DNA from: a virus
Lineage: Duplodnaviria > Caudoviricetes
Strand: one strand, 5' to 3'
IMG/VR virus record: IMGVR_UViG_3300027851_000002
Span: 1 to 59,513 of that record
Length of the DNA stretch: 59,513 bases
The notes below the pieces were generated by a model. That model was given only the letters and a program-made list of their open reading frames with translations, made no database searches and had not been told where the DNA came from. Made by a program: the position numbers and the translations under genes. Shown here piece by piece: positions 1-59,513 of this stretch. How positions within the stretch are numbered: the first letter of the stretch is position 1; every line of letters begins with the position of its first letter.

Positions 1-127
1 CAACACTCTATACGCCCGAACTCCGCGACAGGATTTGTGCAGAGCTTGCCTCTGGCCGCACCCTGCGCTCCGTATGCCGTGATGAGGACATGCCAGACCG
101 GCAAACCATCTACAACTGGCTTAACCA
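1..127 (+). repeat. Terminal direct repeat (copy 1); circular-assembly overlap
   Basis: 1..127 is identical to 59387..59513; unit genome 59,386 bp. Confidence 0.97.
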
Positions 128-548
128 TAATATAGGACGAGTGGTTGAAGGGGATAGGGTTATTGAGGAAGGGTTCTTCGACCACTACACGCGAGCGCGA
201 GAGGTCGGGCTTGATGAGGTTGCGGATGAGACCATGGATATTGCCGATGATGGGACCAATGATTATGTCGAGCGCGTCAAGAAGCTCAAGAACGGTGACG
301 AGAAACGGGAGGTCTTGTTCGATAAGGAGGCCGTGCTGCGCTCAAAGCTGAGGGTAGAGAACCGCTGGAAGTATCTGGAGAACATGGCACCGCGCAAATA
401 CGGCAAGAATGTCAAGATACAGTCTCAGGCCTTGGATGGAGCCGGTAATCCGACAGACCCGCCAAAGTCAGGGGTTGAGGCCGTGGACGATTTTCTCAGT
501 GCCGTTCTTGATGCGGTCAAGACAGGTGGCGGGAAAGCTCCGGAATGA
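1..548 (+). CDS. terS: Terminase small subunit (Sf6-like), 3' part
   Basis: HTH-like 'GRTLRSVCRDEDMPDRQTIYNWL' and 'DIADD...RSKLRVENRWKYL..MAPRKYG'; directly upstream of TerL. Confidence 0.85.
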   Translation, partial: TLYTPELRDRICAELASGRTLRSVCRDEDMPDRQTIYNWLNHNIGRVVEGDRVIEEGFFDHYTRAREVGLDEVADETMDIADDGTNDYVERVKKLKNGDEKREVLFDKEAVLRSKLRVENRWKYLENMAPRKYGKNVKIQSQALDGAGNPTDPPKSGVEAVDDFLSAVLDAVKTGGGKAPE

Positions 549-2191
549 AGGCATATCCGCTCAGATACCCGCTGCCGGAACATTTCGATTTAGGCTATAT
601 CGAAACGCTGCATTATTACCATGCCGCTTTGAAGAAGGCGCGGCGCGTATCCGAGGACAAATACAACGATGTACGGCGCAGGCTGGGCGAGACAGACCTG
701 TTTTTCTTGCTCACCAATGTGCTGAACCGGCGCGATATGTTTCGGGAATGGCTGTTTAAACGCTGCCGAGAGGTGCAGGCGGAGCCCGATGGTAGGCTCG
801 ATCTCTGGGCGCGGGAGCATTATAAATCAACAATCATCACTTTTGGCCATACAATTCTGGATATTATCCGAGATCCAGAGATTACCGTGGGGATTTTCTC
901 GTTCACGAAGAAGATCGCCCGTGACTTTTTGACGCAAATCAAGACTGAAATGGAAATAAACGCGGATCTGCCCCTGCTCTGGCCTGACGTTTTCTGGACG
1001 GAACCGCAGAGGCAGGCTCCACGCTGGTCTGTAGATGGTGGTATCGTTGTCAAGCGGAAGGAAAACCCCAAGGAAGCCACGATTGAGGGGCATGGCCTGA
1101 CCGATGGTATGCCGACTGGCCGACACTTCAAGCTCATGCTGTACGATGATGTGGTCACTCTGGATGGTGTGAACACCCCAGAGCTTATCCAGAAAACGAC
1201 CCGCGCATTCCAGATGTCGGATAACCTTGGCTCCGAGGGAGACCGCCGCCGCTATATCGGTACGCGCTACCACCTCTTTGATACCTATTCGGTGATGATC
1301 GAGGATGGTGTGGCCATTCCACGTATCCACGCCGCCACGGATGATGGTACAGAACATGGCAGGCCGGTCTTGTTGAAGCAGGAAACACTTGATACTAAAC
1401 GGCAAAATCAGGGTACATACGTGTTTTCGTCCCAGATGTTGCTCAATCCGGTGGCTGACAAGGCCATGGGCTTTGCTCTGGAGTGGGTTGTCAAGGCTGA
1501 TACCGACCAAAATGCGGCTATGAATTCTCTCTGGCGGTTCATTATCGTTGATCCAGCTGGCGGAAAACAAAGAAAAACAAACGATTACACCACAATGCTG
1601 GTTATCGGATACGGTTCTGATCTCAAATATCGCGTTCTGGACATGCGCCGCGACCGGATGTCGCTGACGAAACGGTGCGAAACGCTTATCGAGCTTCACC
1701 AGAAATGGAAGCCGGGGCTTGTGGCCTATGAAGAATATGGGATGCAGGCCGATATTGAACACATCCAGTTCGTTCAGAAGCAGAAGCTTTACGAGTTCGA
1801 GATCACCACTTTGGGAGGCAAAATGAAGAAGGAGCTGCGGATACTGCGGCTTGTTCCCATGTTCCAGAACGGTTTCAAGTCAGTGGCCGATGGTGGTGAT
1901 GGGGTGCCGAAGTCCCGTATTATCCTGCCCACGACATGCAACCAGCTCGACCACGAAGGCCGGATGCACGATCTGGTCAGGGACTTTCTGGAGGAAGAAT
2001 ATGTTGCCTTCCCCGTTTTGAAGCATGATGATATGCTGGATGCCATGGCACGGATTGTCGATCTGGAGCAAAGGCAGCTTATCCAGCTCCCATCGGCCAA
2101 CGCCGCTCCAATGAGATCGACCAAAGTGGAGGAAGGCTTGCGCAAACTTGGACAGGGACAGAACGGGGGAGAACCATGGATGGTGGTGTAA
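545..2191 (+). CDS. terL: Terminase large subunit
   Basis: Walker-A-like 'AREHYKST', 'TGRHF..LYDD', coupling motif 'IGTRY', nuclease 'IVDPA..NDYT...HDDMLDA'. Confidence 0.92.
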   Translation: MKAYPLRYPLPEHFDLGYIETLHYYHAALKKARRVSEDKYNDVRRRLGETDLFFLLTNVLNRRDMFREWLFKRCREVQAEPDGRLDLWAREHYKSTIITFGHTILDIIRDPEITVGIFSFTKKIARDFLTQIKTEMEINADLPLLWPDVFWTEPQRQAPRWSVDGGIVVKRKENPKEATIEGHGLTDGMPTGRHFKLMLYDDVVTLDGVNTPELIQKTTRAFQMSDNLGSEGDRRRYIGTRYHLFDTYSVMIEDGVAIPRIHAATDDGTEHGRPVLLKQETLDTKRQNQGTYVFSSQMLLNPVADKAMGFALEWVVKADTDQNAAMNSLWRFIIVDPAGGKQRKTNDYTTMLVIGYGSDLKYRVLDMRRDRMSLTKRCETLIELHQKWKPGLVAYEEYGMQADIEHIQFVQKQKLYEFEITTLGGKMKKELRILRLVPMFQNGFKSVADGGDGVPKSRIILPTTCNQLDHEGRMHDLVRDFLEEEYVAFPVLKHDDMLDAMARIVDLEQRQLIQLPSANAAPMRSTKVEEGLRKLGQGQNGGEPWMVV

Positions 2192-4140
2192 GGGGTGCTT
2201 ATGGCATCAGAGGTCTGCGACTTCCGGAACAAAACGATGATTTGGTGCGCAAGATGTGCTACCGCTGGCTCCGCGCCATGGAGCCCCATAACGAATGGGC
2301 TACTGTAGCCAAGAAGTGTGTGGAAATGCTGGAGGGCAATCAGTGGTCCGATGAGGAGAAGGCCGCGCTCCGCGCCATGCGCCGTACCGCTCTGACGATC
2401 AACTCCATTGCCCCGCTCTGGCGGCTGGTTATGGGCTATCAGTCCAGCAACCGCATGGATGTCAGTTTCATGCCGACTTCCGATTCAGTATCAAGCGAAG
2501 ATGTAGCCACGGTTTTGAACAACGTGTTCAAGTCCGAGGCCAACCGCATGGATTTGAAGTACACCGATACCGATGTTTTTGCCGATGGGCTTTCAACCGG
2601 CAGGGGGTTTTGGGATATATCTCTCTGTTTCGATGATAACGATTTGGGTGAAACGAAGATCACCTGTGAAGATCCCTTTGCGACCTATATCGACCCGGAC
2701 TGCAAATCGTATGATTTGAGCGATAACGATTATGGTGCGAGCTATATCCAGAAATCGGTCTGGACAAACCTTGACTCCGTGAATGATAAATATGGCTCCG
2801 AGGCCGCGCTTGCGGTACAGAACGTGATGTCTCCGGGCTATAATTCAAGCATCCTGTCTTATCTTGGTGATTACGAGATTTCCCCTCAGCGCTTCTTTGG
2901 CGGTTACGCCGATGAGAAGGATTACGGCGATTGGGCTGATGTGTATTATCACGACTTCATTGATACGCAGGCCAAGCAAATTCGCCTGATCGATAGCCAG
3001 CACAAGATTATGAAGATTTCGCCTTGCTTCGTTGATCTCGAAACCGGCGACAAAGAAATGATTCCGCAGGAGTGGATTGATAAGCCGGAGATCATCGAAA
3101 AGGTTATGAAGTATGCCGAGCAGATAGGCAATCCATTGAAGATTGTCAGCAGGCCGGTGAAGCGTGTCAGGCGCACCGTTACATGCGGAGACATCATTCT
3201 CCATGACGCATGGTCTATCTACAAAGATTATACAACCATTGGGTATTTCCCTTACTTCCGGCGCGGTAAAACACGCGGCATGATCGAGGACTTGATCGAT
3301 CCGCAGCGGGAAAAGAACAAGAAGCGGTCGGTGCTGACAGACATCCTGAACCGGAACGCAAACTCGGGCTGGATGTACGAAGAAAAAAGTCTCGATGCCG
3401 AGCAGGAGGAAAATCTGCGTCTCTACGGCTCAGCTCCGGGTATCAACGTCAAGTACAAGAAAAGCGATAGCGGTGAAAAACCTCAGCGCATCGAGCCGGG
3501 CGGGTATCCGCAGGGGCTTGATCGTCTGGAGGAGAAGGCCGGAAATGACATGTACGACATCAGCGGTGTCAACCAGTCAGCTATGGGGCAGCTCGATAAC
3601 GTCCAATCAGGTCGGGCAATCGAGGCCAAGCAGCGTCAGGCCGTGATGTCCATCCAGATGTATTCCAATAATTTCAGCCGTTCAAAGAAGCTCCAAGGCC
3701 GGAACGCTTTGGGCGTATTCCAGAATTTCTATACCGAATCCCGTATCTACCGCATCATGGGTGAGGACTCCAGCATTACCATGATGGAGATCAACAAGAA
3801 GATGCAGACCGGAGCAAATGCTATTACGCGTCTCAATGATATTACCGTGGGCAAATATAGCGTTGAAGTGGATGAGGTGCCGATCTCTGCAACCTTCAAG
3901 CAGGCTCAGTTCGAGGAAACGATGATGTTGATCGAGAAGCTGGGCGACATCGGCGCGGCTCTGGTCCAGACCAATCCGGGGCTTTTGATCGATCAATCAT
4001 CGCTGCCACGTAAAGCGGAATGGAAGAAGGCTTTGACAGATGCAGGAGCTGCGGCGCAGGGCACGATGCCCCAGCCAGCGGCAGGCGGCGGTGCCGCACC
4101 TACACAGCCAACAACAACACCGGAGCAATATCCATCGTGA
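2176..4140 (+). CDS. Portal protein (P22-like)
   Basis: 654 aa after TerL; 'GNQWS', 'LTINSIAP', 'GMIEDLIDPQRE.NK..S', 'SGRAIEAKQRQ'. Confidence 0.88.
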   Translation: MDGGVRGAYGIRGLRLPEQNDDLVRKMCYRWLRAMEPHNEWATVAKKCVEMLEGNQWSDEEKAALRAMRRTALTINSIAPLWRLVMGYQSSNRMDVSFMPTSDSVSSEDVATVLNNVFKSEANRMDLKYTDTDVFADGLSTGRGFWDISLCFDDNDLGETKITCEDPFATYIDPDCKSYDLSDNDYGASYIQKSVWTNLDSVNDKYGSEAALAVQNVMSPGYNSSILSYLGDYEISPQRFFGGYADEKDYGDWADVYYHDFIDTQAKQIRLIDSQHKIMKISPCFVDLETGDKEMIPQEWIDKPEIIEKVMKYAEQIGNPLKIVSRPVKRVRRTVTCGDIILHDAWSIYKDYTTIGYFPYFRRGKTRGMIEDLIDPQREKNKKRSVLTDILNRNANSGWMYEEKSLDAEQEENLRLYGSAPGINVKYKKSDSGEKPQRIEPGGYPQGLDRLEEKAGNDMYDISGVNQSAMGQLDNVQSGRAIEAKQRQAVMSIQMYSNNFSRSKKLQGRNALGVFQNFYTESRIYRIMGEDSSITMMEINKKMQTGANAITRLNDITVGKYSVEVDEVPISATFKQAQFEETMMLIEKLGDIGAALVQTNPGLLIDQSSLPRKAEWKKALTDAGAAAQGTMPQPAAGGGAAPTQPTTTPEQYPS

Positions 4141-4373
4141 ACAATCAAAACAACTCTGCCATAGCACAGATCAACCCGATCAGAGCTTCCGAGGAACAGG
4201 CCTTCCGTCTTGGCCATGCCAAATCATACACAACTGTTGATATGGACGTGAGCCGTGAGACCCATGCGGAACTGAAATATCTGCTTGAGAAGGCTGGATA
4301 TGACCACTGCATCAGACCAGATGGAAGGATTGACCTGTCCGGCATCACGCTTCTTCCAAAGGCCAGACCGTAA
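4137..4373 (+). CDS. Hypothetical protein
   Basis: GTG overlapping the portal stop; fills the gap. Confidence 0.5.
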   Translation: MNNQNNSAIAQINPIRASEEQAFRLGHAKSYTTVDMDVSRETHAELKYLLEKAGYDHCIRPDGRIDLSGITLLPKARP

Positions 4374-4401
4374 TCCTACCCACCACAGCACCGGAGAAAA
4401 C

Positions 4402-4632
4402 ATGGATATTCAGGAGCGGGCTACAATCGGTGTCATAAAAGAGGAAGTCGGCGGGCTGCGCGGCTTGCTGGAGACCAAGGCCAAAAGAAGGGTTGTTATC
4501 ATTGCCCTGACTATGGACGATGGAGAAGAAAACGGATATGGATATTACGAGGCCAGCGAAGGTATCAACACCACCACAGCCGAATCTTTCGTTGATTTTT
4601 TGGAAAAGGTCTGCGCAGACCTCAAGGGATAA
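4402..4632 (+). CDS. Hypothetical protein
   Basis: GGAG RBS, ATG 4402. Confidence 0.65.
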   Translation: MDIQERATIGVIKEEVGGLRGLLETKAKRRVVIIALTMDDGEENGYGYYEASEGINTTTAESFVDFLEKVCADLKG

Positions 4633-4644
4633 GGAAACGCACAG

Positions 4645-5217
4645 ATGAGGAAATCTCTCAATTTACCCAGTAATCTCTGGAACTCTCCGGTTATCAAGAA
4701 GCGTCTCATGCAAGAGGCTGGCTTTGAAAGTAACCATGGCATCTCTGAAAAGCAGCATTACTGGTGCCTTGTACCCCATGCCGATAGCGGTGATGGTACC
4801 GTTATTCTGCGCAATTATCCTGAAAACAGTATCGTTGATGCAGATCCACACGAAATGCAGCAAGAGTTCGCCCGCAACGTGATGTGGTCTTTGCAGACCC
4901 AAGCCCACTTCGATGGTCTCTGGCTGGTTGGCTTTACCCATCCGCCGACCAGCTATGGTGTTATTACCGATACCGAGAATTGCTGGAACCGGCTCATGGC
5001 GATTTGGTTCGATAGCGATGGCGACCCGCAGTTTACCTTGGAAAGCGACCTGCCTTTCGTGAAGCAGCTCGAAGCCGGTGAGCAATACTATGTCGATCTG
5101 GCACAGCAAAGCCATGAGCAATGGAAAGAGATTTACGGCCAAAAGGCTATGAAATCCGACATGTTGCTATCAGAAGATCAGGCCAGAAAGGCGGCACTGG
5201 AGGCTTTGGGGAAATGA
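4645..5217 (+). CDS. Hypothetical protein
   Basis: 190-aa ORF with AAGGA RBS in operon. Confidence 0.75.
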   Translation: MRKSLNLPSNLWNSPVIKKRLMQEAGFESNHGISEKQHYWCLVPHADSGDGTVILRNYPENSIVDADPHEMQQEFARNVMWSLQTQAHFDGLWLVGFTHPPTSYGVITDTENCWNRLMAIWFDSDGDPQFTLESDLPFVKQLEAGEQYYVDLAQQSHEQWKEIYGQKAMKSDMLLSEDQARKAALEALGK

Positions 5218-5381
5218 ACAAAGAGGCTTTTCAGAACAGGCTTGAGAGTAATTTAAGTCATGCCGAGAAGGTGCGCTACTTCAAGGACAAGATCAATCTT
5301 GACGATGATGGGTGGTGCCCAAACTGTAAGCGTTGCCATAAACGCAAAGGCTCTGTTGTGGAGGTTTGCGGCAGTGAATAA
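5214..5381 (+). CDS. Small CxxC protein
   Basis: ATGA overlap with the previous gene; 'WCPNCKRCH'. Confidence 0.5.
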   Translation: MNKEAFQNRLESNLSHAEKVRYFKDKINLDDDGWCPNCKRCHKRKGSVVEVCGSE

Positions 5382-5514
5382 AACCCTGCAATGGGCAGTC
5401 CAGAAGATTTTAGATATAGCTTGCAGTGGATTTTACGGCAGCATTACGCTAAAGTTCGAGGACGGAAAGCTGGTTCATCTCGAACACCAGCAGAGTCACA
5501 AACCACCGAAATGA
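5374..5514 (+). CDS. Small DUF2292/YezD-like protein
   Basis: 'FYGSITLKFEDGKLVHLE' motif. Confidence 0.5.
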   Translation: MNKTLQWAVQKILDIACSGFYGSITLKFEDGKLVHLEHQQSHKPPK

Positions 5515-5528
5515 GCAGGAGATAAAAC

Positions 5529-5759
5529 ATGCGGGCGAAAATGAAGATCACCAGCGTAACCAAGAACGAACACAATGAAACCGTTCACTTTGAAGCCGTG
5601 GCTGCCAGCGGCTATCCGGCAGATGGCACGGACGAAAACAACACCTACGCCAAGTTCACACCGTCTGGCCAACTTTCCCTGACGATCACAAATCCTGATC
5701 TGCTGGGCAAGTTTGAGCCCGGAAAAGAATATTACTTGGACTTTTCCGAGGCCAATTAA
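5529..5759 (+). CDS. Conserved small phage protein
   Basis: AGGAG RBS; 'MRAKM...ENNTYAKFTPSG.L.L.ITNP....F.PGKEYYLDF' phage family pattern. Confidence 0.75.
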   Translation: MRAKMKITSVTKNEHNETVHFEAVAASGYPADGTDENNTYAKFTPSGQLSLTITNPDLLGKFEPGKEYYLDFSEAN

Positions 5760-5785
5760 GACGGTCAGATATACTTTTATTCAAG

Positions 5786-5823
5786 AAAACCCCCTCCGCT
5801 CCCCAAGGCAGAGGGGGTTTTTC
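5786..5823 (+). terminator. Intrinsic terminator
   Basis: AAAACCCCTC...GAGGGGGTTTTT hairpin plus U-tract. Confidence 0.75.
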
Positions 5824-5842
5824 TTTACCAGATTTGTGGTGA

Positions 5843-5872
5843 TTGACAGGCCAGACAGATATGGGATAGCAT
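5843..5872 (+). promoter_or_regulatory. Putative sigma70 promoter
   Basis: TTGACA-18 nt-TAGCAT in the intergenic region. Confidence 0.4.
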
Positions 5873-5911
5873 AAAGCCTGTTATACTTCGTTCTTTGGTA
5901 TCGAAACACTC

Positions 5912-5955
5912 GAGCCGCATCTCTCCTTCACCGGAGGGGCGCGGCTCTTTTTTTT
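5912..5955 (+). terminator. Intrinsic terminator/attenuator upstream of the scaffold gene
   Basis: GAGCCGC...GCGGCTC long stem followed by T8. Confidence 0.75.
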
Positions 5956-6079
5956 GTCCCGAGAACAACCTGCCGCCGAGGGTAACGGGCGATTTCCGCT
6001 TTGGGATGCAGCGATACGCAGACCCCATGCCGCCGATGTACGGGCGTTACCGCAATGTCACGCGAAAGAGGATAAAGTT

Positions 6080-7276
6080 ATGACCAAGACCAATGAAACA
6101 CCTGAGAATGGCTCAGAAAACACGGAGAACGCCGGATTGCTGAAAGACCAGACCACCGATGTTGATGATGGTTACACCGAGGAAGTTGATCCTATGATCG
6201 CTGAAATGGTGGCCGCAGAAGCAGAGCTTGAAAAGGCCGGTTCTGGTACCGCAAGCGATGAAGGTACCGAAGGCGAGGCAACGCCTGCACCTGAAAATGG
6301 TCAGACCGCCAAGCCGGAAGTCAAAGCCGACAAGGAAAAGCGGGATACCCCGATGATTCCAAAGGCACGGTTCGATGAGGTTAATTCCGAGAACGCACTT
6401 CTGAAAGAGCAGGTCATATATCTGAAAGGTGCTGTTGATACGCATAAATCCGCTGCGAAAAACACGCAGACCAACGGGCAGACGCAGACAGGCACCGCCG
6501 AACAGAAGGCAGACCAAGCTCCGAAAGACTCTGGTGAAGCTTCCGAGGTCGATGAGATTGATTCCTTGATTGATGCCGCTGAGGCGAAAAAGCTGACATT
6601 GGCTGAAAAGTACGATGAAGGTGAACTTTCGGCAAAGCAGTGGAAAGAACAGGAAACAGCGATTGACCGAGAAATACGGGATTTGTCCAAGCAGCGCATT
6701 GATCGTGTTCGCGAGGAAAGCCGTGCCGATACTCAAGCCGTGATTTCTGCTGAAAGGCAGGCGGATTTGATTAGGGGTCAGGCCATTGAAATCCAGAAGC
6801 AACACCCGAATATCGAAGTGATTGACGCTACACCGAAGCATATAAAAGAAGGTATCTGGGCGGAAATTACCGTTCAGGCTGCTCAAAATCTCGCAATGAG
6901 GGGTATTAACGTGAACGATGGTTCCGCTAATGCACATCTTGCACTGATGCAGGAAAAAGCCCGGCTCACGGATAGCTACACACCGGAAACCTTGAAAGCG
7001 TTTTTGCCTGAGAACTTCGTCCCGAAAGGGCAGGCGGCTCAGTCCGGTACTGGTCAGACAGGTCAGAAACAGCCAAGCGAAACGGCTCTTAACCGTAAAG
7101 CGAAACTGGAACTGGCAGATTCTCAACCACCATCCATAGCGGATATGGGCACTTCGGGGGGTCAGCAAATCACTGAGGCAGACATTGCAAAAATGACTGA
7201 TGATGAGATTGCCGATTTGATGACAAAAGCCCCTCAGCTCGTAAACCGCCTCGTTGGTGGAGCAACAGTAACCTAA
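6080..7276 (+). CDS. Capsid scaffolding protein
   Basis: GAGG RBS, ATG 6080; acidic coiled-coil with 'IPKARFDEVN'; directly before the MCP. Confidence 0.8.
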   Translation: MTKTNETPENGSENTENAGLLKDQTTDVDDGYTEEVDPMIAEMVAAEAELEKAGSGTASDEGTEGEATPAPENGQTAKPEVKADKEKRDTPMIPKARFDEVNSENALLKEQVIYLKGAVDTHKSAAKNTQTNGQTQTGTAEQKADQAPKDSGEASEVDEIDSLIDAAEAKKLTLAEKYDEGELSAKQWKEQETAIDREIRDLSKQRIDRVREESRADTQAVISAERQADLIRGQAIEIQKQHPNIEVIDATPKHIKEGIWAEITVQAAQNLAMRGINVNDGSANAHLALMQEKARLTDSYTPETLKAFLPENFVPKGQAAQSGTGQTGQKQPSETALNRKAKLELADSQPPSIADMGTSGGQQITEADIAKMTDDEIADLMTKAPQLVNRLVGGATVT

Positions 7277-7346
7277 CCCAAGGCTTTCCCAGCTTTTCCG
7301 CAATAGTGCGGGCTTCTGGTAGCCTTTTCAACTAGGAGAAAACCCG

Positions 7347-8450
7347 ATGCAAACCGATTTTGGTGCCCTTACTCAGGCGCAAAAGAAAGTATGGTCTGGT
7401 AAGCTGTGGATGCAATTCCGTGACGAATCGTTCTGGATGAGCAACGGCTTTATCAGTCAAAACATGAATACCCCCATTCACCGTGTGACAGAACTCACAG
7501 AGACCACCCGTGGTCTGGAGTGTGTGATGCAGCTCGTGAATGATTTGGAAGGTGACGGTACCGTTGGTGACAACGATCTTACCGGCTCCGAAGAAGCCAT
7601 GGTAAACGATGCCCAGATCATCAAGGTCGATCTTCTGGCACATGCCGTGAAATCCAAGGGTAAGATGTCTGAGCAGGCAACGGTTATCCGTTTCCGTGAG
7701 CAGGCAAAAAACAAACTTGGCTTCTGGCTGCCGGATAAGATCGATGAACTGATGTTCCTGACCGCTTCTGGCCGGGCATACACCAAGAAAACCGATCTTT
7801 CCACACGCGGCACATCCCAGCTTCCGGCTCTGTCCTTTGCTTCGGATGTCACCGCACCAACCTCCAACCGTGTCAAACATGCCGGTTCCGCAACATCCGA
7901 AGGTACGCTGACCTCGTCCGACAAGATGTCTTGGAACTTTGCTGTGACCGCAAAAACCTTCGCTCGCCGTCAAGGTCTCCGTCCTATTCGTCAGGGCGGC
8001 AAGGAATATTACGCTATGGTAATGTCTCCGGAACAACGGCGTGATCTGGTTCAGGATACGAACTATCAAACAATCGTCAGTCGTGGTGCTGAGCGCGGTT
8101 CTAAAAACCCGCTGTTCAACAACGCTCTGGCCGTTATTGATGGTCTTATCCTGTACGAACACCGCAAGGTTATCAACACCACCGGCTTGACCAGTGGTGT
8201 TGATAAGTGGGGTACTGGCTCAGATGTCGAGGGTGCGCAAGCGCTGTTGATGGGTGCCGGTGCGCTTGGTTTCAGTACGCTTGGTGGCGGCAAATGGATG
8301 GAAGCTGATAGCAACGATTATGGCCGCAAGCCGGGCGTTGGTTATGAGCAGATCATTGGTATGCTGAAACCGAAATATAAACCGTTTGCTTCTGCCACAA
8401 CGGCAGAGGATTACGGCATTATTTCGGTGAAAACTGCCGCCGCTCTGTAA
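7347..8450 (+). CDS. Major capsid protein (N4-gp56/DUF4043 type)
   Basis: 367 aa; 'L..DL.GDG.VGDN.L.G.EE', 'RG..NPLF', 'ALL.GA.AL', 'DYG.I'. Confidence 0.88.
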   Translation: MQTDFGALTQAQKKVWSGKLWMQFRDESFWMSNGFISQNMNTPIHRVTELTETTRGLECVMQLVNDLEGDGTVGDNDLTGSEEAMVNDAQIIKVDLLAHAVKSKGKMSEQATVIRFREQAKNKLGFWLPDKIDELMFLTASGRAYTKKTDLSTRGTSQLPALSFASDVTAPTSNRVKHAGSATSEGTLTSSDKMSWNFAVTAKTFARRQGLRPIRQGGKEYYAMVMSPEQRRDLVQDTNYQTIVSRGAERGSKNPLFNNALAVIDGLILYEHRKVINTTGLTSGVDKWGTGSDVEGAQALLMGAGALGFSTLGGGKWMEADSNDYGRKPGVGYEQIIGMLKPKYKPFASATTAEDYGIISVKTAAAL

Positions 8451-8478
8451 GACCAGACCGGACACTGCTTAAATCCAG

Positions 8479-8511
8479 AGGGGAGCGGATAGCGATATAT
8501 CCCTCCCCCCT
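8479..8511 (+). terminator. Stem-loop after the MCP gene
   Basis: AGGGGAG...CTCCCCCT hairpin. Confidence 0.45.
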
Positions 8512-8557
8512 ACCTCAGAGAAAATACAATTAAAACCTCTATAAGGAGAGTTTTCCG

Positions 8558-9274
8558 ATGAAAAAACATAAGTCACAACTCAAAAGCATCATTACAGGGC
8601 TTGCCATTGCTGCGGCAGGCGGCTTCGTATATGTTGCCAGCCACGGCTCCACGGCAAAGCTTGCCATTACCGATATTGATGGTGCCGCTCTGTCCAACCC
8701 TCTTGCCCTGACCAACGGCTCTTTCGAGTTCTATACCGCCGATACGGTGGCTTCTGTGGATCTGTTCATTCAGTCTCCCACAGGCCACTTCTTGGTGGTA
8801 AAAGATGTCAAGCCATCCGGTGATGCCAGCCTGCTGGTCGATACCAGTCAGGCGCATACGACAATGGTTATCCCGTTCAACGTGGCTGACCAAGCCGGTG
8901 ATGCTACGGAAACTCCGTGCGGCTTTACGCTTCCCGGTGCGGTTCAACCCAATGTGGCCGTTGATGTGACGGTTATTGATGCCGAAACCATTGATGTTGG
9001 TACTCTTGCCTCCGATTCTGGCGATGCCGATGCCTTTATCGCTGGTCTCAGTGTCGATACAGCCATTGGCTATAAAAAGGCCACTCTGGCAAACGGTGCC
9101 ATCACGCTCGGCACAAAACTGTTCGTAGTGGACAGTGCCAATGCGGGCGATGAAGCTCCGGAACAAGACATCAGCCAGATCGGGAAGCAGGTTTCCTACA
9201 CCCTTACAACCGGTGCCGATTCTGCGGCTGGGTACATTATCCTTCCAGTCCAGTTGCCGGTGGCAAGCCTTTAA
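8558..9274 (+). CDS. Virion structural protein (head decoration candidate)
   Basis: AAGGAG RBS; beta-rich, follows the MCP. Confidence 0.6.
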   Translation: MKKHKSQLKSIITGLAIAAAGGFVYVASHGSTAKLAITDIDGAALSNPLALTNGSFEFYTADTVASVDLFIQSPTGHFLVVKDVKPSGDASLLVDTSQAHTTMVIPFNVADQAGDATETPCGFTLPGAVQPNVAVDVTVIDAETIDVGTLASDSGDADAFIAGLSVDTAIGYKKATLANGAITLGTKLFVVDSANAGDEAPEQDISQIGKQVSYTLTTGADSAAGYIILPVQLPVASL

Positions 9275-9288
9275 GATAAAGTGGGATT

Positions 9289-9332
9289 TGGGGCTGGGTT
9301 TGTTCCCAGCCCCTTAACCCTACTTTTTCTTA
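9289..9332 (+). terminator. Stem-loop/terminator
   Basis: GGGGCTGGG-tttgtt-CCCAGCCCC with downstream T-run. Confidence 0.55.
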
Positions 9333-9350
9333 ACCAAGGAAGATTTAAAA

Positions 9351-10349
9351 ATGTCAAAAGATCAAAAAGATAAATTTGTACGCGTCATTGACTCCAGCTG
9401 CACCCATGATTATCCGGAGCGCACCCATACGATCAATGTTCGCGGCGAAAAAATTGCTGTGGTGTTCAAGTTTGGCGAGGAGAAAATCCTGCCGTTTGAG
9501 CAAGGCGCGAAATTCACCGGCATCGAAGGCTTCCGTGTTGAAGCCGTGGATGGCCACAGCATCGATATTCCTGCGGTGCCCACAGATAGCGTTGCCGCAC
9601 AGCTGGCGCGTGATGAATGTGTTGCGAAGTTCAAAGAGCTGACCCTACCCTCTCTCAAGGTGCGGGCGGCGCAGAAGCAAGGCGGCGAGATTTACTTGGA
9701 TGCGGATGATGATTCCCGCGCCGAGATCATTGCCTTTATCATGGGCGAGCCGCCTGCCGATACAGGCACCGGCAAGGATGAAGATGGATTTGTCGATGGT
9801 GAAGATGATCTTCTTGAAGATGATGGTGAAGAAAATCAGGGCGTTCCAGATGATGTCTCTGACGAAGCCCCCGCTGAAACCGGAGATGGCGAAGGCGCTT
9901 TCGCACCAACACTGGCAGACGATCACCAGAAGCGCGTGGACGAAATCGTTGAATACTTCGGTAAAGGCTACGAAGGTGTCACCTTCCAGCAACTCGATGA
10001 ACGTGATGATGGTGTAGCCACTTTTGCGGTTGTTGCCATTGTCGAAGGCAGCGATACCGTTATCGCTTCGGGCACATTCCTTGAACTGCAAGAAGCTGTT
10101 TTGCAAAACCATCCCGCTCCGCCGCATTTTCCCTTGCAGGCAAAAGGCGGCGATGCAGAGGTAAAGTTTGCCCTGAACGAGATCAAGGGCGCAACTGACG
10201 AAGCCTTGCAGCTCTGCGTTGATTATGGTGTTGACATTAAAACACTGATCGGCACCGGCAAGGATGGGAATGTCCTGAAAGGCGATGTCGAAAACTATAT
10301 CCGCGAAAACGATCTGAAACCTGTTACTCACACCATGGCTGGGGAATAA
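9351..10349 (+). CDS. Acidic protein with C-terminal E3-binding (peripheral subunit-binding)-like domain
   Basis: 'ATDEALQLCVDYGVDIKTLIGTGKDGNVLKGDVENY' matches the PSBD pattern. Confidence 0.7.
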   Translation: MSKDQKDKFVRVIDSSCTHDYPERTHTINVRGEKIAVVFKFGEEKILPFEQGAKFTGIEGFRVEAVDGHSIDIPAVPTDSVAAQLARDECVAKFKELTLPSLKVRAAQKQGGEIYLDADDDSRAEIIAFIMGEPPADTGTGKDEDGFVDGEDDLLEDDGEENQGVPDDVSDEAPAETGDGEGAFAPTLADDHQKRVDEIVEYFGKGYEGVTFQQLDERDDGVATFAVVAIVEGSDTVIASGTFLELQEAVLQNHPAPPHFPLQAKGGDAEVKFALNEIKGATDEALQLCVDYGVDIKTLIGTGKDGNVLKGDVENYIRENDLKPVTHTMAGE

Positions 10350-10407
10350 CCTCCTGCCGGTTTGGCTCGGGCTCGCTTGACCCAGAATACCTGAAAGGCA
10401 GGCAGAC

Positions 10408-11178
10408 TTGCCAAACATACAGAGTGCTAAAATTGTTGCAGAGAACGCCCTGAGTACAATCGGGGCGTTCCCTGCTTCTCAATCCGCTCCAGACCCCGGA
10501 GAGATGAAGAAAACGCTTCGCTGGCTCGAAATGCTTATCAATTTCGAGAGCGGTATCCGGCCTTTGGCTGGGTTCTGGCAGGTATTCGATATTCCGATTG
10601 AAGCCGGTGTTGGTGATTACGACATGGCCGATTACGCCGAGGAGCGAGGGGTATGTCACGTATTCAGCGCATTTATCGTTGATGCCAATGGCGATACAGA
10701 TCCTATCGATTTTCAGTACGAAAGCCAGTCCGTAGCCGAAAACCTGAGCCGCACCGGCAGGCCGGAACGGGCAACCGTTACAAAAGACCGCGACATGGTT
10801 CTAAAGGTTTATCCGACCCCCACACAGGTCGAGGCAGATGCAGGGCTTATCATCCGCGTCAGGGTTCAGACATATCACGAAAATATTGATGATGAAGGTA
10901 TTGCCGATGAAGATATTCGTCTCAGACCTTCATGGTATCTATGGCTGACCAAAAGGCTGGGCTATGAGATCGGCTCCGGCCCCGTTCGCAGACTGTCTGC
11001 CGGAGAGCTGAAAAGCCTCAAGGAAGATGCAAAAGAAATGGAAGATGCCTTGCTTGCCCGAGATGGCAAGTATTCATCTCCCACACCACCGGTGACTGGA
11101 CCAATGGATTTAAGCGTGGACTGTGACCCCGTGATACGCGGAAGCGGAAACGGCAGATACAGGACAAGGGGAGTATAA
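10408..11178 (+). CDS. Head-tail adaptor (P22 gp4-like)
   Basis: TTG start; 'A..IVA.NAL..IG......PD.GE....L..LE.LI' pattern and position. Confidence 0.6.
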   Translation: MPNIQSAKIVAENALSTIGAFPASQSAPDPGEMKKTLRWLEMLINFESGIRPLAGFWQVFDIPIEAGVGDYDMADYAEERGVCHVFSAFIVDANGDTDPIDFQYESQSVAENLSRTGRPERATVTKDRDMVLKVYPTPTQVEADAGLIIRVRVQTYHENIDDEGIADEDIRLRPSWYLWLTKRLGYEIGSGPVRRLSAGELKSLKEDAKEMEDALLARDGKYSSPTPPVTGPMDLSVDCDPVIRGSGNGRYRTRGV

Positions 11179-11184
11179 ACGGAC

Positions 11185-12813
11185 ATGGCGCGGGCAAAAA
11201 TAGCAGAGTTCGGTATCATTCAGAAGGCGCTGGCGCAGGCGGTTGTCACCTTTTATGCTGCTGATGCCGATGGAAACAATACCGGTGTCAAGGCAACGAT
11301 TTATGCTGCCTCAACAGGTTCTGGTCAGGTCGAGAACCCGCAGACGCTGGGCGATAACGGCATGTTGCCGATGGATTGTTGGGTGGAATCCCAGATCGTG
11401 GCCGCTATCACAGGTATTACGGAGCGTACGGAGAGGTCAATCAAAAAAATAAAGCAAAACCCTCTGGAATTTGCCCTGCCGGTGACAAATGCTGCGGTTT
11501 ATGCTCTCGACTTACAGGTCGCCGTTACAGACGCAGAGGCGGCTCGTGATGCTGCTCAAATCTCTGCTACAAACGCTGCGGATTCTGAGGTACAGACAGG
11601 CCTTGATGCCGTTGCAACGGCTGCTGACCGTATTGCTACCGGAAATGATGCCACGGCAACCGCTGCCGACCGCGTCCAGACCGGGCTTGACCGAACTGCG
11701 GCTGAGAACGCTGCGGCTGCGGCGGCATCCAGTGCCGCTGAGGGCCTATACAATGATGTAATCACACTGACATCAGCAGATAGCCCTTATGTGCCTTCTC
11801 TGGCGCAGGAAGGCACCATGTTCCGTCTGGATATGACCAGCGGTGCAATAACGATCAATCTGTCTGCGCTTTCGGTATATGGCGAGGATATGAAGTTTGC
11901 GTTTGTTAAGGTGGACGCAACTGGCAATGCGGCCACGATCAATAGAGGCGGAACAGATACTATTGAGGGCAACACATCCGCCAGCCTTTCAATTCAATAT
12001 GAGAGCAATGTTTTTGTTGGTGATAGCGCAACAGGCATGTGGATAGATGTTGTACAGTCCACCGGAATTGCTGATGGTTCTGTGACAAATGCTAAAATAG
12101 CAGATAATGCAGTAACAACTGCAAAAATTAACAACTCCGCTGTAACTACGGATAAAATTAACAACGATGCCGTAACCCTAGCAAAGATGGCCGCTGGCAC
12201 AGCCGGAAACCTCATTACCTATGACGCAAGCGGTAATCCCGCAGCGGTGGCAACTGGTACGGCTGGACAGGTGTTGACAAGTAACGGTGCGGGGGCTGCG
12301 CCTACTATGCAGGATGCAGCGGCTGGCGGTAAACTTATCAACAGATGGGTTGCTACTTACACCGGAAACGCTGCTCTTAGTACAATAATACCAAATGATA
12401 ATACTGTTCCTCAGAATACTGAGGGCACTGAAATTCTCTCCACATCTGTCCAGCAGTCAGCTGCTGGAAACATTATGCGTTTTACTTTTATAGGTTCGGC
12501 TTCAATTACAAGAACGGGTTCGGCGGGCGCAGAATATGATGGTTTGGTAACTCTATTTACAGACCTTAGTTCGGATGCGGTTCAAGCAGGTGTGTGTAAC
12601 GGTTGGCTTGCTACAATAGGTGTTTACAGTCGCGCTCAGACAATAGGTTTTATACATGAAATGAGCTTTGGTGACACAGCCGCACACACCGTTTCTGTTC
12701 GCGCAGGACCAGGAATTTCCAGCAGTTCAATGCGATTTAATTATCAGATTAGCGGAGCTTTATTTGGCGGAGCAATGTCCGCAGTTCTTATTATTGAGGA
12801 GATAGAGCCATGA
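11185..12813 (+). CDS. Tail fibre protein
   Basis: Ala-rich 'ATAADRVQTGLD' repeats, 10-aa 'AVTTAKI' repeats, 'GTAGQVLTSNGAGAAP'. Confidence 0.8.
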   Translation: MARAKIAEFGIIQKALAQAVVTFYAADADGNNTGVKATIYAASTGSGQVENPQTLGDNGMLPMDCWVESQIVAAITGITERTERSIKKIKQNPLEFALPVTNAAVYALDLQVAVTDAEAARDAAQISATNAADSEVQTGLDAVATAADRIATGNDATATAADRVQTGLDRTAAENAAAAAASSAAEGLYNDVITLTSADSPYVPSLAQEGTMFRLDMTSGAITINLSALSVYGEDMKFAFVKVDATGNAATINRGGTDTIEGNTSASLSIQYESNVFVGDSATGMWIDVVQSTGIADGSVTNAKIADNAVTTAKINNSAVTTDKINNDAVTLAKMAAGTAGNLITYDASGNPAAVATGTAGQVLTSNGAGAAPTMQDAAAGGKLINRWVATYTGNAALSTIIPNDNTVPQNTEGTEILSTSVQQSAAGNIMRFTFIGSASITRTGSAGAEYDGLVTLFTDLSSDAVQAGVCNGWLATIGVYSRAQTIGFIHEMSFGDTAAHTVSVRAGPGISSSSMRFNYQISGALFGGAMSAVLIIEEIEP

Positions 12814-13163
12814 ACGTAAACGGAATGACAGTACTGTCTGCGCAATACGCGAACGAAGGTAAGACGGAAATATGCCTTTTTACAAAAGAAAAAGGGGCCG
12901 TTATTTTATCCAGCGTTGACGAAGGAACTTGGAAGAAGCTTTTATCTTCTGAGGTTGAAATTGCGGATATGGCTGTTTTTATTACATCCGATAAAGAAAT
13001 CGCTCTCCAAAAACTCAACCAATCCGACAAAGACATGGCACGTGTTGCCGAGGACATTATCGGCGTGTTGATTGCTAAAGGCATCCTGAGCGAAAGCGAC
13101 TTTCCAGATACGGTTAAGGAAAAGCTGGCGCAACGTAAGGCCCTAAGAGACGCATTAACATGA
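12810..13163 (+). CDS. Putative fibre assembly/chaperone protein
   Basis: ATGA-coupled to the fibre gene; 'SDKDMARVAEDII..LI.KG...R..LR'. Confidence 0.5.
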   Translation: MNVNGMTVLSAQYANEGKTEICLFTKEKGAVILSSVDEGTWKKLLSSEVEIADMAVFITSDKEIALQKLNQSDKDMARVAEDIIGVLIAKGILSESDFPDTVKEKLAQRKALRDALT

Positions 13164-13197
13164 TCTCCCTAGACTACAGCACCAATACTCTAAAAGA

Positions 13198-13758
13198 ATG
13201 GGATGGCGCAGAATGATTTATATTTTGATCGTGGTTTACATGGCTGTAACAGGCCGCATGTCAGGTGGTGGCCTTGGCGCACACCTGCTGAATAAGCGCG
13301 GCACCGTAGGTCCAGATGGCAAAGACCTCGGCGGGATTGCACCGTTTAATCTGACGTGGTTGCCAGAGGTGTTGTTCTCTTTGCCTTTCGGGTGGGTGCT
13401 TTCGACTATCGTAGGGCCTTGGGGCTGGCTGGCTGCGGTGTGGTCGTACGTCTGTATGCAAACATCTACAGAGCCGGGTTTTAATATCAACTACAAAGAA
13501 AACAAAACGCTCATCCCCTATGTGAACGCGATAGCAAAAGTTCTCGGTATCAAACCGCATACACTAAATTACATGCGTCTCTGGAACGCCGTTAAAGGTT
13601 TCCTGATCGGTCTGCCGGTTGGCGGCGTTGTTCTCGCTGCGCTGTGGCCGCTTGGATATGAGATAGGCCGCCGCGTCAAACGCCACGAGGTTTCCGAGCT
13701 ATTGTCAGGTGCAGGAGCTGGAATCTCTATCTGTATTATAGTAGCTTTAAGTGGTTAA
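13198..13758 (+). CDS. Multi-pass membrane protein
   Basis: Several hydrophobic Trp/Gly-rich segments. Confidence 0.65.
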   Translation: MGWRRMIYILIVVYMAVTGRMSGGGLGAHLLNKRGTVGPDGKDLGGIAPFNLTWLPEVLFSLPFGWVLSTIVGPWGWLAAVWSYVCMQTSTEPGFNINYKENKTLIPYVNAIAKVLGIKPHTLNYMRLWNAVKGFLIGLPVGGVVLAALWPLGYEIGRRVKRHEVSELLSGAGAGISICIIVALSG

Positions 13759-13772
13759 AGGGGAATAAGGCA

Positions 13773-14033
13773 ATGAACTTTGAAAAGGTACAGGAACATG
13801 CCAAGCAAGCAGGGGATGTATTGAATCAGCCAAAGGTAGGGGTACCTGTAACTGGGTTTTTTGCCATTCTTGGAAATCTTTCTCCAGAGCAGTGGCTTAC
13901 ATATCTATCGATTTGTGCCGTTGTTGGCCAGCTCATCATATCATCCCCAAAGATTTACCAAGTCGTGAAGGGTTGGGTTATCTGTATCGGGGATGCCATT
14001 AAAAAAGCACTGAAATGGTTAAAACAGCAATGA
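13773..14033 (+). CDS. Holin (putative)
   Basis: 86 aa with hydrophobic helices, directly upstream of and overlapping the endolysin. Confidence 0.6.
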   Translation: MNFEKVQEHAKQAGDVLNQPKVGVPVTGFFAILGNLSPEQWLTYLSICAVVGQLIISSPKIYQVVKGWVICIGDAIKKALKWLKQQ

Positions 14034-14539
14034 AAAATACCTTAGCAGCTCGCGGTCTAGCCGCATTTATCGCTTTGTCTGGCATGATCGGCGCTCCAAT
14101 GACCATGCACAGTGAGGGGATGGAGCTGGCACCTTATTATGACGGTGTTGGTGTCCGGACATGGTGCGCCGGTGAAACAGAGGTCGGCGGCGACAAGGAC
14201 AGCTATACCTATGAGGAGTGCGGTTTACTGTTTCACATGCGTTACGGGTATTATTCCATGCGGGTGGCCGCGATGTATAACGATGTCGCAAAGAAGGTTG
14301 TTACCCCTGAGATACATGCCGCCTTTACCGATATGGCATATAATGTCGGACTTGGTGCTGTTGGAAGTTCAAGCATGATGCGCCATATCAATGCTTCTCG
14401 CCCGACACAGGCCTGCAATGCTATACTGCTTTATAAATATGCTGGCGGGCATGATTGTTCCGCTCCGGGCAACAAGGTCTGCGCCGGTGTATGGGGGCGA
14501 AGGCTTGAAATGAACAAGCTCTGCCTTTCAGGAATCTGA
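14030..14539 (+). CDS. SAR endolysin, GH24/T4-like lysozyme
   Basis: N-terminal Ala/Gly-rich hydrophobic anchor, then E-x8-D-x5-T triad (EGMELAPYYDGVGVRT); 'AYNVG', 'GVWGRR.E..LC'. Confidence 0.9.
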   Translation: MKNTLAARGLAAFIALSGMIGAPMTMHSEGMELAPYYDGVGVRTWCAGETEVGGDKDSYTYEECGLLFHMRYGYYSMRVAAMYNDVAKKVVTPEIHAAFTDMAYNVGLGAVGSSSMMRHINASRPTQACNAILLYKYAGGHDCSAPGNKVCAGVWGRRLEMNKLCLSGI

Positions 14540-14565
14540 CGATATAATGGGGATATAAGCACCAC

Positions 14566-15012
14566 ATGGCACCTCTTACAAAGATTCTGTCCATCGCTTT
14601 GGCTGTATGTATCGCCGTTTTGTTGCTTTTCTTTGGGCTCTGGCGGTACGAGTCGAAAAGCCATTCCGTGACGAAAGACAGGCTGGAAACGGCGATACAA
14701 ACCATTTCGGTGCATGAGAAAAACACCGAGATTTCTGAAAGGGCAAGTAATGAATATCAAGCCAATATTGATCGCCTCAACGCTGATATTAAGCGCCTGC
14801 GGGCACGACCCGCAAAGTGCATCACCTTTACCCCCTCGTCCGGCGTTTATAATGAAAAAGGACAACGGGCAGGACATGGTTCAGAAGATGGAGAAAGCGT
14901 TGGAATCCGGTCAGACTGGCTCTATGATTACGCCATAGAGGCGGAAAAGATCAGGATAGAGCGCAATGGCTGCAAGGACTTCGTAAACAAGGTATGGGAT
15001 TCTAGGAAATGA
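14566..15012 (+). CDS. rz: i-spanin (Rz)
   Basis: N-terminal TM helix plus coiled coil, after the endolysin. Confidence 0.8.
   Translation: MAPLTKILSIALAVCIAVLLLFFGLWRYESKSHSVTKDRLETAIQTISVHEKNTEISERASNEYQANIDRLNADIKRLRARPAKCITFTPSSGVYNEKGQRAGHGSEDGESVGIRSDWLYDYAIEAEKIRIERNGCKDFVNKVWDSRK
14750..14938 (+). CDS. rz1: o-spanin lipoprotein (Rz1), embedded in +1 frame
   Basis: MNIKPILIASTLILSAC lipobox followed by a Pro-rich segment, wholly inside Rz. Confidence 0.8.
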   Translation: MNIKPILIASTLILSACGHDPQSASPLPPRPAFIMKKDNGQDMVQKMEKALESGQTGSMITP

Positions 15013-15431
15013 CATCAGCTCGGACATCTGTTCAGGACTTCGCCACGGCAAATCCGGTGTATGCCAATGCTACTGTTACCGCTCATACCGTGGTTGATGG
15101 TGCCAAAACATCGGTAAAGGCCAATCTCTATGCCGCGCTGTCGGGGTCAACCCTGTTGGCCAATCCGCAGACACTGGACTCCTTCGGGAAATTTAAACAG
15201 CCCGTTTACATAGACAGCGGCGTTATTCTAACGGTAACAGGCCTCAAGAACACCCCAGATCACGATACTGGCATCGTTGCCGTGGAGCGGGTCATTTCGG
15301 GTTCCGGAGACCCAGAGGGTAGCGTTACCGCTGCTGTGGGCACTCTGTACCTGAGAACGGATGGCGGTACCTCTACGACACTATACGTGAAAGAATCAGG
15401 CTCGGGCAACACTGGATGGGTGGCAAAATAG
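15009..15431 (+). CDS. Small virion appendage protein
   Basis: 'NPQTL' anchor domain plus 'GSGDPEGSVTAAVGTLYLRTDGG...LYVKESGSGNTGWVAK' C-terminal module typical of spikes. Confidence 0.7.
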   Translation: MTSARTSVQDFATANPVYANATVTAHTVVDGAKTSVKANLYAALSGSTLLANPQTLDSFGKFKQPVYIDSGVILTVTGLKNTPDHDTGIVAVERVISGSGDPEGSVTAAVGTLYLRTDGGTSTTLYVKESGSGNTGWVAK

Positions 15432-15432
15432 T

Positions 15433-17298
15433 ATGACAAAACGTATCGCAGAATTTGATTTGTGGAGACCCGGATACGGCGGGTCCGTGGTGGATATTTT
15501 CATCGCGGGTACGTCCACTCCGGCCTCGGTTTTTCTTGACGAAGCCCTGAGCATTGCGGCTGATAACCCGCAGACGCTGGATGCAATGACTGCCGAGGGC
15601 GGGGTCAGGTATGGCAAGTTTGTCGCACCACTTTATACAGCACAGCCCTATTACCTATCCATAAATGGTATCGAAAATACCGGCATCCAAAGACAGTCAT
15701 TTTCCTCTCTAGATGGAGAAAATGCCTCAGCCGCAACTGTTATGGCACCGAACTCCGCTTATGCCGTAACGCTGGCCGCGCTGGCGGGCAGACAAGTCAA
15801 TGTGGCAAACTTCGGTGCTTTTGTTGAAGGCGGCGGTGGTGTTGCCGCTACAAATACCGCAACGATTGAGCTTGCCATTGCCGCTCTATCCGATGGCGGT
15901 TTTGTATCTATTCCGGCAGGCCTATACAAAGTGAACTCGTTCGATATTCCGGTTGGTGTTGTCCTTGTCGGTCAAGGCATCGATGCGACCGTTCTTGAAT
16001 CAATCGTTGGTGCGGCATCTTTCACCATTGTTGGCGATAATGCGGGCTTCAAGGATTTGACGCTTGATGGCAACTCTTTATCCACGGATTCAGTTGGCGT
16101 AAAGGCAGAGGCCAAGAACGGCATCGTATTTGAGAACGTAAAAATCACCAGATTTGAAACCGGCATGTACCTTTATGGTGGTACTGGATTTTCTTGGTAT
16201 GACCTTTCCATCGTGAATGTCGAAACCGCAGCAAAGCTATACGGCGAAGATGCCGTTTTCCAAGACATGATTTGGTGTGGTGGTCTTGTATCAACCGCGA
16301 CAACGGCAGGCGTTGACCTTTCATACGAGGATAACCAGTGCCAGAACATTACCTTTATTGGTGTCGGCTTCGAGGATTGTCCAGAATTTTCCGTGAATAT
16401 TAACGGTGCCCAGAACGTGAAGTTCTGCGGTTGCTGGTGGGATGGCAACACGAAAAACGTAAATATTCAGGACGATACAGATGTTCTCACCCCATCCACT
16501 GAACAGGAAAACGATACGATTATTGTCCAGTTCACGGGCGGCAGGATGAACGGTGGCACCTTTGTGGCCACCGGTACTTGTCAGGACGTAGTCCTTAAAG
16601 AGGTCAGCCTTACCGATGTAGCGTTCACGATGTCAACACCGATTGACAACTTCATCGTTCTCGAAAACTGCTATGAGGATGGTGTGACGCTTGCAGGTGA
16701 AACCGGAAAACTTGTTCGGGCGACGACATCACGTAACGGCGCTTCTTTTGGTCTGACCACAACGGCCACGGCAACAAAAGCATGGTCTATTCCACTTCTG
16801 CCCGGACAGCAGGTTTATCTTGAGGCAAAGGTGATCGGTAAAGGCCGTAACGTGGCGCAACGTGCAATTTACCATGTCGGATGTGGTGCATATCGTGCGG
16901 GTTCCGCACTTGACTATGACACACAAACAGCAAACTTCACCGCTGGAGCCGTATTGAGCGGGCAAAGCAGTGGGGCCACGGCAAGAATCCAAGCAGATTC
17001 GGATAGCGGTACCACGGGTACGCTTACTCTGACAGACATTCGTGGAGAATTTATCGACAACGAAATCATCACAGATGATAACGGAACTCCGGGCAGTGCT
17101 ACGGTCAACGGTGTTCTGACCCCTGCGAACGCTTCTCTTGATACTGTTGGAAATGTCAACCTTCGTTCGGTCTATGAAACAAACGCTGCTTGGGCAGCGG
17201 TATTTACCGCAAATGGGCCAGATATTGAATTTACCGTGACAGGTGCGGCAAGCCAGACCGTTGAATGGACTGTTCATGTAGATGTGGTGAGTACATAG
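15433..17298 (+). CDS. Tailspike with pectate-lyase-like beta-helix
   Basis: 'VNVANFGA', 'IPAGLY', 'LVGQG...TVL', 'DLTLDGN' beta-helix signatures. Confidence 0.8.
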   Translation: MTKRIAEFDLWRPGYGGSVVDIFIAGTSTPASVFLDEALSIAADNPQTLDAMTAEGGVRYGKFVAPLYTAQPYYLSINGIENTGIQRQSFSSLDGENASAATVMAPNSAYAVTLAALAGRQVNVANFGAFVEGGGGVAATNTATIELAIAALSDGGFVSIPAGLYKVNSFDIPVGVVLVGQGIDATVLESIVGAASFTIVGDNAGFKDLTLDGNSLSTDSVGVKAEAKNGIVFENVKITRFETGMYLYGGTGFSWYDLSIVNVETAAKLYGEDAVFQDMIWCGGLVSTATTAGVDLSYEDNQCQNITFIGVGFEDCPEFSVNINGAQNVKFCGCWWDGNTKNVNIQDDTDVLTPSTEQENDTIIVQFTGGRMNGGTFVATGTCQDVVLKEVSLTDVAFTMSTPIDNFIVLENCYEDGVTLAGETGKLVRATTSRNGASFGLTTTATATKAWSIPLLPGQQVYLEAKVIGKGRNVAQRAIYHVGCGAYRAGSALDYDTQTANFTAGAVLSGQSSGATARIQADSDSGTTGTLTLTDIRGEFIDNEIITDDNGTPGSATVNGVLTPANASLDTVGNVNLRSVYETNAAWAAVFTANGPDIEFTVTGAASQTVEWTVHVDVVST

Positions 17299-17300
17299 AT

Positions 17301-18719
17301 ATGCCAAATTGGGTAGATGTTCCGCTGAACAGAAAGCTTTTCAAAAACGTAGATGAGCAGGCGTTGACATCGACCTATGCGGCACTGGAAAACTGTTTTG
17401 TTACAGAAAGTAATGGTCTTTCACGTTTCCCCGGATTGAAAGATTTCTGCGATCTTGAAAGTGATAGCGACATCCATTTGTCACGATACAATAATGACCT
17501 TATCGCAGTCGGTGAGGATGGACAGACATTTCGGGTAAATACTGAAGCCGAGGCCACCAAAATACCGGGCACTCCTGTTTCCGGTGGTGAACGCACATCT
17601 TTTGCAAGAACCAGAGATGGTCTTATGATGGCAGCCGGTGCCCAGATCATTAAGTTTGATGGTAAAGAAAACAAGGTTTTATCCAAGGATGCGCCGCTAT
17701 CATCCTTTGTTGGCTACCTTGATGGCTATGTTCTTGCCGTTGAAAAAGAGTCAGGCAGGTTTCAAAACAGCAAGGTAAACGATTTCGGTACATGGGATCC
17801 TATTGATACCTTCGCCGTTGACGGTTCACCAGACAATATCAATGCCATGCTCATTACACCGTTCAACGAGATTCTCTTGTCTGGCGAAGAAAGCCTTGAG
17901 CAATATGAGCGGTATGTCGGCTCCGATGTGCCATTCTTTCGCCGTTGGGCAGTTGGTGATGGGATTTCGGAATCCGGAACGCTGTGTTTTGCCGATAATG
18001 CGGCATGGGGCCTGAATAGCCGCAGAGAGTTCGTCAGACTATCCGGCCAGACCACACAATCCGTTTCTGATGATATACAGCGCGATGTCGAGCAACGCTA
18101 CAGCATGGCCAATCTCGGATCACTGAACAAGGCTTGGGCGCTGCCGTGCTACGTCAAGGGGCAGAAATTTATTATATTCCAGTCTCCCGAAGCTGATAAC
18201 AGCTATGGAACAAAGGGTTTCACAGGGGTTTTCGATATTCGGCGCGGGCAGTGGTTTGAACTGTTTGGGTGGGATGCCGACAACGGTATCCCCGCACTTT
18301 GGCCGGGCAGGTCTGTATTCAGCTTGTGGGGGAAAACCTTTGTCGGCGGGCAGGGAAAGATATACGAGCTTGATTCCAATACCTATACCAATGGCGGCGT
18401 GGTGCAGCGGGCGTACTGCCGTAGTGCCCACTTCGATACCGGTGGTACGATGCGTGTTGATGGGGTCAAGATCACGCTCCGCCGTGGTGTGGGTACCTAC
18501 GAATATGCCCCAAAAATCATGTTCAGGGCAAATCCGGACAACCGTGGCTGGGGTCTTTGGCAAAACCGCGATCTCGGCAAGACAGGGGCAGACATGCTTT
18601 TTCTGGAGTTTGGCGCTCAGGGTACAGCAGATACATGGCAGTTCGAGATATTTATGACAGATAACGCTCCGTTCGAGTTGCGCCGTATGCAGCTCGATGT
18701 TGCCAAAGTAGTGAGGTAA
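17301..18719 (+). CDS. Tail hub/DNA stabilisation protein (P22 gp10-like)
   Basis: 'R.PGL', 'VGYLDGY', 'GSPDNI' beta-propeller pattern; ~472 aa. Confidence 0.75.
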   Translation: MPNWVDVPLNRKLFKNVDEQALTSTYAALENCFVTESNGLSRFPGLKDFCDLESDSDIHLSRYNNDLIAVGEDGQTFRVNTEAEATKIPGTPVSGGERTSFARTRDGLMMAAGAQIIKFDGKENKVLSKDAPLSSFVGYLDGYVLAVEKESGRFQNSKVNDFGTWDPIDTFAVDGSPDNINAMLITPFNEILLSGEESLEQYERYVGSDVPFFRRWAVGDGISESGTLCFADNAAWGLNSRREFVRLSGQTTQSVSDDIQRDVEQRYSMANLGSLNKAWALPCYVKGQKFIIFQSPEADNSYGTKGFTGVFDIRRGQWFELFGWDADNGIPALWPGRSVFSLWGKTFVGGQGKIYELDSNTYTNGGVVQRAYCRSAHFDTGGTMRVDGVKITLRRGVGTYEYAPKIMFRANPDNRGWGLWQNRDLGKTGADMLFLEFGAQGTADTWQFEIFMTDNAPFELRRMQLDVAKVVR

Positions 18720-18727
18720 TCGGGAAA

Positions 18728-19243
18728 ATGGCCGCACCAATTCCAAGAACGCTTGAAGCACCACCACGTACAACGGGGAATCCGCAGAGAGACCTGCCAA
18801 TCCTGATCGACTGGTTTTACCGTGCATGGCAGGTCGTACAGCAGTCGATTAACTACATCAACTCTCAGGTCAACAATCCAGATTTCAGTGTTGCCGATCT
18901 CCCAGATCCGACAAACACCACTCTGGCCAATGCACAACAGACCGCAAATGATGCCTATAACTTGGCCAATACGGCAATAAATCGCCTCAACGGATTTGTA
19001 TCCGGAACATTCACAATCTCAGATACCGATGTTGGTGTTGAACTGGTATTTTCTACACCACAACTCGATACTGATTATAGAGTTATCATACAGCCCGTAA
19101 GCTTCACCGGAACTCCGGTGGACAACGCCTTTATCGTAAAGACAAAGACCTACGCAACGGATAAATTTACTGTTATAATGTTGGCAGCGCCCGATACAAG
19201 CAACAGCGTTACCTACGAATGGCAACTCATACGAAATAGCTAG
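18728..19243 (+). CDS. Tail needle/plug-like protein
   Basis: Short coiled coil 'AQQTANDAYNLANTA' plus beta C-terminus; P22 gp26 position. Confidence 0.5.
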   Translation: MAAPIPRTLEAPPRTTGNPQRDLPILIDWFYRAWQVVQQSINYINSQVNNPDFSVADLPDPTNTTLANAQQTANDAYNLANTAINRLNGFVSGTFTISDTDVGVELVFSTPQLDTDYRVIIQPVSFTGTPVDNAFIVKTKTYATDKFTVIMLAAPDTSNSVTYEWQLIRNS

Positions 19244-19253
19244 AGGGCAAGAA

Positions 19254-20294
19254 ATGATGTCAGAAAACGAATTTTACGAACTACAGGGTGATGCTTATCG
19301 CGGTTCAAAATATGCGAATTTTGCTGGTGGTGGTGTAACCCCGCAGGGCAACGTATCCAGCGCGGTAACTGAAAACAACGCCAATCTTGTCGGAACATCG
19401 GCTGATGCTGCCGATGCCGCACCAACTCCGGTTTCAGAGGGTCTGACCGCTGAACTGCCCAGCACAAGCGATCTGGTTATTGGCGGTGCCCTTCCCTATG
19501 CAGGTAAAGCGGTCGGTGAGGCCGCTGGAGCCGCTATTGGTGCAGGTGCAGACTTCGGTACAGCTATTGGTGAAGGTATATCAAATCTTGCCGGTAAGGT
19601 CAGCGGTGGCCTCATCGGGACAACTGGGGCAGGGTCAACAGCAACAAATGCTGCCTTGAAAGGTCTTGGCGGTCAGTTCGGGCCAGCTACATCGGCTCAG
19701 GTCACAAATGCTGCTGGCGGTGCAGCCAGTAAGCTTGGAAGTTCTATTAACTTTGGTGGAGCTGCTGGTGCAGGTATTGCTGCCGCAGCCACTACATTAC
19801 TCACAGGGGGAAATTTAAAGGATGCAGCAAAATCCGGAGTTGGTACGGCTGTTGGTACAGCTATTGGTTCTGCTTTTGGCCCCATTGGCGGTTTTGTTGG
19901 TGGTACAATTGGTGGTATGCTGGGCGGTCGCGTGATCTGTACGCAGCTTGTACGTGATGGCCTGCTGGAAAAATCCGACCAGTTGCTTGATATGGAATTT
20001 ACATTCAGGGCGCTATCACATATCCATGTCCGTGGTTACTTGTTCTGGGGCAAGCCGTGGGTTCGCCACATGAGAAAGAGCGAGCGGGCGCGGCGCTACA
20101 CCTTGGCAGTTGTGAAATGGCGACTTGATGAGATCAAATACCAGATGGGTCTGCGCGACAAGCCGGATTATCGGGGTAAAATTGTTCGCTTTATTGGCGA
20201 AAACGCTTGCTTTATAATCGGCCTTTTCCTGAAAGATACAAAGGAAACGGTCATTTACAGAAAGGATAACGAAAATGCAAGGTATGCAGAATAA
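19254..20294 (+). CDS. Gly/Ala-rich internal virion protein with 'VICT' C-terminal domain
   Basis: Glycine-zipper segment, then 'GGRVICTQL...GYLFWGKPWV'. Confidence 0.6.
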   Translation: MMSENEFYELQGDAYRGSKYANFAGGGVTPQGNVSSAVTENNANLVGTSADAADAAPTPVSEGLTAELPSTSDLVIGGALPYAGKAVGEAAGAAIGAGADFGTAIGEGISNLAGKVSGGLIGTTGAGSTATNAALKGLGGQFGPATSAQVTNAAGGAASKLGSSINFGGAAGAGIAAAATTLLTGGNLKDAAKSGVGTAVGTAIGSAFGPIGGFVGGTIGGMLGGRVICTQLVRDGLLEKSDQLLDMEFTFRALSHIHVRGYLFWGKPWVRHMRKSERARRYTLAVVKWRLDEIKYQMGLRDKPDYRGKIVRFIGENACFIIGLFLKDTKETVIYRKDNENARYAE

Positions 20295-20655
20295 TCAGAA
20301 CATGGCTCCACAACAAGCTGGCGGGGCGGCACCGAACATGAGCGTGGGCTCTCCGGAACCGTCCGGACTGAGGCCAGTGTCCGAAATCGGTTTTAACCAA
20401 GATGTTCAAAACATCGTTTTGAGCCGTATCCAGACAATGACACCGGAAGAAGAAGCCGTTCTTGATGCGGTAATAACGCCTCAAACAATAGGGGTTTTTG
20501 TTAAAATTCTTCCAGAACTTAAACCGCTGTTTGACATGATGGGTGCAGGCGGGCCACCGCAAAATATCACCGCACCAGCTGGGCCACCTCAGGCAGTACC
20601 CGGAGGTCCATCTGGGCCTTCTTCTGGCCTCATGGGTGGCGGGTTTACTGGTTAA
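20275..20655 (+). CDS. Hypothetical Pro/Gly-rich protein
   Basis: AGGA RBS, in operon. Confidence 0.6.
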   Translation: MQGMQNNQNMAPQQAGGAAPNMSVGSPEPSGLRPVSEIGFNQDVQNIVLSRIQTMTPEEEAVLDAVITPQTIGVFVKILPELKPLFDMMGAGGPPQNITAPAGPPQAVPGGPSGPSSGLMGGGFTG

Positions 20656-20680
20656 CTTTGGTTGATTTGGAGTTGCTGAC

Positions 20681-21277
20681 ATGAGCTTTTGGAGCTTCAT
20701 AAAAGACGTTATGCCAACGGCCATGAAAGCGGGCTCTATCATCTATGGTGCCAGTCAAGAAGCCAAGGCCACGAAGCAGGCCGCACAGCAACTCCAGTCA
20801 GGAAATACCGCAGCCACACAGGTCGCTCAGGAAAGCCGTGCAGCGGCCAGCCCGGGGCTTCTGGCCACACAAGAAATCATCGCACGGGGCGGCAAGCTAA
20901 ATCCAGTTCAGGAAGCCGCCGTTCAGGACTCCCGCGCACAGGCCCTGAACGCTCTCAAGGGCTCATCGTTACGCGGTTCGGCTCGGGCGACAAGTGCTGT
21001 TGTGAGTGATACCGACAGGCGTGTACGGGATAACCTTGCAGCACAAAATCAGGCCCGTGCGGATTCCGCTGCCGGTGGCCTCACCCAGCAATATTTCAAT
21101 ACCGGCAACACGGTATCCCAAGGCCTTATGAATACTGGTGAGATTGATGCCAGCAGTACCTTGGGGCAGTCAAAGGTGCGCGGGCAGGCCATCGGTGATA
21201 TTGGGGCTATTATCGCTGATAGCCTCAAGGGAGACTTGGCCAAGAAGCGTGATTCCAGTTACGAGAGGGTTGAATGA
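20681..21277 (+). CDS. DNA ejection protein (P22 gp7-like)
   Basis: Ala/Gln-rich, 'LRGSARA'; position before larger ejection proteins. Confidence 0.6.
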   Translation: MSFWSFIKDVMPTAMKAGSIIYGASQEAKATKQAAQQLQSGNTAATQVAQESRAAASPGLLATQEIIARGGKLNPVQEAAVQDSRAQALNALKGSSLRGSARATSAVVSDTDRRVRDNLAAQNQARADSAAGGLTQQYFNTGNTVSQGLMNTGEIDASSTLGQSKVRGQAIGDIGAIIADSLKGDLAKKRDSSYERVE

Positions 21278-22188
21278 ACCAGAATCTTCTAAACCAGATC
21301 GCTGCACCAACAAATACCGTTGCCAATGCATTTGAGGCGCGTACCAATCAGCTCGATCAGCAACGTAAAGATGAAGCCGCTGTTCAGAGACAGCGTGACA
21401 ACGACATGTTGAAGGTGTTCGAGTTTGCCGGTGATGGTATGACAGAAGAAGCCAAGATTTATGCCAAAACAAAGGGTATCGAGGTTCCGGAACAAATCTA
21501 TCAAAATTCTGATTTCGCCAAAGGTCTGACCTTGGCTGGAAAGCTGTATGGCAGTGACCCCGTTGCGGCACAGAAGTTCACAACGGCTTGGTCGGCCAAT
21601 CCAACAGGTGATTTCCAGACACGCCTGCAAGCCGCACAGGCCGCTGCCGGTGTTCCGATTGATCCGGCTGACCGTGATTATCAGCGCAAAATCCAGTTCG
21701 AGATGTGGAAGATCAACAACCTTCCGAAAAAGGCAGGTGCTGCCGGATTTAGCCTCAGCCCGGGGCAGACACGTTACGATCAGAGCGGAAATGTGATCGC
21801 TCAGGCCGAACAAAGAGATGGCTCGTACGAAGCCTACCAGAAGGCGTATAACGCCACGCTTGGCGGCATGGGAGATGTAAACGAGGCGCATGAGGCCGGG
21901 TTGAAGGCTGCTGAGCAGTATAAGATGTTCAAGCAGCAAGGAGGAGGCCAGACCGGTGGTGTAAGCCCCGGACTGATGATGCCGCCCCAAGGTGCAGGAA
22001 CCCCTGTAAATACAGGCGGCGCTGGCGGGCAAGTCGCTTCGCCGCAACGCACCACGGCACCCCCGATACAGACTCAGCCACCCCCTAGCGGATTACCCGC
22101 TGGTAGTGTTATGATTGGTACTGCGAATGGCAGACCTGTATATCAAGCACCAAATGGGGAAAGATTCATAGACGATGGCAATCCGTAG
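21274..22188 (+). CDS. DNA ejection/internal virion protein
   Basis: 'FSLSPGQTRYDQSGNVIAQ' motif; Gln/Ala-rich. Confidence 0.6.
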   Translation: MNQNLLNQIAAPTNTVANAFEARTNQLDQQRKDEAAVQRQRDNDMLKVFEFAGDGMTEEAKIYAKTKGIEVPEQIYQNSDFAKGLTLAGKLYGSDPVAAQKFTTAWSANPTGDFQTRLQAAQAAAGVPIDPADRDYQRKIQFEMWKINNLPKKAGAAGFSLSPGQTRYDQSGNVIAQAEQRDGSYEAYQKAYNATLGGMGDVNEAHEAGLKAAEQYKMFKQQGGGQTGGVSPGLMMPPQGAGTPVNTGGAGGQVASPQRTTAPPIQTQPPPSGLPAGSVMIGTANGRPVYQAPNGERFIDDGNP

Positions 22189-25100
22189 ATTAGGCGATCA
22201 GGAAGAAGTTGTTCTCGACCAGAAACAGGCACCTGCTGTTTCAACAAATCAGCCCGCCAGCACCCTGAGAAAGCTTGCCCCCGGCGAGGAAATAACGCTC
22301 GATTCTGAACGGTCGGAGCTTACGCCCCGTGCGACATCACCGATTTATTATCCCAAAGCCGAGGAAGATCCGTCACTTCTGGGTCACTTAAAGGCCGGTG
22401 CCGTTGATGCTGGACGTAGATTTTATGGGATGCAGGCGAATGTTCTCGACACCTTGGCCCAAAAGGCTGATAGGGCAGAATATGCTGCACAGAAGGCATA
22501 TTACGACATCTTTGGCTACCCTGAGCCCGACCCAAATGCTGTTGATACGCTTTCCGTTCCGGAGGGTAATGTCGTTTCAGAAGGCCTTCGCCAGACCGCA
22601 GATGAAATTTTCCGCAAAGAACGCAATCTCGCCGGTATCAATCAGGCCGCAAATGTTGTCGATACCGTTGAATGGGATGAAATAAACCCGTTTGAGCAGG
22701 AAATATCTGACATTGAGCCCGGCAAGGTTGGTCGTTTCGTTCTAGAGCAGGGGGCGAGAAGCCTGCCAGAAATGGCCATTGCCTTTGTTCCTGTCACTGG
22801 ATTACCATCCATAACGGCAACAACGGCGCAAAACATTCTTGAAGAAAGACAGATCAATCAAGGCCGCTCCGCTACTGACCTTCCAGCAAGTGAAGATATG
22901 TCAACGGCTCTGGCAACGGGTGTCGTTTCTGCCGGTCTTGAGCGTCTCGGGGTTCTTGGTGATGTCGCCAGCGACTTTGGTGGTACTGCGGCGCGGGTAT
23001 CCAGTGCTTCTCAGCTTCCGACCGCGATGCTGAAATCAGGTGCGGGCGAGGCCGCAACGGAATTTGTTCAAGAAGGTACGGAATATGTCGGTTCCACGCT
23101 GGGCACAGACAAAGAAGTGACCGGCAGGGAGTTCGTTGAGTCCGGTATGCAGGGTTCACTGGTCGGCGGGCCGACTGGTGCGGCGGTGCGCGGCGGTACA
23201 GAAGCCGTTGGCCTATTGGGCAGTAAATCAGGTGCAGAGATCATAGATGATGGGCAGAGCCAGCAAAATATGGGCTCAGAACAGGCTGGGCCAGATGGTG
23301 CTGCGGAAACCGTTCAGACCGAGCCCGCCGCCGCTCCAGAGCAGGCACAGGAAGCTATGGTTCAGGAAAATCAGCGCATAGCCGCTCAGGTCGATGCGCC
23401 GGTCGGCAGAGATGATCTGGCCGAAGCCATTGCAAATAATACCCCGCTGCCGGAGAAAAGAACGATTGATCTGCCCGATGTTCCAATAGCACCTGAATTG
23501 CAGGCGCAAGGCTTCCAAGTCGGTGGCCAAGCCCAGCAGGTCAACGAGGATGGAGAAGTTATCGAGGGCACCGTTGCGTCTGCCGAGATGATTGATGGCG
23601 AGCTTGAAGTCACCGTGGTTGACCCTGCGGGCAATCTCCGCACCCTGTTTGCCGGTGATGGGCAGATCGCCGCCGTACCGCTGACCCCGCCTGCCGCCGC
23701 TGTGGCTTTACCCAATCAGCAAGCGGTAGTCACGGATCAGACATTGCAATCCAAGGCAAACAGCATAGACGATCTAAGGGATGGCCTTGGCAGCATAGGT
23801 AGCGCTATCGGTGATAGTTTTGTGCAAGGTTTTTACGATACCTTGTCTGGTGGCCCAAATAAATCATCTGCCTTTCGAAATGAGCGTCAGTTTAAAGCTG
23901 CACAAGAGGCATTTAAGCGCGGTGAAATCCGCGATGCCCAAGACCTGCGCCGTTTCCTCGAAACGGGCTCCAGCGGCTTTGTTCCGGCCAAGCCAGCGCC
24001 TGCAAAGGCGAAACCGGAGAACCCGTACACCGCGATGGGGATTGATGATCTTAAAAGCTCTATGGAATATATTAAAAATCAGGTGAAAGGCGGTGGCGGC
24101 TGGAACAAGATGCTGACCGACAACAACCGCAAAATCCGCGCCGAGCTGGACAGCCGCTTCCCCGGATGGGATACCCCTGAAAAGGTCGAGGCCGCCGCTC
24201 AGGAAGCCCTGCCGGAACCGACAGAAGCGCAAAAAGAGGCCGGTAACTATAAGAAAGGCCATGTGTCCATTCAGGGGCTTCCGGTGTCTATCGAGATCGC
24301 CAAGGGCGGAAAACGCCGCGGTAAATCCGGTGATGGTACGGAATGGGAAACCGACATGCCCGCACATTACGGCTATATCAAGCGCACCAAGGGTGCCGAT
24401 GGTGAGCAGGTCGATGTTTATGTTGGTGATAACCCAGAGGCTGAGAATGTCTATGTGGTCGATCAAATATACAGCGGCGGTGCCTTTGATGAACATAAGG
24501 CCATGATTGGCTTCCCATCTCAGGAGGCCGCTACGGCAGCATATCAGGCCGCTTTCAGCGATGGTAGCGGGGCGGGCCGGATGGGTGCCGTAACTGCTAT
24601 GCCGATGGCCGAGTTCAAGAATTGGCTCAAGACAGGCAATAACAGAAAGCCCGTTGCCTATAAAATGCCTGATTTTGAACCAGCCGGTGATGCCCTTGCC
24701 CGCCGCGTTGTCGGGAGCGTATTCGATACCCTGAATAACGACCAGCAGAGCGATGTGGTCAGAATGGTTATACATGCCCGCGATACCCAGAAAGCGGGCA
24801 GTATTGACATGCTTGCCATGCGTATCGTTCAGTCCCTCAATCTGGCCAGCCAGTTAAAGGATATGGGCGATGGGGCACGTATTGGAAATATGGTCACAAG
24901 AGCCCTGAACATCAGCAGAAAGTTCTCAAACCTGCTGTCAAAGGACAGAGCGGCGAAGCCGACAGAGAGCCTGAAAAAGGCCATGGACAAGCTTTTTGAG
25001 GAGGTCGAAGCAGCGGATGCCTATATCAAGAAAAACACTGAAAAACCTGCACAAGATGAATCGCCGGCAGAACCGAAAACAGTTGCCGAAGAACCAGAAC

Positions 25101-28100
25101 CACGCGCTACCGCGCCGGATACCGCACAGCAAGATAGCCGTTCTGTAGATCAGGGACAAGAGAATACCCAGCCCGCGCAGACGCAACAGGAAGTTGTCAC
25201 GAAGCCGGAACCAGAACCTTCACCGGCAGCGGAGGGGCAGGACGCTCCTCTGGCCGACCAGAGTAAAAAAGAATCAGTCCGTCAAAAAATAGAGCTTTAT
25301 CCCTACGAAGAAGGAAAAATGTCTCCATCCGTAAAGGTAATGAATGAATCCATATCATTCGTTAATTCATTGACTGACGAGCAATATAAGTTTGTCGAAG
25401 AAATACTTGGAATGAACCCGAGAAATTTTATAGGGACACATAATGCTGAGCAAACCCTTAGAAATTTAAAAGAGATTGTTGATGAACACACCAAAAGAAC
25501 CAAAACTTTTGTTCATAACGGCGTAACCATATATCCGACAACCATAAACGGTAAAAATTATTGGGCAGTTCAACAGCCGGGTAACGCAGAAAAAGGTAGC
25601 GTTATGGGAGACACCCTTCACGAAATCCGTGAAGATGCTATCGAGCAGGCCGAACGTGACATCTCTCGCCGCAAAAATGATGCAGAGCGCGAAAGGGAAT
25701 TGCAGGCTGAAAAAGAAAAAGAGCAGGCTCGCAAAGATAAAAACCGTGGAAAATCTATCACGGAACGCAGAGCCGATGCAGTTCTCGATAAAGCCCACAA
25801 CTTCAACAATAAATCCGTTGCGGGCATGGGAAATACCCGCCGTGAGGTAATCCAATCAGCAATTGAGAAAGGCTGGCGCTTTGAAGAAGAAGCAGTAACT
25901 GATACCGCCGCAAAGAAGCGAGATCAGGATAAGATAGATCGTGCCCAAAAATCTGGATACATACTTGGCCTTAGCAACGAAAACATCCCAGCCGTAAAGG
26001 AAGCTCTGGAGGCGCGGGCACGTCTGAAAGATAATAAATACAGCAAGCCTGAATATGTGATGTATGTTGGCGACACAGACACATCATTTACCATTTCAAA
26101 GACAGAATATGATTATGCACAGTCTTTGACTTCACATCAGGCAGACACAACTCCGAAAGATCAGGGACAGGACGATGCCGTTCCGGAAGGTCTGAAAAAG
26201 ACATTTGAAATGCTTGATGAGGCCATATCTGAAAAGAGTGCCGCTGGCCTGCGAACGCTGCTTGGCAATCTCGAAAACAAGCGCACCCGCGCCAGATTTG
26301 AGGAAAAGACCGGTATCAAGCTGCCAAAGACCAAAGCTGGTACTTTGAAGGCAATCGATGATTTTGCAGGTGTATCTCAAGAGCAAAGAGAGTCTATCGA
26401 TTCAACAAGAAGTGACGATCAGAAAAAATCCGGGACCCAGCGCGAGCTGATACGACTTGGAAAGCGTTTGAGTGTCGGACTCATCAAAGATGCTGATGGA
26501 ATCGAACGTACACCAAAAGAATGGGTCGATAAGGCAATTAAAGATGGATATGACAACATCATACGTTCTGTTATAAACGGAAAAACAAAATATGCTTTGG
26601 TCAACGGAAAAGGTTCTGGTTACGAACTTGGAAAAATCAGAATTAAAAAACTAAACGGATTGGCTACTGAAATACGCCAGTACGTTCTTGCCGTTACTGG
26701 AAAGGATGTAATAGAAGCTGCTGACTTCAATGCAAAGATAAAGACCGTTCAGGAAGAAAAAAAACCTCAGCCTAAAAATACTTCTACCGCAGAACAAGAT
26801 GAAAAAATTGAGGATTTCGGAGAAAAGCTGGAAGGTGCAAAAAAAGACCTCTGGAAGGATTACAAAAAATCTTTCAGTGATGAGTTGCCGACCGACCTTT
26901 CTGAAATAACGCTGGCGAAACACTTCCCGGAACCAGACTATGCCAAGCTGATTGCCGATGGTGCCGAAGTGCGCGATCTGGCCGCTGTGAAGGCCATGCG
27001 GGATATTATCCCGCCGAAGCCGAGAAAGTCTTGGAAGCTTAAATCTTGGGCTGGTCAGGTTTCCTCATTGCGCGAGTTCACGGACGATATTTTGAATGGC
27101 CGCACCGAGGCCGATACCGTTGTAAAAATGATGCGCGAAACCAGCAGCGGGTTGGCGAAAATAGCCGACAACATAGATTTATATACCGAGCTGGGTTATC
27201 CGGCTTTCACGAAGGCGAAGGACTGGTCTGTGGGGTACGCTTCATATTCTATGTATGATGGCAAGAGGTACGACCCGCCAAAGAATATGTGGAGCCTGTC
27301 AAAAGGCCGATCATTTGGCCGTGCCTTTGATACCCGCGAGGAGGCCGTGAACAGCCTGCGCGGTACCCTGACTGCCGAGATCGAGGCGGGGCCGCAGAAA
27401 AGAAAAGTCACGCTTGATCTATTCAAGGATAACCGTACCGGTGATTTCTTCATCGGTAAGAAGATTGCCGCTGGGAAGATCATCCGTCTTAAAGAGGGCT
27501 TTAATTCCTCCAAAGAGGCGCGTGAGTACATGAAGGAAAACGAGAACGATCTGGTAGAGGATTTGGAAAAGCGCCGTAAAACCCGTTCGGAACGCAGGGA
27601 GTCGAATAATCCCCGTGTCGGACAGGATTACCGTGGTGCCGAAGATGCTACCCCAGAAAAGTTTGCCGCAGAGTTCGGATTCAGGGGTGTCCAGTTCGGG
27701 AACTATGTCGAGCAAGGCCGCCGCGCAATGGATTTGAACGATGCCTATGATGCGCTCATGGATATGTCTGCCATTGTCGGTATCCCTTCCCGTGCCGTAT
27801 CCCTGAACGGAACGCTTGGTCTGGCCTTTGGTGCGCGTGGTTCTGGTGGCATAAACCCAGCTGCGGCACATTATGAGTCGGACAATATCGTTATCAATAT
27901 GACCAAAGCATCAGGCGCAGGCAGTCTTGGTCACGAATGGTTTCATGCCATGGATCACTATTTTGGCAGCAAAAAGGGCGGTCTCTATCTGACAGAAAAT
28001 TACAAGTATTCCCCTGAGCTGCGCAAAGAAATATCCGAAGCCTTTGAGGGTGTCGTTTCTGCCATAGACAAAACCGGCATGGAGAAACGGTCAAAAGAGA

Positions 28101-31100
28101 TCGATAAGACCAGATCAAAGGATTACTGGTCAACGGTACGGGAAATGGGTGCGCGGGCGTTTGAGGCGTACCTTGTCCATAAGGCCGATGTTAAAAAAGA
28201 GTCGAACGACTATCTGGCCAACATTCTGGGCGAGGAGTCTTGGAATATCCTGTACGGCGAAAACCAGAACACATCGACATATCCGTATCCGACCAAGGCG
28301 GAGATGGAGAAATACATCGCGCCTGCTTTCGACAAGCTGTTTGAAACCATACAGACCGAAGAAACCGGCGATGGTGTTGCCATGTTCAGTCTTGGAAATG
28401 GCGCGGCGCAGCGTTTGCAGTCCAGTCTTATCAAGGCCGCAGATGGTCTAAAACAGGCCAAGGCCACCGGCGATCAGTACCTTGCCATGCTGCGTAAAAC
28501 CGCAGGGGTCAAAGAGGAAGAAATTGCTTGGACAGGTCTGGATGATTTCCTTGCCGGTCGTAAAGGTGTCACCAAAAAAGAGGTTGTTGACTATCTCAAC
28601 GACAATCAGGTTCAGGTCAATGAAGTGGTTCTTGGTCAAACAGACGATAATATCTATGGAATCCGTGACCCCAATACTGATGAAATAATTGAAACCGCAA
28701 CCTCTCGTCCAGAAGCCGAGCGCCGCCGTGATGCTCTTGAAGAAGAATTGGACAGAACGCTTTATGTGGAGGCTGTTTCTGGAACGGATGAACTGTCCGG
28801 TGAACAGGTAAGCGGTGAAACAAAATTCTCCAAATACACCCTTCCGGGCGGTGAGAACTACCGTGAGGTTTTGTTTACGCTTCCGACAGAAAATTACGAC
28901 AACATACAGGAACAACTTGGAGATTTTGAAAAATACCCTGCGGGCAGTCCAGAACGGGCGAAACTTCGTTCTAAGCAGGAGCAAGTACCGGACAGTTTCA
29001 AATCCTCCCACTTCGATCAGCCCAACATCATCGCCCATGTGCGCCTAAACGACCGAACCGATGCGGATGGAAATCGCGTCCTGTTCATCGAGGAGATTCA
29101 ATCCGACTGGCATCAGGCTGGGCGTAAGAAGGGGTATAAAAACGATACTACCGTTGACACGTCAGGATGGACGGCTGAAAAGACATACGATAATGGTGTC
29201 CGTATATGGATTATTAAAGATGCGAATGGGAATAAAGTACACTCGTACAATTTCTCCGATCAATCGCCTGAACAGGTTATAGAAAGAGCAGCTGAGGTTA
29301 AGCGCGGTCGAGAAAATATTACAGCCGTACCCGACGCGCCATTCAAAAAATCATGGCACGAGATGGCCTTCCGGCGCGTGGCACAGATGGCCGCGCAGGG
29401 CGGGTATGATCGCGTGGCATGGACACCGGGGCAGATTCAAAACGACAGATATGATCTAAGCCATCAGGTCAGTGAAATAAACGTGTTCAACCATGGCGAT
29501 GGTAAGAAATGGGATATAAGTGCCCGCACCAAAGGTGGAAACAGACTCAAGGATATTGCAACGGATATTCCGGCAGAAAAGCTTTCTGACTATATCGGCA
29601 AGGAGCTTGCAGAAAGAGCCGTAAAAGAGAAAACAGATCGTGGCTGGAAAAACTTTTCCGGTGTTGACCTGAAAGTCGGCGGCGAAGGCATGAAGGGTTT
29701 TTACGACAATATTCTTGTCAAATACGCCAACAAGTTCGGTAAGAAATATGGTTCTTCTTCCAGTACGGTTTTTCTAGAAAATCGTGGTGGAATCAGTGGC
29801 GAAGAAATCATGCGCTCAATGGGTAGAAATCCTGACGATTGGTCTGGATTCACACAGCCCGAGCGTGACGATATGATGCGTAGTTATAGAAAAAATGGGA
29901 TTAAGGTTTGGGGATTACAGATCACGGACGATATGCGCCGGTCGGCAGATGCCGGATTTGAGCTTTTCAGCCGCACCGGAGCCGTTGTTTCGCAGGAGCG
30001 CACCGCAGAGGCCATAAAACAGATCGAGGATGCCCTGAACGACCGTATGCGCACCTACGGCTATTCCACGGCAGATGTACGCCTGTTCAATGACGCACGG
30101 GAAACTGGTATCCCCGGAGTGCCGGACGATGTGCAGGGTGCATACTATCGCGGAATTATCCATATCTCTTTAAACGCCAAAGACCCGCTTGCGGTTCTTG
30201 ACCACGAGGCTATCCACGATCTCCGCGCCGCAGGAGCCTTCACAGAGGCAGAATGGCGGCTTCTGGAGGCCAAGGCACCCCAATGGCGGGATAAGTACGG
30301 AATAGATGCTCTGGACAGTTATGGAGGTCTGGGGCTATCCGAAACACGCCTTAACGAGGAGGCCATTGCCCATGCGTTTCAAGACGCTGAGGTAAGCGGC
30401 CCTGTCCGGCGCATTGCCAACCGTGTGCTGCGCTTCCTGAGAGAGATAAAAGCCTTCCTGACCGGAAACCCGTACCAGTTCAATTCGGTGGAGGAGATTT
30501 TCGATGCGGTGCGGCGTGGCGAGATTTCAAAGCGGAAGGATACGAAGCGTAGCACAGAAACCGATGAGATCACTTCTTCCACAGAAGGCATTAAAACCAA
30601 TACTGACGCTTTCAAAAAGTGGTTCGGTGATTCAAAGGTTGTCGATAAGAACGGCAAGCCATTGGTGGTTTATCATGGGACTGGATATGATCTTAAAACT
30701 ATCAAGCAGGTCAACACTAAAGCCAGCTTGAATGAGGGTATCTATTTTACTGACAGCCCTGTCACGGCATCCGCTTACGCCTATAGCGACAATGATATTC
30801 GGACACTAAAGGATAATAGGCCTATATTAAAGCGCATGATGTCCGGAAAGGTCGCCCCCAATGTTTATCCTGTATATCTTTCCATCAAGAATCCTTACAT
30901 AGATAATGGTTCGCCAACTCCAAGCCAGCGGAGTCTTAAAAAGCAGGGATATGACGGTATCATTAGGGAACGCGGTGGTGGTGAGACACACTATGTAGCC
31001 TTCGAGCCAACCCAGATAAAATCCGTTTTCAATCAGGGAACTTTTGACCCTGACAGTGAATTTATCATGTATAGCCTGCCAAAATCCCCCGCACCGGCGC

Positions 31101-33883
31101 TGAAACAGGCCAAGGAAACGCTGGCTACGATCAGGGGCGCGGGCACAAACCTCATGGCCGACCTTGGCCGTGTGTCAGCCATGGTTCTGCATCCGCACCA
31201 AATCGCCACCCTGTATAAGGAATTTACGCCGGTATATCGCGCCGTGATCGAGCGATTCAAGCAGCGGGAGGTTTTGATACACCAGCTTTCAAGACCGCTT
31301 GATTTCTATAACAGCCTTAACGATGCGGCGAAGAAGAAGGTTAATGCCGTTCTGGAGATCGGCAGGATCGATGGAAAGAACTATAAGCCTGACGATACCG
31401 GAAAAATCGTTGTCAAAAATGAAGGGTTGAAAAACACCGTCCATTCCAGAGATGGTCAAACCATCACGCTCACACCTGCCGAGGCCGCTGCCTATGCCGG
31501 TGTTCGGATGTCCATGGATATGGCTCTGGATAAATTCACGGAAACCATACTTGAGGAACACGGACTGCTGGAGAAGGGTGTTAAAACCGTTCAGGATGTC
31601 GAAAAGCTTCGCTTGAAGGCGCTCAAGGCCGGAGACTTCAACGAGGCCAAAAGATTCAAGGAAATACTATCCCGCCTGCATGACGTACAAGATGCCAAGA
31701 AGCGCGGCTATATCCCGTTCAAGCGGTGGGGCGAGATCGGTATTTCGGTACGCGACAACAACGATCTGGATGAAAACGGTCGTGGCAAGCTTGTCCACTT
31801 TGAAAGAGTGGAGCTTCCGGCCAAGCCGTTGAGAAAAGCCCGCATCGGGGAAAACAAGCCCGTTCAGGAAGCGCTGGACAGGCTGGGCGACAAGTACAAT
31901 GCCAAGCAGTACGACATAAACACATTTGAGATGTCAAAGTTCGATGAGGTAAATGCAAATCTTGATCTGAGAAGTCTTGACGTTTTGGCCGCGAGCAGTG
32001 ATATGTCCAGCGCAGATTATGACCGCCTGCGTGAAACACTTGAACGTGAGATGCAGAAAAAAGGGTTCAGGGCGCATTTCTTCCGTTCCAATGATGTACC
32101 CGGATACTCGGAAGATTTCGAGCGGGCGATAAACGATTATGTTGTTTCGATTTCGTCTTACATAAGCAGAAGGCTGAACGAGCGAAAAATTGAGGCGCGG
32201 GTATCGGAGGTTTCCAGTGCTGGGAAGTCCGGCCTTTACGAATATGCCAGAGATTATCAGGGGTATGTAAATAACCCAGAGGAAGAACTGGCAACGATAC
32301 GCATGATGGGCTTTTTCTGGTATCTGGCCGGTAACGTATCGTCTGGCATGGTCAACCTGTCACAGCCATTTCTGGTAACGGCTCCATGGCTTAAATCCAT
32401 GTTCAGCCACAGAATGATCGGTAAGGAAATGACGCGGGCGTATGCCGATGTTCTCAAAATGGTTGATGTCAACCTTGCCGACCGTGATTTCTTTAATTTC
32501 GACAAAGCACCGGCTGATGTCAGGCAGGCGCTGAAAGATGCCTATGCCGAGGGTGATTTTATCTCGATGTCCACAAACGATGCCATGGCGATAAGCAATT
32601 CGTCCTCTCAGGCGCTGCGCGGGCTGGAAAAGAATAAACGCAAGGCCGCTGATGCCATTTCTCTGACGTTCTCTATACCGGAGCGTATCAACCGTATCGC
32701 TACTTTCATAGCGGCATACCGCTTGGCCAATCCGGATGTTATGACCCCTGCTATGCAGAAGAAGATTGATGATTTTATTCGCGCCGATGAGCTGGCAAAG
32801 TCCATGATGTCCGGAAAAAATACCCAACGGGAAAAGGCTTTCGCCTTTGCAGAATATGCCGTTGTTTCGACACAGTACCGAGTTGGCAAGCTGAACCGTC
32901 CGAAGATGGCCAGAGGGTTTGGATCTCTGGTATTCCAGTTCTACTCTTTCGTCATGCAGACATTCGAGCTTATGTATAAGCTGAACAAGACGCATGGTTC
33001 CGAGGGCAAGAAAGCTCTGGCGGTTATGATACTGTCTATCGTTGCCGTGGCAGGCCTGAAAGGGCTTCCATTCGAGGATGATATGCAGGATTTGGTAGAG
33101 GCTCTGTATAAGCTCGCCACGGGCACAGAAATGGATGTCGATGCCAAGGCCAGAGAGCTTATCGTTGAATATACCGGCTCCCCCCTGATAGCAGAGATGA
33201 TTATCAAGGGCGTACCGGCAGCAATGATGAATCTCGACCTGTCCGGCAGGCTTGGTTTTGGTAGCATCGCTCCGGACTCCGGCAGTGACTTCCTTGGCAT
33301 CTGGTGGGATATGCTGTACGAGAGACCCGTTCAGGCCGGAAAGTATGTGAGCGAGGGGCAATACCTAAAAGCTGCCGCAGAGGTCTCCCCAGCCTTCCTG
33401 CGCAACCCCTTACAGGCATACATCTGGTCTGAGGACGGTATCCGGACAAGATATGGCAACAAGGTCATAGATGCCGGTGACGTTTCCGAGGCAGACATTG
33501 CGCTCAAATTCCTTGGTTTCACCTCCGCCGATATAAGCCGGGAGCGTGAGCGGATATACGCAACAGATCGGGCTTCAAAAGCGGTCAATGTTCTGAGATC
33601 GAGATATTACAGCAAGCTGGCCAAGGCCTTTGCCGAAAGGAAAATGCTTTCCAGATCTGGCGATACCGATGGTGCGGCACAGGCCGCAGCAAAGATCAAG
33701 TCCATAAAACTGGAAATAAACCGCCACAATCAGGTCGCTCCTCTATATGAGCGTATCGATATAAATGAGGCATCCCTGAAACGTAAGGTGGCGGAAGAAC
33801 TGTCCGGTGCCGAGGCGAAGCGTATCCGGAAACAGGCGCGTCCAAGAGCCAAAGAGCTGAAAGAAATATACGACATTGACTGA
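22175..33883 (+). CDS. Giant polyvalent internal virion protein (3902 aa)
   Basis: InPase-like (~24200-24660), LPD5-like 'IEDFGEKLEGAKKD' (~26800), LPD1 with HEWFH (~27600-28370), 'IEEIQSDWHQ' domain (~28400-29990), HEAIH peptidase (~30200), ART 'YHGT..GIYFT..GYDG' (~30600-31070), PLxRFG-like 'YIPFKRWG' plus helical C-terminus. Confidence 0.9.
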   Translation: MAIRRLGDQEEVVLDQKQAPAVSTNQPASTLRKLAPGEEITLDSERSELTPRATSPIYYPKAEEDPSLLGHLKAGAVDAGRRFYGMQANVLDTLAQKADRAEYAAQKAYYDIFGYPEPDPNAVDTLSVPEGNVVSEGLRQTADEIFRKERNLAGINQAANVVDTVEWDEINPFEQEISDIEPGKVGRFVLEQGARSLPEMAIAFVPVTGLPSITATTAQNILEERQINQGRSATDLPASEDMSTALATGVVSAGLERLGVLGDVASDFGGTAARVSSASQLPTAMLKSGAGEAATEFVQEGTEYVGSTLGTDKEVTGREFVESGMQGSLVGGPTGAAVRGGTEAVGLLGSKSGAEIIDDGQSQQNMGSEQAGPDGAAETVQTEPAAAPEQAQEAMVQENQRIAAQVDAPVGRDDLAEAIANNTPLPEKRTIDLPDVPIAPELQAQGFQVGGQAQQVNEDGEVIEGTVASAEMIDGELEVTVVDPAGNLRTLFAGDGQIAAVPLTPPAAAVALPNQQAVVTDQTLQSKANSIDDLRDGLGSIGSAIGDSFVQGFYDTLSGGPNKSSAFRNERQFKAAQEAFKRGEIRDAQDLRRFLETGSSGFVPAKPAPAKAKPENPYTAMGIDDLKSSMEYIKNQVKGGGGWNKMLTDNNRKIRAELDSRFPGWDTPEKVEAAAQEALPEPTEAQKEAGNYKKGHVSIQGLPVSIEIAKGGKRRGKSGDGTEWETDMPAHYGYIKRTKGADGEQVDVYVGDNPEAENVYVVDQIYSGGAFDEHKAMIGFPSQEAATAAYQAAFSDGSGAGRMGAVTAMPMAEFKNWLKTGNNRKPVAYKMPDFEPAGDALARRVVGSVFDTLNNDQQSDVVRMVIHARDTQKAGSIDMLAMRIVQSLNLASQLKDMGDGARIGNMVTRALNISRKFSNLLSKDRAAKPTESLKKAMDKLFEEVEAADAYIKKNTEKPAQDESPAEPKTVAEEPEPRATAPDTAQQDSRSVDQGQENTQPAQTQQEVVTKPEPEPSPAAEGQDAPLADQSKKESVRQKIELYPYEEGKMSPSVKVMNESISFVNSLTDEQYKFVEEILGMNPRNFIGTHNAEQTLRNLKEIVDEHTKRTKTFVHNGVTIYPTTINGKNYWAVQQPGNAEKGSVMGDTLHEIREDAIEQAERDISRRKNDAERERELQAEKEKEQARKDKNRGKSITERRADAVLDKAHNFNNKSVAGMGNTRREVIQSAIEKGWRFEEEAVTDTAAKKRDQDKIDRAQKSGYILGLSNENIPAVKEALEARARLKDNKYSKPEYVMYVGDTDTSFTISKTEYDYAQSLTSHQADTTPKDQGQDDAVPEGLKKTFEMLDEAISEKSAAGLRTLLGNLENKRTRARFEEKTGIKLPKTKAGTLKAIDDFAGVSQEQRESIDSTRSDDQKKSGTQRELIRLGKRLSVGLIKDADGIERTPKEWVDKAIKDGYDNIIRSVINGKTKYALVNGKGSGYELGKIRIKKLNGLATEIRQYVLAVTGKDVIEAADFNAKIKTVQEEKKPQPKNTSTAEQDEKIEDFGEKLEGAKKDLWKDYKKSFSDELPTDLSEITLAKHFPEPDYAKLIADGAEVRDLAAVKAMRDIIPPKPRKSWKLKSWAGQVSSLREFTDDILNGRTEADTVVKMMRETSSGLAKIADNIDLYTELGYPAFTKAKDWSVGYASYSMYDGKRYDPPKNMWSLSKGRSFGRAFDTREEAVNSLRGTLTAEIEAGPQKRKVTLDLFKDNRTGDFFIGKKIAAGKIIRLKEGFNSSKEAREYMKENENDLVEDLEKRRKTRSERRESNNPRVGQDYRGAEDATPEKFAAEFGFRGVQFGNYVEQGRRAMDLNDAYDALMDMSAIVGIPSRAVSLNGTLGLAFGARGSGGINPAAAHYESDNIVINMTKASGAGSLGHEWFHAMDHYFGSKKGGLYLTENYKYSPELRKEISEAFEGVVSAIDKTGMEKRSKEIDKTRSKDYWSTVREMGARAFEAYLVHKADVKKESNDYLANILGEESWNILYGENQNTSTYPYPTKAEMEKYIAPAFDKLFETIQTEETGDGVAMFSLGNGAAQRLQSSLIKAADGLKQAKATGDQYLAMLRKTAGVKEEEIAWTGLDDFLAGRKGVTKKEVVDYLNDNQVQVNEVVLGQTDDNIYGIRDPNTDEIIETATSRPEAERRRDALEEELDRTLYVEAVSGTDELSGEQVSGETKFSKYTLPGGENYREVLFTLPTENYDNIQEQLGDFEKYPAGSPERAKLRSKQEQVPDSFKSSHFDQPNIIAHVRLNDRTDADGNRVLFIEEIQSDWHQAGRKKGYKNDTTVDTSGWTAEKTYDNGVRIWIIKDANGNKVHSYNFSDQSPEQVIERAAEVKRGRENITAVPDAPFKKSWHEMAFRRVAQMAAQGGYDRVAWTPGQIQNDRYDLSHQVSEINVFNHGDGKKWDISARTKGGNRLKDIATDIPAEKLSDYIGKELAERAVKEKTDRGWKNFSGVDLKVGGEGMKGFYDNILVKYANKFGKKYGSSSSTVFLENRGGISGEEIMRSMGRNPDDWSGFTQPERDDMMRSYRKNGIKVWGLQITDDMRRSADAGFELFSRTGAVVSQERTAEAIKQIEDALNDRMRTYGYSTADVRLFNDARETGIPGVPDDVQGAYYRGIIHISLNAKDPLAVLDHEAIHDLRAAGAFTEAEWRLLEAKAPQWRDKYGIDALDSYGGLGLSETRLNEEAIAHAFQDAEVSGPVRRIANRVLRFLREIKAFLTGNPYQFNSVEEIFDAVRRGEISKRKDTKRSTETDEITSSTEGIKTNTDAFKKWFGDSKVVDKNGKPLVVYHGTGYDLKTIKQVNTKASLNEGIYFTDSPVTASAYAYSDNDIRTLKDNRPILKRMMSGKVAPNVYPVYLSIKNPYIDNGSPTPSQRSLKKQGYDGIIRERGGGETHYVAFEPTQIKSVFNQGTFDPDSEFIMYSLPKSPAPALKQAKETLATIRGAGTNLMADLGRVSAMVLHPHQIATLYKEFTPVYRAVIERFKQREVLIHQLSRPLDFYNSLNDAAKKKVNAVLEIGRIDGKNYKPDDTGKIVVKNEGLKNTVHSRDGQTITLTPAEAAAYAGVRMSMDMALDKFTETILEEHGLLEKGVKTVQDVEKLRLKALKAGDFNEAKRFKEILSRLHDVQDAKKRGYIPFKRWGEIGISVRDNNDLDENGRGKLVHFERVELPAKPLRKARIGENKPVQEALDRLGDKYNAKQYDINTFEMSKFDEVNANLDLRSLDVLAASSDMSSADYDRLRETLEREMQKKGFRAHFFRSNDVPGYSEDFERAINDYVVSISSYISRRLNERKIEARVSEVSSAGKSGLYEYARDYQGYVNNPEEELATIRMMGFFWYLAGNVSSGMVNLSQPFLVTAPWLKSMFSHRMIGKEMTRAYADVLKMVDVNLADRDFFNFDKAPADVRQALKDAYAEGDFISMSTNDAMAISNSSSQALRGLEKNKRKAADAISLTFSIPERINRIATFIAAYRLANPDVMTPAMQKKIDDFIRADELAKSMMSGKNTQREKAFAFAEYAVVSTQYRVGKLNRPKMARGFGSLVFQFYSFVMQTFELMYKLNKTHGSEGKKALAVMILSIVAVAGLKGLPFEDDMQDLVEALYKLATGTEMDVDAKARELIVEYTGSPLIAEMIIKGVPAAMMNLDLSGRLGFGSIAPDSGSDFLGIWWDMLYERPVQAGKYVSEGQYLKAAAEVSPAFLRNPLQAYIWSEDGIRTRYGNKVIDAGDVSEADIALKFLGFTSADISRERERIYATDRASKAVNVLRSRYYSKLAKAFAERKMLSRSGDTDGAAQAAAKIKSIKLEINRHNQVAPLYERIDINEASLKRKVAEELSGAEAKRIRKQARPRAKELKEIYDID

Positions 33884-33903
33884 TAAACGATGGAGGGCAG
33901 GCC

Positions 33904-34068
33904 ATGAAACCAAGTCCAAACAGATGGGTCGTTACAGAGGGCGGGATTGTAGAGGGCTATCCGTTTCGCCAGTTGACAAGGCCAGACCCGCCACCGTCAG
34001 GATATGAAACACCTATACTGAGTCACCCCTGCGGTCAGTACAGGGATGGAGCGTGGATCTCAGGATAA
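33904..34068 (+). CDS. Small hypothetical protein (54 aa)
   Basis: GGAGG RBS and ATG after the giant gene. Confidence 0.35.
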   Translation: MKPSPNRWVVTEGGIVEGYPFRQLTRPDPPPSGYETPILSHPCGQYRDGAWISG

Positions 34069-34200
34069 GTTTCCATCAACCTTTTTCGTGACGTGCCAGC
34101 AGAAGCAGACCGGGCATTTGTAAGTGCGATGGCCATGCTTTCTGGCCTGCTTGTTTGCCTTTTTTTCGGTGTAAAAAGACTTTTTCCGGCCACACATCAT
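34060..34200 (-). CDS. Small zinc-finger protein (46 aa; missing from the ORF track)
   Basis: MMCGRKKSFYTEKKANKQARKHGHRTYKCPVCFCWHVT; YxCxxCxxWH phage motif. Confidence 0.6.
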   Translation of the reverse strand: MMCGRKKSFYTEKKANKQARKHGHRTYKCPVCFCWHVTKKVDGNLS

Positions 34201-34242
34201 CCATTTCTGGAAGGCGTTTTTTGGTTTCAAATCTTGCATAGA

Positions 34243-34440
34243 TCAGAAATACTTTCTGTTTTCTACGTTTATTTCTTTAATTCGTGAAGATGGAAATACC
34301 GTTTCATCCCCATAAACGCTGACTACGATGGCGAACTCTCCTTCGTACCGTATAGAAGTCTGATAACTTCCGCCCGGTCTTGTTTCATCGGGAAATTCTC
34401 GAACTGTACCGTCAGTGAAATGTATTGTTATTCTGGACAT
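34243..34440 (-). CDS. Hypothetical protein
   Basis: Coupled to the upstream gene; AAGGA RBS. Confidence 0.65.
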   Translation of the reverse strand: MSRITIHFTDGTVREFPDETRPGGSYQTSIRYEGEFAIVVSVYGDETVFPSSRIKEINVENRKYF

Positions 34441-35267
34441 GCTTTTTCCTTTTTATCGATGGAAACAATATCCCCTGACGGTTCAAGCGTACAAACTCCG
34501 TCTTTCCTGTGTGTATAGTACCTCTCTCCGCCGTTACCGATCTTGACGAAAAACCTTGCCGTATAGAGGATATTTTCTTCATGGCTGTGGTTTATTCCGT
34601 CATAGACCTTCTCGACTATTTGAAACACTTCCCCTACCGCTCCATCCCGATACGTGATTTTGTCACCGATTGAGATGTCGTTGATGTCGATGTCTGCTTT
34701 TAGATTCGCATGATCGAGGTTGGAAGATAGGGCTTTTTCTGCGATCACTCCGCACCCGTAAACAATGTTTCGATCTGTTTCGTCTGTCCGAAGGGTTGCC
34801 TTTTTTATGTCCTCCAACGCCTTCACCAGCCCATCTACGTTCTTCGGCGCGGTTGCGGCGCGGATTAGGGTTTTCATTGCCTTATCGGCCTTCTCCCAAT
34901 ATTTGTCCGATAGTTCTTCTCTGTTACTTTCTCGGACGATGAACATTTCTTTTACAGACTTTATCGCCTCCCGCACCTCATCATCCGTCTGCGCTTTAGC
35001 CATATCAAACAGCTTCACAATCGCCGGATGCGTGAAGTGTCCAAGCCCTTGCTTTTCGCGGATGTACTTAAAGACGTCAACATCATCGGTGTAATCTTCG
35101 TGCGCGGTATGTTTTGCTTCGATGCGGTCGAGCGCGGCTTCGAGTGTTTTGAATGAGGTATCTGCTAATTTGATTCCGTATTCCGAAAGTGCGCCGCCCT
35201 GCTCTGCATAAAAGATTATTCCCTTCAATGCGTCCAAAGCCTCTCTGATTGTTTTATGGTCGGTCAT
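34428..35267 (-). CDS. Mosaic hypothetical protein C (paralogue of 51920..52357)
   Basis: AAGGAG RBS; shares MTD.KT.REA / LDRIEA / DDEV / RAATAP boxes. Confidence 0.75.
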   Translation of the reverse strand: MTDHKTIREALDALKGIIFYAEQGGALSEYGIKLADTSFKTLEAALDRIEAKHTAHEDYTDDVDVFKYIREKQGLGHFTHPAIVKLFDMAKAQTDDEVREAIKSVKEMFIVRESNREELSDKYWEKADKAMKTLIRAATAPKNVDGLVKALEDIKKATLRTDETDRNIVYGCGVIAEKALSSNLDHANLKADIDINDISIGDKITYRDGAVGEVFQIVEKVYDGINHSHEENILYTARFFVKIGNGGERYYTHRKDGVCTLEPSGDIVSIDKKEKACPE

Positions 35268-35568
35268 TTTTTGTCTCCTTCTCAACGTATCTGCCGCGAA
35301 CCTCATGGTCGCAGTTTTTGCAGCGTTTCCAGTCAGGCCATATATCGTTAGCCGAACTACAAACCTTTTCCATTTCGTGCTGCTCTCCGTTCAGGCAATC
35401 GGCTTTTTCTGGCGAATAATGGAAGATTATTGATGTTGTGAAGACAAAGGTCTTTCCACAGTCTCCACAGTCCATTTCATGACGCTTATCTTCTGCATAT
35501 CCAAAGCCATCGTCATGACAGACCTCTAACTCGGCATCACAGTAAGGGCAGTTTATATCGTGCGACAT
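35254..35568 (-). CDS. Zinc-ribbon protein
   Basis: 'INCPYC...CGDCGK.F...ADCLNG..H'; TGATG coupling. Confidence 0.7.
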   Translation of the reverse strand: MSHDINCPYCDAELEVCHDDGFGYAEDKRHEMDCGDCGKTFVFTTSIIFHYSPEKADCLNGEQHEMEKVCSSANDIWPDWKRCKNCDHEVRGRYVEKETKNDRP

Positions 35569-36608
35569 CACCCCTCCTTCCCGCCGAGCAGGGCGAGGGC
35601 TTCTAAAACGCAATTTTCAAGAACAACACTGTTTTCCATTCTTGCTTTTATTCCGCGCTTTAAAAGTTTAACCACCTTTTCCCTCTGATCTACGTAGTAT
35701 TCAAGACGCTTTCTCCAAATTAATATATCTGCTTCACCGTTAGTTTCGTTATCAACCACATCCCTCAGCACGGCGGGGGATTGAAGGGCGGATTTGAAAG
35801 CCTGACTGTTGAAAATATGGTCTGATACGTTTCCGGCCCACTTTCCTGCCGTGAACGATAGCGTACCGTTACCCCCGCGCCAGTCAAAATCACATGGGAA
35901 GCATCCAGTATCTCCGCACCAATTGCCCCATTCATGGTTCATGGCTTTCAGAACAATGTCTCTGAATTGGCCTTCATCTAAAGCCGCTTGTCTCGGCGCG
36001 TCCGTTGGCTGCGGCTGCGTGGCTACGGTAGCGGCAAGCAGCATCGGCTCTACGGTATTCCAATCGTCAGAATCCAGCAATTCGGCCAGATATTCACCAA
36101 GGCGCTTTAGAGGCTCTGGCGCATTGCCTATCGCGGCCTGAATAAAGTCTTCTGCCGTAACTTCTGGAATTTCCCATGCTTTATTAATCAATGTCTGCAA
36201 AGTATTTATTTGTTGCTCATAGTTATTACCTGTGGAACCGCTTGATTGAACCATGTCATAAAGAACATCTATCCATGAACGTGCATTTTCAACCGCTTCC
36301 CTCACATCATCCGGCAAAACAGGGGATGCGTCCGTTGGCTGCACCAACACAATTTTTTCCTTGATATGGTCTATCTCTTCTTGCGTAATAAGCCCTTCAT
36401 CAATCAGTTCTTGTTTGAACTCTGATAGTGGTTTTGTTGGCTGCACCGTGGCGGCGTTCCATGCGGCTTGCCATGATGTCCATTGCGCGGATGCGTTTTT
36501 ATCAAGATAGTTTCCTGCACCTGTCTTATGCTTCCGGTGCGAGTAATTATCATCTTCCGTGATAAATTTCTCAAACTGTTCGCGGCACTTATCGGGTTGG
36601 GTGGTCAT
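35568..36608 (-). CDS. Mosaic hypothetical protein A (paralogue of 51212..51742)
   Basis: Shares MTT.PD.CRE.FE / WNAATVQPT / QPTDA / ALQSPAV / EALALLGGKE boxes. Confidence 0.8.
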   Translation of the reverse strand: MTTQPDKCREQFEKFITEDDNYSHRKHKTGAGNYLDKNASAQWTSWQAAWNAATVQPTKPLSEFKQELIDEGLITQEEIDHIKEKIVLVQPTDASPVLPDDVREAVENARSWIDVLYDMVQSSGSTGNNYEQQINTLQTLINKAWEIPEVTAEDFIQAAIGNAPEPLKRLGEYLAELLDSDDWNTVEPMLLAATVATQPQPTDAPRQAALDEGQFRDIVLKAMNHEWGNWCGDTGCFPCDFDWRGGNGTLSFTAGKWAGNVSDHIFNSQAFKSALQSPAVLRDVVDNETNGEADILIWRKRLEYYVDQREKVVKLLKRGIKARMENSVVLENCVLEALALLGGKEG

Positions 36609-37042
36609 TTTGTGTTCTCCTTATTTTCTAATTTTCGTTTTCTATATCTTTTGTCAGCATCTAATCTACATACCCTGCATCCCCTATCCCCGTCTGGCCT
36701 GATATATAAATTATTGCCAGATAGTTCGTGTCCATGCCTGCAATGTGTTATCATTTTCTTTGCTCTGGAAATGTTCTCCAAGTTTGTTACGGCTTCTAAA
36801 TGATCTGGATTAACGCAATGCTTCACACGACATATATGGTCTATAGTTAATCCTTCTGGGATTTTCCCAATATAGTGTTCATATGACCATCTATGCGCTT
36901 TCATAGACTTAGAATCTGCTGATACCCAAAACTGACAATATCCGTCTTTATCTTTATATGAATTAGATAGCCAACATCCACATTCTGAAACAGTGTAGCT
37001 TTTTGAAAACCTCTCAAATATGCTTTGCTTTTTCCGTCCCAT
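36605..37042 (-). CDS. HNH endonuclease with C-terminal Zn finger
   Basis: 'AHRWSYE...IDHICR..CVNPDHLEAVT..EN' plus 'THCRHGH...CRVC'; AT-rich. Confidence 0.9.
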   Translation of the reverse strand: MGRKKQSIFERFSKSYTVSECGCWLSNSYKDKDGYCQFWVSADSKSMKAHRWSYEHYIGKIPEGLTIDHICRVKHCVNPDHLEAVTNLENISRAKKMITHCRHGHELSGNNLYIRPDGDRGCRVCRLDADKRYRKRKLENKENTK

Positions 37043-37043
37043 A

Positions 37044-37451
37044 TTAGTCCTTAATAATTTTCAATCCGTTGGGGTATTTTAAAGCGAGATAAGAGCCGAA
37101 ATCGCACTCATAATCGTCGTTGAAACGCCAATTTTTTATATGCTCTGATATATCTGTTGGTGTCACAACCTCCACCGCATCGGCTTTGCTGGCTTCGGGG
37201 GTGCGGGTGTTCCAGTACTCAGTCAGGACTTCACGCGCTCGCTGCAATCCTTTTTCGGCATAGCAATAATGGGGTTCCATGATGAAGGAAAAGCCAGAAT
37301 CGTTGTGCCTTTCTTCATAAGTGAAGTGGTCAGAAGCCTGTATGCTGTATGATATACCGCACTCGGAGCAAATAATCTCTGGCTGCGTCCCGTTCAAATC
37401 TAAATCAGCTTCACCCCCACAAAACGGGCACGGCTTTAATTCTGTTGTCAT
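37044..37451 (-). CDS. Lar-family restriction alleviation-like protein
   Basis: 'LKPCPFCGGEA...C..C...WNTR'. Confidence 0.75.
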   Translation of the reverse strand: MTTELKPCPFCGGEADLDLNGTQPEIICSECGISYSIQASDHFTYEERHNDSGFSFIMEPHYCYAEKGLQRAREVLTEYWNTRTPEASKADAVEVVTPTDISEHIKNWRFNDDYECDFGSYLALKYPNGLKIIKD

Positions 37452-37720
37452 TCCTTGTTCTCCTTAACCTGTTTTGACAGTTCGGCGATCATGGCTTTGA
37501 ATAGCGTGGACGACTTGTGCGCAGGGTCTTGTATCCATGCCTTAGCACCCGCTGACAACATCCCATCACTCGGCTCCCCCATCGCAGCCTTTTGAAAGCG
37601 CAGGGCTTCAAGTATGGTTTTTCTGTTGGCATGAAACCAAAGGTAAATGTTGTCAGAGTTTATACTCCCGACATGCGGCAAACTCTCAATCGCCGCTTCG
37701 ATGCGTTCAAGGTCGGTCAT
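37448..37720 (-). CDS. Hypothetical protein
   Basis: GGAGG RBS; 'EPSDGML.AG' phage motif. Confidence 0.65.
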   Translation of the reverse strand: MTDLERIEAAIESLPHVGSINSDNIYLWFHANRKTILEALRFQKAAMGEPSDGMLSAGAKAWIQDPAHKSSTLFKAMIAELSKQVKENKE

Positions 37721-37721
37721 T

Positions 37722-37982
37722 TCAGTTTCCTCCGTACGGGTAGTGATACCGAAGTCGCTCACCGCCAAGACGTTTTATAAGCCTGTCGTAAGCCTGTTTC
37801 ATAGCCCATCGTTCAGGGCAGCTTGGAATAGGAACACCGTGAAATTTAGGAACGTCTTTCACGCAAACAAATTCCGCCTCGCCTGATTGCAAGTCTTCCC
37901 CTAATAGGGCGCAGCCGCAGTCACCGTCCATAAATAAAGCCACAGAGTATTTCTTTTTTAGGTTTTCGATATTACTTTCCAT
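37722..37982 (-). CDS. Hypothetical protein
   Basis: AAGGAG RBS; 'DGD..CALLGEDLQSGEAEF'. Confidence 0.6.
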   Translation of the reverse strand: MESNIENLKKKYSVALFMDGDCGCALLGEDLQSGEAEFVCVKDVPKFHGVPIPSCPERWAMKQAYDRLIKRLGGERLRYHYPYGGN

Positions 37983-38340
37983 CCATCTTCTCCTTATATG
38001 CTTGGTAGGCGGTGAGCTGCTTTTGAACAATCTCCCTAATCCTGTTTGCTTCTGACGTGCAAATAACGCTGCGCATTTCTGGCGAATAAGCCCTTTCATC
38101 ACGCATTGCCAGAATTCCAATATCTGCTAACGATCCAGACATCCCCTCAACCAACCCCCGCAGTTCTGCGATCTCGGCAAGGGCGGCTTGGTGGATGTGG
38201 TCGGCGTGGTATTTGTAGGGATAGTGACCGTTTTCTTGCGTTTCGTACCAGTCCATAGTCGGACTTCCTTCAACGTCTTTTGATAAACGGGTGTAAATCA
38301 CATCAGGCATCCCGCCGCGCTCGGTTTCTGGGGGTGTCAT
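37972..38340 (-). CDS. Hypothetical protein
   Basis: GGAGG RBS; in operon. Confidence 0.65.
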   Translation of the reverse strand: MTPPETERGGMPDVIYTRLSKDVEGSPTMDWYETQENGHYPYKYHADHIHQAALAEIAELRGLVEGMSGSLADIGILAMRDERAYSPEMRSVICTSEANRIREIVQKQLTAYQAYKEKMDGK

Positions 38341-38351
38341 TTTATTTGCTC

Positions 38352-38552
38352 CTAAATATAATCAACAACAATTTTACCACGGCCTGATAGGCGAACCTGA
38401 TTACCGTTTCTTACCCTTATCAACTCTCGATGTGGGAATTGAGATATAAGAGGCCATACGGTTTTAGAAACATTTCTCCATCCTTCTCCGACATCAGGGG
38501 AGCGAAGAAGAAGCTTTAAGAATGTTATGTCTTTAGGTGATAATTTTCCCAT
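38352..38552 (-). CDS. Small hypothetical protein
   Basis: Real start likely MGKLSPKD, just downstream of the tRNA-like RNA. Confidence 0.55.
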   Translation of the reverse strand: MGKLSPKDITFLKLLLRSPDVGEGWRNVSKTVWPLISQFPHRELIRVRNGNQVRLSGRGKIVVDYI

Positions 38553-38575
38553 TAGTATTTTCCTGTATTGATTGT

Positions 38576-38704
38576 TGGTAGGGTGGGGAGGAGTCGAACC
38601 TCCGGAACTTCCAGCGCTATCCATGGTCGCCGGTCATAATCCGCTTGCCTACCAGACTACATGCTTCCCGTTGCAACAGGTCGCGTTCATCTTGCGGCCA
38701 CCCC
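38576..38704 (-). ncRNA. tRNA-like RNA (129 nt) with expanded core
   Basis: Acceptor GGGGUGG/CCACCCU + A-CCA; T-arm GGAGG-UUCGACU-CCUCC; non-canonical interior. Confidence 0.75.
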
Positions 38705-38710
38705 ATAAGT

Positions 38711-38941
38711 TTATCCTGCTGTGTCTGAGCAGGTGTGGTCAGTAAGATCCTCAATGGATATTACTTCACTGAGAAAATCCACCGCCTTATCGTATGCTGA
38801 TCGCGCGTTGTTCTCCTCAACGTAAATCCTATGGAACTCATACCAGAAGAAAAGAAACTTTCTTTGAACTTCGTAGTAAGCGATGCCATAAGAGCTTCCT
38901 GATACAATCCGGTATTTATTTCTGTATTTATTCTTTGCCAT
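38711..38941 (-). CDS. Hypothetical protein
   Basis: 'KYRIV...YEVQRKFLFFW' phage family pattern. Confidence 0.6.
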   Translation of the reverse strand: MAKNKYRNKYRIVSGSSYGIAYYEVQRKFLFFWYEFHRIYVEENNARSAYDKAVDFLSEVISIEDLTDHTCSDTAG

Positions 38942-39134
38942 TGTTCAGTCCTTCCAACTTTTCTGGAACCGATACCCATACGCACTTCTGGCTTCTGGGT
39001 AGGTGTTTTTCGCATTGTTCCCTTTTGTCTTGATTGACAACATCCAGATCAATGTTCACCGATAAGGCAATAATAAAAGTTATTACCACTATAATGGCGT
39101 AAACAATTATCTCTCTGTCATTTAGGTCTTGCAT
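38928..39134 (-). CDS. Small membrane protein
   Basis: TM helix plus 'CEKHLPRSQKCV'. Confidence 0.65.
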   Translation of the reverse strand: MQDLNDREIIVYAIIVVITFIIALSVNIDLDVVNQDKREQCEKHLPRSQKCVWVSVPEKLEGLNNGKE

Positions 39135-39146
39135 ATCTTGAAATCC

Positions 39147-39530
39147 TTACCTATTTGTTTCCATCATCCTGACGCAGTATTCAAATCTCTCCATGACCAC
39201 TGAGACAGTGCGAACATTACGCTCCATGTCCGGTTCATCATAAAAACGAACAGGTGGTTGTGAGTCCGCATAGGACTCTTTGAATATTTGCAGGGCAATC
39301 GGCTCAAGCTCTTTACCTACCTGTTTTCCGATCTGGTGGGATATTTCCATCACCGCTCTTTGCAATAATCCGGACTTGTTGAGGTAAGCGTTGAAAGCTT
39401 CCTGTCTTGATTCACGCGACTTGTTCTTATACATGGCCGCGATTCTTTCCTTCTCCAGAACCTCGCCCTCAAGACGCTTTACCTGCTCTCTGTGCCTGCG
39501 CTTCTGGTTTCTTCCGTACCTTTTTGACAT
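39147..39530 (-). CDS. Hypothetical protein
   Basis: 'MSKRYGRNQKRR' phage N-terminal motif. Confidence 0.7.
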   Translation of the reverse strand: MSKRYGRNQKRRHREQVKRLEGEVLEKERIAAMYKNKSRESRQEAFNAYLNKSGLLQRAVMEISHQIGKQVGKELEPIALQIFKESYADSQPPVRFYDEPDMERNVRTVSVVMERFEYCVRMMETNR

Positions 39531-39542
39531 TCCTGTAATTCC

Positions 39543-40583
39543 TTATCTGGCAGCTTGCAGGGCGGCAAGACGTTTCTTATGCTCGTTGTCCACATGATCG
39601 TGCGCGGCCTGAGAAGCGGCCTTGATCTCCTCAAGGTCGGTCGCGTACTCCTGCATAAAGAAGTAAAGGTCTTGTTCGTCCTTTGCGCCATGAATACCGC
39701 GCACCATATCACCGGCTATGCGTTTTATGCGTTGTTCCTGCGTTTCAGAGCCGGTCTGCGTGTTTGGCGCATCTGTCGTGACGGTTTCCGATTTCGTTGC
39801 CTCTACGGGGTCTGTATTGGCTCCTGCGGCAGTTACCACAGGTGTGTTCATTTCCTTGATCTTGCGCCCGACTTCTTCTGAAAGCTGGCCTGCGTTGATA
39901 ATGAACTTTTTCAGCGTTCCATCAGCATCGTTGATACGCTTCATGTCGTTTGACCAATCAGGCCTTCCCTCGCTACCAGATGGCAGAAAAGCGGTCACTT
40001 CCATCTCATACCGGTATTCATCGCCACCAATCATATCCCACTCTTTGATAGGCTCCATTTTGCCCTGAGCATTACGCACTGGCTTGGTTACTTCCTTGGC
40101 GCGGAAGCAGAGGATGATATTTACCGGCAGGCGCTGGATTTTATTGACGATCAGCCTGTTACGCTCGCGTTTCGGCAAAATCCATGCCGCAAACTTCATG
40201 TTTTCGCGCTTTTTCCAATCATCACCTGCCTTTGCTCTCAGGAAATCTTCGTGCATTTCAAGCACCCCGCCTTCTCCTTCATGCTCATGGCTCATGCTGT
40301 CAATGATGATCGTTTCTGCCCCAGCTTTGATTGCGGCCTCGATAGCATCTCCATAGCTGTCTGGGTTGAATGGCGGCTGGAAGTCGATAATGTGGAAGTC
40401 AAAACGCTTCGCATATTTCTCGCTTCTCCTGTTTTCGGTATCGATTACAACAATCTTCCCGCCAATGCCCGTTGCCAGACGTAAGGCAGAAAAGGTTTTC
40501 CCAGACCCAGCGGAACCGACAAGGGCAATTCTTACATAAGTGTTGCCCGGCTCTGCTTTTTTTGTTTCAAATGTTCTTGTCAT
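39543..40583 (-). CDS. AAA_24/Sak4-like recombination ATPase
   Basis: 'GSAGSGKTFSAL', 'IDTE', 'IIIDSMSHEH.G.GG'; next to an exonuclease. Confidence 0.8.
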   Translation of the reverse strand: MTRTFETKKAEPGNTYVRIALVGSAGSGKTFSALRLATGIGGKIVVIDTENRRSEKYAKRFDFHIIDFQPPFNPDSYGDAIEAAIKAGAETIIIDSMSHEHEGEGGVLEMHEDFLRAKAGDDWKKRENMKFAAWILPKRERNRLIVNKIQRLPVNIILCFRAKEVTKPVRNAQGKMEPIKEWDMIGGDEYRYEMEVTAFLPSGSEGRPDWSNDMKRINDADGTLKKFIINAGQLSEEVGRKIKEMNTPVVTAAGANTDPVEATKSETVTTDAPNTQTGSETQEQRIKRIAGDMVRGIHGAKDEQDLYFFMQEYATDLEEIKAASQAAHDHVDNEHKKRLAALQAAR

Positions 40584-40594
40584 GGTTTTTCTCC

Positions 40595-41578
40595 TTAACC
40601 GGCCATAATGTATTCAGGTTCTTGTGTAGGCTGTGCCATACTGGCCTCATCCTTCTCACGCTGAACGGTTTCATCGTGAATGGCTTTATCCAGTTCCCAT
40701 TTCGACAGAATCCACGGCGGCGGGCATGAGTGTGTCGTGTACGGGGATTCACCGCGCCAAACACCGGTTTTGATGCAGTTGATAAAGCGGGCGCGGCCAC
40801 GCATGTAGCGTTCTGCGACATCTTCCTCGTAGCTGCGGTCAATCTCGTATATACGCATCAGGTAAGGCTCTTTCACCTGCTGGACAACATAGATAAACCG
40901 AGCCGGTGCGGAGTCTGGGTGACGTATCATGTCAAGAACTCGCTTGTAGTGGTGTTCCTGATAAAACTTTGTTTTCCACAGCTCGTTCTTTTCCCAATTC
41001 GCAAAATCGATGCCGGTTGTTTTGTAGTCAACGATCAGGTTTTCGTACTTCGATGTATGATCGAGCCAGTCAAAGCGGGCGCGGTTCCAAATCGTGCCAT
41101 CGAAGGCAAAGCCGGATTGTTCCGCCATGCCTTTTTGCATGATCTCCGAATATTCTTTATGTTCAGCGATCTGCTCATGCAGGGCTGTTTTCATTTTGTT
41201 GACATCTTCAAGGATGCTCTGCGTTGACAGGTTCAGGGGGATTTTCCCACGGCTGATGATGTCTGCTTTCAGTTCCTTGGCCTCTTTTGAGCGCCATGCG
41301 TCAACGGCGGCAACTTCAAATTTGCTCTCGCCGCCCAGAAGGATAAAGTCATGGGCTATGTTACCCAGATTGGAAGCGTCTGTTTGCTCTCTTTCCTTTT
41401 TTGGGTTTAGTTTGTTGATGCCCATGCGAGCCTCGATCTCGGTCATTTCAACGAGATCAGATAGCGTTGAAGAAGAAAGGGACGTGCAGTCCTTGAATCC
41501 TTCAAGTTCTGGTGTTGGGTCGCCATGATAGACATCTTCTGGCATACCGTTGATGATACAGTTCTGGGTGATTTGCAT
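40595..41578 (-). CDS. RecE/exonuclease VIII-like PD-(D/E)xK nuclease
   Basis: 'YH.DP...LSSS', 'G..AH...L', 'RARFD', 'VDYKTT', 'Y.Q..HY'. Confidence 0.85.
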   Translation of the reverse strand: MQITQNCIINGMPEDVYHGDPTPELEGFKDCTSLSSSTLSDLVEMTEIEARMGINKLNPKKEREQTDASNLGNIAHDFILLGGESKFEVAAVDAWRSKEAKELKADIISRGKIPLNLSTQSILEDVNKMKTALHEQIAEHKEYSEIMQKGMAEQSGFAFDGTIWNRARFDWLDHTSKYENLIVDYKTTGIDFANWEKNELWKTKFYQEHHYKRVLDMIRHPDSAPARFIYVVQQVKEPYLMRIYEIDRSYEEDVAERYMRGRARFINCIKTGVWRGESPYTTHSCPPPWILSKWELDKAIHDETVQREKDEASMAQPTQEPEYIMAG

Positions 41579-41599
41579 TTTTATCTCCTTGGTTAAAAA

Positions 41600-41875
41600 G
41601 TTGCTGTCTCTCCAGCTGTCAAGCACTTTAAACGCCATAGCTTGGGCGAACCACCGACATATCTGGGCCTTATTCGGCGGCTTACTTATACTCGCAGTTC
41701 CCGTGTCATAGGGTGACGGAGCCAAGCCCAGAGTAACTTCGGGGAGGTGAACTCAATCTTTGGACGCTCCCCACGCCCTCGACACTTCATGTCGGCTATC
41801 CTGATATTCCTACCAGTCTCTACCAGTTGTTAAATCACGTCCTCGGTATCAGCTGACGTTTCCCTTTCGGGAACT
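41600..41875 (-). ncRNA. Candidate structured RNA between the tRNA and the exonuclease gene
   Basis: Multiple hairpins (GAAA tetraloop), G.U pairs favouring the minus strand, possible pseudoknot. Confidence 0.55.
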
Positions 41876-41952
41876 TGGTGGTCGCAGAGGGATTTGAACC
41901 CCCGACCAGACCGTTATGAGCGGCCAGCTCTAACCAACTGAGCTATACGACC
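41876..41952 (-). tRNA. tRNA with CAU anticodon (Ile2/lysidine type more likely than Met)
   Basis: GGTCGTATAGCTCAGTTGGTTAGAGCTGGCCGCTCATAACGGTCTGGTCGGGGGTTCAAATCCCTCTGCGACCACCA; full cloverleaf with encoded CCA. Confidence 0.93.
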
Positions 41953-41972
41953 TGTAATTACCAATTTAGGTC

Positions 41973-41992
41973 ATTGACGATTAAAAGTCAAT
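41973..41992. promoter_or_regulatory. 20-bp palindromic operator/-35 element, copy 1 (tRNA promoter)
   Basis: ATTGACGATTAAAAGTCAAT; minus strand TTGACT-17-TAAATT. Confidence 0.65.
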
Positions 41993-43382
41993 ACTTAATC
42001 GAAACGTGTGGAAGCTTGCCCTGAGCAATAGCGGTAACAATAGCTTTTGCCAGCTCTGGGGTCAGCGCAGGGTTGTTAAGGTCTGTCAGACCTTTCAGCA
42101 CTGCGTTGTGAACCTTGGACTTGTTTGCCTGATCGGCGGCACGGGAAGCTTCGGCCTCAAGCTCTTTCTTTTTCTCTGCCGCAGCTCGGTCACGCTCCGC
42201 CTGTGCCGCACGGTCGGCGGCTTCTTTATCTGCCTTAGCTTTTGCTTCTTCCTCTGCCTTAACGATAAGTGCATGGGTATCGATCAGAGATTTTTCGAGA
42301 TCGCTAAAAGCCTTATTGGCCTTCTTGTCGAACTCCTGCCATTCACGGTGATGGATAGCCCTGAGTGTGTCGATGCGTGACTGGACAAGCTGAGAGCTGA
42401 TCTGTCCGTCAGGAATCTTGGCAATCTCGGCCATTTTTTCCAAGGCGTGATAATGCCCATGCAATCTATCATCTTCTGCCTTCTTAGCTGCGGCCTCCGC
42501 CTGCTCTTTTTCAGCACGTAAACGATCTTGTTCTTCCTTGGCCTTGCGATCTGCTTCGGCCTTTTCCTTTGCAGCCTTTTCTTCCGCCTCTTTGCGGGCT
42601 CGGTCGGCGGCTTCCTTGGCAATGGCTTCGTCACGCTCTTTTTGTTCACGCTCCGACTGCTTCTTGCGAAGTTCCTCAAGCTCGGCTTGCTCTTTTTCTG
42701 ATTTCTCGCGCTCGGCCAGCAATGCTTTCAGGTTTTCGTTTGTTTTTTCAAAGACCTGATCTGCAATTTTGGAAAACTCCTGCCATTGGCGATCATTATA
42801 CAGGCTCTTGATTTTATCAAGGCGCTCAAGAACATCAGCGGATGATGGCGTTTTCGCGAAATCAAAGAGCATTTCCGACTCCATGTCGGCCAGTGCTTTT
42901 TTGTGGCCATCGACACGGTTCTTCTCAATTTCATTGTACTGTTTTCGTGGAGCCAGAACTTCATTTCGGATAGCATCCATCTCTTTTTCCATGCGGGTGG
43001 TTTCGGATGTAACGGCCTTTGTTTTCTTGCGCCAGTCCTCCGTCAACCCTTGAGCGATTTTCTTTACCTCGGATTTTGCCGAGCCGATCTGGCGGGCAAC
43101 GGAGCCTATACGCCGCCGACCCTCCTCCGTGGTCACATCGAAAAGCTCTGACTTTGCCAGTTTGCGAACTTTATCAATAAATGGGTCAAGGCCATTTTCC
43201 TTGAAAAGAGCGGGTTCGATCTCTTTCGCCGTAATCTCGATGATGGATACGGCTGTGCCGGTTGCCTCATCTGATTCTTCTTGATCGTTTACTTGTGATT
43301 CTTTTACCTGCGCCGCTACCGTAACGGTCTCTTTCTCGTCTTTCGGTTCGGGCTTATAGTCCATGGTTTGTTGTGCAGTCAT
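41988..43382 (-). CDS. Long coiled-coil phage protein
   Basis: AAGGAG RBS; 'DVTT.EGR..I.S.A..I...K' N-terminal motif and EAK-rich repeats. Confidence 0.8.
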   Translation of the reverse strand: MTAQQTMDYKPEPKDEKETVTVAAQVKESQVNDQEESDEATGTAVSIIEITAKEIEPALFKENGLDPFIDKVRKLAKSELFDVTTEEGRRRIGSVARQIGSAKSEVKKIAQGLTEDWRKKTKAVTSETTRMEKEMDAIRNEVLAPRKQYNEIEKNRVDGHKKALADMESEMLFDFAKTPSSADVLERLDKIKSLYNDRQWQEFSKIADQVFEKTNENLKALLAEREKSEKEQAELEELRKKQSEREQKERDEAIAKEAADRARKEAEEKAAKEKAEADRKAKEEQDRLRAEKEQAEAAAKKAEDDRLHGHYHALEKMAEIAKIPDGQISSQLVQSRIDTLRAIHHREWQEFDKKANKAFSDLEKSLIDTHALIVKAEEEAKAKADKEAADRAAQAERDRAAAEKKKELEAEASRAADQANKSKVHNAVLKGLTDLNNPALTPELAKAIVTAIAQGKLPHVSIKY

Positions 43383-43429
43383 GCTATGTCTCCTTGGTTT
43401 GCATTTTTGACAGTTATTACTTTTATTGT

Positions 43430-43473
43430 ATTGCTTTATATAAGTCAATGCAAATTGTTTTTTAATGGTCAAT
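43430..43473. promoter_or_regulatory. Tandem 20-bp operators (copies 2 and 3) in the divergent control region
   Basis: ATTGCTTTATATAAGTCAAT (43430-43449) and ATTGTTTTTTAATGGTCAAT (43454-43473). Confidence 0.6.
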
Positions 43474-43653
43474 ACAAGGCCATTGACTTTCGGGGCGTTT
43501 TGAAAATATCATGGAGGTAGGGTGGTCGGCGTGAATCGCACCAACAGCGTGAACACACGCGAAACGACACTCCGTTGAAAAAACAAGGTGATGAAATCAG
43601 GACGCTGAAAGTAAAACCCTTGCACCACCCCAACTAAAATAAGGATTTTAAAA

Positions 43654-43905
43654 ATGAGCAAAGACCCAGAAACACGCTTCGAGGACATCCAGAATCGGCT
43701 TTCTATAGCTGATACTTGGTCAGGTCGAATTGAAAAGCTTGTGAACAAGCGTCTGAAAAAAGACCCTTCATACAGTGAGGCAAAATTCTGTGAGAAGTAT
43801 AAATTTGACAAAGGTTTCTTCAACAGAGTTAAGAACGTGAAAGTTATCCCGACCCAAAAAACCGTTAATAAAATAGAAGCAGCTCTAAAAAAAGAGCGGG
43901 TTTAA
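43654..43905 (+). CDS. HTH-like regulator
   Basis: 83 aa; 'EAKFCEKYKFDKGFFNRVKN..VIPTQKTVNKIE' Cro/XRE-like. Confidence 0.55.
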   Translation: MSKDPETRFEDIQNRLSIADTWSGRIEKLVNKRLKKDPSYSEAKFCEKYKFDKGFFNRVKNVKVIPTQKTVNKIEAALKKERV

Positions 43906-43912
43906 AAAACCC

Positions 43913-43941
43913 TTGACCGTTCAATATATAAAACGGTATAA
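43913..43941 (+). promoter_or_regulatory. Sigma70 promoter with internal palindrome
   Basis: TTGACC-17-TATAAG; ACCGTT..AACGGT inverted repeat in the spacer. Confidence 0.6.
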
Positions 43942-43970
43942 GTTTGTTATATTGAACGCAGGGGGATAAA

Positions 43971-44198
43971 TTGTCTCAGAATAAAGACCCAGAAAAGACA
44001 GCGGAAACGTTGCAACTGACAGAGATCATCAGGACTTGGCCGGATAGGATGAGCCGCGCAGGAAAGACGTTATCTCAGGCCGCTAACGAATCTGGCCTGA
44101 AAAAAGGCCAACTTTCCCAATACATAAATTTCAAGAACAGCCCCACAATCAAGCCCTTTGAGGCATTTGAAAACTATCTTCGCGGATTGGGGGTATAA
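43971..44198 (+). CDS. XRE/Cro-like HTH regulator
   Basis: 'GKTLSQAANESGLKKGQLSQYIN....PTI'. Confidence 0.75.
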   Translation: MSQNKDPEKTAETLQLTEIIRTWPDRMSRAGKTLSQAANESGLKKGQLSQYINFKNSPTIKPFEAFENYLRGLGV

Positions 44199-44200
44199 TC

Positions 44201-44989
44201 ATGGCACTTCAATGGTTTAGGTATCATGCAGAGGTTTTGGACAATAAACGCGTCCAGCGCCTGCCCGCCGATCTTTTCAAGGTCTGGGTAAACTGCCAGT
44301 GTATCTTGACACAGGAGAATGTCGGTTCATCCGGCAAGCTCCCCCCCATGGATGAGTGCGCTTTCAGGCTTCGGAAATCGGTCGAGGAGACCGTTATCGC
44401 CTTTGATGCGCTGGTCGATGCAGGCCTGTTTCTGAAACGCAATGAAACGGTAAGTGAAACAAAATCGACCGTTTCATGTAACAAAAATGAAACGCTTTTC
44501 TCTGAACAAAAAACTGACTATTTCGTAAAAGGATGGGGAAATAAACAATATAAGTCAGACACTTCCACAGATAGAGTGAAACGTTTCAGGGAACGTTCCA
44601 AAACCGTTACTGAAACGCCCCCAGATACAGATACAGACTCAGAAGTATTATTACCTACCGGTAATAATACAGCGCGAGGTCGCGCCAACATTTCTTGCCC
44701 GCCTGATGTGGATGAGAAGGTGTGGGCAGATTTCATGCTTATCAGGAAGAAGAAAAAAGCCCCAATGACCGATACCGCTCTGGAAGGCTTGCAGAGGGAA
44801 GCCTCGAAGGCGGGAATATTCCTGAATGATGCGCTGCGGGAGTGCTGCGCCCGTGGCTGGCAGGGATTCAAGGCTGAATGGATGAAAAACGACAATGCAC
44901 AAGGAGACAGAAATGCAAAAAACGGAAATGGCAAATCGCAACGTGCCAGAGAAGCTGCCCTTAGAGGCGCAGGAATTGACCCTATCTGA
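44201..44989 (+). CDS. Replication initiator protein (lambda O/DUF1376-like)
   Basis: 'WFRY', 'STDRVKRFRER', 'DTDTD', C-terminal 'W.DF...RK.KKAP.T..A...GWQGF'. Confidence 0.75.
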   Translation: MALQWFRYHAEVLDNKRVQRLPADLFKVWVNCQCILTQENVGSSGKLPPMDECAFRLRKSVEETVIAFDALVDAGLFLKRNETVSETKSTVSCNKNETLFSEQKTDYFVKGWGNKQYKSDTSTDRVKRFRERSKTVTETPPDTDTDSEVLLPTGNNTARGRANISCPPDVDEKVWADFMLIRKKKKAPMTDTALEGLQREASKAGIFLNDALRECCARGWQGFKAEWMKNDNAQGDRNAKNGNGKSQRAREAALRGAGIDPI

Positions 44990-45374
44990 GAGCAGTAAGG
45001 CGCGGGGGCAGATGGCGCTTATGGTTTCTCAGTGCTTTGACGCGCTGCGTCAATACGGAAAAGAACCTGAGCAGGTCGAGGGGGTGGTGCGCCTGTTCAG
45101 CCTTGTTCTGGCTCCATATTCCATGAAACAGATCAGTCAGGCCTTCTCCGTTTACCTGTCCAGATATTCCGAAATGCCAACGCCTGCCGATATTGCCCAG
45201 ATCATCCGGCGCGGCGGCAAGCCACCCTTTGAGAAATCCGTGTACGTAGCCCTGTGCCAGAAGCGGGAGAGAACATCTTTTGTGGATGCCGGTTATCACG
45301 GAAACGGCCTGTCAACCGAGGAGGAAGATTACATAAAAGAATACGAGCGTGATGCTCTTGGCAAGGACGGATAG
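44895..45374 (+). CDS. Putative helicase loader-like replication protein (start uncertain)
   Basis: Follows the initiator; 'MPTPADI' motif. Confidence 0.5.
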   Translation: MHKETEMQKTEMANRNVPEKLPLEAQELTLSESSKARGQMALMVSQCFDALRQYGKEPEQVEGVVRLFSLVLAPYSMKQISQAFSVYLSRYSEMPTPADIAQIIRRGGKPPFEKSVYVALCQKRERTSFVDAGYHGNGLSTEEEDYIKEYERDALGKDG

Positions 45375-45520
45375 AAAACAAAGACGTAAACGCCGGAAAT
45401 TTGGACTGTGGGAGGGTTGAAAGGGGTATATCAGCGGCACGACTACCTGAGATAGGCCAAAACGCCTCTAACCCCCCTTAAAATCGTTTTTTGACAAAAT
45501 CAGAGAAAGGGAACTATAAA

Positions 45521-46006
45521 ATGCACGATATGAAAAACACAGCCCCCTATGCGCGGGGCAACGAAGCATCGCGTCTGGCCGCACATGGCATCGAACACAG
45601 ACTTACCGGAATAAGATCGGATGTCTTTGATTTCATTGTTTCACGGGAAACATACGGCGCAACAAATTCAGAAATAGCCGAAGGCCTGTCAATGATGCGG
45701 GATAATACCCAGCCGCGCACTTCCGAGCTGCGGGAAGCCGGATACATCGAGAGCAAAGGGAAAATGAGGCTCAACGGCAATGGCCGGAACGAAACGGTAT
45801 GGGTGGCCTGCCAGTCCGTTCCTGCCGGTGAATGGCAGGCGGTCAAGAAAAAGGCCGCTCCGGTCAAAGAGCAGGCCGAACAGGCGCAATCCGGTCTTTG
45901 GGTGTTTGATGATGTCCTGCGCCGCAACCCCCATCTCAGAAACACGTTTCGGATGTCTGAAATCAGTATCATCCGGGCAGACCTTGCTAAGGCCGAAGGG
46001 GTATAG
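45521..46006 (+). CDS. Winged-HTH protein
   Basis: 'GAT..EIA..L....QPRTSEL...G.I...G..R....GR...VW'. Confidence 0.7.
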   Translation: MHDMKNTAPYARGNEASRLAAHGIEHRLTGIRSDVFDFIVSRETYGATNSEIAEGLSMMRDNTQPRTSELREAGYIESKGKMRLNGNGRNETVWVACQSVPAGEWQAVKKKAAPVKEQAEQAQSGLWVFDDVLRRNPHLRNTFRMSEISIIRADLAKAEGV

Positions 46007-46010
46007 GGAT

Positions 46011-46778
46011 ATGCCTGATTTTTATTACCAGATAAAAGCGAAAACAGGACGTAATGACGAGTTCATGCGCTGGAGCTGGCCTCCGGTATTTTCTGGAATG
46101 GTGAGCGCCGCCGACAAGAAGCAGGCTCGCGCACTGGTTGACGATGAGTATGGACAAAAATTCCCGATGCGTGTTCTGCAAAAGGACATTGATAGTGCCG
46201 AGTTCTTGCTTAATATTTTCGAGGTGCGTCCGGAAGATGATCGAACCCGTGGCCTGTTCGAGATCCGTTCATGCAAGCAATGCGGCGGCGGGTTCCGTGT
46301 CATAGATCATTACAACAACTGGATACAAAGATATTCAGGGCGTGATTTTTGTTCGGATGATTGCAAGGAAAGCTATGTCAAAGAACATGACAGTGCATTG
46401 TTCAGCAATGCGTCCAACAGTACACATCCCCCTGTGATTTACCGCATAACCCACCAAGATACAGGAATGTCTTATGTCGGGCAGACCACGCAGGCTTTCA
46501 CGCTTCGCTGGTGGCAGCATTTCTTTCATGGCACCGATACCAAGTTCCATCGAGCTATCGAGGAAAGCTCCATGACGGATTGGGTGTTTCAGGTAATCGA
46601 GGTCATAGATCGTAAAGCGGTACCGGATGGAATGATTCTTTCTGACCATATCAGGGAACGAGAGCAACACTGGATAAACCATCTGGATACGATTGCCAGA
46701 GGGTACAACACGGCAACATCGCGCCGCCGTGAAGAAGAACTTCAAATGATGGAATTTATTGAACAAGAAAGGGCTTAA
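46011..46778 (+). CDS. GIY-YIG nuclease with N-terminal Zn-finger region
   Basis: 'VIYRITH..TG.SYVGQT...RW.QH...RE..WI...GYN'; 'C..CG..F...FCS..C'. Confidence 0.85.
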   Translation: MPDFYYQIKAKTGRNDEFMRWSWPPVFSGMVSAADKKQARALVDDEYGQKFPMRVLQKDIDSAEFLLNIFEVRPEDDRTRGLFEIRSCKQCGGGFRVIDHYNNWIQRYSGRDFCSDDCKESYVKEHDSALFSNASNSTHPPVIYRITHQDTGMSYVGQTTQAFTLRWWQHFFHGTDTKFHRAIEESSMTDWVFQVIEVIDRKAVPDGMILSDHIREREQHWINHLDTIARGYNTATSRRREEELQMMEFIEQERA

Positions 46779-46780
46779 AA

Positions 46781-47137
46781 TTGACCAAGTATTATCACGG
46801 TGGCCGCAGAGGCCTCACCCACCTTCTTCCGCCCAGCAAAACGGAACAACCCTGTGCCAATGATTACGTTGGCCGTGTAAATCCTATGCTGGCGCGTAAA
46901 GACCGCGTTTACATCACAACTGACATGGACTGTGCCTTGCTGTTTGCAGCCTTCGACCCCAGCGGAAAGGGAGTGGTGTACGAGGTAGAGCCGGTCGGGG
47001 AGGTTGAGATCGATCCCGATTATCTTGGGGAAGATAAAATTTCCTTCCAATGCGGCGAGGCAAAAGTAATCCGTGTGGCGAAAAAACCATCCGGCCACGT
47101 TCTGAAAAAAATCCGCAAAGAAATGATGAAACCGTAA
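46781..47137 (+). CDS. Arr-like ADP-ribosyltransferase
   Basis: 'YYHGG...LLPP', 'VYITTD..A..FA', 'VYEVEP.G..E.DPD'. Confidence 0.7.
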   Translation: MTKYYHGGRRGLTHLLPPSKTEQPCANDYVGRVNPMLARKDRVYITTDMDCALLFAAFDPSGKGVVYEVEPVGEVEIDPDYLGEDKISFQCGEAKVIRVAKKPSGHVLKKIRKEMMKP

Positions 47138-47151
47138 AGGAAAGCCAAAAA

Positions 47152-47808
47152 ATGCAAAAATCAAGACCGGTACTATTCAGCCGTGAAATGTCTCTGGCGG
47201 TTCTCGATGGCAGAAAAAACCAGACCCGCAGAGCCGACAAGGATACGCATAGCCCAGAGTTTACATGGAACGGGCGTATGTTCACCCACCCAAGGGGGTT
47301 TGTGCTGTCAAAAAAATGTCCCTACGGTTCAGTTGGTGATTATCTCTGGGTTCGGGAAGAACATTATCGCTTCGGGCATTGGGAGCCAGTTGAAGGTGTT
47401 CTGACCAAAGGTGGCAAACAGAAGTGGAAGTTCGTTGCAGACCATGAAACCGTTTGCTTCGATCCACCCGCCCTTCACCGAAAAAGCATGAACAAGAAAA
47501 CACCTGAACTTCCGTCATGGTACAAACGCATTGCCCGGTTCATGCCGAAGTCACTGAGCCGGACAACGCTGGAGATCACAGGAGTCCGGTATGAACGCCT
47601 GCACGAGATAAGCGAGGAAGATGCCCGTGATGAAGGGTGCGAAATGGTTGGTGTAGAGACCGGAGAGATCGGTTATACCGGACATCCGATTGAGGTTGGC
47701 AGCTATTCGGCCTGTTTCTATGAACTCTGGGAATCTATCAACGGCGCGGGCTCATGGGACGCAAACCCGTTTGTCTGGGTTATAGACTTCAAGCAGGTGC
47801 GGCCATGA
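47152..47808 (+). CDS. ASCH-like phage protein
   Basis: 'PVLFS..M..A.LDGRK.QTRR', 'CPYG..GD.LWVRE', 'FMP...SR..LEIT.VR.ERL..I', 'W..NP.VWV'. Confidence 0.75.
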   Translation: MQKSRPVLFSREMSLAVLDGRKNQTRRADKDTHSPEFTWNGRMFTHPRGFVLSKKCPYGSVGDYLWVREEHYRFGHWEPVEGVLTKGGKQKWKFVADHETVCFDPPALHRKSMNKKTPELPSWYKRIARFMPKSLSRTTLEITGVRYERLHEISEEDARDEGCEMVGVETGEIGYTGHPIEVGSYSACFYELWESINGAGSWDANPFVWVIDFKQVRP

Positions 47809-48329
47809 CAACAAAACATCACAACTCACTCGATGGCGTTTACTCAAGGGCGGCATACTCTGCCTGTGAAACGTATAGGTATTGTCTTGAGCGTAAGTGG
47901 GGGGAAGAAAAAAGCCTTTGCTTCATAATGCTCAACCCATCAACAGCAACAGAGCAGCAAAATGACCCCACGGTGGAGAGGTGTGAGCGGCGGGCGCGGG
48001 CGGGCGGTTACGGCAGTCTGATCGTGCTGAACATTTTCGCGTACCGAGCCACTGACCCAAGAGACATGAAGGCAGTTTTTGACCCCATTGGCAAAGAAAA
48101 CAATAAATTTATAGAATTAACCCTCATGCTGAGCAGATCGGAAAGCACGGACATTGTTTGTGGCTGGGGAACGCATGGCTCTTTCATGGACAGAGAGAAG
48201 CAGGTTTTTGAAATGTTCAGAAAGTACCGTGTTGTTCCCAAGGCTCTTGACTGGACAAAGCATGGGCATCCCAAGCACCCGCTGTATGTGCCGTACAAAA
48301 ACCAACCGCACGAGAAGCCATATGCGTAA
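47805..48329 (+). CDS. DUF1643 family protein
   Basis: 'YRY.L.R.W', 'FIMLNPSTA', 'DPT', 'N.FA.RATDP', 'GHPKHPLY'. Confidence 0.85.
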   Translation: MTTKHHNSLDGVYSRAAYSACETYRYCLERKWGEEKSLCFIMLNPSTATEQQNDPTVERCERRARAGGYGSLIVLNIFAYRATDPRDMKAVFDPIGKENNKFIELTLMLSRSESTDIVCGWGTHGSFMDREKQVFEMFRKYRVVPKALDWTKHGHPKHPLYVPYKNQPHEKPYA

Positions 48330-49038
48330 GGAAGTCATTGGAAACTGTGATCTGTATCTGGGCGACATGCGGGAAATATTGCCCAGCCTTGGAGAGTGCG
48401 CCGATCTGGCCTGCTTCGACCCGCCATACCAGCTCGAGTCCGGTGGGAATACCACAGGAGAGATGGGCGGAAAGTTTTCTAAGGACAGATACGACAACAG
48501 CGGTTCTATTGTTGATACAGACATAGACTGGCCGGACTTCATGCCGCTGGTGTATCAGAGCCTGCGCGGTGATGCCCATGCTTATGTGATGGCGAATAAC
48601 CGGCATGTCCAAAACATGCTTTTCAGTGCCGAGGAATCGGGGTTTCGTTTTCACAACCTTTTGGTATGGGATAAAAGCACGGCCACTCCAAACAGGTGGT
48701 ACATGAAAAACTGCGAGTTCACCGGATTTTTCTTTAAGGGAAAGGCAAAATACGTAAACGATTGCGGTGCCAGACAGCTTATCCATGTCCCACAGGAGTC
48801 CTATGGAGACCATCCAACCACAAAGCCAGTTATGCTGATGCGGCATTATGTCGAGCAGTCCACGAAAAGGGGGGAAACAGTTTTAGACCCGTTCATGGGC
48901 TCATGTGCAACGGGAGCTGCATGTATTCAGTCTGGCCGAAGGTTCATAGGAATCGAGATCGACCCTGAATACTTTGACCTTTCCTGTAAGAGAATAGAGG
49001 CCGAAACGAAACGTATAGAACAGATGTCATTGCTGTAA
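48322..49038 (+). CDS. DNA N4-C/N6-A methyltransferase (beta class)
   Basis: 'DPPY', 'HPTTKP', 'VLDPFMGS', 'FIGIEID'. Confidence 0.9.
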   Translation: MRKEVIGNCDLYLGDMREILPSLGECADLACFDPPYQLESGGNTTGEMGGKFSKDRYDNSGSIVDTDIDWPDFMPLVYQSLRGDAHAYVMANNRHVQNMLFSAEESGFRFHNLLVWDKSTATPNRWYMKNCEFTGFFFKGKAKYVNDCGARQLIHVPQESYGDHPTTKPVMLMRHYVEQSTKRGETVLDPFMGSCATGAACIQSGRRFIGIEIDPEYFDLSCKRIEAETKRIEQMSLL

Positions 49039-49045
49039 TTTTACT

Positions 49046-49065
49046 ATTGACTAATATAAATCAAT
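49046..49065. promoter_or_regulatory. 20-bp operator/-35 element, copy 4
   Basis: ATTGACTAATATAAATCAAT followed by TATAAG; heads the right accessory operon. Confidence 0.6.
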
Positions 49066-49096
49066 GCGTATAAGATGAAGAAGAAGGAAATGCACT

Positions 49097-49270
49097 ATGT
49101 CAGATAAGTCAGTCAAAATAACCGTATCTGTTTCAACAGATAACGGAGACATAAAAATTATCGAGCATTGTGTTCCAGAGAACAGTGTCGAGATGTTTCT
49201 GATCTCGACAAGAAACGAGGCCGTTGCCAAGGCGCTTGTCGCGCTCGGATGGATGCCGCCAAAGGAGTAA
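49097..49270 (+). CDS. Small hypothetical protein (57 aa)
   Basis: AAGGA RBS; ends 'ALVALGWMPPKE'. Confidence 0.6.
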   Translation: MSDKSVKITVSVSTDNGDIKIIEHCVPENSVEMFLISTRNEAVAKALVALGWMPPKE

Positions 49271-49273
49271 GAT

Positions 49274-49687
49274 ATGAAACAGACATTTTTTGGAAAACTA
49301 TCAGTGATTCACTGCGCCAACTGTGGAATCGCTTTTGGTATCACCACAGACTTTGAAGAACGCCGCCGCGCCGATCACAAAGACTTTATGTGCCCTAATG
49401 GCCACTCCAATTTTTACAACGGCGAAAGCGAAGAAGAAAAGCTGCGCCGTGAAAACCAGCGCCTTACTCAGAACAGAGCCTATCTGGAAGATCAAATCCG
49501 TAACAGAGAACAACAGGCAGAGTATGAGCGTAACCGCGCAAAGGCTTTCAAGGGTCATTTGACCAGAACGAAAAAGCGCGTTTCTGCCGGTGTGTGCCCG
49601 TGCTGTAACCGGACGTTCAAAGACCTTGCCCGGCACATGGAAACGAAGCACCAAGGATATGCTGAAAAGGAATCCTGCAATGGATAG
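49274..49687 (+). CDS. Zn-binding coiled-coil protein
   Basis: 'C.NCG', 'F.CPNGH', 'CPCCNRTF..L.RHM..KH'. Confidence 0.75.
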   Translation: MKQTFFGKLSVIHCANCGIAFGITTDFEERRRADHKDFMCPNGHSNFYNGESEEEKLRRENQRLTQNRAYLEDQIRNREQQAEYERNRAKAFKGHLTRTKKRVSAGVCPCCNRTFKDLARHMETKHQGYAEKESCNG

Positions 49688-49844
49688 GTATGTTGTTTAT
49701 GAGTTCAATGCAGGATTTGCCCCCATTCAAGTTGAGAGCTTTCCTTCCGAAATTTCTGCGGCCAAGATGGTAAGCAATAATAAAAAGAAATGGTTCGCAG
49801 TTGACTTGGAAACGGGTAAGGGAATAACGCCGTTTAGAACTTGA
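49680..49844 (+). CDS. Hypothetical protein
   Basis: AAGGA RBS, overlapping start. Confidence 0.5.
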   Translation: MDRYVVYEFNAGFAPIQVESFPSEISAAKMVSNNKKKWFAVDLETGKGITPFRT

Positions 49845-49856
49845 AAGGGTACTTAG

Positions 49857-50054
49857 ATGTTTATTGTAATTCCGGCAAAAGAAACAACTCAGCAGGTCAG
49901 TATAAGGCTACAGATTGAAGCGATAAAGCAGGAGTATGAAAAGCGTATCGAGCATCTTGCGAATCTTTATGCTGATTTACAGTATCCACCTTCATACATG
50001 GTTGAGGTAGGTAGGTTATATAATTTTGTAGGTGAAAAAAATGAAAAAAAGTAA
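49857..50054 (+). CDS. Hypothetical protein
   Basis: ORF in operon. Confidence 0.5.
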   Translation: MFIVIPAKETTQQVSIRLQIEAIKQEYEKRIEHLANLYADLQYPPSYMVEVGRLYNFVGEKNEKK

Positions 50055-50165
50055 GCGCATAAAAAACAGACCGCTCCGCATGCTGGCGTTTTTTATTCTT
50101 TCGCCGTACTTCATCTGTCAAACAGTTGATGTTTCGATCTGCTTTGAAGAATTTAAGGAGCTGTT

Positions 50166-50507
50166 TTGGCGGGCATGGGAAAAGTGACCTGTAAAAGATG
50201 GGAAACCCGCCGCAAGAAATACGGCAATGCCGGACACGGCGGCATATACGCCCGCACCGGCTCAGGTCATTTATACGAGCCCATGAGGCGCGTACAGAGG
50301 ATGGAGAAAGCCCTTTTCGAGCTTCATGTTGACGGTGTGCTTTCAGAGGGGCAGATAGCCGAGATAACGGGATACAAAAGAGTCGAGTGCCGCCGCAGAG
50401 CGGATGAAATAATTCAGGAAAGAGAAGCCAATGAAATTAGCAGAAGCATTAGAGATACTGGCAACGGAGAAGATCGACCTGACACCACGCCAGAAGTCGG
50501 CGGTTGA
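50166..50507 (+). CDS. Hypothetical protein with HTH-like C-terminus
   Basis: AAGGAG RBS; 'LSEGQIAEITG..RV..R'. Confidence 0.6.
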   Translation: MAGMGKVTCKRWETRRKKYGNAGHGGIYARTGSGHLYEPMRRVQRMEKALFELHVDGVLSEGQIAEITGYKRVECRRRADEIIQEREANEISRSIRDTGNGEDRPDTTPEVGG

Positions 50508-50856
50508 GCGCGTTGTAAAATGTTGTAGTAAACAACAATACTCTGCTTGTGATGGATCTTTAACAGATGAACAGATAAATGATTTATTCAGTAAAAATAC
50601 AGGTGGAAGTATAGTTCAGGTTCGTCAAAGACCACCAATCGTTTTTGATAAAGAAGGCCATGTTGTTCGTCAGGAAAACATAACGGAGGATTCCTTCGAT
50701 GAGTGGATGTCTGAACGCTGGAACGAATACGCCCGCGCCGGTCTGGACGATGAAAGCTCACCAAACTACGACCCGCACAAAGCAATCGAAGAATTTATCT
50801 CTGACTTTCAGGATAGGTTTCCTCATGGTGCCCGTATCATAAAGGGAAAAAAATAA
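50431..50856 (+). CDS. Hypothetical protein
   Basis: C-terminus 'FPHGARIIK' resembles 'YPNGLKIIK' of 37044..37451. Confidence 0.65.
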   Translation: MKLAEALEILATEKIDLTPRQKSAVERVVKCCSKQQYSACDGSLTDEQINDLFSKNTGGSIVQVRQRPPIVFDKEGHVVRQENITEDSFDEWMSERWNEYARAGLDDESSPNYDPHKAIEEFISDFQDRFPHGARIIKGKK

Positions 50857-51215
50857 TGAAATACTTCTTATATTCACCAGAAGAAACCCTTTGGTTCGAC
50901 AATGATACAGAGTGGAAAAATGCAGTAGATTCCTATGACTTCCTTGGAAATCATTGTGATGATGGCTGGGATTGTGATGTTGAAGATGTCATGGCTGGTA
51001 AGGCTCCAAATGAATTTGTTCTTGACAGAGAACAATGCCACTACGACCAGCTTTTGCCATACGCAACTTTGAAATCAAAGATGTGCGATTTAGCTAAAAG
51101 GCCACCAGATAGCGAACTGGATGAAGAAGGGCAAGATTCCGAAGGTCGGTACTGGGGTGAGTATGATTATTACTGCAATTACTTTTTTGTAGATTGTGAA
51201 GGACAAGAAAAATGA
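50856..51215 (+). CDS. Acidic hypothetical protein
   Basis: TAATG coupling; 'DGW..DVE.V..G'. Confidence 0.65.
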   Translation: MKYFLYSPEETLWFDNDTEWKNAVDSYDFLGNHCDDGWDCDVEDVMAGKAPNEFVLDREQCHYDQLLPYATLKSKMCDLAKRPPDSELDEEGQDSEGRYWGEYDYYCNYFFVDCEGQEK

Positions 51216-51742
51216 CCACCAAACCAGACCAGTGCCGAGAGGCTTTTGAACAGAGATACCCCTACGCCGCCTTTAGAGATGGCGAAGGCTATCAGGACAT
51301 ACGCATTAACGGACATGTTGTAAAGTACTTGTGGGAAGGCTGGCAATCCGCATGGAACGCCGCCACGGTGCAGCCAACGGACGCGCCGAAACAGGAGGCT
51401 TACTATTTCGGTTATGATACAGGTGGCAAAGACATTTCTGCGCTCTGTGTACGTCAAGGGGATAGGGTTGTCGGAATTGTTCACGGGGAGCTTGCCGATG
51501 CAATCAAAGCCGCCCTGCAATCCCCCGCCGTGCCGAGTTGGCAGCCGATTGAGACTGCGCCGAATGATGGCACAATCTTACTGACCTATGATTCCATTAG
51601 GGAAGAAACGCATATTGCATACCTTAGCTATGGGTGCTGGAATATCGTAGGTGCGGAGGATATAGAATACAGACCCACCTACTGGATGCCACTTCCGCAA
51701 CCACCAGAAGCCCTCGCCCTGCTCGGCGGGAAGGAGGAGTGA
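51212..51742 (+). CDS. Mosaic protein B with DUF551-like cassette
   Basis: Shared boxes with 35568..36608; 'WQPIETAP.DGT...PTYWMPLP.PP'. Confidence 0.8.
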   Translation: MTTKPDQCREAFEQRYPYAAFRDGEGYQDIRINGHVVKYLWEGWQSAWNAATVQPTDAPKQEAYYFGYDTGGKDISALCVRQGDRVVGIVHGELADAIKAALQSPAVPSWQPIETAPNDGTILLTYDSIREETHIAYLSYGCWNIVGAEDIEYRPTYWMPLPQPPEALALLGGKEE

Positions 51743-51743
51743 T

Positions 51744-51923
51744 ATGGCCTTACGATACGGATTTGACAGATCGACAGAAAAAGAACTGATAACCGCAAAG
51801 TCTCATTGGGAGCAGAGAGAAAAAGAGGTTCGCAAAGAGCTATACAGTATTCAAGACACGATACTGCACATAAAAAAAGAACAAGAAAAACGCTTTAGAA
51901 AACTGATGGAGCAAGAAAAATGA
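51744..51923 (+). CDS. Small coiled-coil protein (59 aa)
   Basis: AAGGAGG RBS inside the terminal box; ATGA-coupled to the next gene. Confidence 0.6.
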   Translation: MALRYGFDRSTEKELITAKSHWEQREKEVRKELYSIQDTILHIKKEQEKRFRKLMEQEK

Positions 51924-52357
51924 CCGACACAAAAACCGTGCGCGAAGCTTTCGCGCTTATTCGCAGAGACCTCCACTCAAAAGCCGCAAATAAGGTATTT
52001 GACGAAGCCCTCGCCGCTCTCGACCGCATCGAAGCGGGGTCGGATGATGAGGTGGCGTGGCTGATTGAAACTGGTGAAGAAACGCACATATTCTATGAGT
52101 TTCATAAGGCGCAGAATTTTGTGAAAAGAAATTACGAGGAATGTGGTGCAAAGATAACCCCTTTGTATAAACGCGCCGCAACCGCGCCGAACAAACTATG
52201 TAGTCTGGTGGATAAATTAAAATACGCCTACACAATGCCGAATACTTGCTTTGAAAAAGATGGCTACGTTTGCGCTCTTGTTTTTGAAAACTCAGAACAA
52301 GCAATCCGCGCTGCCGAAGTAATACGCCAAGCCACTGATATGGAACACAAGCCATGA
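51920..52357 (+). CDS. Mosaic protein D
   Basis: Shared boxes with 34428..35267. Confidence 0.75.
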   Translation: MTDTKTVREAFALIRRDLHSKAANKVFDEALAALDRIEAGSDDEVAWLIETGEETHIFYEFHKAQNFVKRNYEECGAKITPLYKRAATAPNKLCSLVDKLKYAYTMPNTCFEKDGYVCALVFENSEQAIRAAEVIRQATDMEHKP

Positions 52358-52595
52358 ATTGGTACTGTTACATCATTATCGCCGCACAGATCGCCGCCTT
52401 ATGCGTTGTTGTGTATATCGTGGCCTCTCTGATCTGCTTCATGTTTGAAGATATGGAGGGCTGACTTGCAACACCTGAAACATATCAAGGACTGTATAAA
52501 ATATGCCAAGTCCGGCATACCAACAAAGAAAGTTTTCACCAGCGTAGAAGCCCTTGAGTGGGCGGTTAAAGAGATCGAGAAAGGAACAAAGGATA

Positions 52596-52781
52596 ATGAA
52601 CGAGTGGAATGACCAACACAGACCGGCATATACGGCGGGCAAGCAGCTCAGAGAGTGCGCCTGCGGGATTCAGACATTCAGCGCAAAGGATGATTGCCCT
52701 AAGTGCGGCGATCAAATGCAGATCATGCCGGAGAAAAAATCTTCGGTTCAGAGAACAGTAGGGGGTAATAGAAATGGCTGA
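52596..52781 (+). CDS. Small Zn-ribbon protein
   Basis: AAGGA RBS; 'ECACG...CPKCG'. Confidence 0.55.
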   Translation: MNEWNDQHRPAYTAGKQLRECACGIQTFSAKDDCPKCGDQMQIMPEKKSSVQRTVGGNRNG

Positions 52782-52792
52782 GAACTCTGGAA

Positions 52793-53254
52793 TTGAGTGG
52801 TGCAATCGTGGCTTTTGGTGTTAATCCACGAACAGGGAAGCCCGGGCCATCCCCATCCCCTGCTCGTGATGGGGATAAAAAGCAAGCCCGCCAACGCATA
52901 AATGTTGAGGTCAAAACTGGTTATCGTCCACACCCGAACAGTCTGCCCTGCACGGACTGTGGGCATGTATGGTCAGAAGGCGAGCGCCGACATGAATATG
53001 ACCACTACAAGGGATATTCTGCCAAAAATCATGGAGATGTAGAGGCCGTATGCACGACATGTCATTCAAAGCGTGACAACCCAGAAGCAACCAAAACGCA
53101 TTGTAAGCATGGACATGAATTTACACCTGAAAATACGTTTATAAAATCAAATGGGTGTAGGTCTTGCCGTACATGCAGGCGCGGGTATGATAGGGGAAGA
53201 AGGGATGCGGAGTATTGGCGTGAGTACAGGAAGAAAATGAAAAAGTCGGTGTAA
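52793..53254 (+). CDS. HNH-type endonuclease with C-terminal Zn finger
   Basis: 'PC.DCG...HEYDH..Y....DVEAVC..CH' plus 'THCKHGHEFTPENT...CRTC'. Confidence 0.75.
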   Translation: MSGAIVAFGVNPRTGKPGPSPSPARDGDKKQARQRINVEVKTGYRPHPNSLPCTDCGHVWSEGERRHEYDHYKGYSAKNHGDVEAVCTTCHSKRDNPEATKTHCKHGHEFTPENTFIKSNGCRSCRTCRRGYDRGRRDAEYWREYRKKMKKSV

Positions 53255-53301
53255 TCCATGACGGATACCCTGTCGTAACATAACAAAGGAGATAAAGTCA
53301 C

Positions 53302-53640
53302 ATGAGTGAAGCTGAAAAAATGATCGAGGCCGAAGAAAACCGCGTTGCCGAAGAAAAGGCGCAAAAGCCAGAGTTGCCGGGCATCGGACATAACGAAGAA
53401 ACCGGTCAGGTCTCAGGCCAGCGTCTGAAATCTTTCATCGAGCGTGTTGAACGCATGGAGGAAGAAAAAAAGGTTCTGTCCGAGGACATCAAGGATATTT
53501 ACAGCGAGGCCAAGGCGACCGGCTTCGAGCCGAAGATTATCCGAAAGATCGTGTCGCTGCGTAAAACTAACCTTGAAAAGCGCCGTGAGGAGTCCGAACT
53601 TTTGGATCTTTACATGTCTGCCATTGGTATGGCAGAGTAA
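53302..53640 (+). CDS. gapR: GapR/DUF2312 nucleoid-associated protein homologue
   Basis: 'LKSFIERVERMEEEKK....DIKDIY.EAK..GF..KI.RKIV.LRK....EE..LLDLY..A.GM'. Confidence 0.88.
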   Translation: MSEAEKMIEAEENRVAEEKAQKPELPGIGHNEETGQVSGQRLKSFIERVERMEEEKKVLSEDIKDIYSEAKATGFEPKIIRKIVSLRKTNLEKRREESELLDLYMSAIGMAE

Positions 53641-53693
53641 AATACAATTTACTTTCTGGAAGGGTGTTTTGTGCATTTCGCCCCGTGAAGAAA

Positions 53694-53734
53694 GAACGGC
53701 CAGACGTTGCAGTTCGTCTGGCCGTTTCTATTTT
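53694..53734 (+). terminator. Intrinsic terminator between convergent operons
   Basis: AACGGCCAGACG...CGTCTGGCCGTT plus T-rich tail. Confidence 0.75.
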
Positions 53735-53911
53735 CCTAAGCTGACAGGACGTTTATTGCTTCGGTCTTGCTTTTCGGAAAAACGATATACCCCTTGTTAT
53801 ATTTCATCTGGGATATAATCCGCTGGTACAAGGCTATCTTTTCATCGTCTGATATGAAATCCATCTTACAGATCATTGCCTTGATGTCTTTTCGCGTCAT
53901 ATACTAATCTC

Positions 53912-54595
53912 CTAAAGGTTTTCGATCATGTTTTTGACGCTTTGTGCCTGATAGACCCGATCAGTGACTTCGGCTGCACCGGTTTTCTTGTTCTTCTCGA
54001 TCACACGGAACCCGGCTTTTGATAGCTCCTCACCAATTGTCCGGTATGCCATCCCATCGGATCTGAGCTTTTTGGCCAGATCAATGGCCTCCTGCGGCGG
54101 CGGGATTCTTCCCTCGGCTCGTTCCCCTTTTTCACGTTTGCGGGCGCGGGCATCGGACATTTTCTTGACCAATGACTTTTTCTCATACATCGAAACGGCG
54201 GCAACAATGATACGCAGCATTTCTGCGGTCGGGCTGTCCTCCAAAAAGTGCATAGGGGCATCAACAGGGATAAGGCTCAGACCGGATTCCTTGAGCTGGT
54301 CGTGCCCGATGAGCTGAACCAGAACTTCACGGGAGAATCTGTTTGCGGTCTCGACCAGAACGGTATCGATGCCGTGCTTCATACAGAAATTGAAAAGCTT
54401 GCTAAATTCAGGCCTGTCCATGACTGGCATGGTGCCGGATACGTTGCCATCATAGAACTCGGCCACAAGCTCTATCTTTTCCAGAAGGCAGAACTTTTTG
54501 ACCGCTTCTTTTTGGCGCGGCAGTGTATCTTTGTCCTCGCCAACACCGGATGCGGATGAGGTTCTGTAGTAAGCCACGGCGCGTTTTTTTTCCAT
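53912..54595 (-). CDS. Small serine recombinase (resolvase/invertase family)
   Basis: 'AVAYYRTSS' catalytic Ser, 'D..VSG....RP.F', 'RFSR', C-terminal HTH. Confidence 0.9.
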   Translation of the reverse strand: MEKKRAVAYYRTSSASGVGEDKDTLPRQKEAVKKFCLLEKIELVAEFYDGNVSGTMPVMDRPEFSKLFNFCMKHGIDTVLVETANRFSREVLVQLIGHDQLKESGLSLIPVDAPMHFLEDSPTAEMLRIIVAAVSMYEKKSLVKKMSDARARKREKGERAEGRIPPPQEAIDLAKKLRSDGMAYRTIGEELSKAGFRVIEKNKKTGAAEVTDRVYQAQSVKNMIENL

Positions 54596-54627
54596 GTCGT
54601 AAATCCCTTGTTTTGAGCCATTTTTCC

Positions 54628-54727
54628 TGTCAACTATAAAGCACTGGTTGACAAAACACCATCTTAGTTTACATCAATAAATCAATGACTTACTTTTTTG
54701 ACAAGGTTTTGAAAAGGCTCTGTCAAA
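54628..54727. promoter_or_regulatory. res-like recombinase binding sites
   Basis: Inverted pairs TGTCAAC-12-GTTGACA (54628-54653) and TTTGACA-17-TGTCAAA (54697-54727) upstream of the recombinase. Confidence 0.5.
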
Positions 54728-54813
54728 GATCGCCCAATAGTTTACAAGACCGTTTTTGAGCCCTTTTTTACGATAAAGACTAATAAAATCAATAGATTAA
54801 CATAGGTTTTGCC

Positions 54814-54851
54814 AAAAAAGCATAGGCCACCCCGAAATGGGATGGCCTATG
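54814..54851 (-). terminator. Intrinsic terminator of the leftward operon
   Basis: CATAGGCCA...TGGCCTATG hairpin followed by a U-run on the minus strand. Confidence 0.7.
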
Positions 54852-54891
54852 GACGTTTTCAGGGGGTTTTTCTGGCCAGATCAGATCAACA

Positions 54892-55365
54892 TCACTTGTC
54901 CTGAACTGGTGTTATCTGGAAATATCCGCTGTTCTCCGACACCGATGCATCGACCGCGCTACCGATCATGCCAAACAGCATGTCCCGCCCCAGAGCGGCA
55001 CCACGTGGAGATACCATAAATCGGTATGTCTTGCCGCGCTCCGTTTCCACCGTGATGGTGTAACGTCCGAACCCGGTCGGTGTTGATACGGTCAGGATGG
55101 TCTGACCGGCAGGGATGTCGGCCACGGCTTCGCCGCCCAGCCCAAGACTGGCGATCTCTTGCCCGTTGATCTCGACATCGGCGGCTGCGGCTGCATACAA
55201 AACGGATGAGTTCCGTTCCACGATAATCCGGGCGCTGGCCTTTTCAACCGGCTTGGCCAGATCGGCCTCGGTCAGCTTGCCGGTGGTTCCGCAGCCGGAA
55301 AGGGTTGCGGTTAAAGCGATAGCGGCCATAAATACGGTTAATTTTTTAAATGTCTTGTTTTTCAT
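54892..55365 (-). CDS. Lipoprotein (DUF2846-like)
   Basis: Signal peptide with LSGC lipobox; 'V.R......A....V.ING..IA.L..G'. Confidence 0.75.
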   Translation of the reverse strand: MKNKTFKKLTVFMAAIALTATLSGCGTTGKLTEADLAKPVEKASARIIVERNSSVLYAAAAADVEINGQEIASLGLGGEAVADIPAGQTILTVSTPTGFGRYTITVETERGKTYRFMVSPRGAALGRDMLFGMIGSAVDASVSENSGYFQITPVQDK

Positions 55366-55371
55366 GGTGTT

Positions 55372-55761
55372 TTATTTTCCTTCTTGGATTTTGTGGATGA
55401 TTGCAAGGACTTCCCGCGCCTCGTCTGCGGATCTGATCTCGGCGGTGTGGTAAAGCCTCTGCCCGCCCATACGCTCCGAGATAATTCGATAGATTTCCTT
55501 CCGGCCATAGTCTCCGTTGCGCCATAGCGGATCCAGAGTGGCATGGATTTTCTTTCTCAGCTCTCTGATCTCCGCTGTCGGTATGCAGCCCAGAGGCTTG
55601 GTCGGCTTGCTGGTTTTGTGGTGGCACCCGACAAAGTTGCCACATTTATCATGCTTCCAAAACGGCAGGCCGGATAGATCGGCGCGGTGGGGATATATCT
55701 CCCGACCGCTGGTCAGGCGGCAGTCAACTTCCTCGGCACATGCACAGCAATAGATTTTCAT
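55372..55761 (-). CDS. DUF3268-type zinc-finger protein
   Basis: 'L.SG.EIYPHR.DL....FW...C...VGCH....PLG....E.R..R..IH..LDPLW'. Confidence 0.8.
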   Translation of the reverse strand: MKIYCCACAEEVDCRLTSGREIYPHRADLSGLPFWKHDKCGNFVGCHHKTSKPTKPLGCIPTAEIRELRKKIHATLDPLWRNGDYGRKEIYRIISERMGGQRLYHTAEIRSADEAREVLAIIHKIQEGK

Positions 55762-56042
55762 GTCTTTTTCCCATCTGGATAAAGCTCTATCCAAAATTGA
55801 TTGTGTTCTTTGAAATTTTCAAAGTCGTATATATCCACATCGTTAATTATGTGGCAGTTACTTTTGAGAGACTTAGCAAAGTTTTCAGCCTCACCGATAC
55901 TGTTATAGATGTAATCTTGTTTCATCGTATCGAAAGAACGCCAAGACACCCTAAACATTAGGCGTGTGCCTCTTGTCCATTCAGTCAGATTAACGGAGAA
56001 GTTTGATACATACGGATGGTCTGCGTCCAAAATTATCATCAT
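55758..56042 (-). CDS. Hypothetical protein
   Basis: AAGGA RBS; ATGA coupling. Confidence 0.55.
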   Translation of the reverse strand: MMIILDADHPYVSNFSVNLTEWTRGTRLMFRVSWRSFDTMKQDYIYNSIGEAENFAKSLKSNCHIINDVDIYDFENFKEHNQFWIELYPDGKKT

Positions 56043-56396
56043 TGGTTTTATTCCTTACGGTTTTACAAAGCCGATTTCGTCCCAGCCGTTGTTCCGGATA
56101 CGTACCCGCATACCTGTGGTGAGACACTCAAGCAGTGTTGTTGATACGTTTTGATCGAGGAGCTTATAGACAAGCCCTTTTGCGTCTTTGACTGTTACCA
56201 TTTCTGTTTGTCCTTTCTTTCTTTGTGACTGTTATCGTTTTCTTCCATCTCTTGTATTATTTCATCAAGTACATCCATCCATCGACCTTTTATCAGCTTG
56301 CATGGTCTTATCCATGCCTTCACACGGACGCGTGGTTTAGGTATGAATTTGAATATCAGCCATGAAAAAATTTTGCGCATAGGCAGTTTTCCTTTA

Positions 56397-56732
56397 TCAA
56401 AACGATCTGGCTGCACCAATACCAGCTAGGTAATCCAACCGACTGGAATCTCCGGTGTATGGTTCGGCCTCCCACGTAAGCCTGACCTTCTCGAATGTCT
56501 CCTCATCCGTGATGGGGTCATACGAGCCAAGCACCATGTCACGGTATTGCTTCCCGAACTCTCCGGCCTCCTCTGACCTGTCCTGAAAGTAGCCCTCAGC
56601 GGTATCAATCGCATCGGCGCGGGAATATGCATCCGTAATGGTGCGGCCAAACTCTACGCCGCGCAAATGCTGGGCATGTGTTGGCTCCTCGTAGATGGTA
56701 TAAACCTTTTGTTCATTCCGAGTTGCTGGCAT
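56397..56732 (-). CDS. Hypothetical protein
   Basis: AAGGAG RBS before MPATRN. Confidence 0.65.
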   Translation of the reverse strand: MPATRNEQKVYTIYEEPTHAQHLRGVEFGRTITDAYSRADAIDTAEGYFQDRSEEAGEFGKQYRDMVLGSYDPITDEETFEKVRLTWEAEPYTGDSSRLDYLAGIGAARSF

Positions 56733-56919
56733 AGCGTTCTCCTTTCTTTTCGGCCTCACGTTGAATGGCCTGATCGATTGAGTGATCGAGGTCTGATAGA
56801 TGAGCCAACATGCTGGACTGTCCAAGCATGGTAAGCCAATCAAAGGCCTCCATGCGGAACCTGTCCACGTTGGCTTTGAGCTGTTGTAGTCCTTCGGACT
56901 TGTCTTGGTTACGTGGCAT
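56713..56919 (-). CDS. Hypothetical protein
   Basis: TAATG coupling. Confidence 0.55.
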   Translation of the reverse strand: MPRNQDKSEGLQQLKANVDRFRMEAFDWLTMLGQSSMLAHLSDLDHSIDQAIQREAEKKGERYASNSE

Positions 56920-57173
56920 TATAATTCACCTTTTGCTTTTGCGATGGCTGTTTCAATATTTTTGACTGCACAGGTTGCTTCATATGCGAAACCTTTTCGA
57001 CCTGCCATGATGTCAATCAAGAGCTGTTTTTGCTTCTCCAAAGCCAATACCAACTCATCCTGCGTATTCACCGCATTGGCGATGATCTCCGCCCACGATG
57101 ATGATTGGCATTCTGCGATATTTTGGCAGTTTTCTAGCTGGATATATATTCCTGCTGTCTTTACTTTTGTCAT
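56919..57173 (-). CDS. Hypothetical protein
   Basis: Ends 'AIAKAKGE', a common phage C-terminus. Confidence 0.6.
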   Translation of the reverse strand: MTKVKTAGIYIQLENCQNIAECQSSSWAEIIANAVNTQDELVLALEKQKQLLIDIMAGRKGFAYEATCAVKNIETAIAKAKGEL

Positions 57174-57335
57174 TTTAAACGACACCTTTCTCAATTGTGA
57201 TTTTCAAAACTCTGACCAGATCGGCAACCGTGGAGTCACCGTACACGTTGACCAGATACTGCAAGCACTCCTCTAATGTGCCGCGCTACTGAACCACTCC
57301 GTCTTTTTTTACTTGGTACATTTTTGTTCCCTTCC

Positions 57336-57686
57336 TTAATCGGAATATTTTTCAGCGAAGCTGTTTGCGTTTTTCAGAGCATCTTCCATATTTACTGAGT
57401 AATTTGAGATCAGACAGTCAACATTTCCCCAGATCAAGAGAACCCAGCCAACACGTTCACCAGACTTTTTACCGGAAAGCGGGAAATCATCCTTTGAGTT
57501 GTAGGCATAAAGGTAATCTTCATCCGTGCTGAAAACGGCATCCATGATCTCTTTCATGCTTGTGCTACGTTCCAGAACGGTTTCCTCTCCGTCATTGACA
57601 CCAACGGTGAAGCCAGCCTGTAAAAGGCCAATGGCCGCTTTGCGGCAGATTTTCTTTTCGAGTTCAATTTCAAGTTTGCGTGACAT
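57336..57686 (-). CDS. Hypothetical protein
   Basis: AAGGA RBS; 'V.DGEE', 'GWV.LI.GN....I.NYS'. Confidence 0.7.
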   Translation of the reverse strand: MSRKLEIELEKKICRKAAIGLLQAGFTVGVNDGEETVLERSTSMKEIMDAVFSTDEDYLYAYNSKDDFPLSGKKSGERVGWVLLIWGNVDCLISNYSVNMEDALKNANSFAEKYSD

Positions 57687-57733
57687 TTCGTTTTTCCTTG
57701 TGCATTTATTTAACCTATCCTCAGTATAGCACC

Positions 57734-57753
57734 ATTGACTTTTAATCGTCAAT
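57734..57753. promoter_or_regulatory. 20-bp operator/back-to-back -35 elements, copy 5
   Basis: ATTGACTTTTAATCGTCAAT, the exact reverse complement of 41973-41992, between divergent genes. Confidence 0.7.
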
Positions 57754-57784
57754 GGGTTATTTTTAAAAAAAGGAGAAAAAAGAC

Positions 57785-59101
57785 ATGACACAAATCGCAA
57801 TCCGCGCAAGGCTCACCGAAATCATTACCGAATATAATGAGAAGAAAGAACTGCTATCCGAGGAGCTGCACACCTTCCAGAAGGCAGGCACACAGCTCAA
57901 GTCAGCATCCACGGTCTGGGGGCAATGGGGCAGAGAAACTGTCGATGTCGGCAATATCTACATCGAAACCCTTGAACGTGCGTTGCTTTGTTCGGCATGG
58001 CTGGCACTGTACGAAAAGCTTGAGCTGAAAACCCTGATGTCGGCAGACGATAAGCGCCTATTTGACCAAGCCATGTCACGCCCGCCAGAATTTACTCTGG
58101 ACAACATCAAGGCCACCTTTGGGGATTATATCGCTGACCCATGGGGGAATATCCTGCGCGGTCTGGCCGAAGTGTTCTGCGGGCTCGACCAGTCATACAA
58201 ATCCCATGACAAGGTAAAGATCGGGGTCAGCGGCCTGCCGAAGCGTATCATCATGGGCGGTTTCGGCGGATATTCCAGCTACGGATATGACCGTGTGCGC
58301 GACATCATCAACGCTCTGGCCGCCTATCAGGGCAAACCACTGGCCGAATGGGCGGAAATGAACGCCCTGCAAAAGAACGGCGAAGCCCTGATAAAGGGCT
58401 GGGTGCATACCGACAATGATGGCAAAGAAAAACCCTATCCGGGGCGAGGCCTCTGGCTCCATAAATTCAAAAACGGAAACGGCCACCTTTTCTTTGATCC
58501 CGAAACCCTGAAAGATATAAACCGCGCCTTGGCCGAGTATTACGGCGAAGTGCTGGCTGATTGCCACGAAGAAAAACCGACCGATCGTGCCACGTCAACG
58601 GAAGTTTCCAAAGACCTGCAATATTATCCGACCCCAGAGGATACGGTGCGCCGTGTTCTCCGCGATATTTATATCAGGGACAACGACCGAGTGCTGGAGC
58701 CATCCTGTGGCTGTGGCCGGTTCCTTGACCAAATCCGCAAAGAAACGCCGAAGGCTAAGCTATGGGGAATCGAGATCGATCCAACACGCGCCGCGCAGGC
58801 CAGAGCCAAAGGCCACGATGTCCTTGTCGCCAACTTCCTGCAAACCAAGCCGGAGCCGGTTTACGATGTCGTGATTATGAACCCTCCATTTTACGGCAAG
58901 CACTATGCCAAACATGTCGAACACGCCCTGAAATTTCTCAAGCCCGGAGGCATCCTGAAAGCCATCCTGCCGATCACTGCCCGCACCGACCACGGCCTTT
59001 TCGATGGGCGCGGCGAGTTCCATGATCTGCCCGTGGGTTCATTCCGCGAAAGCGGAACGAATATAAATACGACCGTTCTGACAATACGTAAAAAGGACTA
59101 A
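57785..59101 (+). CDS. DUF4942-domain N6-adenine methyltransferase
   Basis: 'F.NGNGHL.F', 'QYYPTP', 'VLEPSCG.G', 'MNPPF', 'F.ESGT...T'. Confidence 0.85.
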   Translation: MTQIAIRARLTEIITEYNEKKELLSEELHTFQKAGTQLKSASTVWGQWGRETVDVGNIYIETLERALLCSAWLALYEKLELKTLMSADDKRLFDQAMSRPPEFTLDNIKATFGDYIADPWGNILRGLAEVFCGLDQSYKSHDKVKIGVSGLPKRIIMGGFGGYSSYGYDRVRDIINALAAYQGKPLAEWAEMNALQKNGEALIKGWVHTDNDGKEKPYPGRGLWLHKFKNGNGHLFFDPETLKDINRALAEYYGEVLADCHEEKPTDRATSTEVSKDLQYYPTPEDTVRRVLRDIYIRDNDRVLEPSCGCGRFLDQIRKETPKAKLWGIEIDPTRAAQARAKGHDVLVANFLQTKPEPVYDVVIMNPPFYGKHYAKHVEHALKFLKPGGILKAILPITARTDHGLFDGRGEFHDLPVGSFRESGTNINTTVLTIRKKD

Positions 59102-59349
59102 TTTTTTAACCACTGCCGCCCATTTCATGGTTTCATGGATGGGCGGCGAGCTGACAGCCCCGCTCTTGTCGGCCACGGCGATCTGGGTTTTCTTCCTTTT
59201 CCCAAGACAACGCCACACACACCCGCCGCCCCTGCGAGCCGCCTCCCCGTGAGCCTGACCAAGCAATACCCGGGGAGGCGGTGATTCTTTGCTCATGGAC
59301 AGATATGGATAATTTGCGCTACCCTGTCAAGAACAGGAGGCAAAGTCCA

Positions 59350-59513
59350 ATGTCCACGGAAACAGACAAGAAACCACCGCACAGGCCAACACTCTATACG
59401 CCCGAACTCCGCGACAGGATTTGTGCAGAGCTTGCCTCTGGCCGCACCCTGCGCTCCGTATGCCGTGATGAGGACATGCCAGACCGGCAAACCATCTACA
59501 ACTGGCTTAACCA
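59350..59513 (+). CDS. terS: Terminase small subunit, 5' part (continues across the junction to 548)
   Basis: AGGAGG RBS then ATG at 59350; MSTETDKKPPHRPTLYTPELRDRICAELASGRTLRSVCRDEDMPDRQT is in frame with ORF 90..548; total ~194 aa. Confidence 0.85.
   Translation, partial: MSTETDKKPPHRPTLYTPELRDRICAELASGRTLRSVCRDEDMPDRQTIYNWLN
59387..59513 (+). repeat. Terminal direct repeat (copy 2)
   Basis: Exact copy of 1..127. Confidence 0.97.

What the first reader, a model, noticed from the sequence alone, without database searches (positions are those of the whole stretch)
35568..51742. Candidate cassette-shuffling system: paralogous genes A and B built from conserved in-frame DNA boxes around unrelated cassettes
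Seen: gene A (35568..36608, -) and gene B (51212..51742, +) share only short boxes, which are near-identical at DNA level. These are the start (MTT.PD.CRE.FE); 36436-36473 vs 51341-51378 (37/38 nt); 35768-35791 vs 51510-51533 (23/24); and 35568-35604 vs 51706-51742 (36/37, which includes the stop and the next gene's AAGGAGG RBS). The GCAGCCAAC(GGACGC) 'QPT(DA)' box recurs three times in A (36436, 36328-36345, 35993-36012), each followed by a different segment. The intervening segments are unrelated, look more AT-rich, and one is a known mobile DUF551-like domain. Established: Sak4/RecE-type phage recombinases can use short homologies, and 'boundary' sequences are known between lambdoid genes. 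Inference: these intragenic boxes are fixed, frame-preserving exchange points for swapping and stacking protein modules.
Basis: partly seen in the sequence, partly recalled or inferred. Interest (0 to 1): 0.85.

Follow-up and report, generated by a model that had tools for sequence, protein, structure and literature searches.

The report
Linker boxes shuffle phage protein domains
Two early genes of a freshwater phage are chains of small protein domains joined by short linkers that are identical at the DNA level, and related phages carry other domains between the same linkers, which points to in-frame domain swapping by recombination at the linkers.

Summary
The window is a complete 59.4-kb phage genome. 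Gene A (35568-36608, -) and gene B (51212-51742, +) share five short in-frame DNA boxes (16-38 nt, 91-100% identical) around unrelated segments. These boxes are the only repeats a self-BLAST finds apart from the terminal repeat. Boxes use the same codon for 34 of 37 shared residues, against 4 of 9 in the homologous N-terminus. They are GC-rich and lie at predicted helix ends plus Pro/Thr/Ala linkers, or at the gene end with the next gene's RBS.

A second gene pair (34428-35306 / 51920-52357) shows the same pattern. Nineteen related proteins from other assemblies carry the same peptide boxes. Of the 21 family members, 16 have the layout TDAQRQAA - X - ALQSPAVP - Y - ALLGGKEG, with 14 different X and 15 different Y cassettes. 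Cassettes reassort independently, with breakpoints at the boxes.

Most likely reading: short-homology recombination at linker boxes shuffles domains of accessory proteins. The phage encodes a Sak4-type annealase and a PD-(D/E)XK exonuclease.

Not shown: DNA-level box conservation in relatives (no DNA could be fetched), ongoing exchange, the enzyme responsible, or any protein function.

This is a new variant of motif-flanked cassette shuffling, as in T-even gp38. It is not shown to be a dedicated system.

The parts
35568..36608 (-). Gene A, 346 aa. Chain: N-terminal CRExFE...AWNAAT domain - box 1 - short helical cassette - box 2 - helical cassettes (aa 96-199) - box 2b - Cys-rich cassette X (aa 207-268) - box 3 - helical cassette Y - box 4.
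   Evidence: ORF. Its start overlaps the HNH gene's stop (ATGA) and its stop overlaps the next gene's start. AF2 model. The domains are found separately in other proteins.
51212..51742 (+). Gene B, 176 aa. Chain: N-terminal domain - box 1/2 - beta-rich cassette X - box 3 - DUF551-like cassette Y - box 4.
   Evidence: ORF, Pfam, AF2, homologues.
36436..36473 (-). Box 1 in A (peptide WQAAWNAATVQPT): the helix end of the N-terminal domain plus the linker.
   Evidence: 37/38 identical to 51341-51378. Same codon at 9 of 10 identical residues. Residues 53-59 have pLDDT<50 and are coil.
51341..51401 (+). Box 1 plus box 2 in B (peptide WQSAWNAATVQPTDAPKQEA).
   Evidence: Helix 40-52 followed by coil 53-60.
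36328..36345 (-). Box 2 in A (VQPTDA), 18/18 identical to B.
   Evidence: Residues 88-95 have pLDDT<50.
35981..36012 (-). Box 2b in A (QPTDAPRQAA), 29/32 identical to B, with a 20-nt exact core.
   Evidence: It lies at the boundary between two independently distributed domains (hits to aa 142-208 and aa 205-270). Coil at 198-211.
35764..35797 (-). Box 3 in A (KSALQSPAVL).
   Evidence: 31/34 identical to 51504-51537. Same codon at 7 of 8 identical residues.
51504..51537 (+). Box 3 in B (KAALQSPAVP): the end of helix 92-103 plus the linker.
35567..35604 (-). Box 4 in A (EALALLGGKEG, stop). It contains AAGGAGG for the next gene, whose ATG overlaps the stop.
   Evidence: 37/38 identical to 51706-51743 with a 32-nt exact core. 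All 10 sense codons and the stop codon are identical. Sequence.
51706..51743 (+). Box 4 in B (EALALLGGKEE, stop, RBS of gene 51744-51923).
34428..35306 (-). Second mosaic gene on the left arm, two genes downstream of A. The likely start is the MTDHK Met at 35267. It shares exact DNA boxes with 51920-52357 at 34843-34862 (RAATAP, 20 nt) and 35116-35132 (LDRIEA, 17 nt).
   Evidence: It shares cassettes with P0167, P0176, P0171, P0175 and P0173.
51920..52357 (+). Second mosaic gene on the right arm, two genes downstream of B. Its boxes lie at 52172-52191 and 52019-52035.
39543..40583 (-). Sak4-type (AAA_24) candidate annealase, in the same leftward operon as A.
   Evidence: PF13479 at 45.3 bits against a cut-off of 27. 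phrog_124 'Sak4-like' at 4.8e-8 and phrog_1366 at 1e-52.
40595..41725 (-). PD-(D/E)XK exonuclease (exonuclease VIII/RecE-like).
   Evidence: PF12684 at 36.2 bits against a cut-off of 26, and PF12705. phrog_412 at 5.5e-34.
36605..37042 (-). HNH endonuclease gene directly upstream of A. Its paralogue at 52793-53254 (+) lies 1 kb downstream of B.
   Evidence: PF13392 at 53 bits, phrog_826, paralogy. A role in promoting exchange is speculation.

Best explanation
A and B, and a second pair at 34428-35306 / 51920-52357, belong to a family of mosaic early accessory proteins found in one lineage of freshwater phages.

Each protein is a chain of small, independently folding domains of unknown function. 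The domains are joined by a small set of conserved linker boxes:
- AWNAATVQPT(D/E)A..RQ: a helix end plus a Pro/Thr/Ala linker.
- ALQSPAVP.
- RAATAP.
- A gene-end box, ALALLGGKEG-stop, which is also the Shine-Dalgarno sequence of the next gene.

The boxes are GC-rich, in one codon phase, and identical at the DNA level where the flanking cassettes are unrelated. They therefore offer 16-38 nt of homology. Crossovers between co-infecting relatives, prophages, or the two arms of one genome would give in-frame products.

Shown:
- The boxes and their excess DNA identity.
- Their position at predicted domain boundaries.
- Many alternative cassettes and independent reassortment in related proteins.

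Inferred:
- The crossovers occur inside the boxes by short-homology recombination.
- The phage's own Sak4-type annealase and PD-(D/E)XK exonuclease catalyse them.
- The nearby HNH endonucleases may add double-strand breaks.

This is an evolutionary process acting on standard linkers. It is not demonstrated to be a dedicated switch.
For: Within the window:
- The box pairs are far beyond chance.
- In boxes 1, 2b, 3 and 4, 34 of 37 identical residues (stop included) use the same codon. In the homologous N-terminal start the figure is 4 of 9. Fisher p=0.004, or 0.006 after dropping the stop and the B codons counted twice.
- Given the peptide and the genome's codon usage, the probability that all codons agree is 2e-5 for box 1 and 1.3e-5 for box 4.
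- All 5 boxes are in the same phase in A and B.
- Boxes 1, 2 and 2b coincide with low-pLDDT coil between helices in the model of A (pLDDT 71.5). In B (pLDDT 58, low confidence) they coincide with a helix end plus coil.
- A's segments aa 142-208, 205-270 and 4-62 occur separately in other proteins. There were 263 hits at E<=1e-3, and the best 150 were inspected by their coordinates.

In relatives, at protein level only:
- Three searches gave 19 further proteins with the same boxes.
- 16 of 21 family members, A and B included, have the layout Q box - X - S box - Y - C tail. There are 14 X clusters and 15 Y clusters. Median cassette identity is 19% for X and 17% for Y.
- P0176 matches P0167 upstream (100% over the last 60 aa), P0171 in X (100%) and P0165 in Y (90%). 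Its other segments match those partners at only 13-23%.
- P0005 and P0165 share X (98%) but not Y (16%).

Other:
- A second gene pair shows 20-nt and 17-nt exact boxes.
- Recombination genes are present.
- Phage annealases acting on short or diverged homology: PMC3945230 (passages read, Rad52-like only). Sak4 annealing activity: PMC5928155 (listing and start of abstract only).
Against: - No nucleotide sequence of any relative could be fetched. Synonymous conservation of the boxes across phages, which is the key prediction, is therefore untested. The peptide boxes may be conserved for protein reasons such as helix caps or linkers.
- The DNA evidence rests on one genome and a few dozen codons. 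Some B codons enter two comparisons.
- No A/B chimeric protein appeared among the hits to A (2 proteins) or to B (13 proteins).
- In the likely source run, single contigs bridge boxes 2, 2b and 3 of A and box 3 of B in the parental arrangement, and no A-B joint was listed. Contigs drop rare variants, so this does not exclude exchange.
- 16-20 nt boxes are short for efficient homologous recombination. No experiment on Sak4-type enzymes with such lengths was seen.
- 5 of the 21 family members did not fit the full Q-X-S-Y-C layout under my regular expressions. One segmentation (P0002) is doubtful.
- The cassette boundaries were set by patterns that I wrote after seeing the sequences.
Confidence: 0.65

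Rival explanations
1. Ordinary paralogy with conserved linkers. The boxes are helix caps or linkers kept by selection on the protein. The DNA identity in this genome comes from codon bias or from an occasional gene conversion between the two arms. The cassette diversity arose by other routes, such as illegitimate recombination or insertion, without the boxes acting as exchange points.
For: - The boxes are conserved as peptides in all relatives.
- They are rich in Ala/Pro/Thr/Gly, with GC-rich preferred codons.
- Looser versions of the same linker style occur in distant proteins such as P0021, P0027 and P0033.
- The N-terminal domains of A and B are true diverged homologues.
Against: - Codon identity in the boxes exceeds the expectation from genome codon usage (2e-5 and 1.3e-5). 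It contrasts with the saturated synonymous sites a few codons away.
- Reassortment breakpoints in relatives fall at the boxes in every case examined.
- Identity ends sharply at the box edges.
Confidence: 0.2
2. The boxes are functional nucleic-acid elements. Box 4 would be a translational-coupling element, combining the Shine-Dalgarno sequence, the stop/start overlap and a hairpin that hides the SD. Other boxes would be sites for a regulator that acts on both divergent early operons. Their DNA conservation would reflect that function rather than recombination.
For: - Box 4 contains AAGGAGG and the stop/start junction in both copies.
- Both copies fold into the same hairpin pairing CCCUC with the SD.
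- The peptide tail ...GGKEG is at or within a few residues of the C-terminus in the 16 members that my patterns segmented.
Against: - Fold energies are not better than shuffles (z from -0.87 to +1.19 for six box windows).
- The first 18 nt of box 4 and all of boxes 1-3 lie outside any RBS.
- The five boxes have five unrelated sequences.
- This reading does not explain cassette reassortment in relatives.
Confidence: 0.08
3. Programmed site-specific inversion. The small serine recombinase at 53912-54595 would flip the segment between the inverted boxes, swapping C-terminal parts between A and B as Gin does in the Mu G segment (that parallel is recalled, not checked).
For: - All A/B boxes are inverted repeats inside coding sequence and in phase.
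- A resolvase/invertase-type gene lies 2.2 kb from B (PF00239 at 79 bits; phrog_125 'DNA invertase' at 2.5e-24).
Against: - The five boxes are unrelated in sequence, so there is no common recombinase site.
- No NCBIfam invertase model comes near its cut-off (Mpi 21.8 bits against 272).
- No inversion joint was listed.
- Reassortment across many different proteins in relatives fits general rather than site-specific recombination.
Confidence: 0.04
4. Assembly artefact: the short repeats caused a chimeric contig.
For: k=31 unitigs of the likely source run break exactly at boxes 1 and 4.
Against: - The record closes on a 127-nt terminal overlap, much longer than the boxes.
- Proteins A and B are on record on 2 contigs each, the longest 59,527 nt.
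- Two further runs hold pieces of the same phage at 100% identity.
- Both genes are intact and in frame, and relatives show the same architecture.
Confidence: 0.02

Closest known systems
T-even phage gp38 adhesins and tail-fibre 'conserved motif' recombination. In gp38, glycine-rich motifs (GRMs) separate hypervariable segments. Source: PMC3157838, passages read; it cites Tetart et al. 1998, which was not read.
   Same: - Conserved short motifs in a fixed order bracket highly variable segments inside one gene.
- Variable segments occur in different combinations.
- Exchanges between phages map between the motifs.
- There is a small conserved motif at the C-terminal end.
   Different: - gp38 is a virion adhesin and its GRMs form one structural core of a single domain. 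Here the proteins are early, non-structural chains of separate domains, and the boxes are inter-domain linkers plus a gene-end/RBS box.
- The same boxes recur in several genes on both divergent early operons of one genome.
- No crosses were done here.
Mosaicism of lambdoid and other temperate phages by relaxed homologous recombination at short or diverged homology. Source: PMC3945230, passages read. The 'boundary sequence' idea of Clark et al. 2001 appears in its reference list and was not read.
   Same: - Short conserved stretches flank exchanged pieces.
- Phage-encoded annealase and exonuclease genes are present.
- That paper notes that gene fragments are exchanged more often than whole modules.
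   Different: - Those data concern Rad52-like recombinases and homologies of hundreds of bp. 'Sak4' does not occur in that text.
- Here the homologies are 16-38 nt, intragenic and in frame, and they coincide with protein domain linkers.
PeSL mobile regulatory cassettes of T4-type phages. Sources: PMC2839356 and PMC4122927, search listing and start of abstract only.
   Same: Repeated short conserved DNA elements at module borders are proposed to mediate shuffling. Box 4 likewise carries an expression signal (the RBS).
   Different: - PeSLs are intergenic promoter/stem-loop motifs that move whole genes.
- Boxes 1-3 here are coding and move protein domains.
- The scan listed one weak promoter-like match overlapping box 3 of A (35794-35821, + strand, antisense to A, 9 of 12) and one weak terminator-like match overlapping box 2 of A (36334-36348, + strand, a 5-pair stem); neither count exceeded shuffles.
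Survey of protein-fragment shuffling in phage proteins. Source: PMC10684548, passages read.
   Same: Domain-level mosaicism in phage proteins is described as ongoing. The authors expect much more of it in accessory proteins of unknown function.
   Different: That study does not discuss linkers or breakpoints ('linker' 0 and 'breakpoint' 0 occurrences). Here specific DNA-identical linker boxes are identified as the likely junctions.
Polyvalent proteins of phages and conjugative elements (concept recalled; Pfam names LPD1, LPD5 and ART-PolyVal seen).
   Same: Stacking of many small accessory domains in one polypeptide. This same phage also encodes a 3902-aa polyvalent protein.
   Different: A and B are small (176-346 aa), carry none of the polyvalent-protein Pfam domains, and use a repeated linker vocabulary.

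Membership tests
Motif-flanked cassette shuffling (T-even gp38 type) | Conserved motifs in a fixed order separating hypervariable segments within one gene family | tested here: met
   16 of 21 proteins have Q box - X - S box - Y - C tail, with 14 X and 15 Y clusters.
Motif-flanked cassette shuffling (T-even gp38 type) | Variable segments found in different combinations in natural isolates | tested here: met
   P0176 against P0167, P0171 and P0165; P0005 against P0165.
Motif-flanked cassette shuffling (T-even gp38 type) | Motifs similar enough at the nucleotide level to support homologous crossovers | tested here: inconclusive
   Met within this genome (91-100% over 16-38 nt). No relative's DNA could be fetched.
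Motif-flanked cassette shuffling (T-even gp38 type) | Recombinants with crossovers in the motifs obtained in crosses | not testable with these tools
   The host is unknown and no experiment was possible.
Motif-flanked cassette shuffling (T-even gp38 type) | Receptor-binding virion protein | tested here: not met
   A and B lie in the two divergent early operons among recombination, replication, Lar-like and HNH genes. So this works like gp38 but is not a member.
DUF551 (PF04448), last cassette of B | Score at or above Pfam's gathering threshold | tested here: inconclusive
   21.4 bits against a cut-off of 22, covering only profile positions 52-68. The WQPIETAP...THWMPLPxPP pattern aligns with homologues, of which P0010 and P0011 carry PF04448.
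Sak4-type recombinase (AAA_24, PF13479), gene 39543-40583 | Pfam AAA_24 above threshold and a match to Sak4-like phage families | tested here: met
   45.3 bits against 27. phrog_124 at 4.8e-8. Annealing activity was not tested.
RecE/exonuclease VIII-like PD-(D/E)XK nuclease, gene 40595-41725 | PD-(D/E)XK domain above threshold and a match to phage exonuclease VIII families | tested here: met
   PF12684 at 36.2 bits against 26, PF12705 at 24.3 against 22. phrog_412 at 5.5e-34.
Invertible-segment switch (Gin/Hin type) | One common recombinase site in inverted orientation, plus an invertase | tested here: not met
   The five boxes have unrelated sequences. The serine recombinase is far below the invertase model cut-off.
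PeSL-type regulatory cassette | Promoter plus stem-loop motif between genes | tested here: not met
   Boxes 1-3 are coding. The scan listed one weak promoter-like match overlapping box 3 of A (35794-35821, antisense to A, 9 of 12) and one weak terminator-like match overlapping box 2 of A (36334-36348, + strand, 5-pair stem), none at the B copies. Hairpins are not better than shuffles.

The most novel reading that the evidence does not exclude
The boxes form a lineage-wide standard 'linker grammar', kept identical at the DNA level by second-order selection for evolvability. It would let these phages assemble and re-assort small anti-host domains in frame, both between phages and between the two early operons of one genome.

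All A/B and second-pair boxes are inverted and collinear with transcription. A single crossover at any box would therefore flip the 15-17 kb early region and swap the distal modules of the leftward and rightward operons without breaking a frame. That would give a reversible, recombinase-driven repertoire switch.
Probability: 0.15. Interest if true: 0.8.

Novelty: new variant of a known kind. Interest (0 to 1): 0.6.

Why it matters
Phage genomes are full of small early proteins of unknown function that differ even between close relatives. How that diversity arises is mostly described only as 'mosaicism'.

This locus gives a concrete, testable rule. A handful of linker sequences, identical at the DNA level and in one reading phase, mark where domains are exchanged. 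One of them doubles as the ribosome-binding site of the next gene.

If relatives' DNA and crosses confirm it:
- It would extend motif-mediated cassette shuffling from tail-fibre adhesins to non-structural accessory proteins.
- It would give a way to delimit unknown domains in such proteins automatically, by cutting at the boxes.
- It would offer natural in-frame junctions for building chimeric phage proteins.

Tried and rejected
Search for relatives' DNA (none of the family found):
- blastn of 35200-37100 against 50,697 phage records: no match.
- tblastn of A: 1 record (a Pseudomonas phage, aa 146-198 only, 49%). tblastn of B: none.
- Exact box 1 and box 4 in viral contigs: 0 and 0.
- Degenerate patterns for AWNAATVQP and ALQSPAVPREV in viral contigs: 0 and 0. 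In metagenome contigs: 0. In genome contigs: 0.
- The pattern for TDAQRQAAL(D/E) in viral contigs gave 8 loci. 0 of 8 are family members; they are tape-measure-like and Gly/Asp-rich proteins.
- The search for related loci with A, B or alignment A1 gave only L003, a lambdoid-like contig with two distant N-domain homologues.

Reads:
- One search gave 3 runs. All were laid.
- The two other runs (X2, X3) gave only short pieces (178-347 nt listed) identical to the window. The source run (X1) also gave many less similar partial contigs (53 of its 74 laid were under 95% alike, 49 only partly on the stretch) whose positions were not shown. No diverged relative's gene for A or B could be read from the output.
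- k=31 unitigs end at boxes 1 and 4, so linkage across them, chimeras and inversion isomers cannot be judged from this output.
- The one listed joint and most loose ends lie at the tRNA gene.

Function:
- Pfam and NCBIfam give nothing for A.
- Foldseek of the A model: 0 matches at E<=0.001 in PDB (177 at E<=10) and 0 in BFVD.
- Protein Atlas scores were at most 0.83, so they are leads only.
- PF26207 (Phage_phiTE_015), precomputed for A, is absent from the local Pfam copy.

RNA structure of the boxes is not better than shuffles.

- The look-up of encoding contigs is stated as closed and was not called.
- Supplements of papers were not consulted.

Full report
**What the window is.** The first and last 127 bases are identical. 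The record is classed as a virus genome with direct terminal repeats, 100% complete. It is therefore one complete phage genome of about 59.4 kb.
- Structural genes and a 3902-aa polyvalent protein fill 1-34 kb.
- Two divergent early operons start near 44 kb.
- The leftward operon (43.8 to 34.4 kb) holds a PD-(D/E)XK exonuclease (40595-41725), a Sak4-type AAA_24 protein (39543-40583), a Lar-like zinc-ribbon protein, an HNH endonuclease and then gene A.
- The rightward operon (44.2 to 53.7 kb) holds a replication initiator, methyltransferase and other genes, then gene B.
- A and B are tightly coupled to their neighbours by ATGA and TGATG overlaps.
- Runs that hold the phage are labelled freshwater metagenomes.

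**The observation.**
- A against B gives these matches: 38 nt at 97.4%, 37 nt at 97.3%, 34 nt at 91.2%, 32 nt at 90.6%, 18 nt at 100%, and the gene start at 26 nt, 84.6%.
- In a self-BLAST of the whole window, the four longest pairs are the only matches besides the terminal repeat.
- Pattern searches with up to 3 mismatches give 3, 2 and 2 matches, against 0.17, 0.00 and 0.00 expected.
- The genome has 23 exact repeats of 15 nt or more, against 1-6 in ten shuffles. Six of the nine repeats of 17 nt or more join 34.8-36.5 kb to 51.3-52.2 kb. All six are inverted and in the same order along the direction of transcription.
- Boxes are 62-72% GC and the segments between them 34-50%.

**DNA-level or protein-level conservation.**
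- In boxes 1, 2b, 3 and 4, 34 of 37 identical residues (stop included) use the same codon. In the first 14 codons, which are also conserved as protein, only 4 of 9 do. Fisher p is 0.004, or 0.006 on a more conservative count.
- Given the peptides and this genome's codon usage, complete codon agreement has probability 2e-5 for box 1 and 1.3e-5 for box 4.
- The gene start is therefore old protein-level homology. It is part of a 58-aa N-terminal domain with 44% identity.
- The other boxes share recent DNA ancestry or are constrained as DNA.
- All five are in the same codon phase in both genes.

**Where the boxes sit in the proteins.**
- The AF2 model of A has mean pLDDT 71.5. Its low-confidence coil segments are 53-59, 88-95 and 205-207. 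These are boxes 1, 2 and 2b, lying between helical units.
- The model of B is weak (pLDDT 58). It places box 1 at the end of helix 40-52 plus coil, box 3 at the end of helix 92-103 plus coil, and box 4 as a short terminal helix.
- An exhaustive phmmer search with A found 263 proteins at E<=1e-3. The best-matching stretches of the 150 listed fall into separate blocks: aa 142-208, aa 205-270 and aa 4-62. Each block occurs at varied positions in proteins of varied length.
- Box 2b lies exactly between two such blocks. The cassettes are thus independent small domains and the boxes are their joints.
- None has a known function. Pfam and NCBIfam give nothing for A. B's last cassette is DUF551-like, just under threshold. 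Fold searches and the protein atlas gave nothing usable.

**Relatives.**
- Word-indexed searches with A, B and an alignment gave 19 further proteins carrying the same peptide boxes. Most come from Logan assemblies.
- With A and B, 16 of 21 have the layout: upstream modules - TDAQRQAA-type box - cassette X - ALQSPAVP-type box - cassette Y - ALLGGKEG tail.
- Further shared boxes are AWNAAT, RAATAP/RAATQP and ALTTPPAP.VMGDDVREAV.
- The 16 proteins hold 14 different X and 15 different Y cassettes. Median pairwise identity is 19% and 17%.
- The few shared cassettes reassort:
  - P0176 equals P0167 upstream (100% of the last 60 aa), P0171 in X (100%) and P0165 in Y (90%). Its other segments are 13-23% identical to those partners.
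  - P0005 and P0165 share X (98%) but not Y (16%).
  - B's X cassette recurs at the N-terminus of P0005, where it is followed by a different box.
- Other window genes take part. The gene at 34428-35306 shares cassettes with P0167, P0176, P0171 and P0175. The Lar-like gene's C-terminal half recurs in P0170.
- The pair 34428-35306 / 51920-52357 has its own exact DNA boxes of 20 nt (RAATAP) and 17 nt (LDRIEA).
- This is the pattern expected if crossovers happen at the boxes. It is not expected from gradual divergence.

**What could not be shown.**
- No DNA of any relative could be fetched. The phage collection, IMG/VR, the JGI metagenome contigs and the species-representative genomes gave no family member with exact or degenerate box patterns or with protein-guided scans.
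- So synonymous conservation of the boxes between phages remains open.
- The three runs that hold the sequence gave, in the rows shown, only pieces identical to this phage; the many less similar partial contigs of the source run were not listed, so no relative's A or B gene could be read.
- Logan unitigs (k=31) end exactly at boxes 1 and 4, because those are exact repeats of 31-32 nt. Linkage across them cannot be read.
- Single contigs bridge the shorter boxes in the parental arrangement. No A-B joint was listed, but contigs drop rare variants.
- No chimeric A/B protein appeared among the protein hits.

**Mechanism proposed.**
- Short-homology recombination occurs inside the boxes, between co-infecting relatives or prophages and possibly between the two arms. 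It yields in-frame exchange, insertion or stacking of domains.
- Box 4 additionally carries the next gene's Shine-Dalgarno sequence and the stop/start junction. A crossover there exchanges gene ends without disturbing translational coupling.
- The phage's own AAA_24 (Sak4-type) protein and PD-(D/E)XK exonuclease are the obvious candidates.
- Published work shows that phage annealases drive mosaic formation on short and diverged homology (PMC3945230, passages read; Rad52-like enzymes only). Sak4 has annealing activity (PMC5928155, listing and start of abstract only).
- HNH endonuclease genes lie next to A and 1 kb from B. They could supply breaks, which is speculation.

**Rivals.**
- Purely protein-level conservation of linkers does not explain the codon identity or the sharp box edges.
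- An RNA or regulatory role is plausible for the RBS part of box 4 only. Fold energies are not better than shuffles.
- Site-specific inversion by the small serine recombinase at 53912-54595 is unlikely. The five boxes have unrelated sequences, and the enzyme is far from the invertase models.
- An assembly artefact is unlikely given the 127-nt closure and the same proteins on a second 59,527-nt contig.

**Comparison with what is known.**
- The closest analogue is the T-even gp38 adhesin. There, conserved glycine-rich motifs in a fixed order separate hypervariable segments that occur in different combinations and can be swapped in crosses (PMC3157838, passages read).
- The present case works like that but is not a member. 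The proteins are early and non-structural. The motifs are inter-domain linkers and a gene-end/RBS box. The same boxes recur in several genes on both early operons.
- It also resembles the boundary-sequence view of lambdoid mosaicism and the PeSL elements of T4-type phages (PMC2839356, listing only). Those act between genes.
- A survey of fragment shuffling in phage proteins predicts much hidden mosaicism in accessory proteins but does not mention linkers or breakpoints (PMC10684548).
- My literature searches did not turn up this family or this linker vocabulary. They were few and keyword-based, so this is not proof that it is unpublished.

**Verdict.**
- The exchange-point interpretation is supported by independent protein-level evidence. 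It is unproven at the DNA level in relatives and unproven as an active system.
- It is a new variant of a known kind. Interest is 0.6.

Noticed in passing
22175-33883 (+): A single 3902-aa ORF with Pfam InPase, LPD5, LPD1 and ART-PolyVal domains: a giant 'polyvalent protein' placed after the tail genes.
   Followed up: partly
41876-41952 (-): tRNA-Met (CAT) between the exonuclease gene and the 494-aa gene. In the laid runs this spot collects very high depth and many loose ends from other organisms' tRNA genes.
   Followed up: partly
41972-41992 and 57734-57754: A 21-nt exact inverted repeat that is itself palindromic (ATTGAC-N8-GTCAAT) and overlaps promoter-like hexamers at both places. It looks like a shared operator/promoter for two leftward transcription units.
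   Followed up: partly
53912-54595 (-): A small (227 aa) serine recombinase of resolvase/invertase type, just beyond a strong bidirectional terminator at 53694-53727. Its target and role (integration, resolution or inversion) are unknown.
   Followed up: partly
36605-37042 (-), 52793-53254 (+), 45780-46778 (+): Three homing-endonuclease-like genes in the early region: two paralogous HNH genes (32% identity over 85 aa) and one with a GIY-YIG-type C-terminal match.
   Followed up: no
37044-37451 (-): A Lar-like zinc-ribbon protein (TIGR03655 at 32.4 bits, below the cut-off of 39.6). Its C-terminal half recurs (65% over 54 aa) at the end of the mosaic protein P0170, and its N-terminal ribbon recurs in P0175. 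It therefore takes part in the same shuffling network.
   Followed up: partly
35254-35568 (-) and 51744-51923 (+): The small genes directly after A and B are unrelated to each other (a Cys-rich 104-aa protein and a Lys/Glu-rich 59-aa protein). Both start at the box 4 junction.
   Followed up: no
L003:3983-4381 and L003:4520-4699: A lambdoid-like IMG/VR contig carries two distant homologues of the CREQFE...W.AW N-terminal domain. They lie side by side between a DnaC-like gene and a NinB-like gene (my reading of the translations, not tested with a family search). In that phage the domain stands alone or has other C-terminal parts.
   Followed up: no
48154-49038 (+) and 57785-59101 (+): Two DNA methyltransferase-like genes.
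   Followed up: no

What the first reader, a model, noticed from the sequence alone, without database searches (positions are those of the whole stretch)
38576..38704. 129-nt tRNA-like RNA with intact acceptor/T-arm/CCA but a greatly expanded core
Seen (minus strand): 7-bp acceptor GGGGUGG/CCACCCU, A73, CCA, and a perfect T-arm GGAGG-UUCGACU-CCUCC. The interior has a 3-bp D-like stem (CGC/GCG), hairpin CCUGU-UGCA-ACGGG with no 7-nt anticodon loop, and two extra hairpins (UGUAGUCUG/CGGAUUAUG; CCGGCG/CGCUGG). It fills a gap between genes exactly. Established: an acceptor plus T-arm is the determinant for RNase P, CCA enzyme and EF-Tu. Inference: a tRNA mimic, e.g. a decoy for anticodon nucleases, an mRNA processing signal, or a C4/Y-RNA-like regulator.
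Basis: partly seen in the sequence, partly recalled or inferred. Interest (0 to 1): 0.75.

Follow-up and report, generated by a model that had tools for sequence, protein, structure and literature searches.

The report
Orphan oversized tRNA-like RNA in phage
A complete freshwater phage genome carries a 129-base gene whose two ends form the part of a transfer RNA that cell enzymes recognise, while its middle is not a transfer RNA; it is real, has no known relatives, and its role is unknown.

Summary
On the minus strand, 38704→38576 has a 7-bp acceptor stem (six Watson-Crick pairs plus G1·U72), a perfect 5-bp T-stem with a canonical UUCGACU loop, A73 and an encoded CCA. This module occurred in 0 of 600 simulated windows. 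The 94-nt interior is not a tRNA core. ARAGORN and Rfam do not call it, and the tRNA model gives only 16 bits, for nt 47-126. "Remove an intron" rescues are no better than shuffled interiors. Only two interior hairpins are thermodynamically robust, and the whole fold is no more stable than shuffles. It fills one of two large gaps in a tightly packed early operon; the other gap holds a normal tRNA-Met. No homologue was found in any reachable collection, so covariation is untestable, and no RNA data exist. Best reading (about 0.45): a tRNA-derived, non-decoding RNA cut out of the polycistronic transcript by host RNase P and 3' trimming. That would give a stable small RNA like phage T4 RNA C and split the mRNA. 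A decaying tRNA gene is the main rival. It is not a tmRNA, a C4-type antisense RNA or a Y RNA.

The parts
38576..38704 (-). The 129-nt tRNA-like element (RNA nt 1 = 38704, nt 129 = 38576)
   Evidence: Sequence read. It is the only strict acceptor/T-arm/CCA module in the window, with 0 of 600 simulated windows showing one.
38698..38704 (-). Acceptor 5' strand GGGGUGG (nt 1-7), preceded by U at -1
   Evidence: Pair probabilities are 0.88-1.0 for pairs 1-6 and 0.25 for pair 7.
38580..38586 (-). Acceptor 3' strand CCACCCU (nt 119-125)
38576..38579 (-). Discriminator A73 and genome-encoded CCA (nt 126-129)
   Evidence: The phage's tRNA-Met also encodes CCA.
38587..38603 (-). T-arm GGAGG-UUCGACU-CCUCC (nt 102-118)
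   Evidence: Pair probabilities are 0.80-0.92. This is the only part that Rfam tmRNA and tRNA models align to.
38667..38680 (-). Interior hairpin A, CCUGU-UGCA-ACGGG (nt 25-38); robust; no 7-nt loop
   Evidence: Pair probabilities are 0.85-1.0.
38611..38633 (-). Interior hairpin C, CCGGCG/CGCUGG with an 11-nt loop ACCAUGGAUAG (nt 72-94); robust
   Evidence: Pair probabilities are >=0.99.
38635..38661 (-).
   Evidence: Pair probability is about 0.11. It competes with pairings of nt 7-16 to nt 48-58 in the MFE.
38682..38696 (-).
   Evidence: Pair probability is 0.01. Only one nucleotide (C8) separates it from the acceptor.
38579..38658 (-). Sub-threshold match to the Rfam tRNA model (nt 47-126); it uses AGUCUGG as a 5/7 acceptor strand
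   Evidence: 16 bits against a gathering score of 29, E = 0.05 in this genome. ARAGORN gives the same parse only at lowered thresholds.
38711..38941 (-). Upstream 76-aa ORF; its stop codon lies 6 nt before the element
   Evidence: weak phrog_8363 match. No tblastn match in phages.
38352..38552 (-). Downstream 66-aa ORF of a conserved small-protein family; its ATG lies 23 nt after the CCA and is preceded by AGGA
   Evidence: 35% identity over residues 2-66 to a Sulfitobacter phage protein; 104 representatives at E<=1e-3, aligning from residue 1-3..
41876..41952 (-). Canonical tRNA-Met(CAU) with encoded CCA, in the only other large gap of the same operon (context)
   Evidence: ARAGORN. Rfam 65.2 bits. 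A promoter-like TTGACT-17-TAAATT lies just upstream.

Best explanation
The element is a tRNA-derived but non-decoding RNA gene. It lies in the middle of a leftward early operon of small accessory genes and is transcribed as part of that operon.

Its two ends fold into the coaxial acceptor/T-arm helix with a canonical T-loop and a 3' ACCA. This is the module that bacterial RNase P measures and cuts.

Proposed steps:
- Host RNase P cuts between U(-1) and G1, at 38705/38704.
- Host 3' processing trims to the encoded CCA at 38576.
- This releases a roughly 129-nt stable RNA and, in the same act, separates the upstream and downstream cistrons.

The 94-nt interior carries two stable hairpins plus a flexible region. 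It has no usable anticodon arm, so the RNA should not decode. Whatever it does beyond punctuating the mRNA is done as a tRNA-shaped small RNA, like the RNA C (species 1) of phage T4, whose role is also unknown.

Shown here: the module, its non-random nature, the non-tRNA interior, and its placement in the gap. Inferred: transcription, RNase P cleavage, stability and lack of decoding.
For: The module is intact and non-random:
- Searches show it in the sequence, and 0 of 600 simulated windows contain one.
- It is predicted to form with 0, 60 or 120 nt of flanking transcript.

The RNase P determinants are all present in the sequence. Passages of the RNase P review PMC11143913 state several relevant points. 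[quoted passage not shown] The 12-bp acceptor plus T helix acts as a measuring device. The 3' RCCA pairs with the P15 loop of the RNase P RNA. U-1 and G+1 matter. RNase P also processes phage RNAs and mRNAs.

Genomic placement:
- Genes from 36.6 to 43.5 kb are separated by -14 to +12 nt, except for two gaps.
- One gap (262 nt) holds tRNA-Met and the other (158 nt) holds this element.
- No promoter-like or terminator-like site flanks the element on its own strand, and such sites are not enriched over shuffles: 16 against 13.2 +/- 3.8 promoters, and 15 against 11.9 +/- 3.6 terminators.

The interior is not a tRNA core:
- ARAGORN gives no call at default settings, with introns allowed, or in tmRNA mode.
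- The Rfam tRNA model gives 16 bits against a cut-off of 29, and only with a different, mismatched acceptor strand.
- The acceptor, T-arm and CCA are perfect while the D and anticodon regions are unrecognisable. That pattern is what selection on the minihelix alone would give. This last point is inference.

Precedent:
- T4 rnaC (139 nt) contains the same kind of module, a 7-bp acceptor-like helix abutting a CCGGG-UUCGAAU-CCCGG T-arm with a 60-nt interior.
- Like this element, it reaches only sub-threshold tRNA-clan scores in Rfam (17.5 bits).
- Its role is stated as unknown in passages of PMC3014915 and PMC9697503.
Against: - There is no evidence of expression. No RNA run holds the phage, and the only two runs are DNA contigs.
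- No homologue was found, so there is no conservation or covariation to show selection.
- The whole fold is no more stable than shuffled sequence (z = -0.57).
- The nearest relatives by the neighbouring ATPase are L002 (82% identity) and L014 (65%). L014 has different small genes downstream. Both contigs end before the equivalent position. Neither carries the tRNA-Met (ARAGORN finds no tRNA in L002 or L014). So this region is variable and the element may be dispensable.
- G1.U72 replaces the usual G1-C72 on which RNase P A248 stacks (review passage). This could weaken or shift cleavage.
- The host is unknown.
Confidence: 0.45

Rival explanations
1. It is a dying or rearranged tRNA gene: a former phage tRNA whose core was wrecked by insertion, partial duplication or deletion. 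It is now neutral DNA that still happens to be cut out by tRNA-processing enzymes.
For: - Nucleotides 47-126 give a weak full-length match to the tRNA model (16 bits, E = 0.05). This stretch has U8-A9 and a D-loop-like AGCGGAUUA (ARAGORN at lowered threshold).
- Nucleotides 1-46 and 47-101 align weakly, which is compatible with a partial duplication of the 5' third (score 21; 69 of 2000 shuffles reach it).
- tRNA content at this locus varies among relatives. L002 and L014 have no tRNA. L080 has a normal tRNA-Tyr. L028 and L039 have aberrant tRNAs.
- No homologue is retained anywhere I could search.
Against: - Neutral decay should not spare all 12 stem pairs, the 7-nt T-loop consensus and ACCA while erasing the D and anticodon arms.
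- The 5' GGGGUGG strand is perfectly complementary while the internal 'old' strand AGUCUGG has two mismatches. This looks like maintenance of the outer helix.
- The duplication signal is marginal.
- Phage genomes are compact, and this gap is otherwise exceptional in the operon.
Confidence: 0.25
2. It is a tRNA mimic that works as a decoy or sponge. The tRNA-shaped but anticodon-less RNA would titrate a host factor that recognises the tRNA elbow and acceptor. Candidates are an anticodon nuclease or other tRNA-targeting defence, a modification or processing enzyme, or EF-Tu after charging.
For: - The element sits among small accessory genes that include a Lar-like restriction-alleviation protein at 37044-37451.
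- The phage carries a 3902-aa polyvalent protein with an ART domain, so it invests in counter-defence.
- A distant relative has, in the same position downstream of the ATPase, a good tRNA (Rfam 40 bits) whose anticodon loop is blocked by a 35-39-nt hairpin (L028).
- Another relative has a tRNA with a non-7-nt anticodon loop (L039).
Against: - The support is purely circumstantial. L028 and L039 are not homologous to this element in sequence.
- No defence system or target is identified, and the host is unknown.
- Known phage answers to tRNA nucleases that I am aware of use canonical or cleavage-resistant tRNAs and repair enzymes (review passages in PMC7824862; the rest is recalled). The phage has no RNA ligase and no CCA-adding enzyme.
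- An anticodon nuclease would need an anticodon loop to bind, and this RNA lacks one.
Confidence: 0.12
3. It is a working but structurally aberrant tRNA that decodes. It would carry an extra domain between the acceptor stem and the D-arm, or a very large variable region.
For: - Deleting nt 8-44/45 or 8-52/53 in silico gives sequences that ARAGORN calls at default settings: tRNA-Ile(UAU) with a canonical AUUAUGA loop, or tRNA-His.
Against: - The in-silico rescue is not significant. With the interior shuffled, 30 of 60 shuffles gave at least one ARAGORN call, and 15 of 60 gave 12 or more, matching the real sequence's 12.
- The proposed anticodon stems have only three good pairs.
- The alternative loops have 4, 9 or 11 nt.
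- The D-like region lacks G18G19 in the parse anchored on nt 1-7.
- The irregular allo-tRNA-like RNAs were reported as not aminoacylated by E. coli enzymes (same passages).
Confidence: 0.08
4. It is a miniature tmRNA-like or antisense (P1/P7 C4-like) regulator that uses the tRNA-like ends only for processing.
For: - The topology resembles a tmRNA tRNA-like domain: an acceptor, an unpaired linker, a body, then the T-arm with no variable loop, in one constrained fold.
- Weak Rfam tmRNA alignments cover the T-arm and ACCA.
- C4 RNA is listed as an RNase P substrate (passage).
Against: - The tmRNA hits score 12-14 bits against cut-offs of 47-84 and cover only the T-arm.
- ARAGORN tmRNA mode finds nothing.
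- The 3:70 pair is G-C, not the G.U needed for alanine charging (the identity rule is quoted in PMC7609411).
- Complementarity to the phage genome is at chance. For k = 10, 11 and 12, shuffled elements gave means of 13.3, 3.5 and 0.9 matches over both strands. On the minus strand the real element gave 15, 4 and 1. On the plus strand the counts are dominated by the element's own locus; at k = 10 I saw one match elsewhere (11609-11618), but only the first 30 rows were printed.
- The single 12-mer lies antisense to plus-strand genes.
Confidence: 0.04

Closest known systems
Phage T4 RNA C (species 1 RNA, rnaC; NC_000866 70908-71046)
   Same: - It is a phage-encoded RNA longer than a tRNA (139 nt against 129 nt).
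- It ends in a 7-bp acceptor-like helix that directly abuts a 5-bp T-stem with a UUCGAAU loop.
- It is not called as a tRNA and reaches only sub-threshold tRNA-clan scores in Rfam (17.5 bits against 16 bits here).
- Its function is unknown (passages in PMC3014915 and PMC9697503).
   Different: - There is no sequence or model-level homology. Model R1 found nothing in the T4 locus at E <= 10.
- T4 RNA C lies in a tRNA gene cluster and has a 46-nt 5' extension before its acceptor-like helix.
- Its interior is 60 nt and it has no encoded CCA.
- This element stands alone between protein genes, has a 94-nt interior and encodes CCA.
Canonical bacterial/phage tRNA (Rfam RF00005)
   Same: The acceptor stem of 7 bp, the T-arm of 5 bp with UUCGANN, the G53-C61 closing pair, A73 and CCA match a tRNA. 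The phage's own tRNA-Met shares the encoded CCA.
   Different: - The interior is 94 nt instead of about 41-55.
- There is no U8.
- There is no D-arm with G18G19 in register.
- There is no 5-bp stem with a 7-nt anticodon loop.
- The score is below the family cut-off.
Irregular allo-tRNA-like sequences of soil metagenomes (Mukai et al. 2017, as described in the review PMC7609411)
   Same: They are tRNA-like genes with extra loops between the acceptor and D stems or with five-stem junctions. They are not charged by E. coli enzymes and are of unknown role (passages).
   Different: They have 8/4 or 9/3 acceptor/T geometries and a recognisable anticodon. This element has the standard 7/5 geometry and no clear anticodon arm. 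I did not see their sequences, so homology is untested.
tmRNA tRNA-like domain
   Same: It has an acceptor plus T-arm plus ACCA enclosing a large non-tRNA body, and it is a substrate of RNase P.
   Different: - There is no G3.U70.
- No pseudoknots or tag reading frame were detected by ARAGORN.
- Rfam tmRNA models align only to the T-arm.
- At 129 nt it is far shorter than the tmRNAs I know of (recalled).
P1/P7 C4 antisense RNA and bacterial Y-RNA-like YrlA
   Same: They are small phage or bacterial RNAs whose maturation or shape borrows tRNA features.
   Different: No antisense target above chance was found in the phage. There is no Rfam hit and no Ro/TROVE gene in the phage.

Membership tests
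tRNA (RF00005) | 7-bp acceptor stem, discriminator, 3' CCA | tested here: met
   six Watson-Crick pairs plus G1.U72, A73, and CCA encoded.
tRNA (RF00005) | 5-bp T-stem with a UUCRANN loop abutting the acceptor 3' strand | tested here: met
tRNA (RF00005) | U8/N9 followed by a D-arm with G18G19 | tested here: not met
   After nt 1-7 come C8 and C9. The only nearby stem (nt 9-11/21-23) has pair probability 0.01 and a loop without GG. A D-like arm exists only in the alternative nt 47-126 parse.
tRNA (RF00005) | 5-bp anticodon stem with a 7-nt loop (U33, R37) | tested here: not met
   The robust hairpins have 4-nt and 11-nt loops. The one 7-nt AUUAUGA loop is closed by only three good pairs. Shuffled interiors give equally good ARAGORN calls.
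tRNA (RF00005) | Covariance-model score at or above the gathering score (29 bits) and detection by ARAGORN | tested here: not met
   16 bits. There is no ARAGORN call at default settings, with or without introns.
tmRNA | G3.U70 alanine identity pair | tested here: not met
   The 3:70 pair is G-C.
tmRNA | Match to a tmRNA model, and a tag reading frame with pseudoknots | tested here: not met
   tmRNA_permuted scores 13.7 against 47 bits and beta_tmRNA 12.2 against 84 bits, over the T-arm only. ARAGORN -m finds nothing even at a lowered threshold.
T4 RNA C (species 1) | Sequence or structure homology to T4 rnaC | tested here: not met
   Model R1 searched over the T4 locus L097 gave no match at E <= 10. 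Only the generic acceptor/T-arm architecture is shared.
P1/P7 C4-type antisense RNA | Loops complementary to a target in the phage's own transcripts | tested here: not met
   On the minus strand the real element has 15, 4 and 1 complementary 10-, 11- and 12-mers. Shuffled elements give means of 13.3, 3.5 and 0.9 over both strands. Plus-strand matches outside the element's own locus could not be counted from the printed rows.
Y RNA / YrlA | Ro (TROVE) protein partner and a Ro-binding stem | tested here: not met
   There is no TROVE domain in the phage and no Rfam match. A host Ro protein cannot be excluded because the host is unknown.
RNase P substrate (functional class, not a homology family) | 12-bp acceptor plus T helix, T-loop, G+1, U-1, 3' RCCA | tested here: met
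   All are present in the sequence. The rule is taken from passages of PMC11143913. Actual cleavage is not testable with these tools.

The most novel reading that the evidence does not exclude
Phages of this recombination-module lineage may carry a class of deliberately 'anticodon-less' tRNA look-alikes. Two candidates are this 129-nt RNA and the L028 tRNA whose anticodon loop is plugged by a hairpin. Host enzymes would mature them like tRNAs, but they would act as decoys or inhibitors of tRNA-directed host defences or enzymes. That would be a counter-defence made of RNA rather than protein.
Probability: 0.1. Interest if true: 0.75.

Novelty: new variant of a known kind. Interest (0 to 1): 0.4.

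Why it matters
Phage-encoded tRNA-shaped RNAs that are not tRNAs have been known since T4 RNA C. They remain unexplained after fifty years. This is a clean second, unrelated example: perfect RNase P/CCA determinants wrapped around a 94-nt non-tRNA core, alone between protein genes in a small complete genome. If it is expressed and processed, it gives a simple system for two questions. What do such RNAs do? Do phages use tRNA processing to punctuate operons?

It also shows that standard tRNA finders miss such genes. The same loci contained a Rfam-positive tRNA with a 35-39-nt anticodon-loop insertion that ARAGORN misses at default settings.

As it stands it is a singleton without expression or conservation data, so its weight is moderate.

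Tried and rejected
**Homologue searches, all negative**
- blastn of 1.3 kb against 50,697 phage records found no match. The 161-nt query hit 81 records, at most 25% covered in the 60 rows shown. Most of the rows shown overlie the T-arm/acceptor end of annotated tRNA genes, and some do not. Listed E-values range from 0.5 to 6.
- Exact and gapped patterns in IMG/VR gave 0, 0 and 0 hits. One 18-mer hit (L129) lies in ordinary sequence, apparently coding, without an acceptor or T-arm and is a chance match.
- blastn-short and nhmmer against 92 loci found nothing.
- Covariance model R1 searched over 99 sources (694,105 bases) and 26 sources (166,625 bases) found only ordinary tRNAs: L080 at 20.3 bits and the window's tRNA-Met at 14.2 bits.

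**Loci fetched through the neighbouring ATPase**
- I fetched 12 IMG/VR, 80 metagenome and 23 genome loci.
- The two close ones are cut off before the equivalent position: L002 inside the ATPase gene and L014 589 nt after it.
- A search with the 346-aa protein at 35568-36608 gave one 44-residue match only.
- Better relatives exist in the protein search: P0002 on a 61,465-bp contig, P0012 on 38,950 bp and P0017 on 27,291 bp. P0122 and P0123 are close homologues of the 66-aa neighbour.

**Sequencing runs**
Two DNA holders were listed. One may be the source sample. The other holds identical low-depth pieces. No variants and no RNA holder were listed.

**Interrupted-tRNA idea**
I tested all deletions of 20-69 nt within nt 8-101. 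By my count from the loop bounds that is 2,525 variants. Twelve of them gave ARAGORN calls. Shuffled interiors do as well: 30 of 60 gave at least one call and 15 of 60 gave 12 or more.

**Other leads that failed**
- Internal duplication is marginal (69 of 2000 shuffles).
- Antisense targets are at chance level.
- The downstream 66-aa protein family might be tRNA-linked, because its Sulfitobacter phage homologue abuts a 12-tRNA cluster. But 0 of 7 IMG/VR loci with a homologue have a tRNA or an R1 match within 1.5 kb.
- The phage encodes no Ro/TROVE, CCA-adding enzyme or RNA ligase.
- Promoter-like and terminator-like sites are not above chance.

**Literature**
Searches on phage tRNA-like RNAs, decoys for anticodon nucleases, rnaC/rnaD and non-canonical tRNAs turned up no description of an element like this. 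Supplements were not seen. The 8,495 IMG/VR candidate structured RNAs of PMC10690425 are listed only in its supplements, so I cannot exclude that this locus is among them.

Full report
**What the window is.** The window is a whole IMG/VR virus record of 59,513 bases with direct terminal repeats, rated complete. It comes from a freshwater metagenome. It encodes a terminase, portal, major head protein and tail proteins on the plus strand. It also encodes a 3902-aa polyvalent protein. A leftward block from about 34.4 to 43.8 kb holds a PD-(D/E)XK exonuclease, a Sak4-like ATPase, an HNH endonuclease, a Lar-like restriction-alleviation protein and many small ORFs. Elsewhere there are a replication-initiator-like protein, DNA methyltransferases and a serine recombinase. 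No cultured phage is close: the best ATPase matches are 29-33% identical.

**The observation.** I read 38704→38576 on the minus strand.
- GGGGUGG (nt 1-7) pairs with CCACCCU (nt 119-125), as six Watson-Crick pairs plus a G1·U72 wobble.
- GGAGG-UUCGACU-CCUCC (nt 102-118) abuts the acceptor 3' strand exactly as in a tRNA.
- A73 and CCA follow.

The T-loop has the U54-U55-C56-R57-A58 consensus, and the closing pair is G53-C61. I wrote a strict scan for this module: a 5-bp Watson-Crick T-stem, a TTCRANN loop, an adjacent 7-bp acceptor with at most one G·U, an interior of 30-160 nt, and N+CCA.
- It finds one hit in the window, this element.
- It finds 0 hits in 600 first-order Markov simulations of the window, against 8 when CCA is not required.
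- In 607,245 bases of other fetched loci, the version without CCA found 7 hits. Four are annotated T4 tRNAs and one is the L009 tRNA-Cys. The other two are a place inside T4 rnaC and L028 1345-1450.

So the module is real and tRNA-derived, not chance.

**The interior.** Standard detectors do not accept the element.
- ARAGORN calls only the tRNA-Met at 41876-41952.
- Rfam at gathering thresholds reports only that tRNA.
- Permissive Rfam scans of the region give only T-arm-level matches to tmRNA models, at 12-14 bits against cut-offs of 47-84.
- ARAGORN run locally finds nothing at default thresholds, with introns allowed, or in tmRNA mode. At lowered thresholds it proposes a degenerate tRNA from nt 47 to 129 that uses AGUCUGG as a 5/7 acceptor strand.
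- The Rfam tRNA model scored against the whole genome gives the same parse at 16 bits, E = 0.05, against a cut-off of 29.

I then asked whether the element is a tRNA with an insertion. Deleting every stretch of 20-69 nt within nt 8-101 gave 12 ARAGORN calls, for example tRNA-Ile(UAU) after removing nt 8-44/45. With the interior shuffled, 30 of 60 sequences also gave calls, and 15 of 60 gave at least 12. The perfect ends alone explain these calls.

Thermodynamically the whole RNA is unremarkable, with MFE -45.9 kcal/mol and z = -0.57. In the ensemble, with 0, 60 or 120 nt of flanking transcript, four features are stable: the acceptor, the T-arm, hairpin nt 25-38 and hairpin nt 72-94. With the acceptor and T-arm constrained, two kinds of fold lie within 0.3 kcal/mol. 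The unconstrained MFE is of the second kind. In one, a short helix (nt 17-20/97-100) encloses three hairpins. In the other, there is a cloverleaf-like four-way junction with two oversized arms. I cannot choose between them. A weak similarity between nt 1-46 and 47-101 (69 of 2000 shuffles reach its score) leaves a partial duplication possible but unproven.

**Setting.** Between 36.6 and 43.5 kb the minus-strand genes overlap or are separated by at most 12 nt, apart from two gaps. The 262-nt gap at 41726-41987 holds the tRNA-Met. The 158-nt gap at 38553-38710 holds this element. The element starts 6 nt after the stop codon of a 76-aa ORF. It ends 23 nt before the ATG of a 66-aa ORF that has an AGGA upstream.

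That ATG is the true start. A Sulfitobacter phage homologue aligns over residues 2-66, and 104 family representatives align from residues 1-3 onward. The 90-aa ORF that would begin inside the element is therefore an artefact.

No promoter-like or terminator-like site brackets the element on its strand, and such sites are not enriched in the region. So it is most simply part of the polycistronic transcript. By contrast, the tRNA-Met has a promoter-like TTGACT-17-TAAATT just upstream.

**Relatives.** I could not find a homologue.
- DNA searches of phage records, exact and gapped patterns in IMG/VR, and blastn, nhmmer and a covariance model built from the element were all negative, or hit only ordinary tRNAs or one chance 18-mer. 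These covered about 860 kb of fetched loci.
- The neighbouring ATPase has relatives at 60-71% identity in the protein search, mostly on assemblies I could not fetch.
- The two close loci I could fetch end too early, L002 inside the ATPase gene and L014 589 nt after it.
- None of the small ORFs between 37.0 and 39.5 kb has a match in the seven closest loci. The element therefore lies in a variable accessory region.
- The only sequencing runs that hold the phage are two DNA data sets with identical sequence.

Neither conservation, covariation nor expression can be assessed.

**How it most likely works.** The sequence has all the features that bacterial RNase P uses. According to passages of the review PMC11143913:
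- The 12-bp stack acts as a ruler.
- The 3' RCCA pairs with the P15 loop of the RNase P RNA.
- U-1 and G+1 matter.
- RNase P also processes phage RNAs and mRNAs.

I therefore propose that the transcript is cut between U-1 and G1 and trimmed to the encoded CCA. This would release a stable tRNA-shaped RNA of about 129 nt and split the operon message at that point.

Without an anticodon arm it should not decode. The perfect state of all 12 stem pairs, the T-loop and ACCA, next to an unrecognisable core, argues for selection on the module rather than uniform decay. With a single sequence this remains inference. The G1·U72 pair is unusual and could affect cleavage.

**Comparison with what is known.** The nearest analogue is T4 RNA C (species 1).
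- In the T4 record it is a 139-nt RNA.
- Its 3' 95 nt contain a 7-bp acceptor-like helix abutting a CCGGG-UUCGAAU-CCCGG T-arm around a 60-nt interior.
- Rfam gives it only 17.5 bits, to tRNA-Sec.
- Two papers state that the roles of RNA C and RNA D are unknown (passages).

There is no homology between the two. T4 RNA C lies in a tRNA cluster, has a 5' extension and lacks an encoded CCA. Irregular allo-tRNA-like sequences with an extra loop between the acceptor and D stems are described in PMC7609411 (passages), but they have 8/4 or 9/3 geometry.

The element is not:
- a tmRNA (G3-C70, no model match);
- a C4-type antisense RNA (complementarity at chance);
- a Y RNA (no Rfam hit, no TROVE gene).

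The phage encodes no CCA-adding enzyme or RNA ligase.

**A lead worth recording.** Three more distant relatives (43-45% ATPase identity) carry a tRNA-type gene on the same strand, about 450-800 nt downstream of the ATPase homologue.
- L080 has a normal tRNA-Tyr.
- L039 has a tRNA (Rfam 37.7 bits) with a non-7-nt anticodon loop.
- L028 has a good tRNA (Rfam 40 bits) with canonical acceptor, D and T arms, whose anticodon loop carries a 35-39-nt hairpin. ARAGORN sees it only in intron mode.

These are not homologous to the element. They do show that this neighbourhood tolerates, or favours, tRNA genes with disabled anticodon loops. This is the only hint towards the decoy idea.

**Verdict.** The general interpretation, a tRNA mimic or processing element, is partly supported. 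The specific functions are open. It is a new, so far unique, variant of the known but unexplained class of phage tRNA-like stable RNAs. Without expression or conservation data I rate its interest as moderate.

Noticed in passing
L028 1345-1450 (+): A 106-nt tRNA lies between two ORFs, 447 nt downstream of an ATPase homologue. It scores 40 bits on Rfam RF00005 and has canonical acceptor, D and T arms. A 35-39-nt hairpin sits in the anticodon loop and no CCA is encoded. ARAGORN misses it at default settings. In intron mode it calls Asn(GTT) or His(GTG), depending on where the 'intron' is placed.
   Followed up: partly
L039 6180-6251 (+): A tRNA (Rfam 37.7 bits) about 450 nt downstream of an ATPase homologue has an anticodon loop that is not 7 nt. 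ARAGORN reports tRNA-??? with a 4-letter anticodon.
   Followed up: no
window 22175-33883 (+): A 3902-aa polyvalent protein carries InPase, LPD5, LPD1 and ART-PolyVal domains (Pfam E-values from 6e-51 to 9e-17). It occupies a fifth of the genome.
   Followed up: partly
window 38352-38552 (-): A 66-aa protein belongs to an uncharacterised conserved family of about 65-70 aa, with an RSPD.GDGWR motif and 104 representatives at E <= 1e-3. It has no Pfam or PHROG match. Its homologue in Sulfitobacter phage phiCB2047-B abuts a 12-tRNA cluster. However, 0 of 7 IMG/VR loci with a homologue have a tRNA within 1.5 kb.
   Followed up: yes
L097 2907-3001 (-), inside T4 rnaC: T4 RNA C contains a 7-bp acceptor-like helix (CGGAACG/CGUUUCG) directly abutting a canonical T-arm, with a 60-nt interior and a 46-nt 5' extension. 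Rfam has no family for it; its best match is tRNA-Sec at 17.5 bits.
   Followed up: partly
window 41876-41991 (-): The phage tRNA-Met(CAU) has its own promoter-like TTGACT-17-TAAATT ending about 10 nt upstream. A GUUCCC-GAAA-GGGAAC hairpin follows right after the CCA. Neither L002 nor L014, the closest relatives, has a tRNA in the stretch that was fetched.
   Followed up: no
window 38668-38675 and 38620-38625 (-): Both robust interior hairpins carry palindromic sequences at or in their loops: GUUGCAAC and CCAUGG. This would allow loop-loop self-pairing. By my rough estimate a 6-nt palindrome in an 11-nt loop has a chance of about 0.09, so it may mean nothing.
   Followed up: no
window 36605-37451 (-) and 53912-54595 (-): An HNH endonuclease and a Lar-like restriction-alleviation protein lie 1.1-2 kb downstream of the element in the same operon. 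A serine recombinase (integrase/invertase type) suggests a temperate or invertible-segment lifestyle.
   Followed up: no
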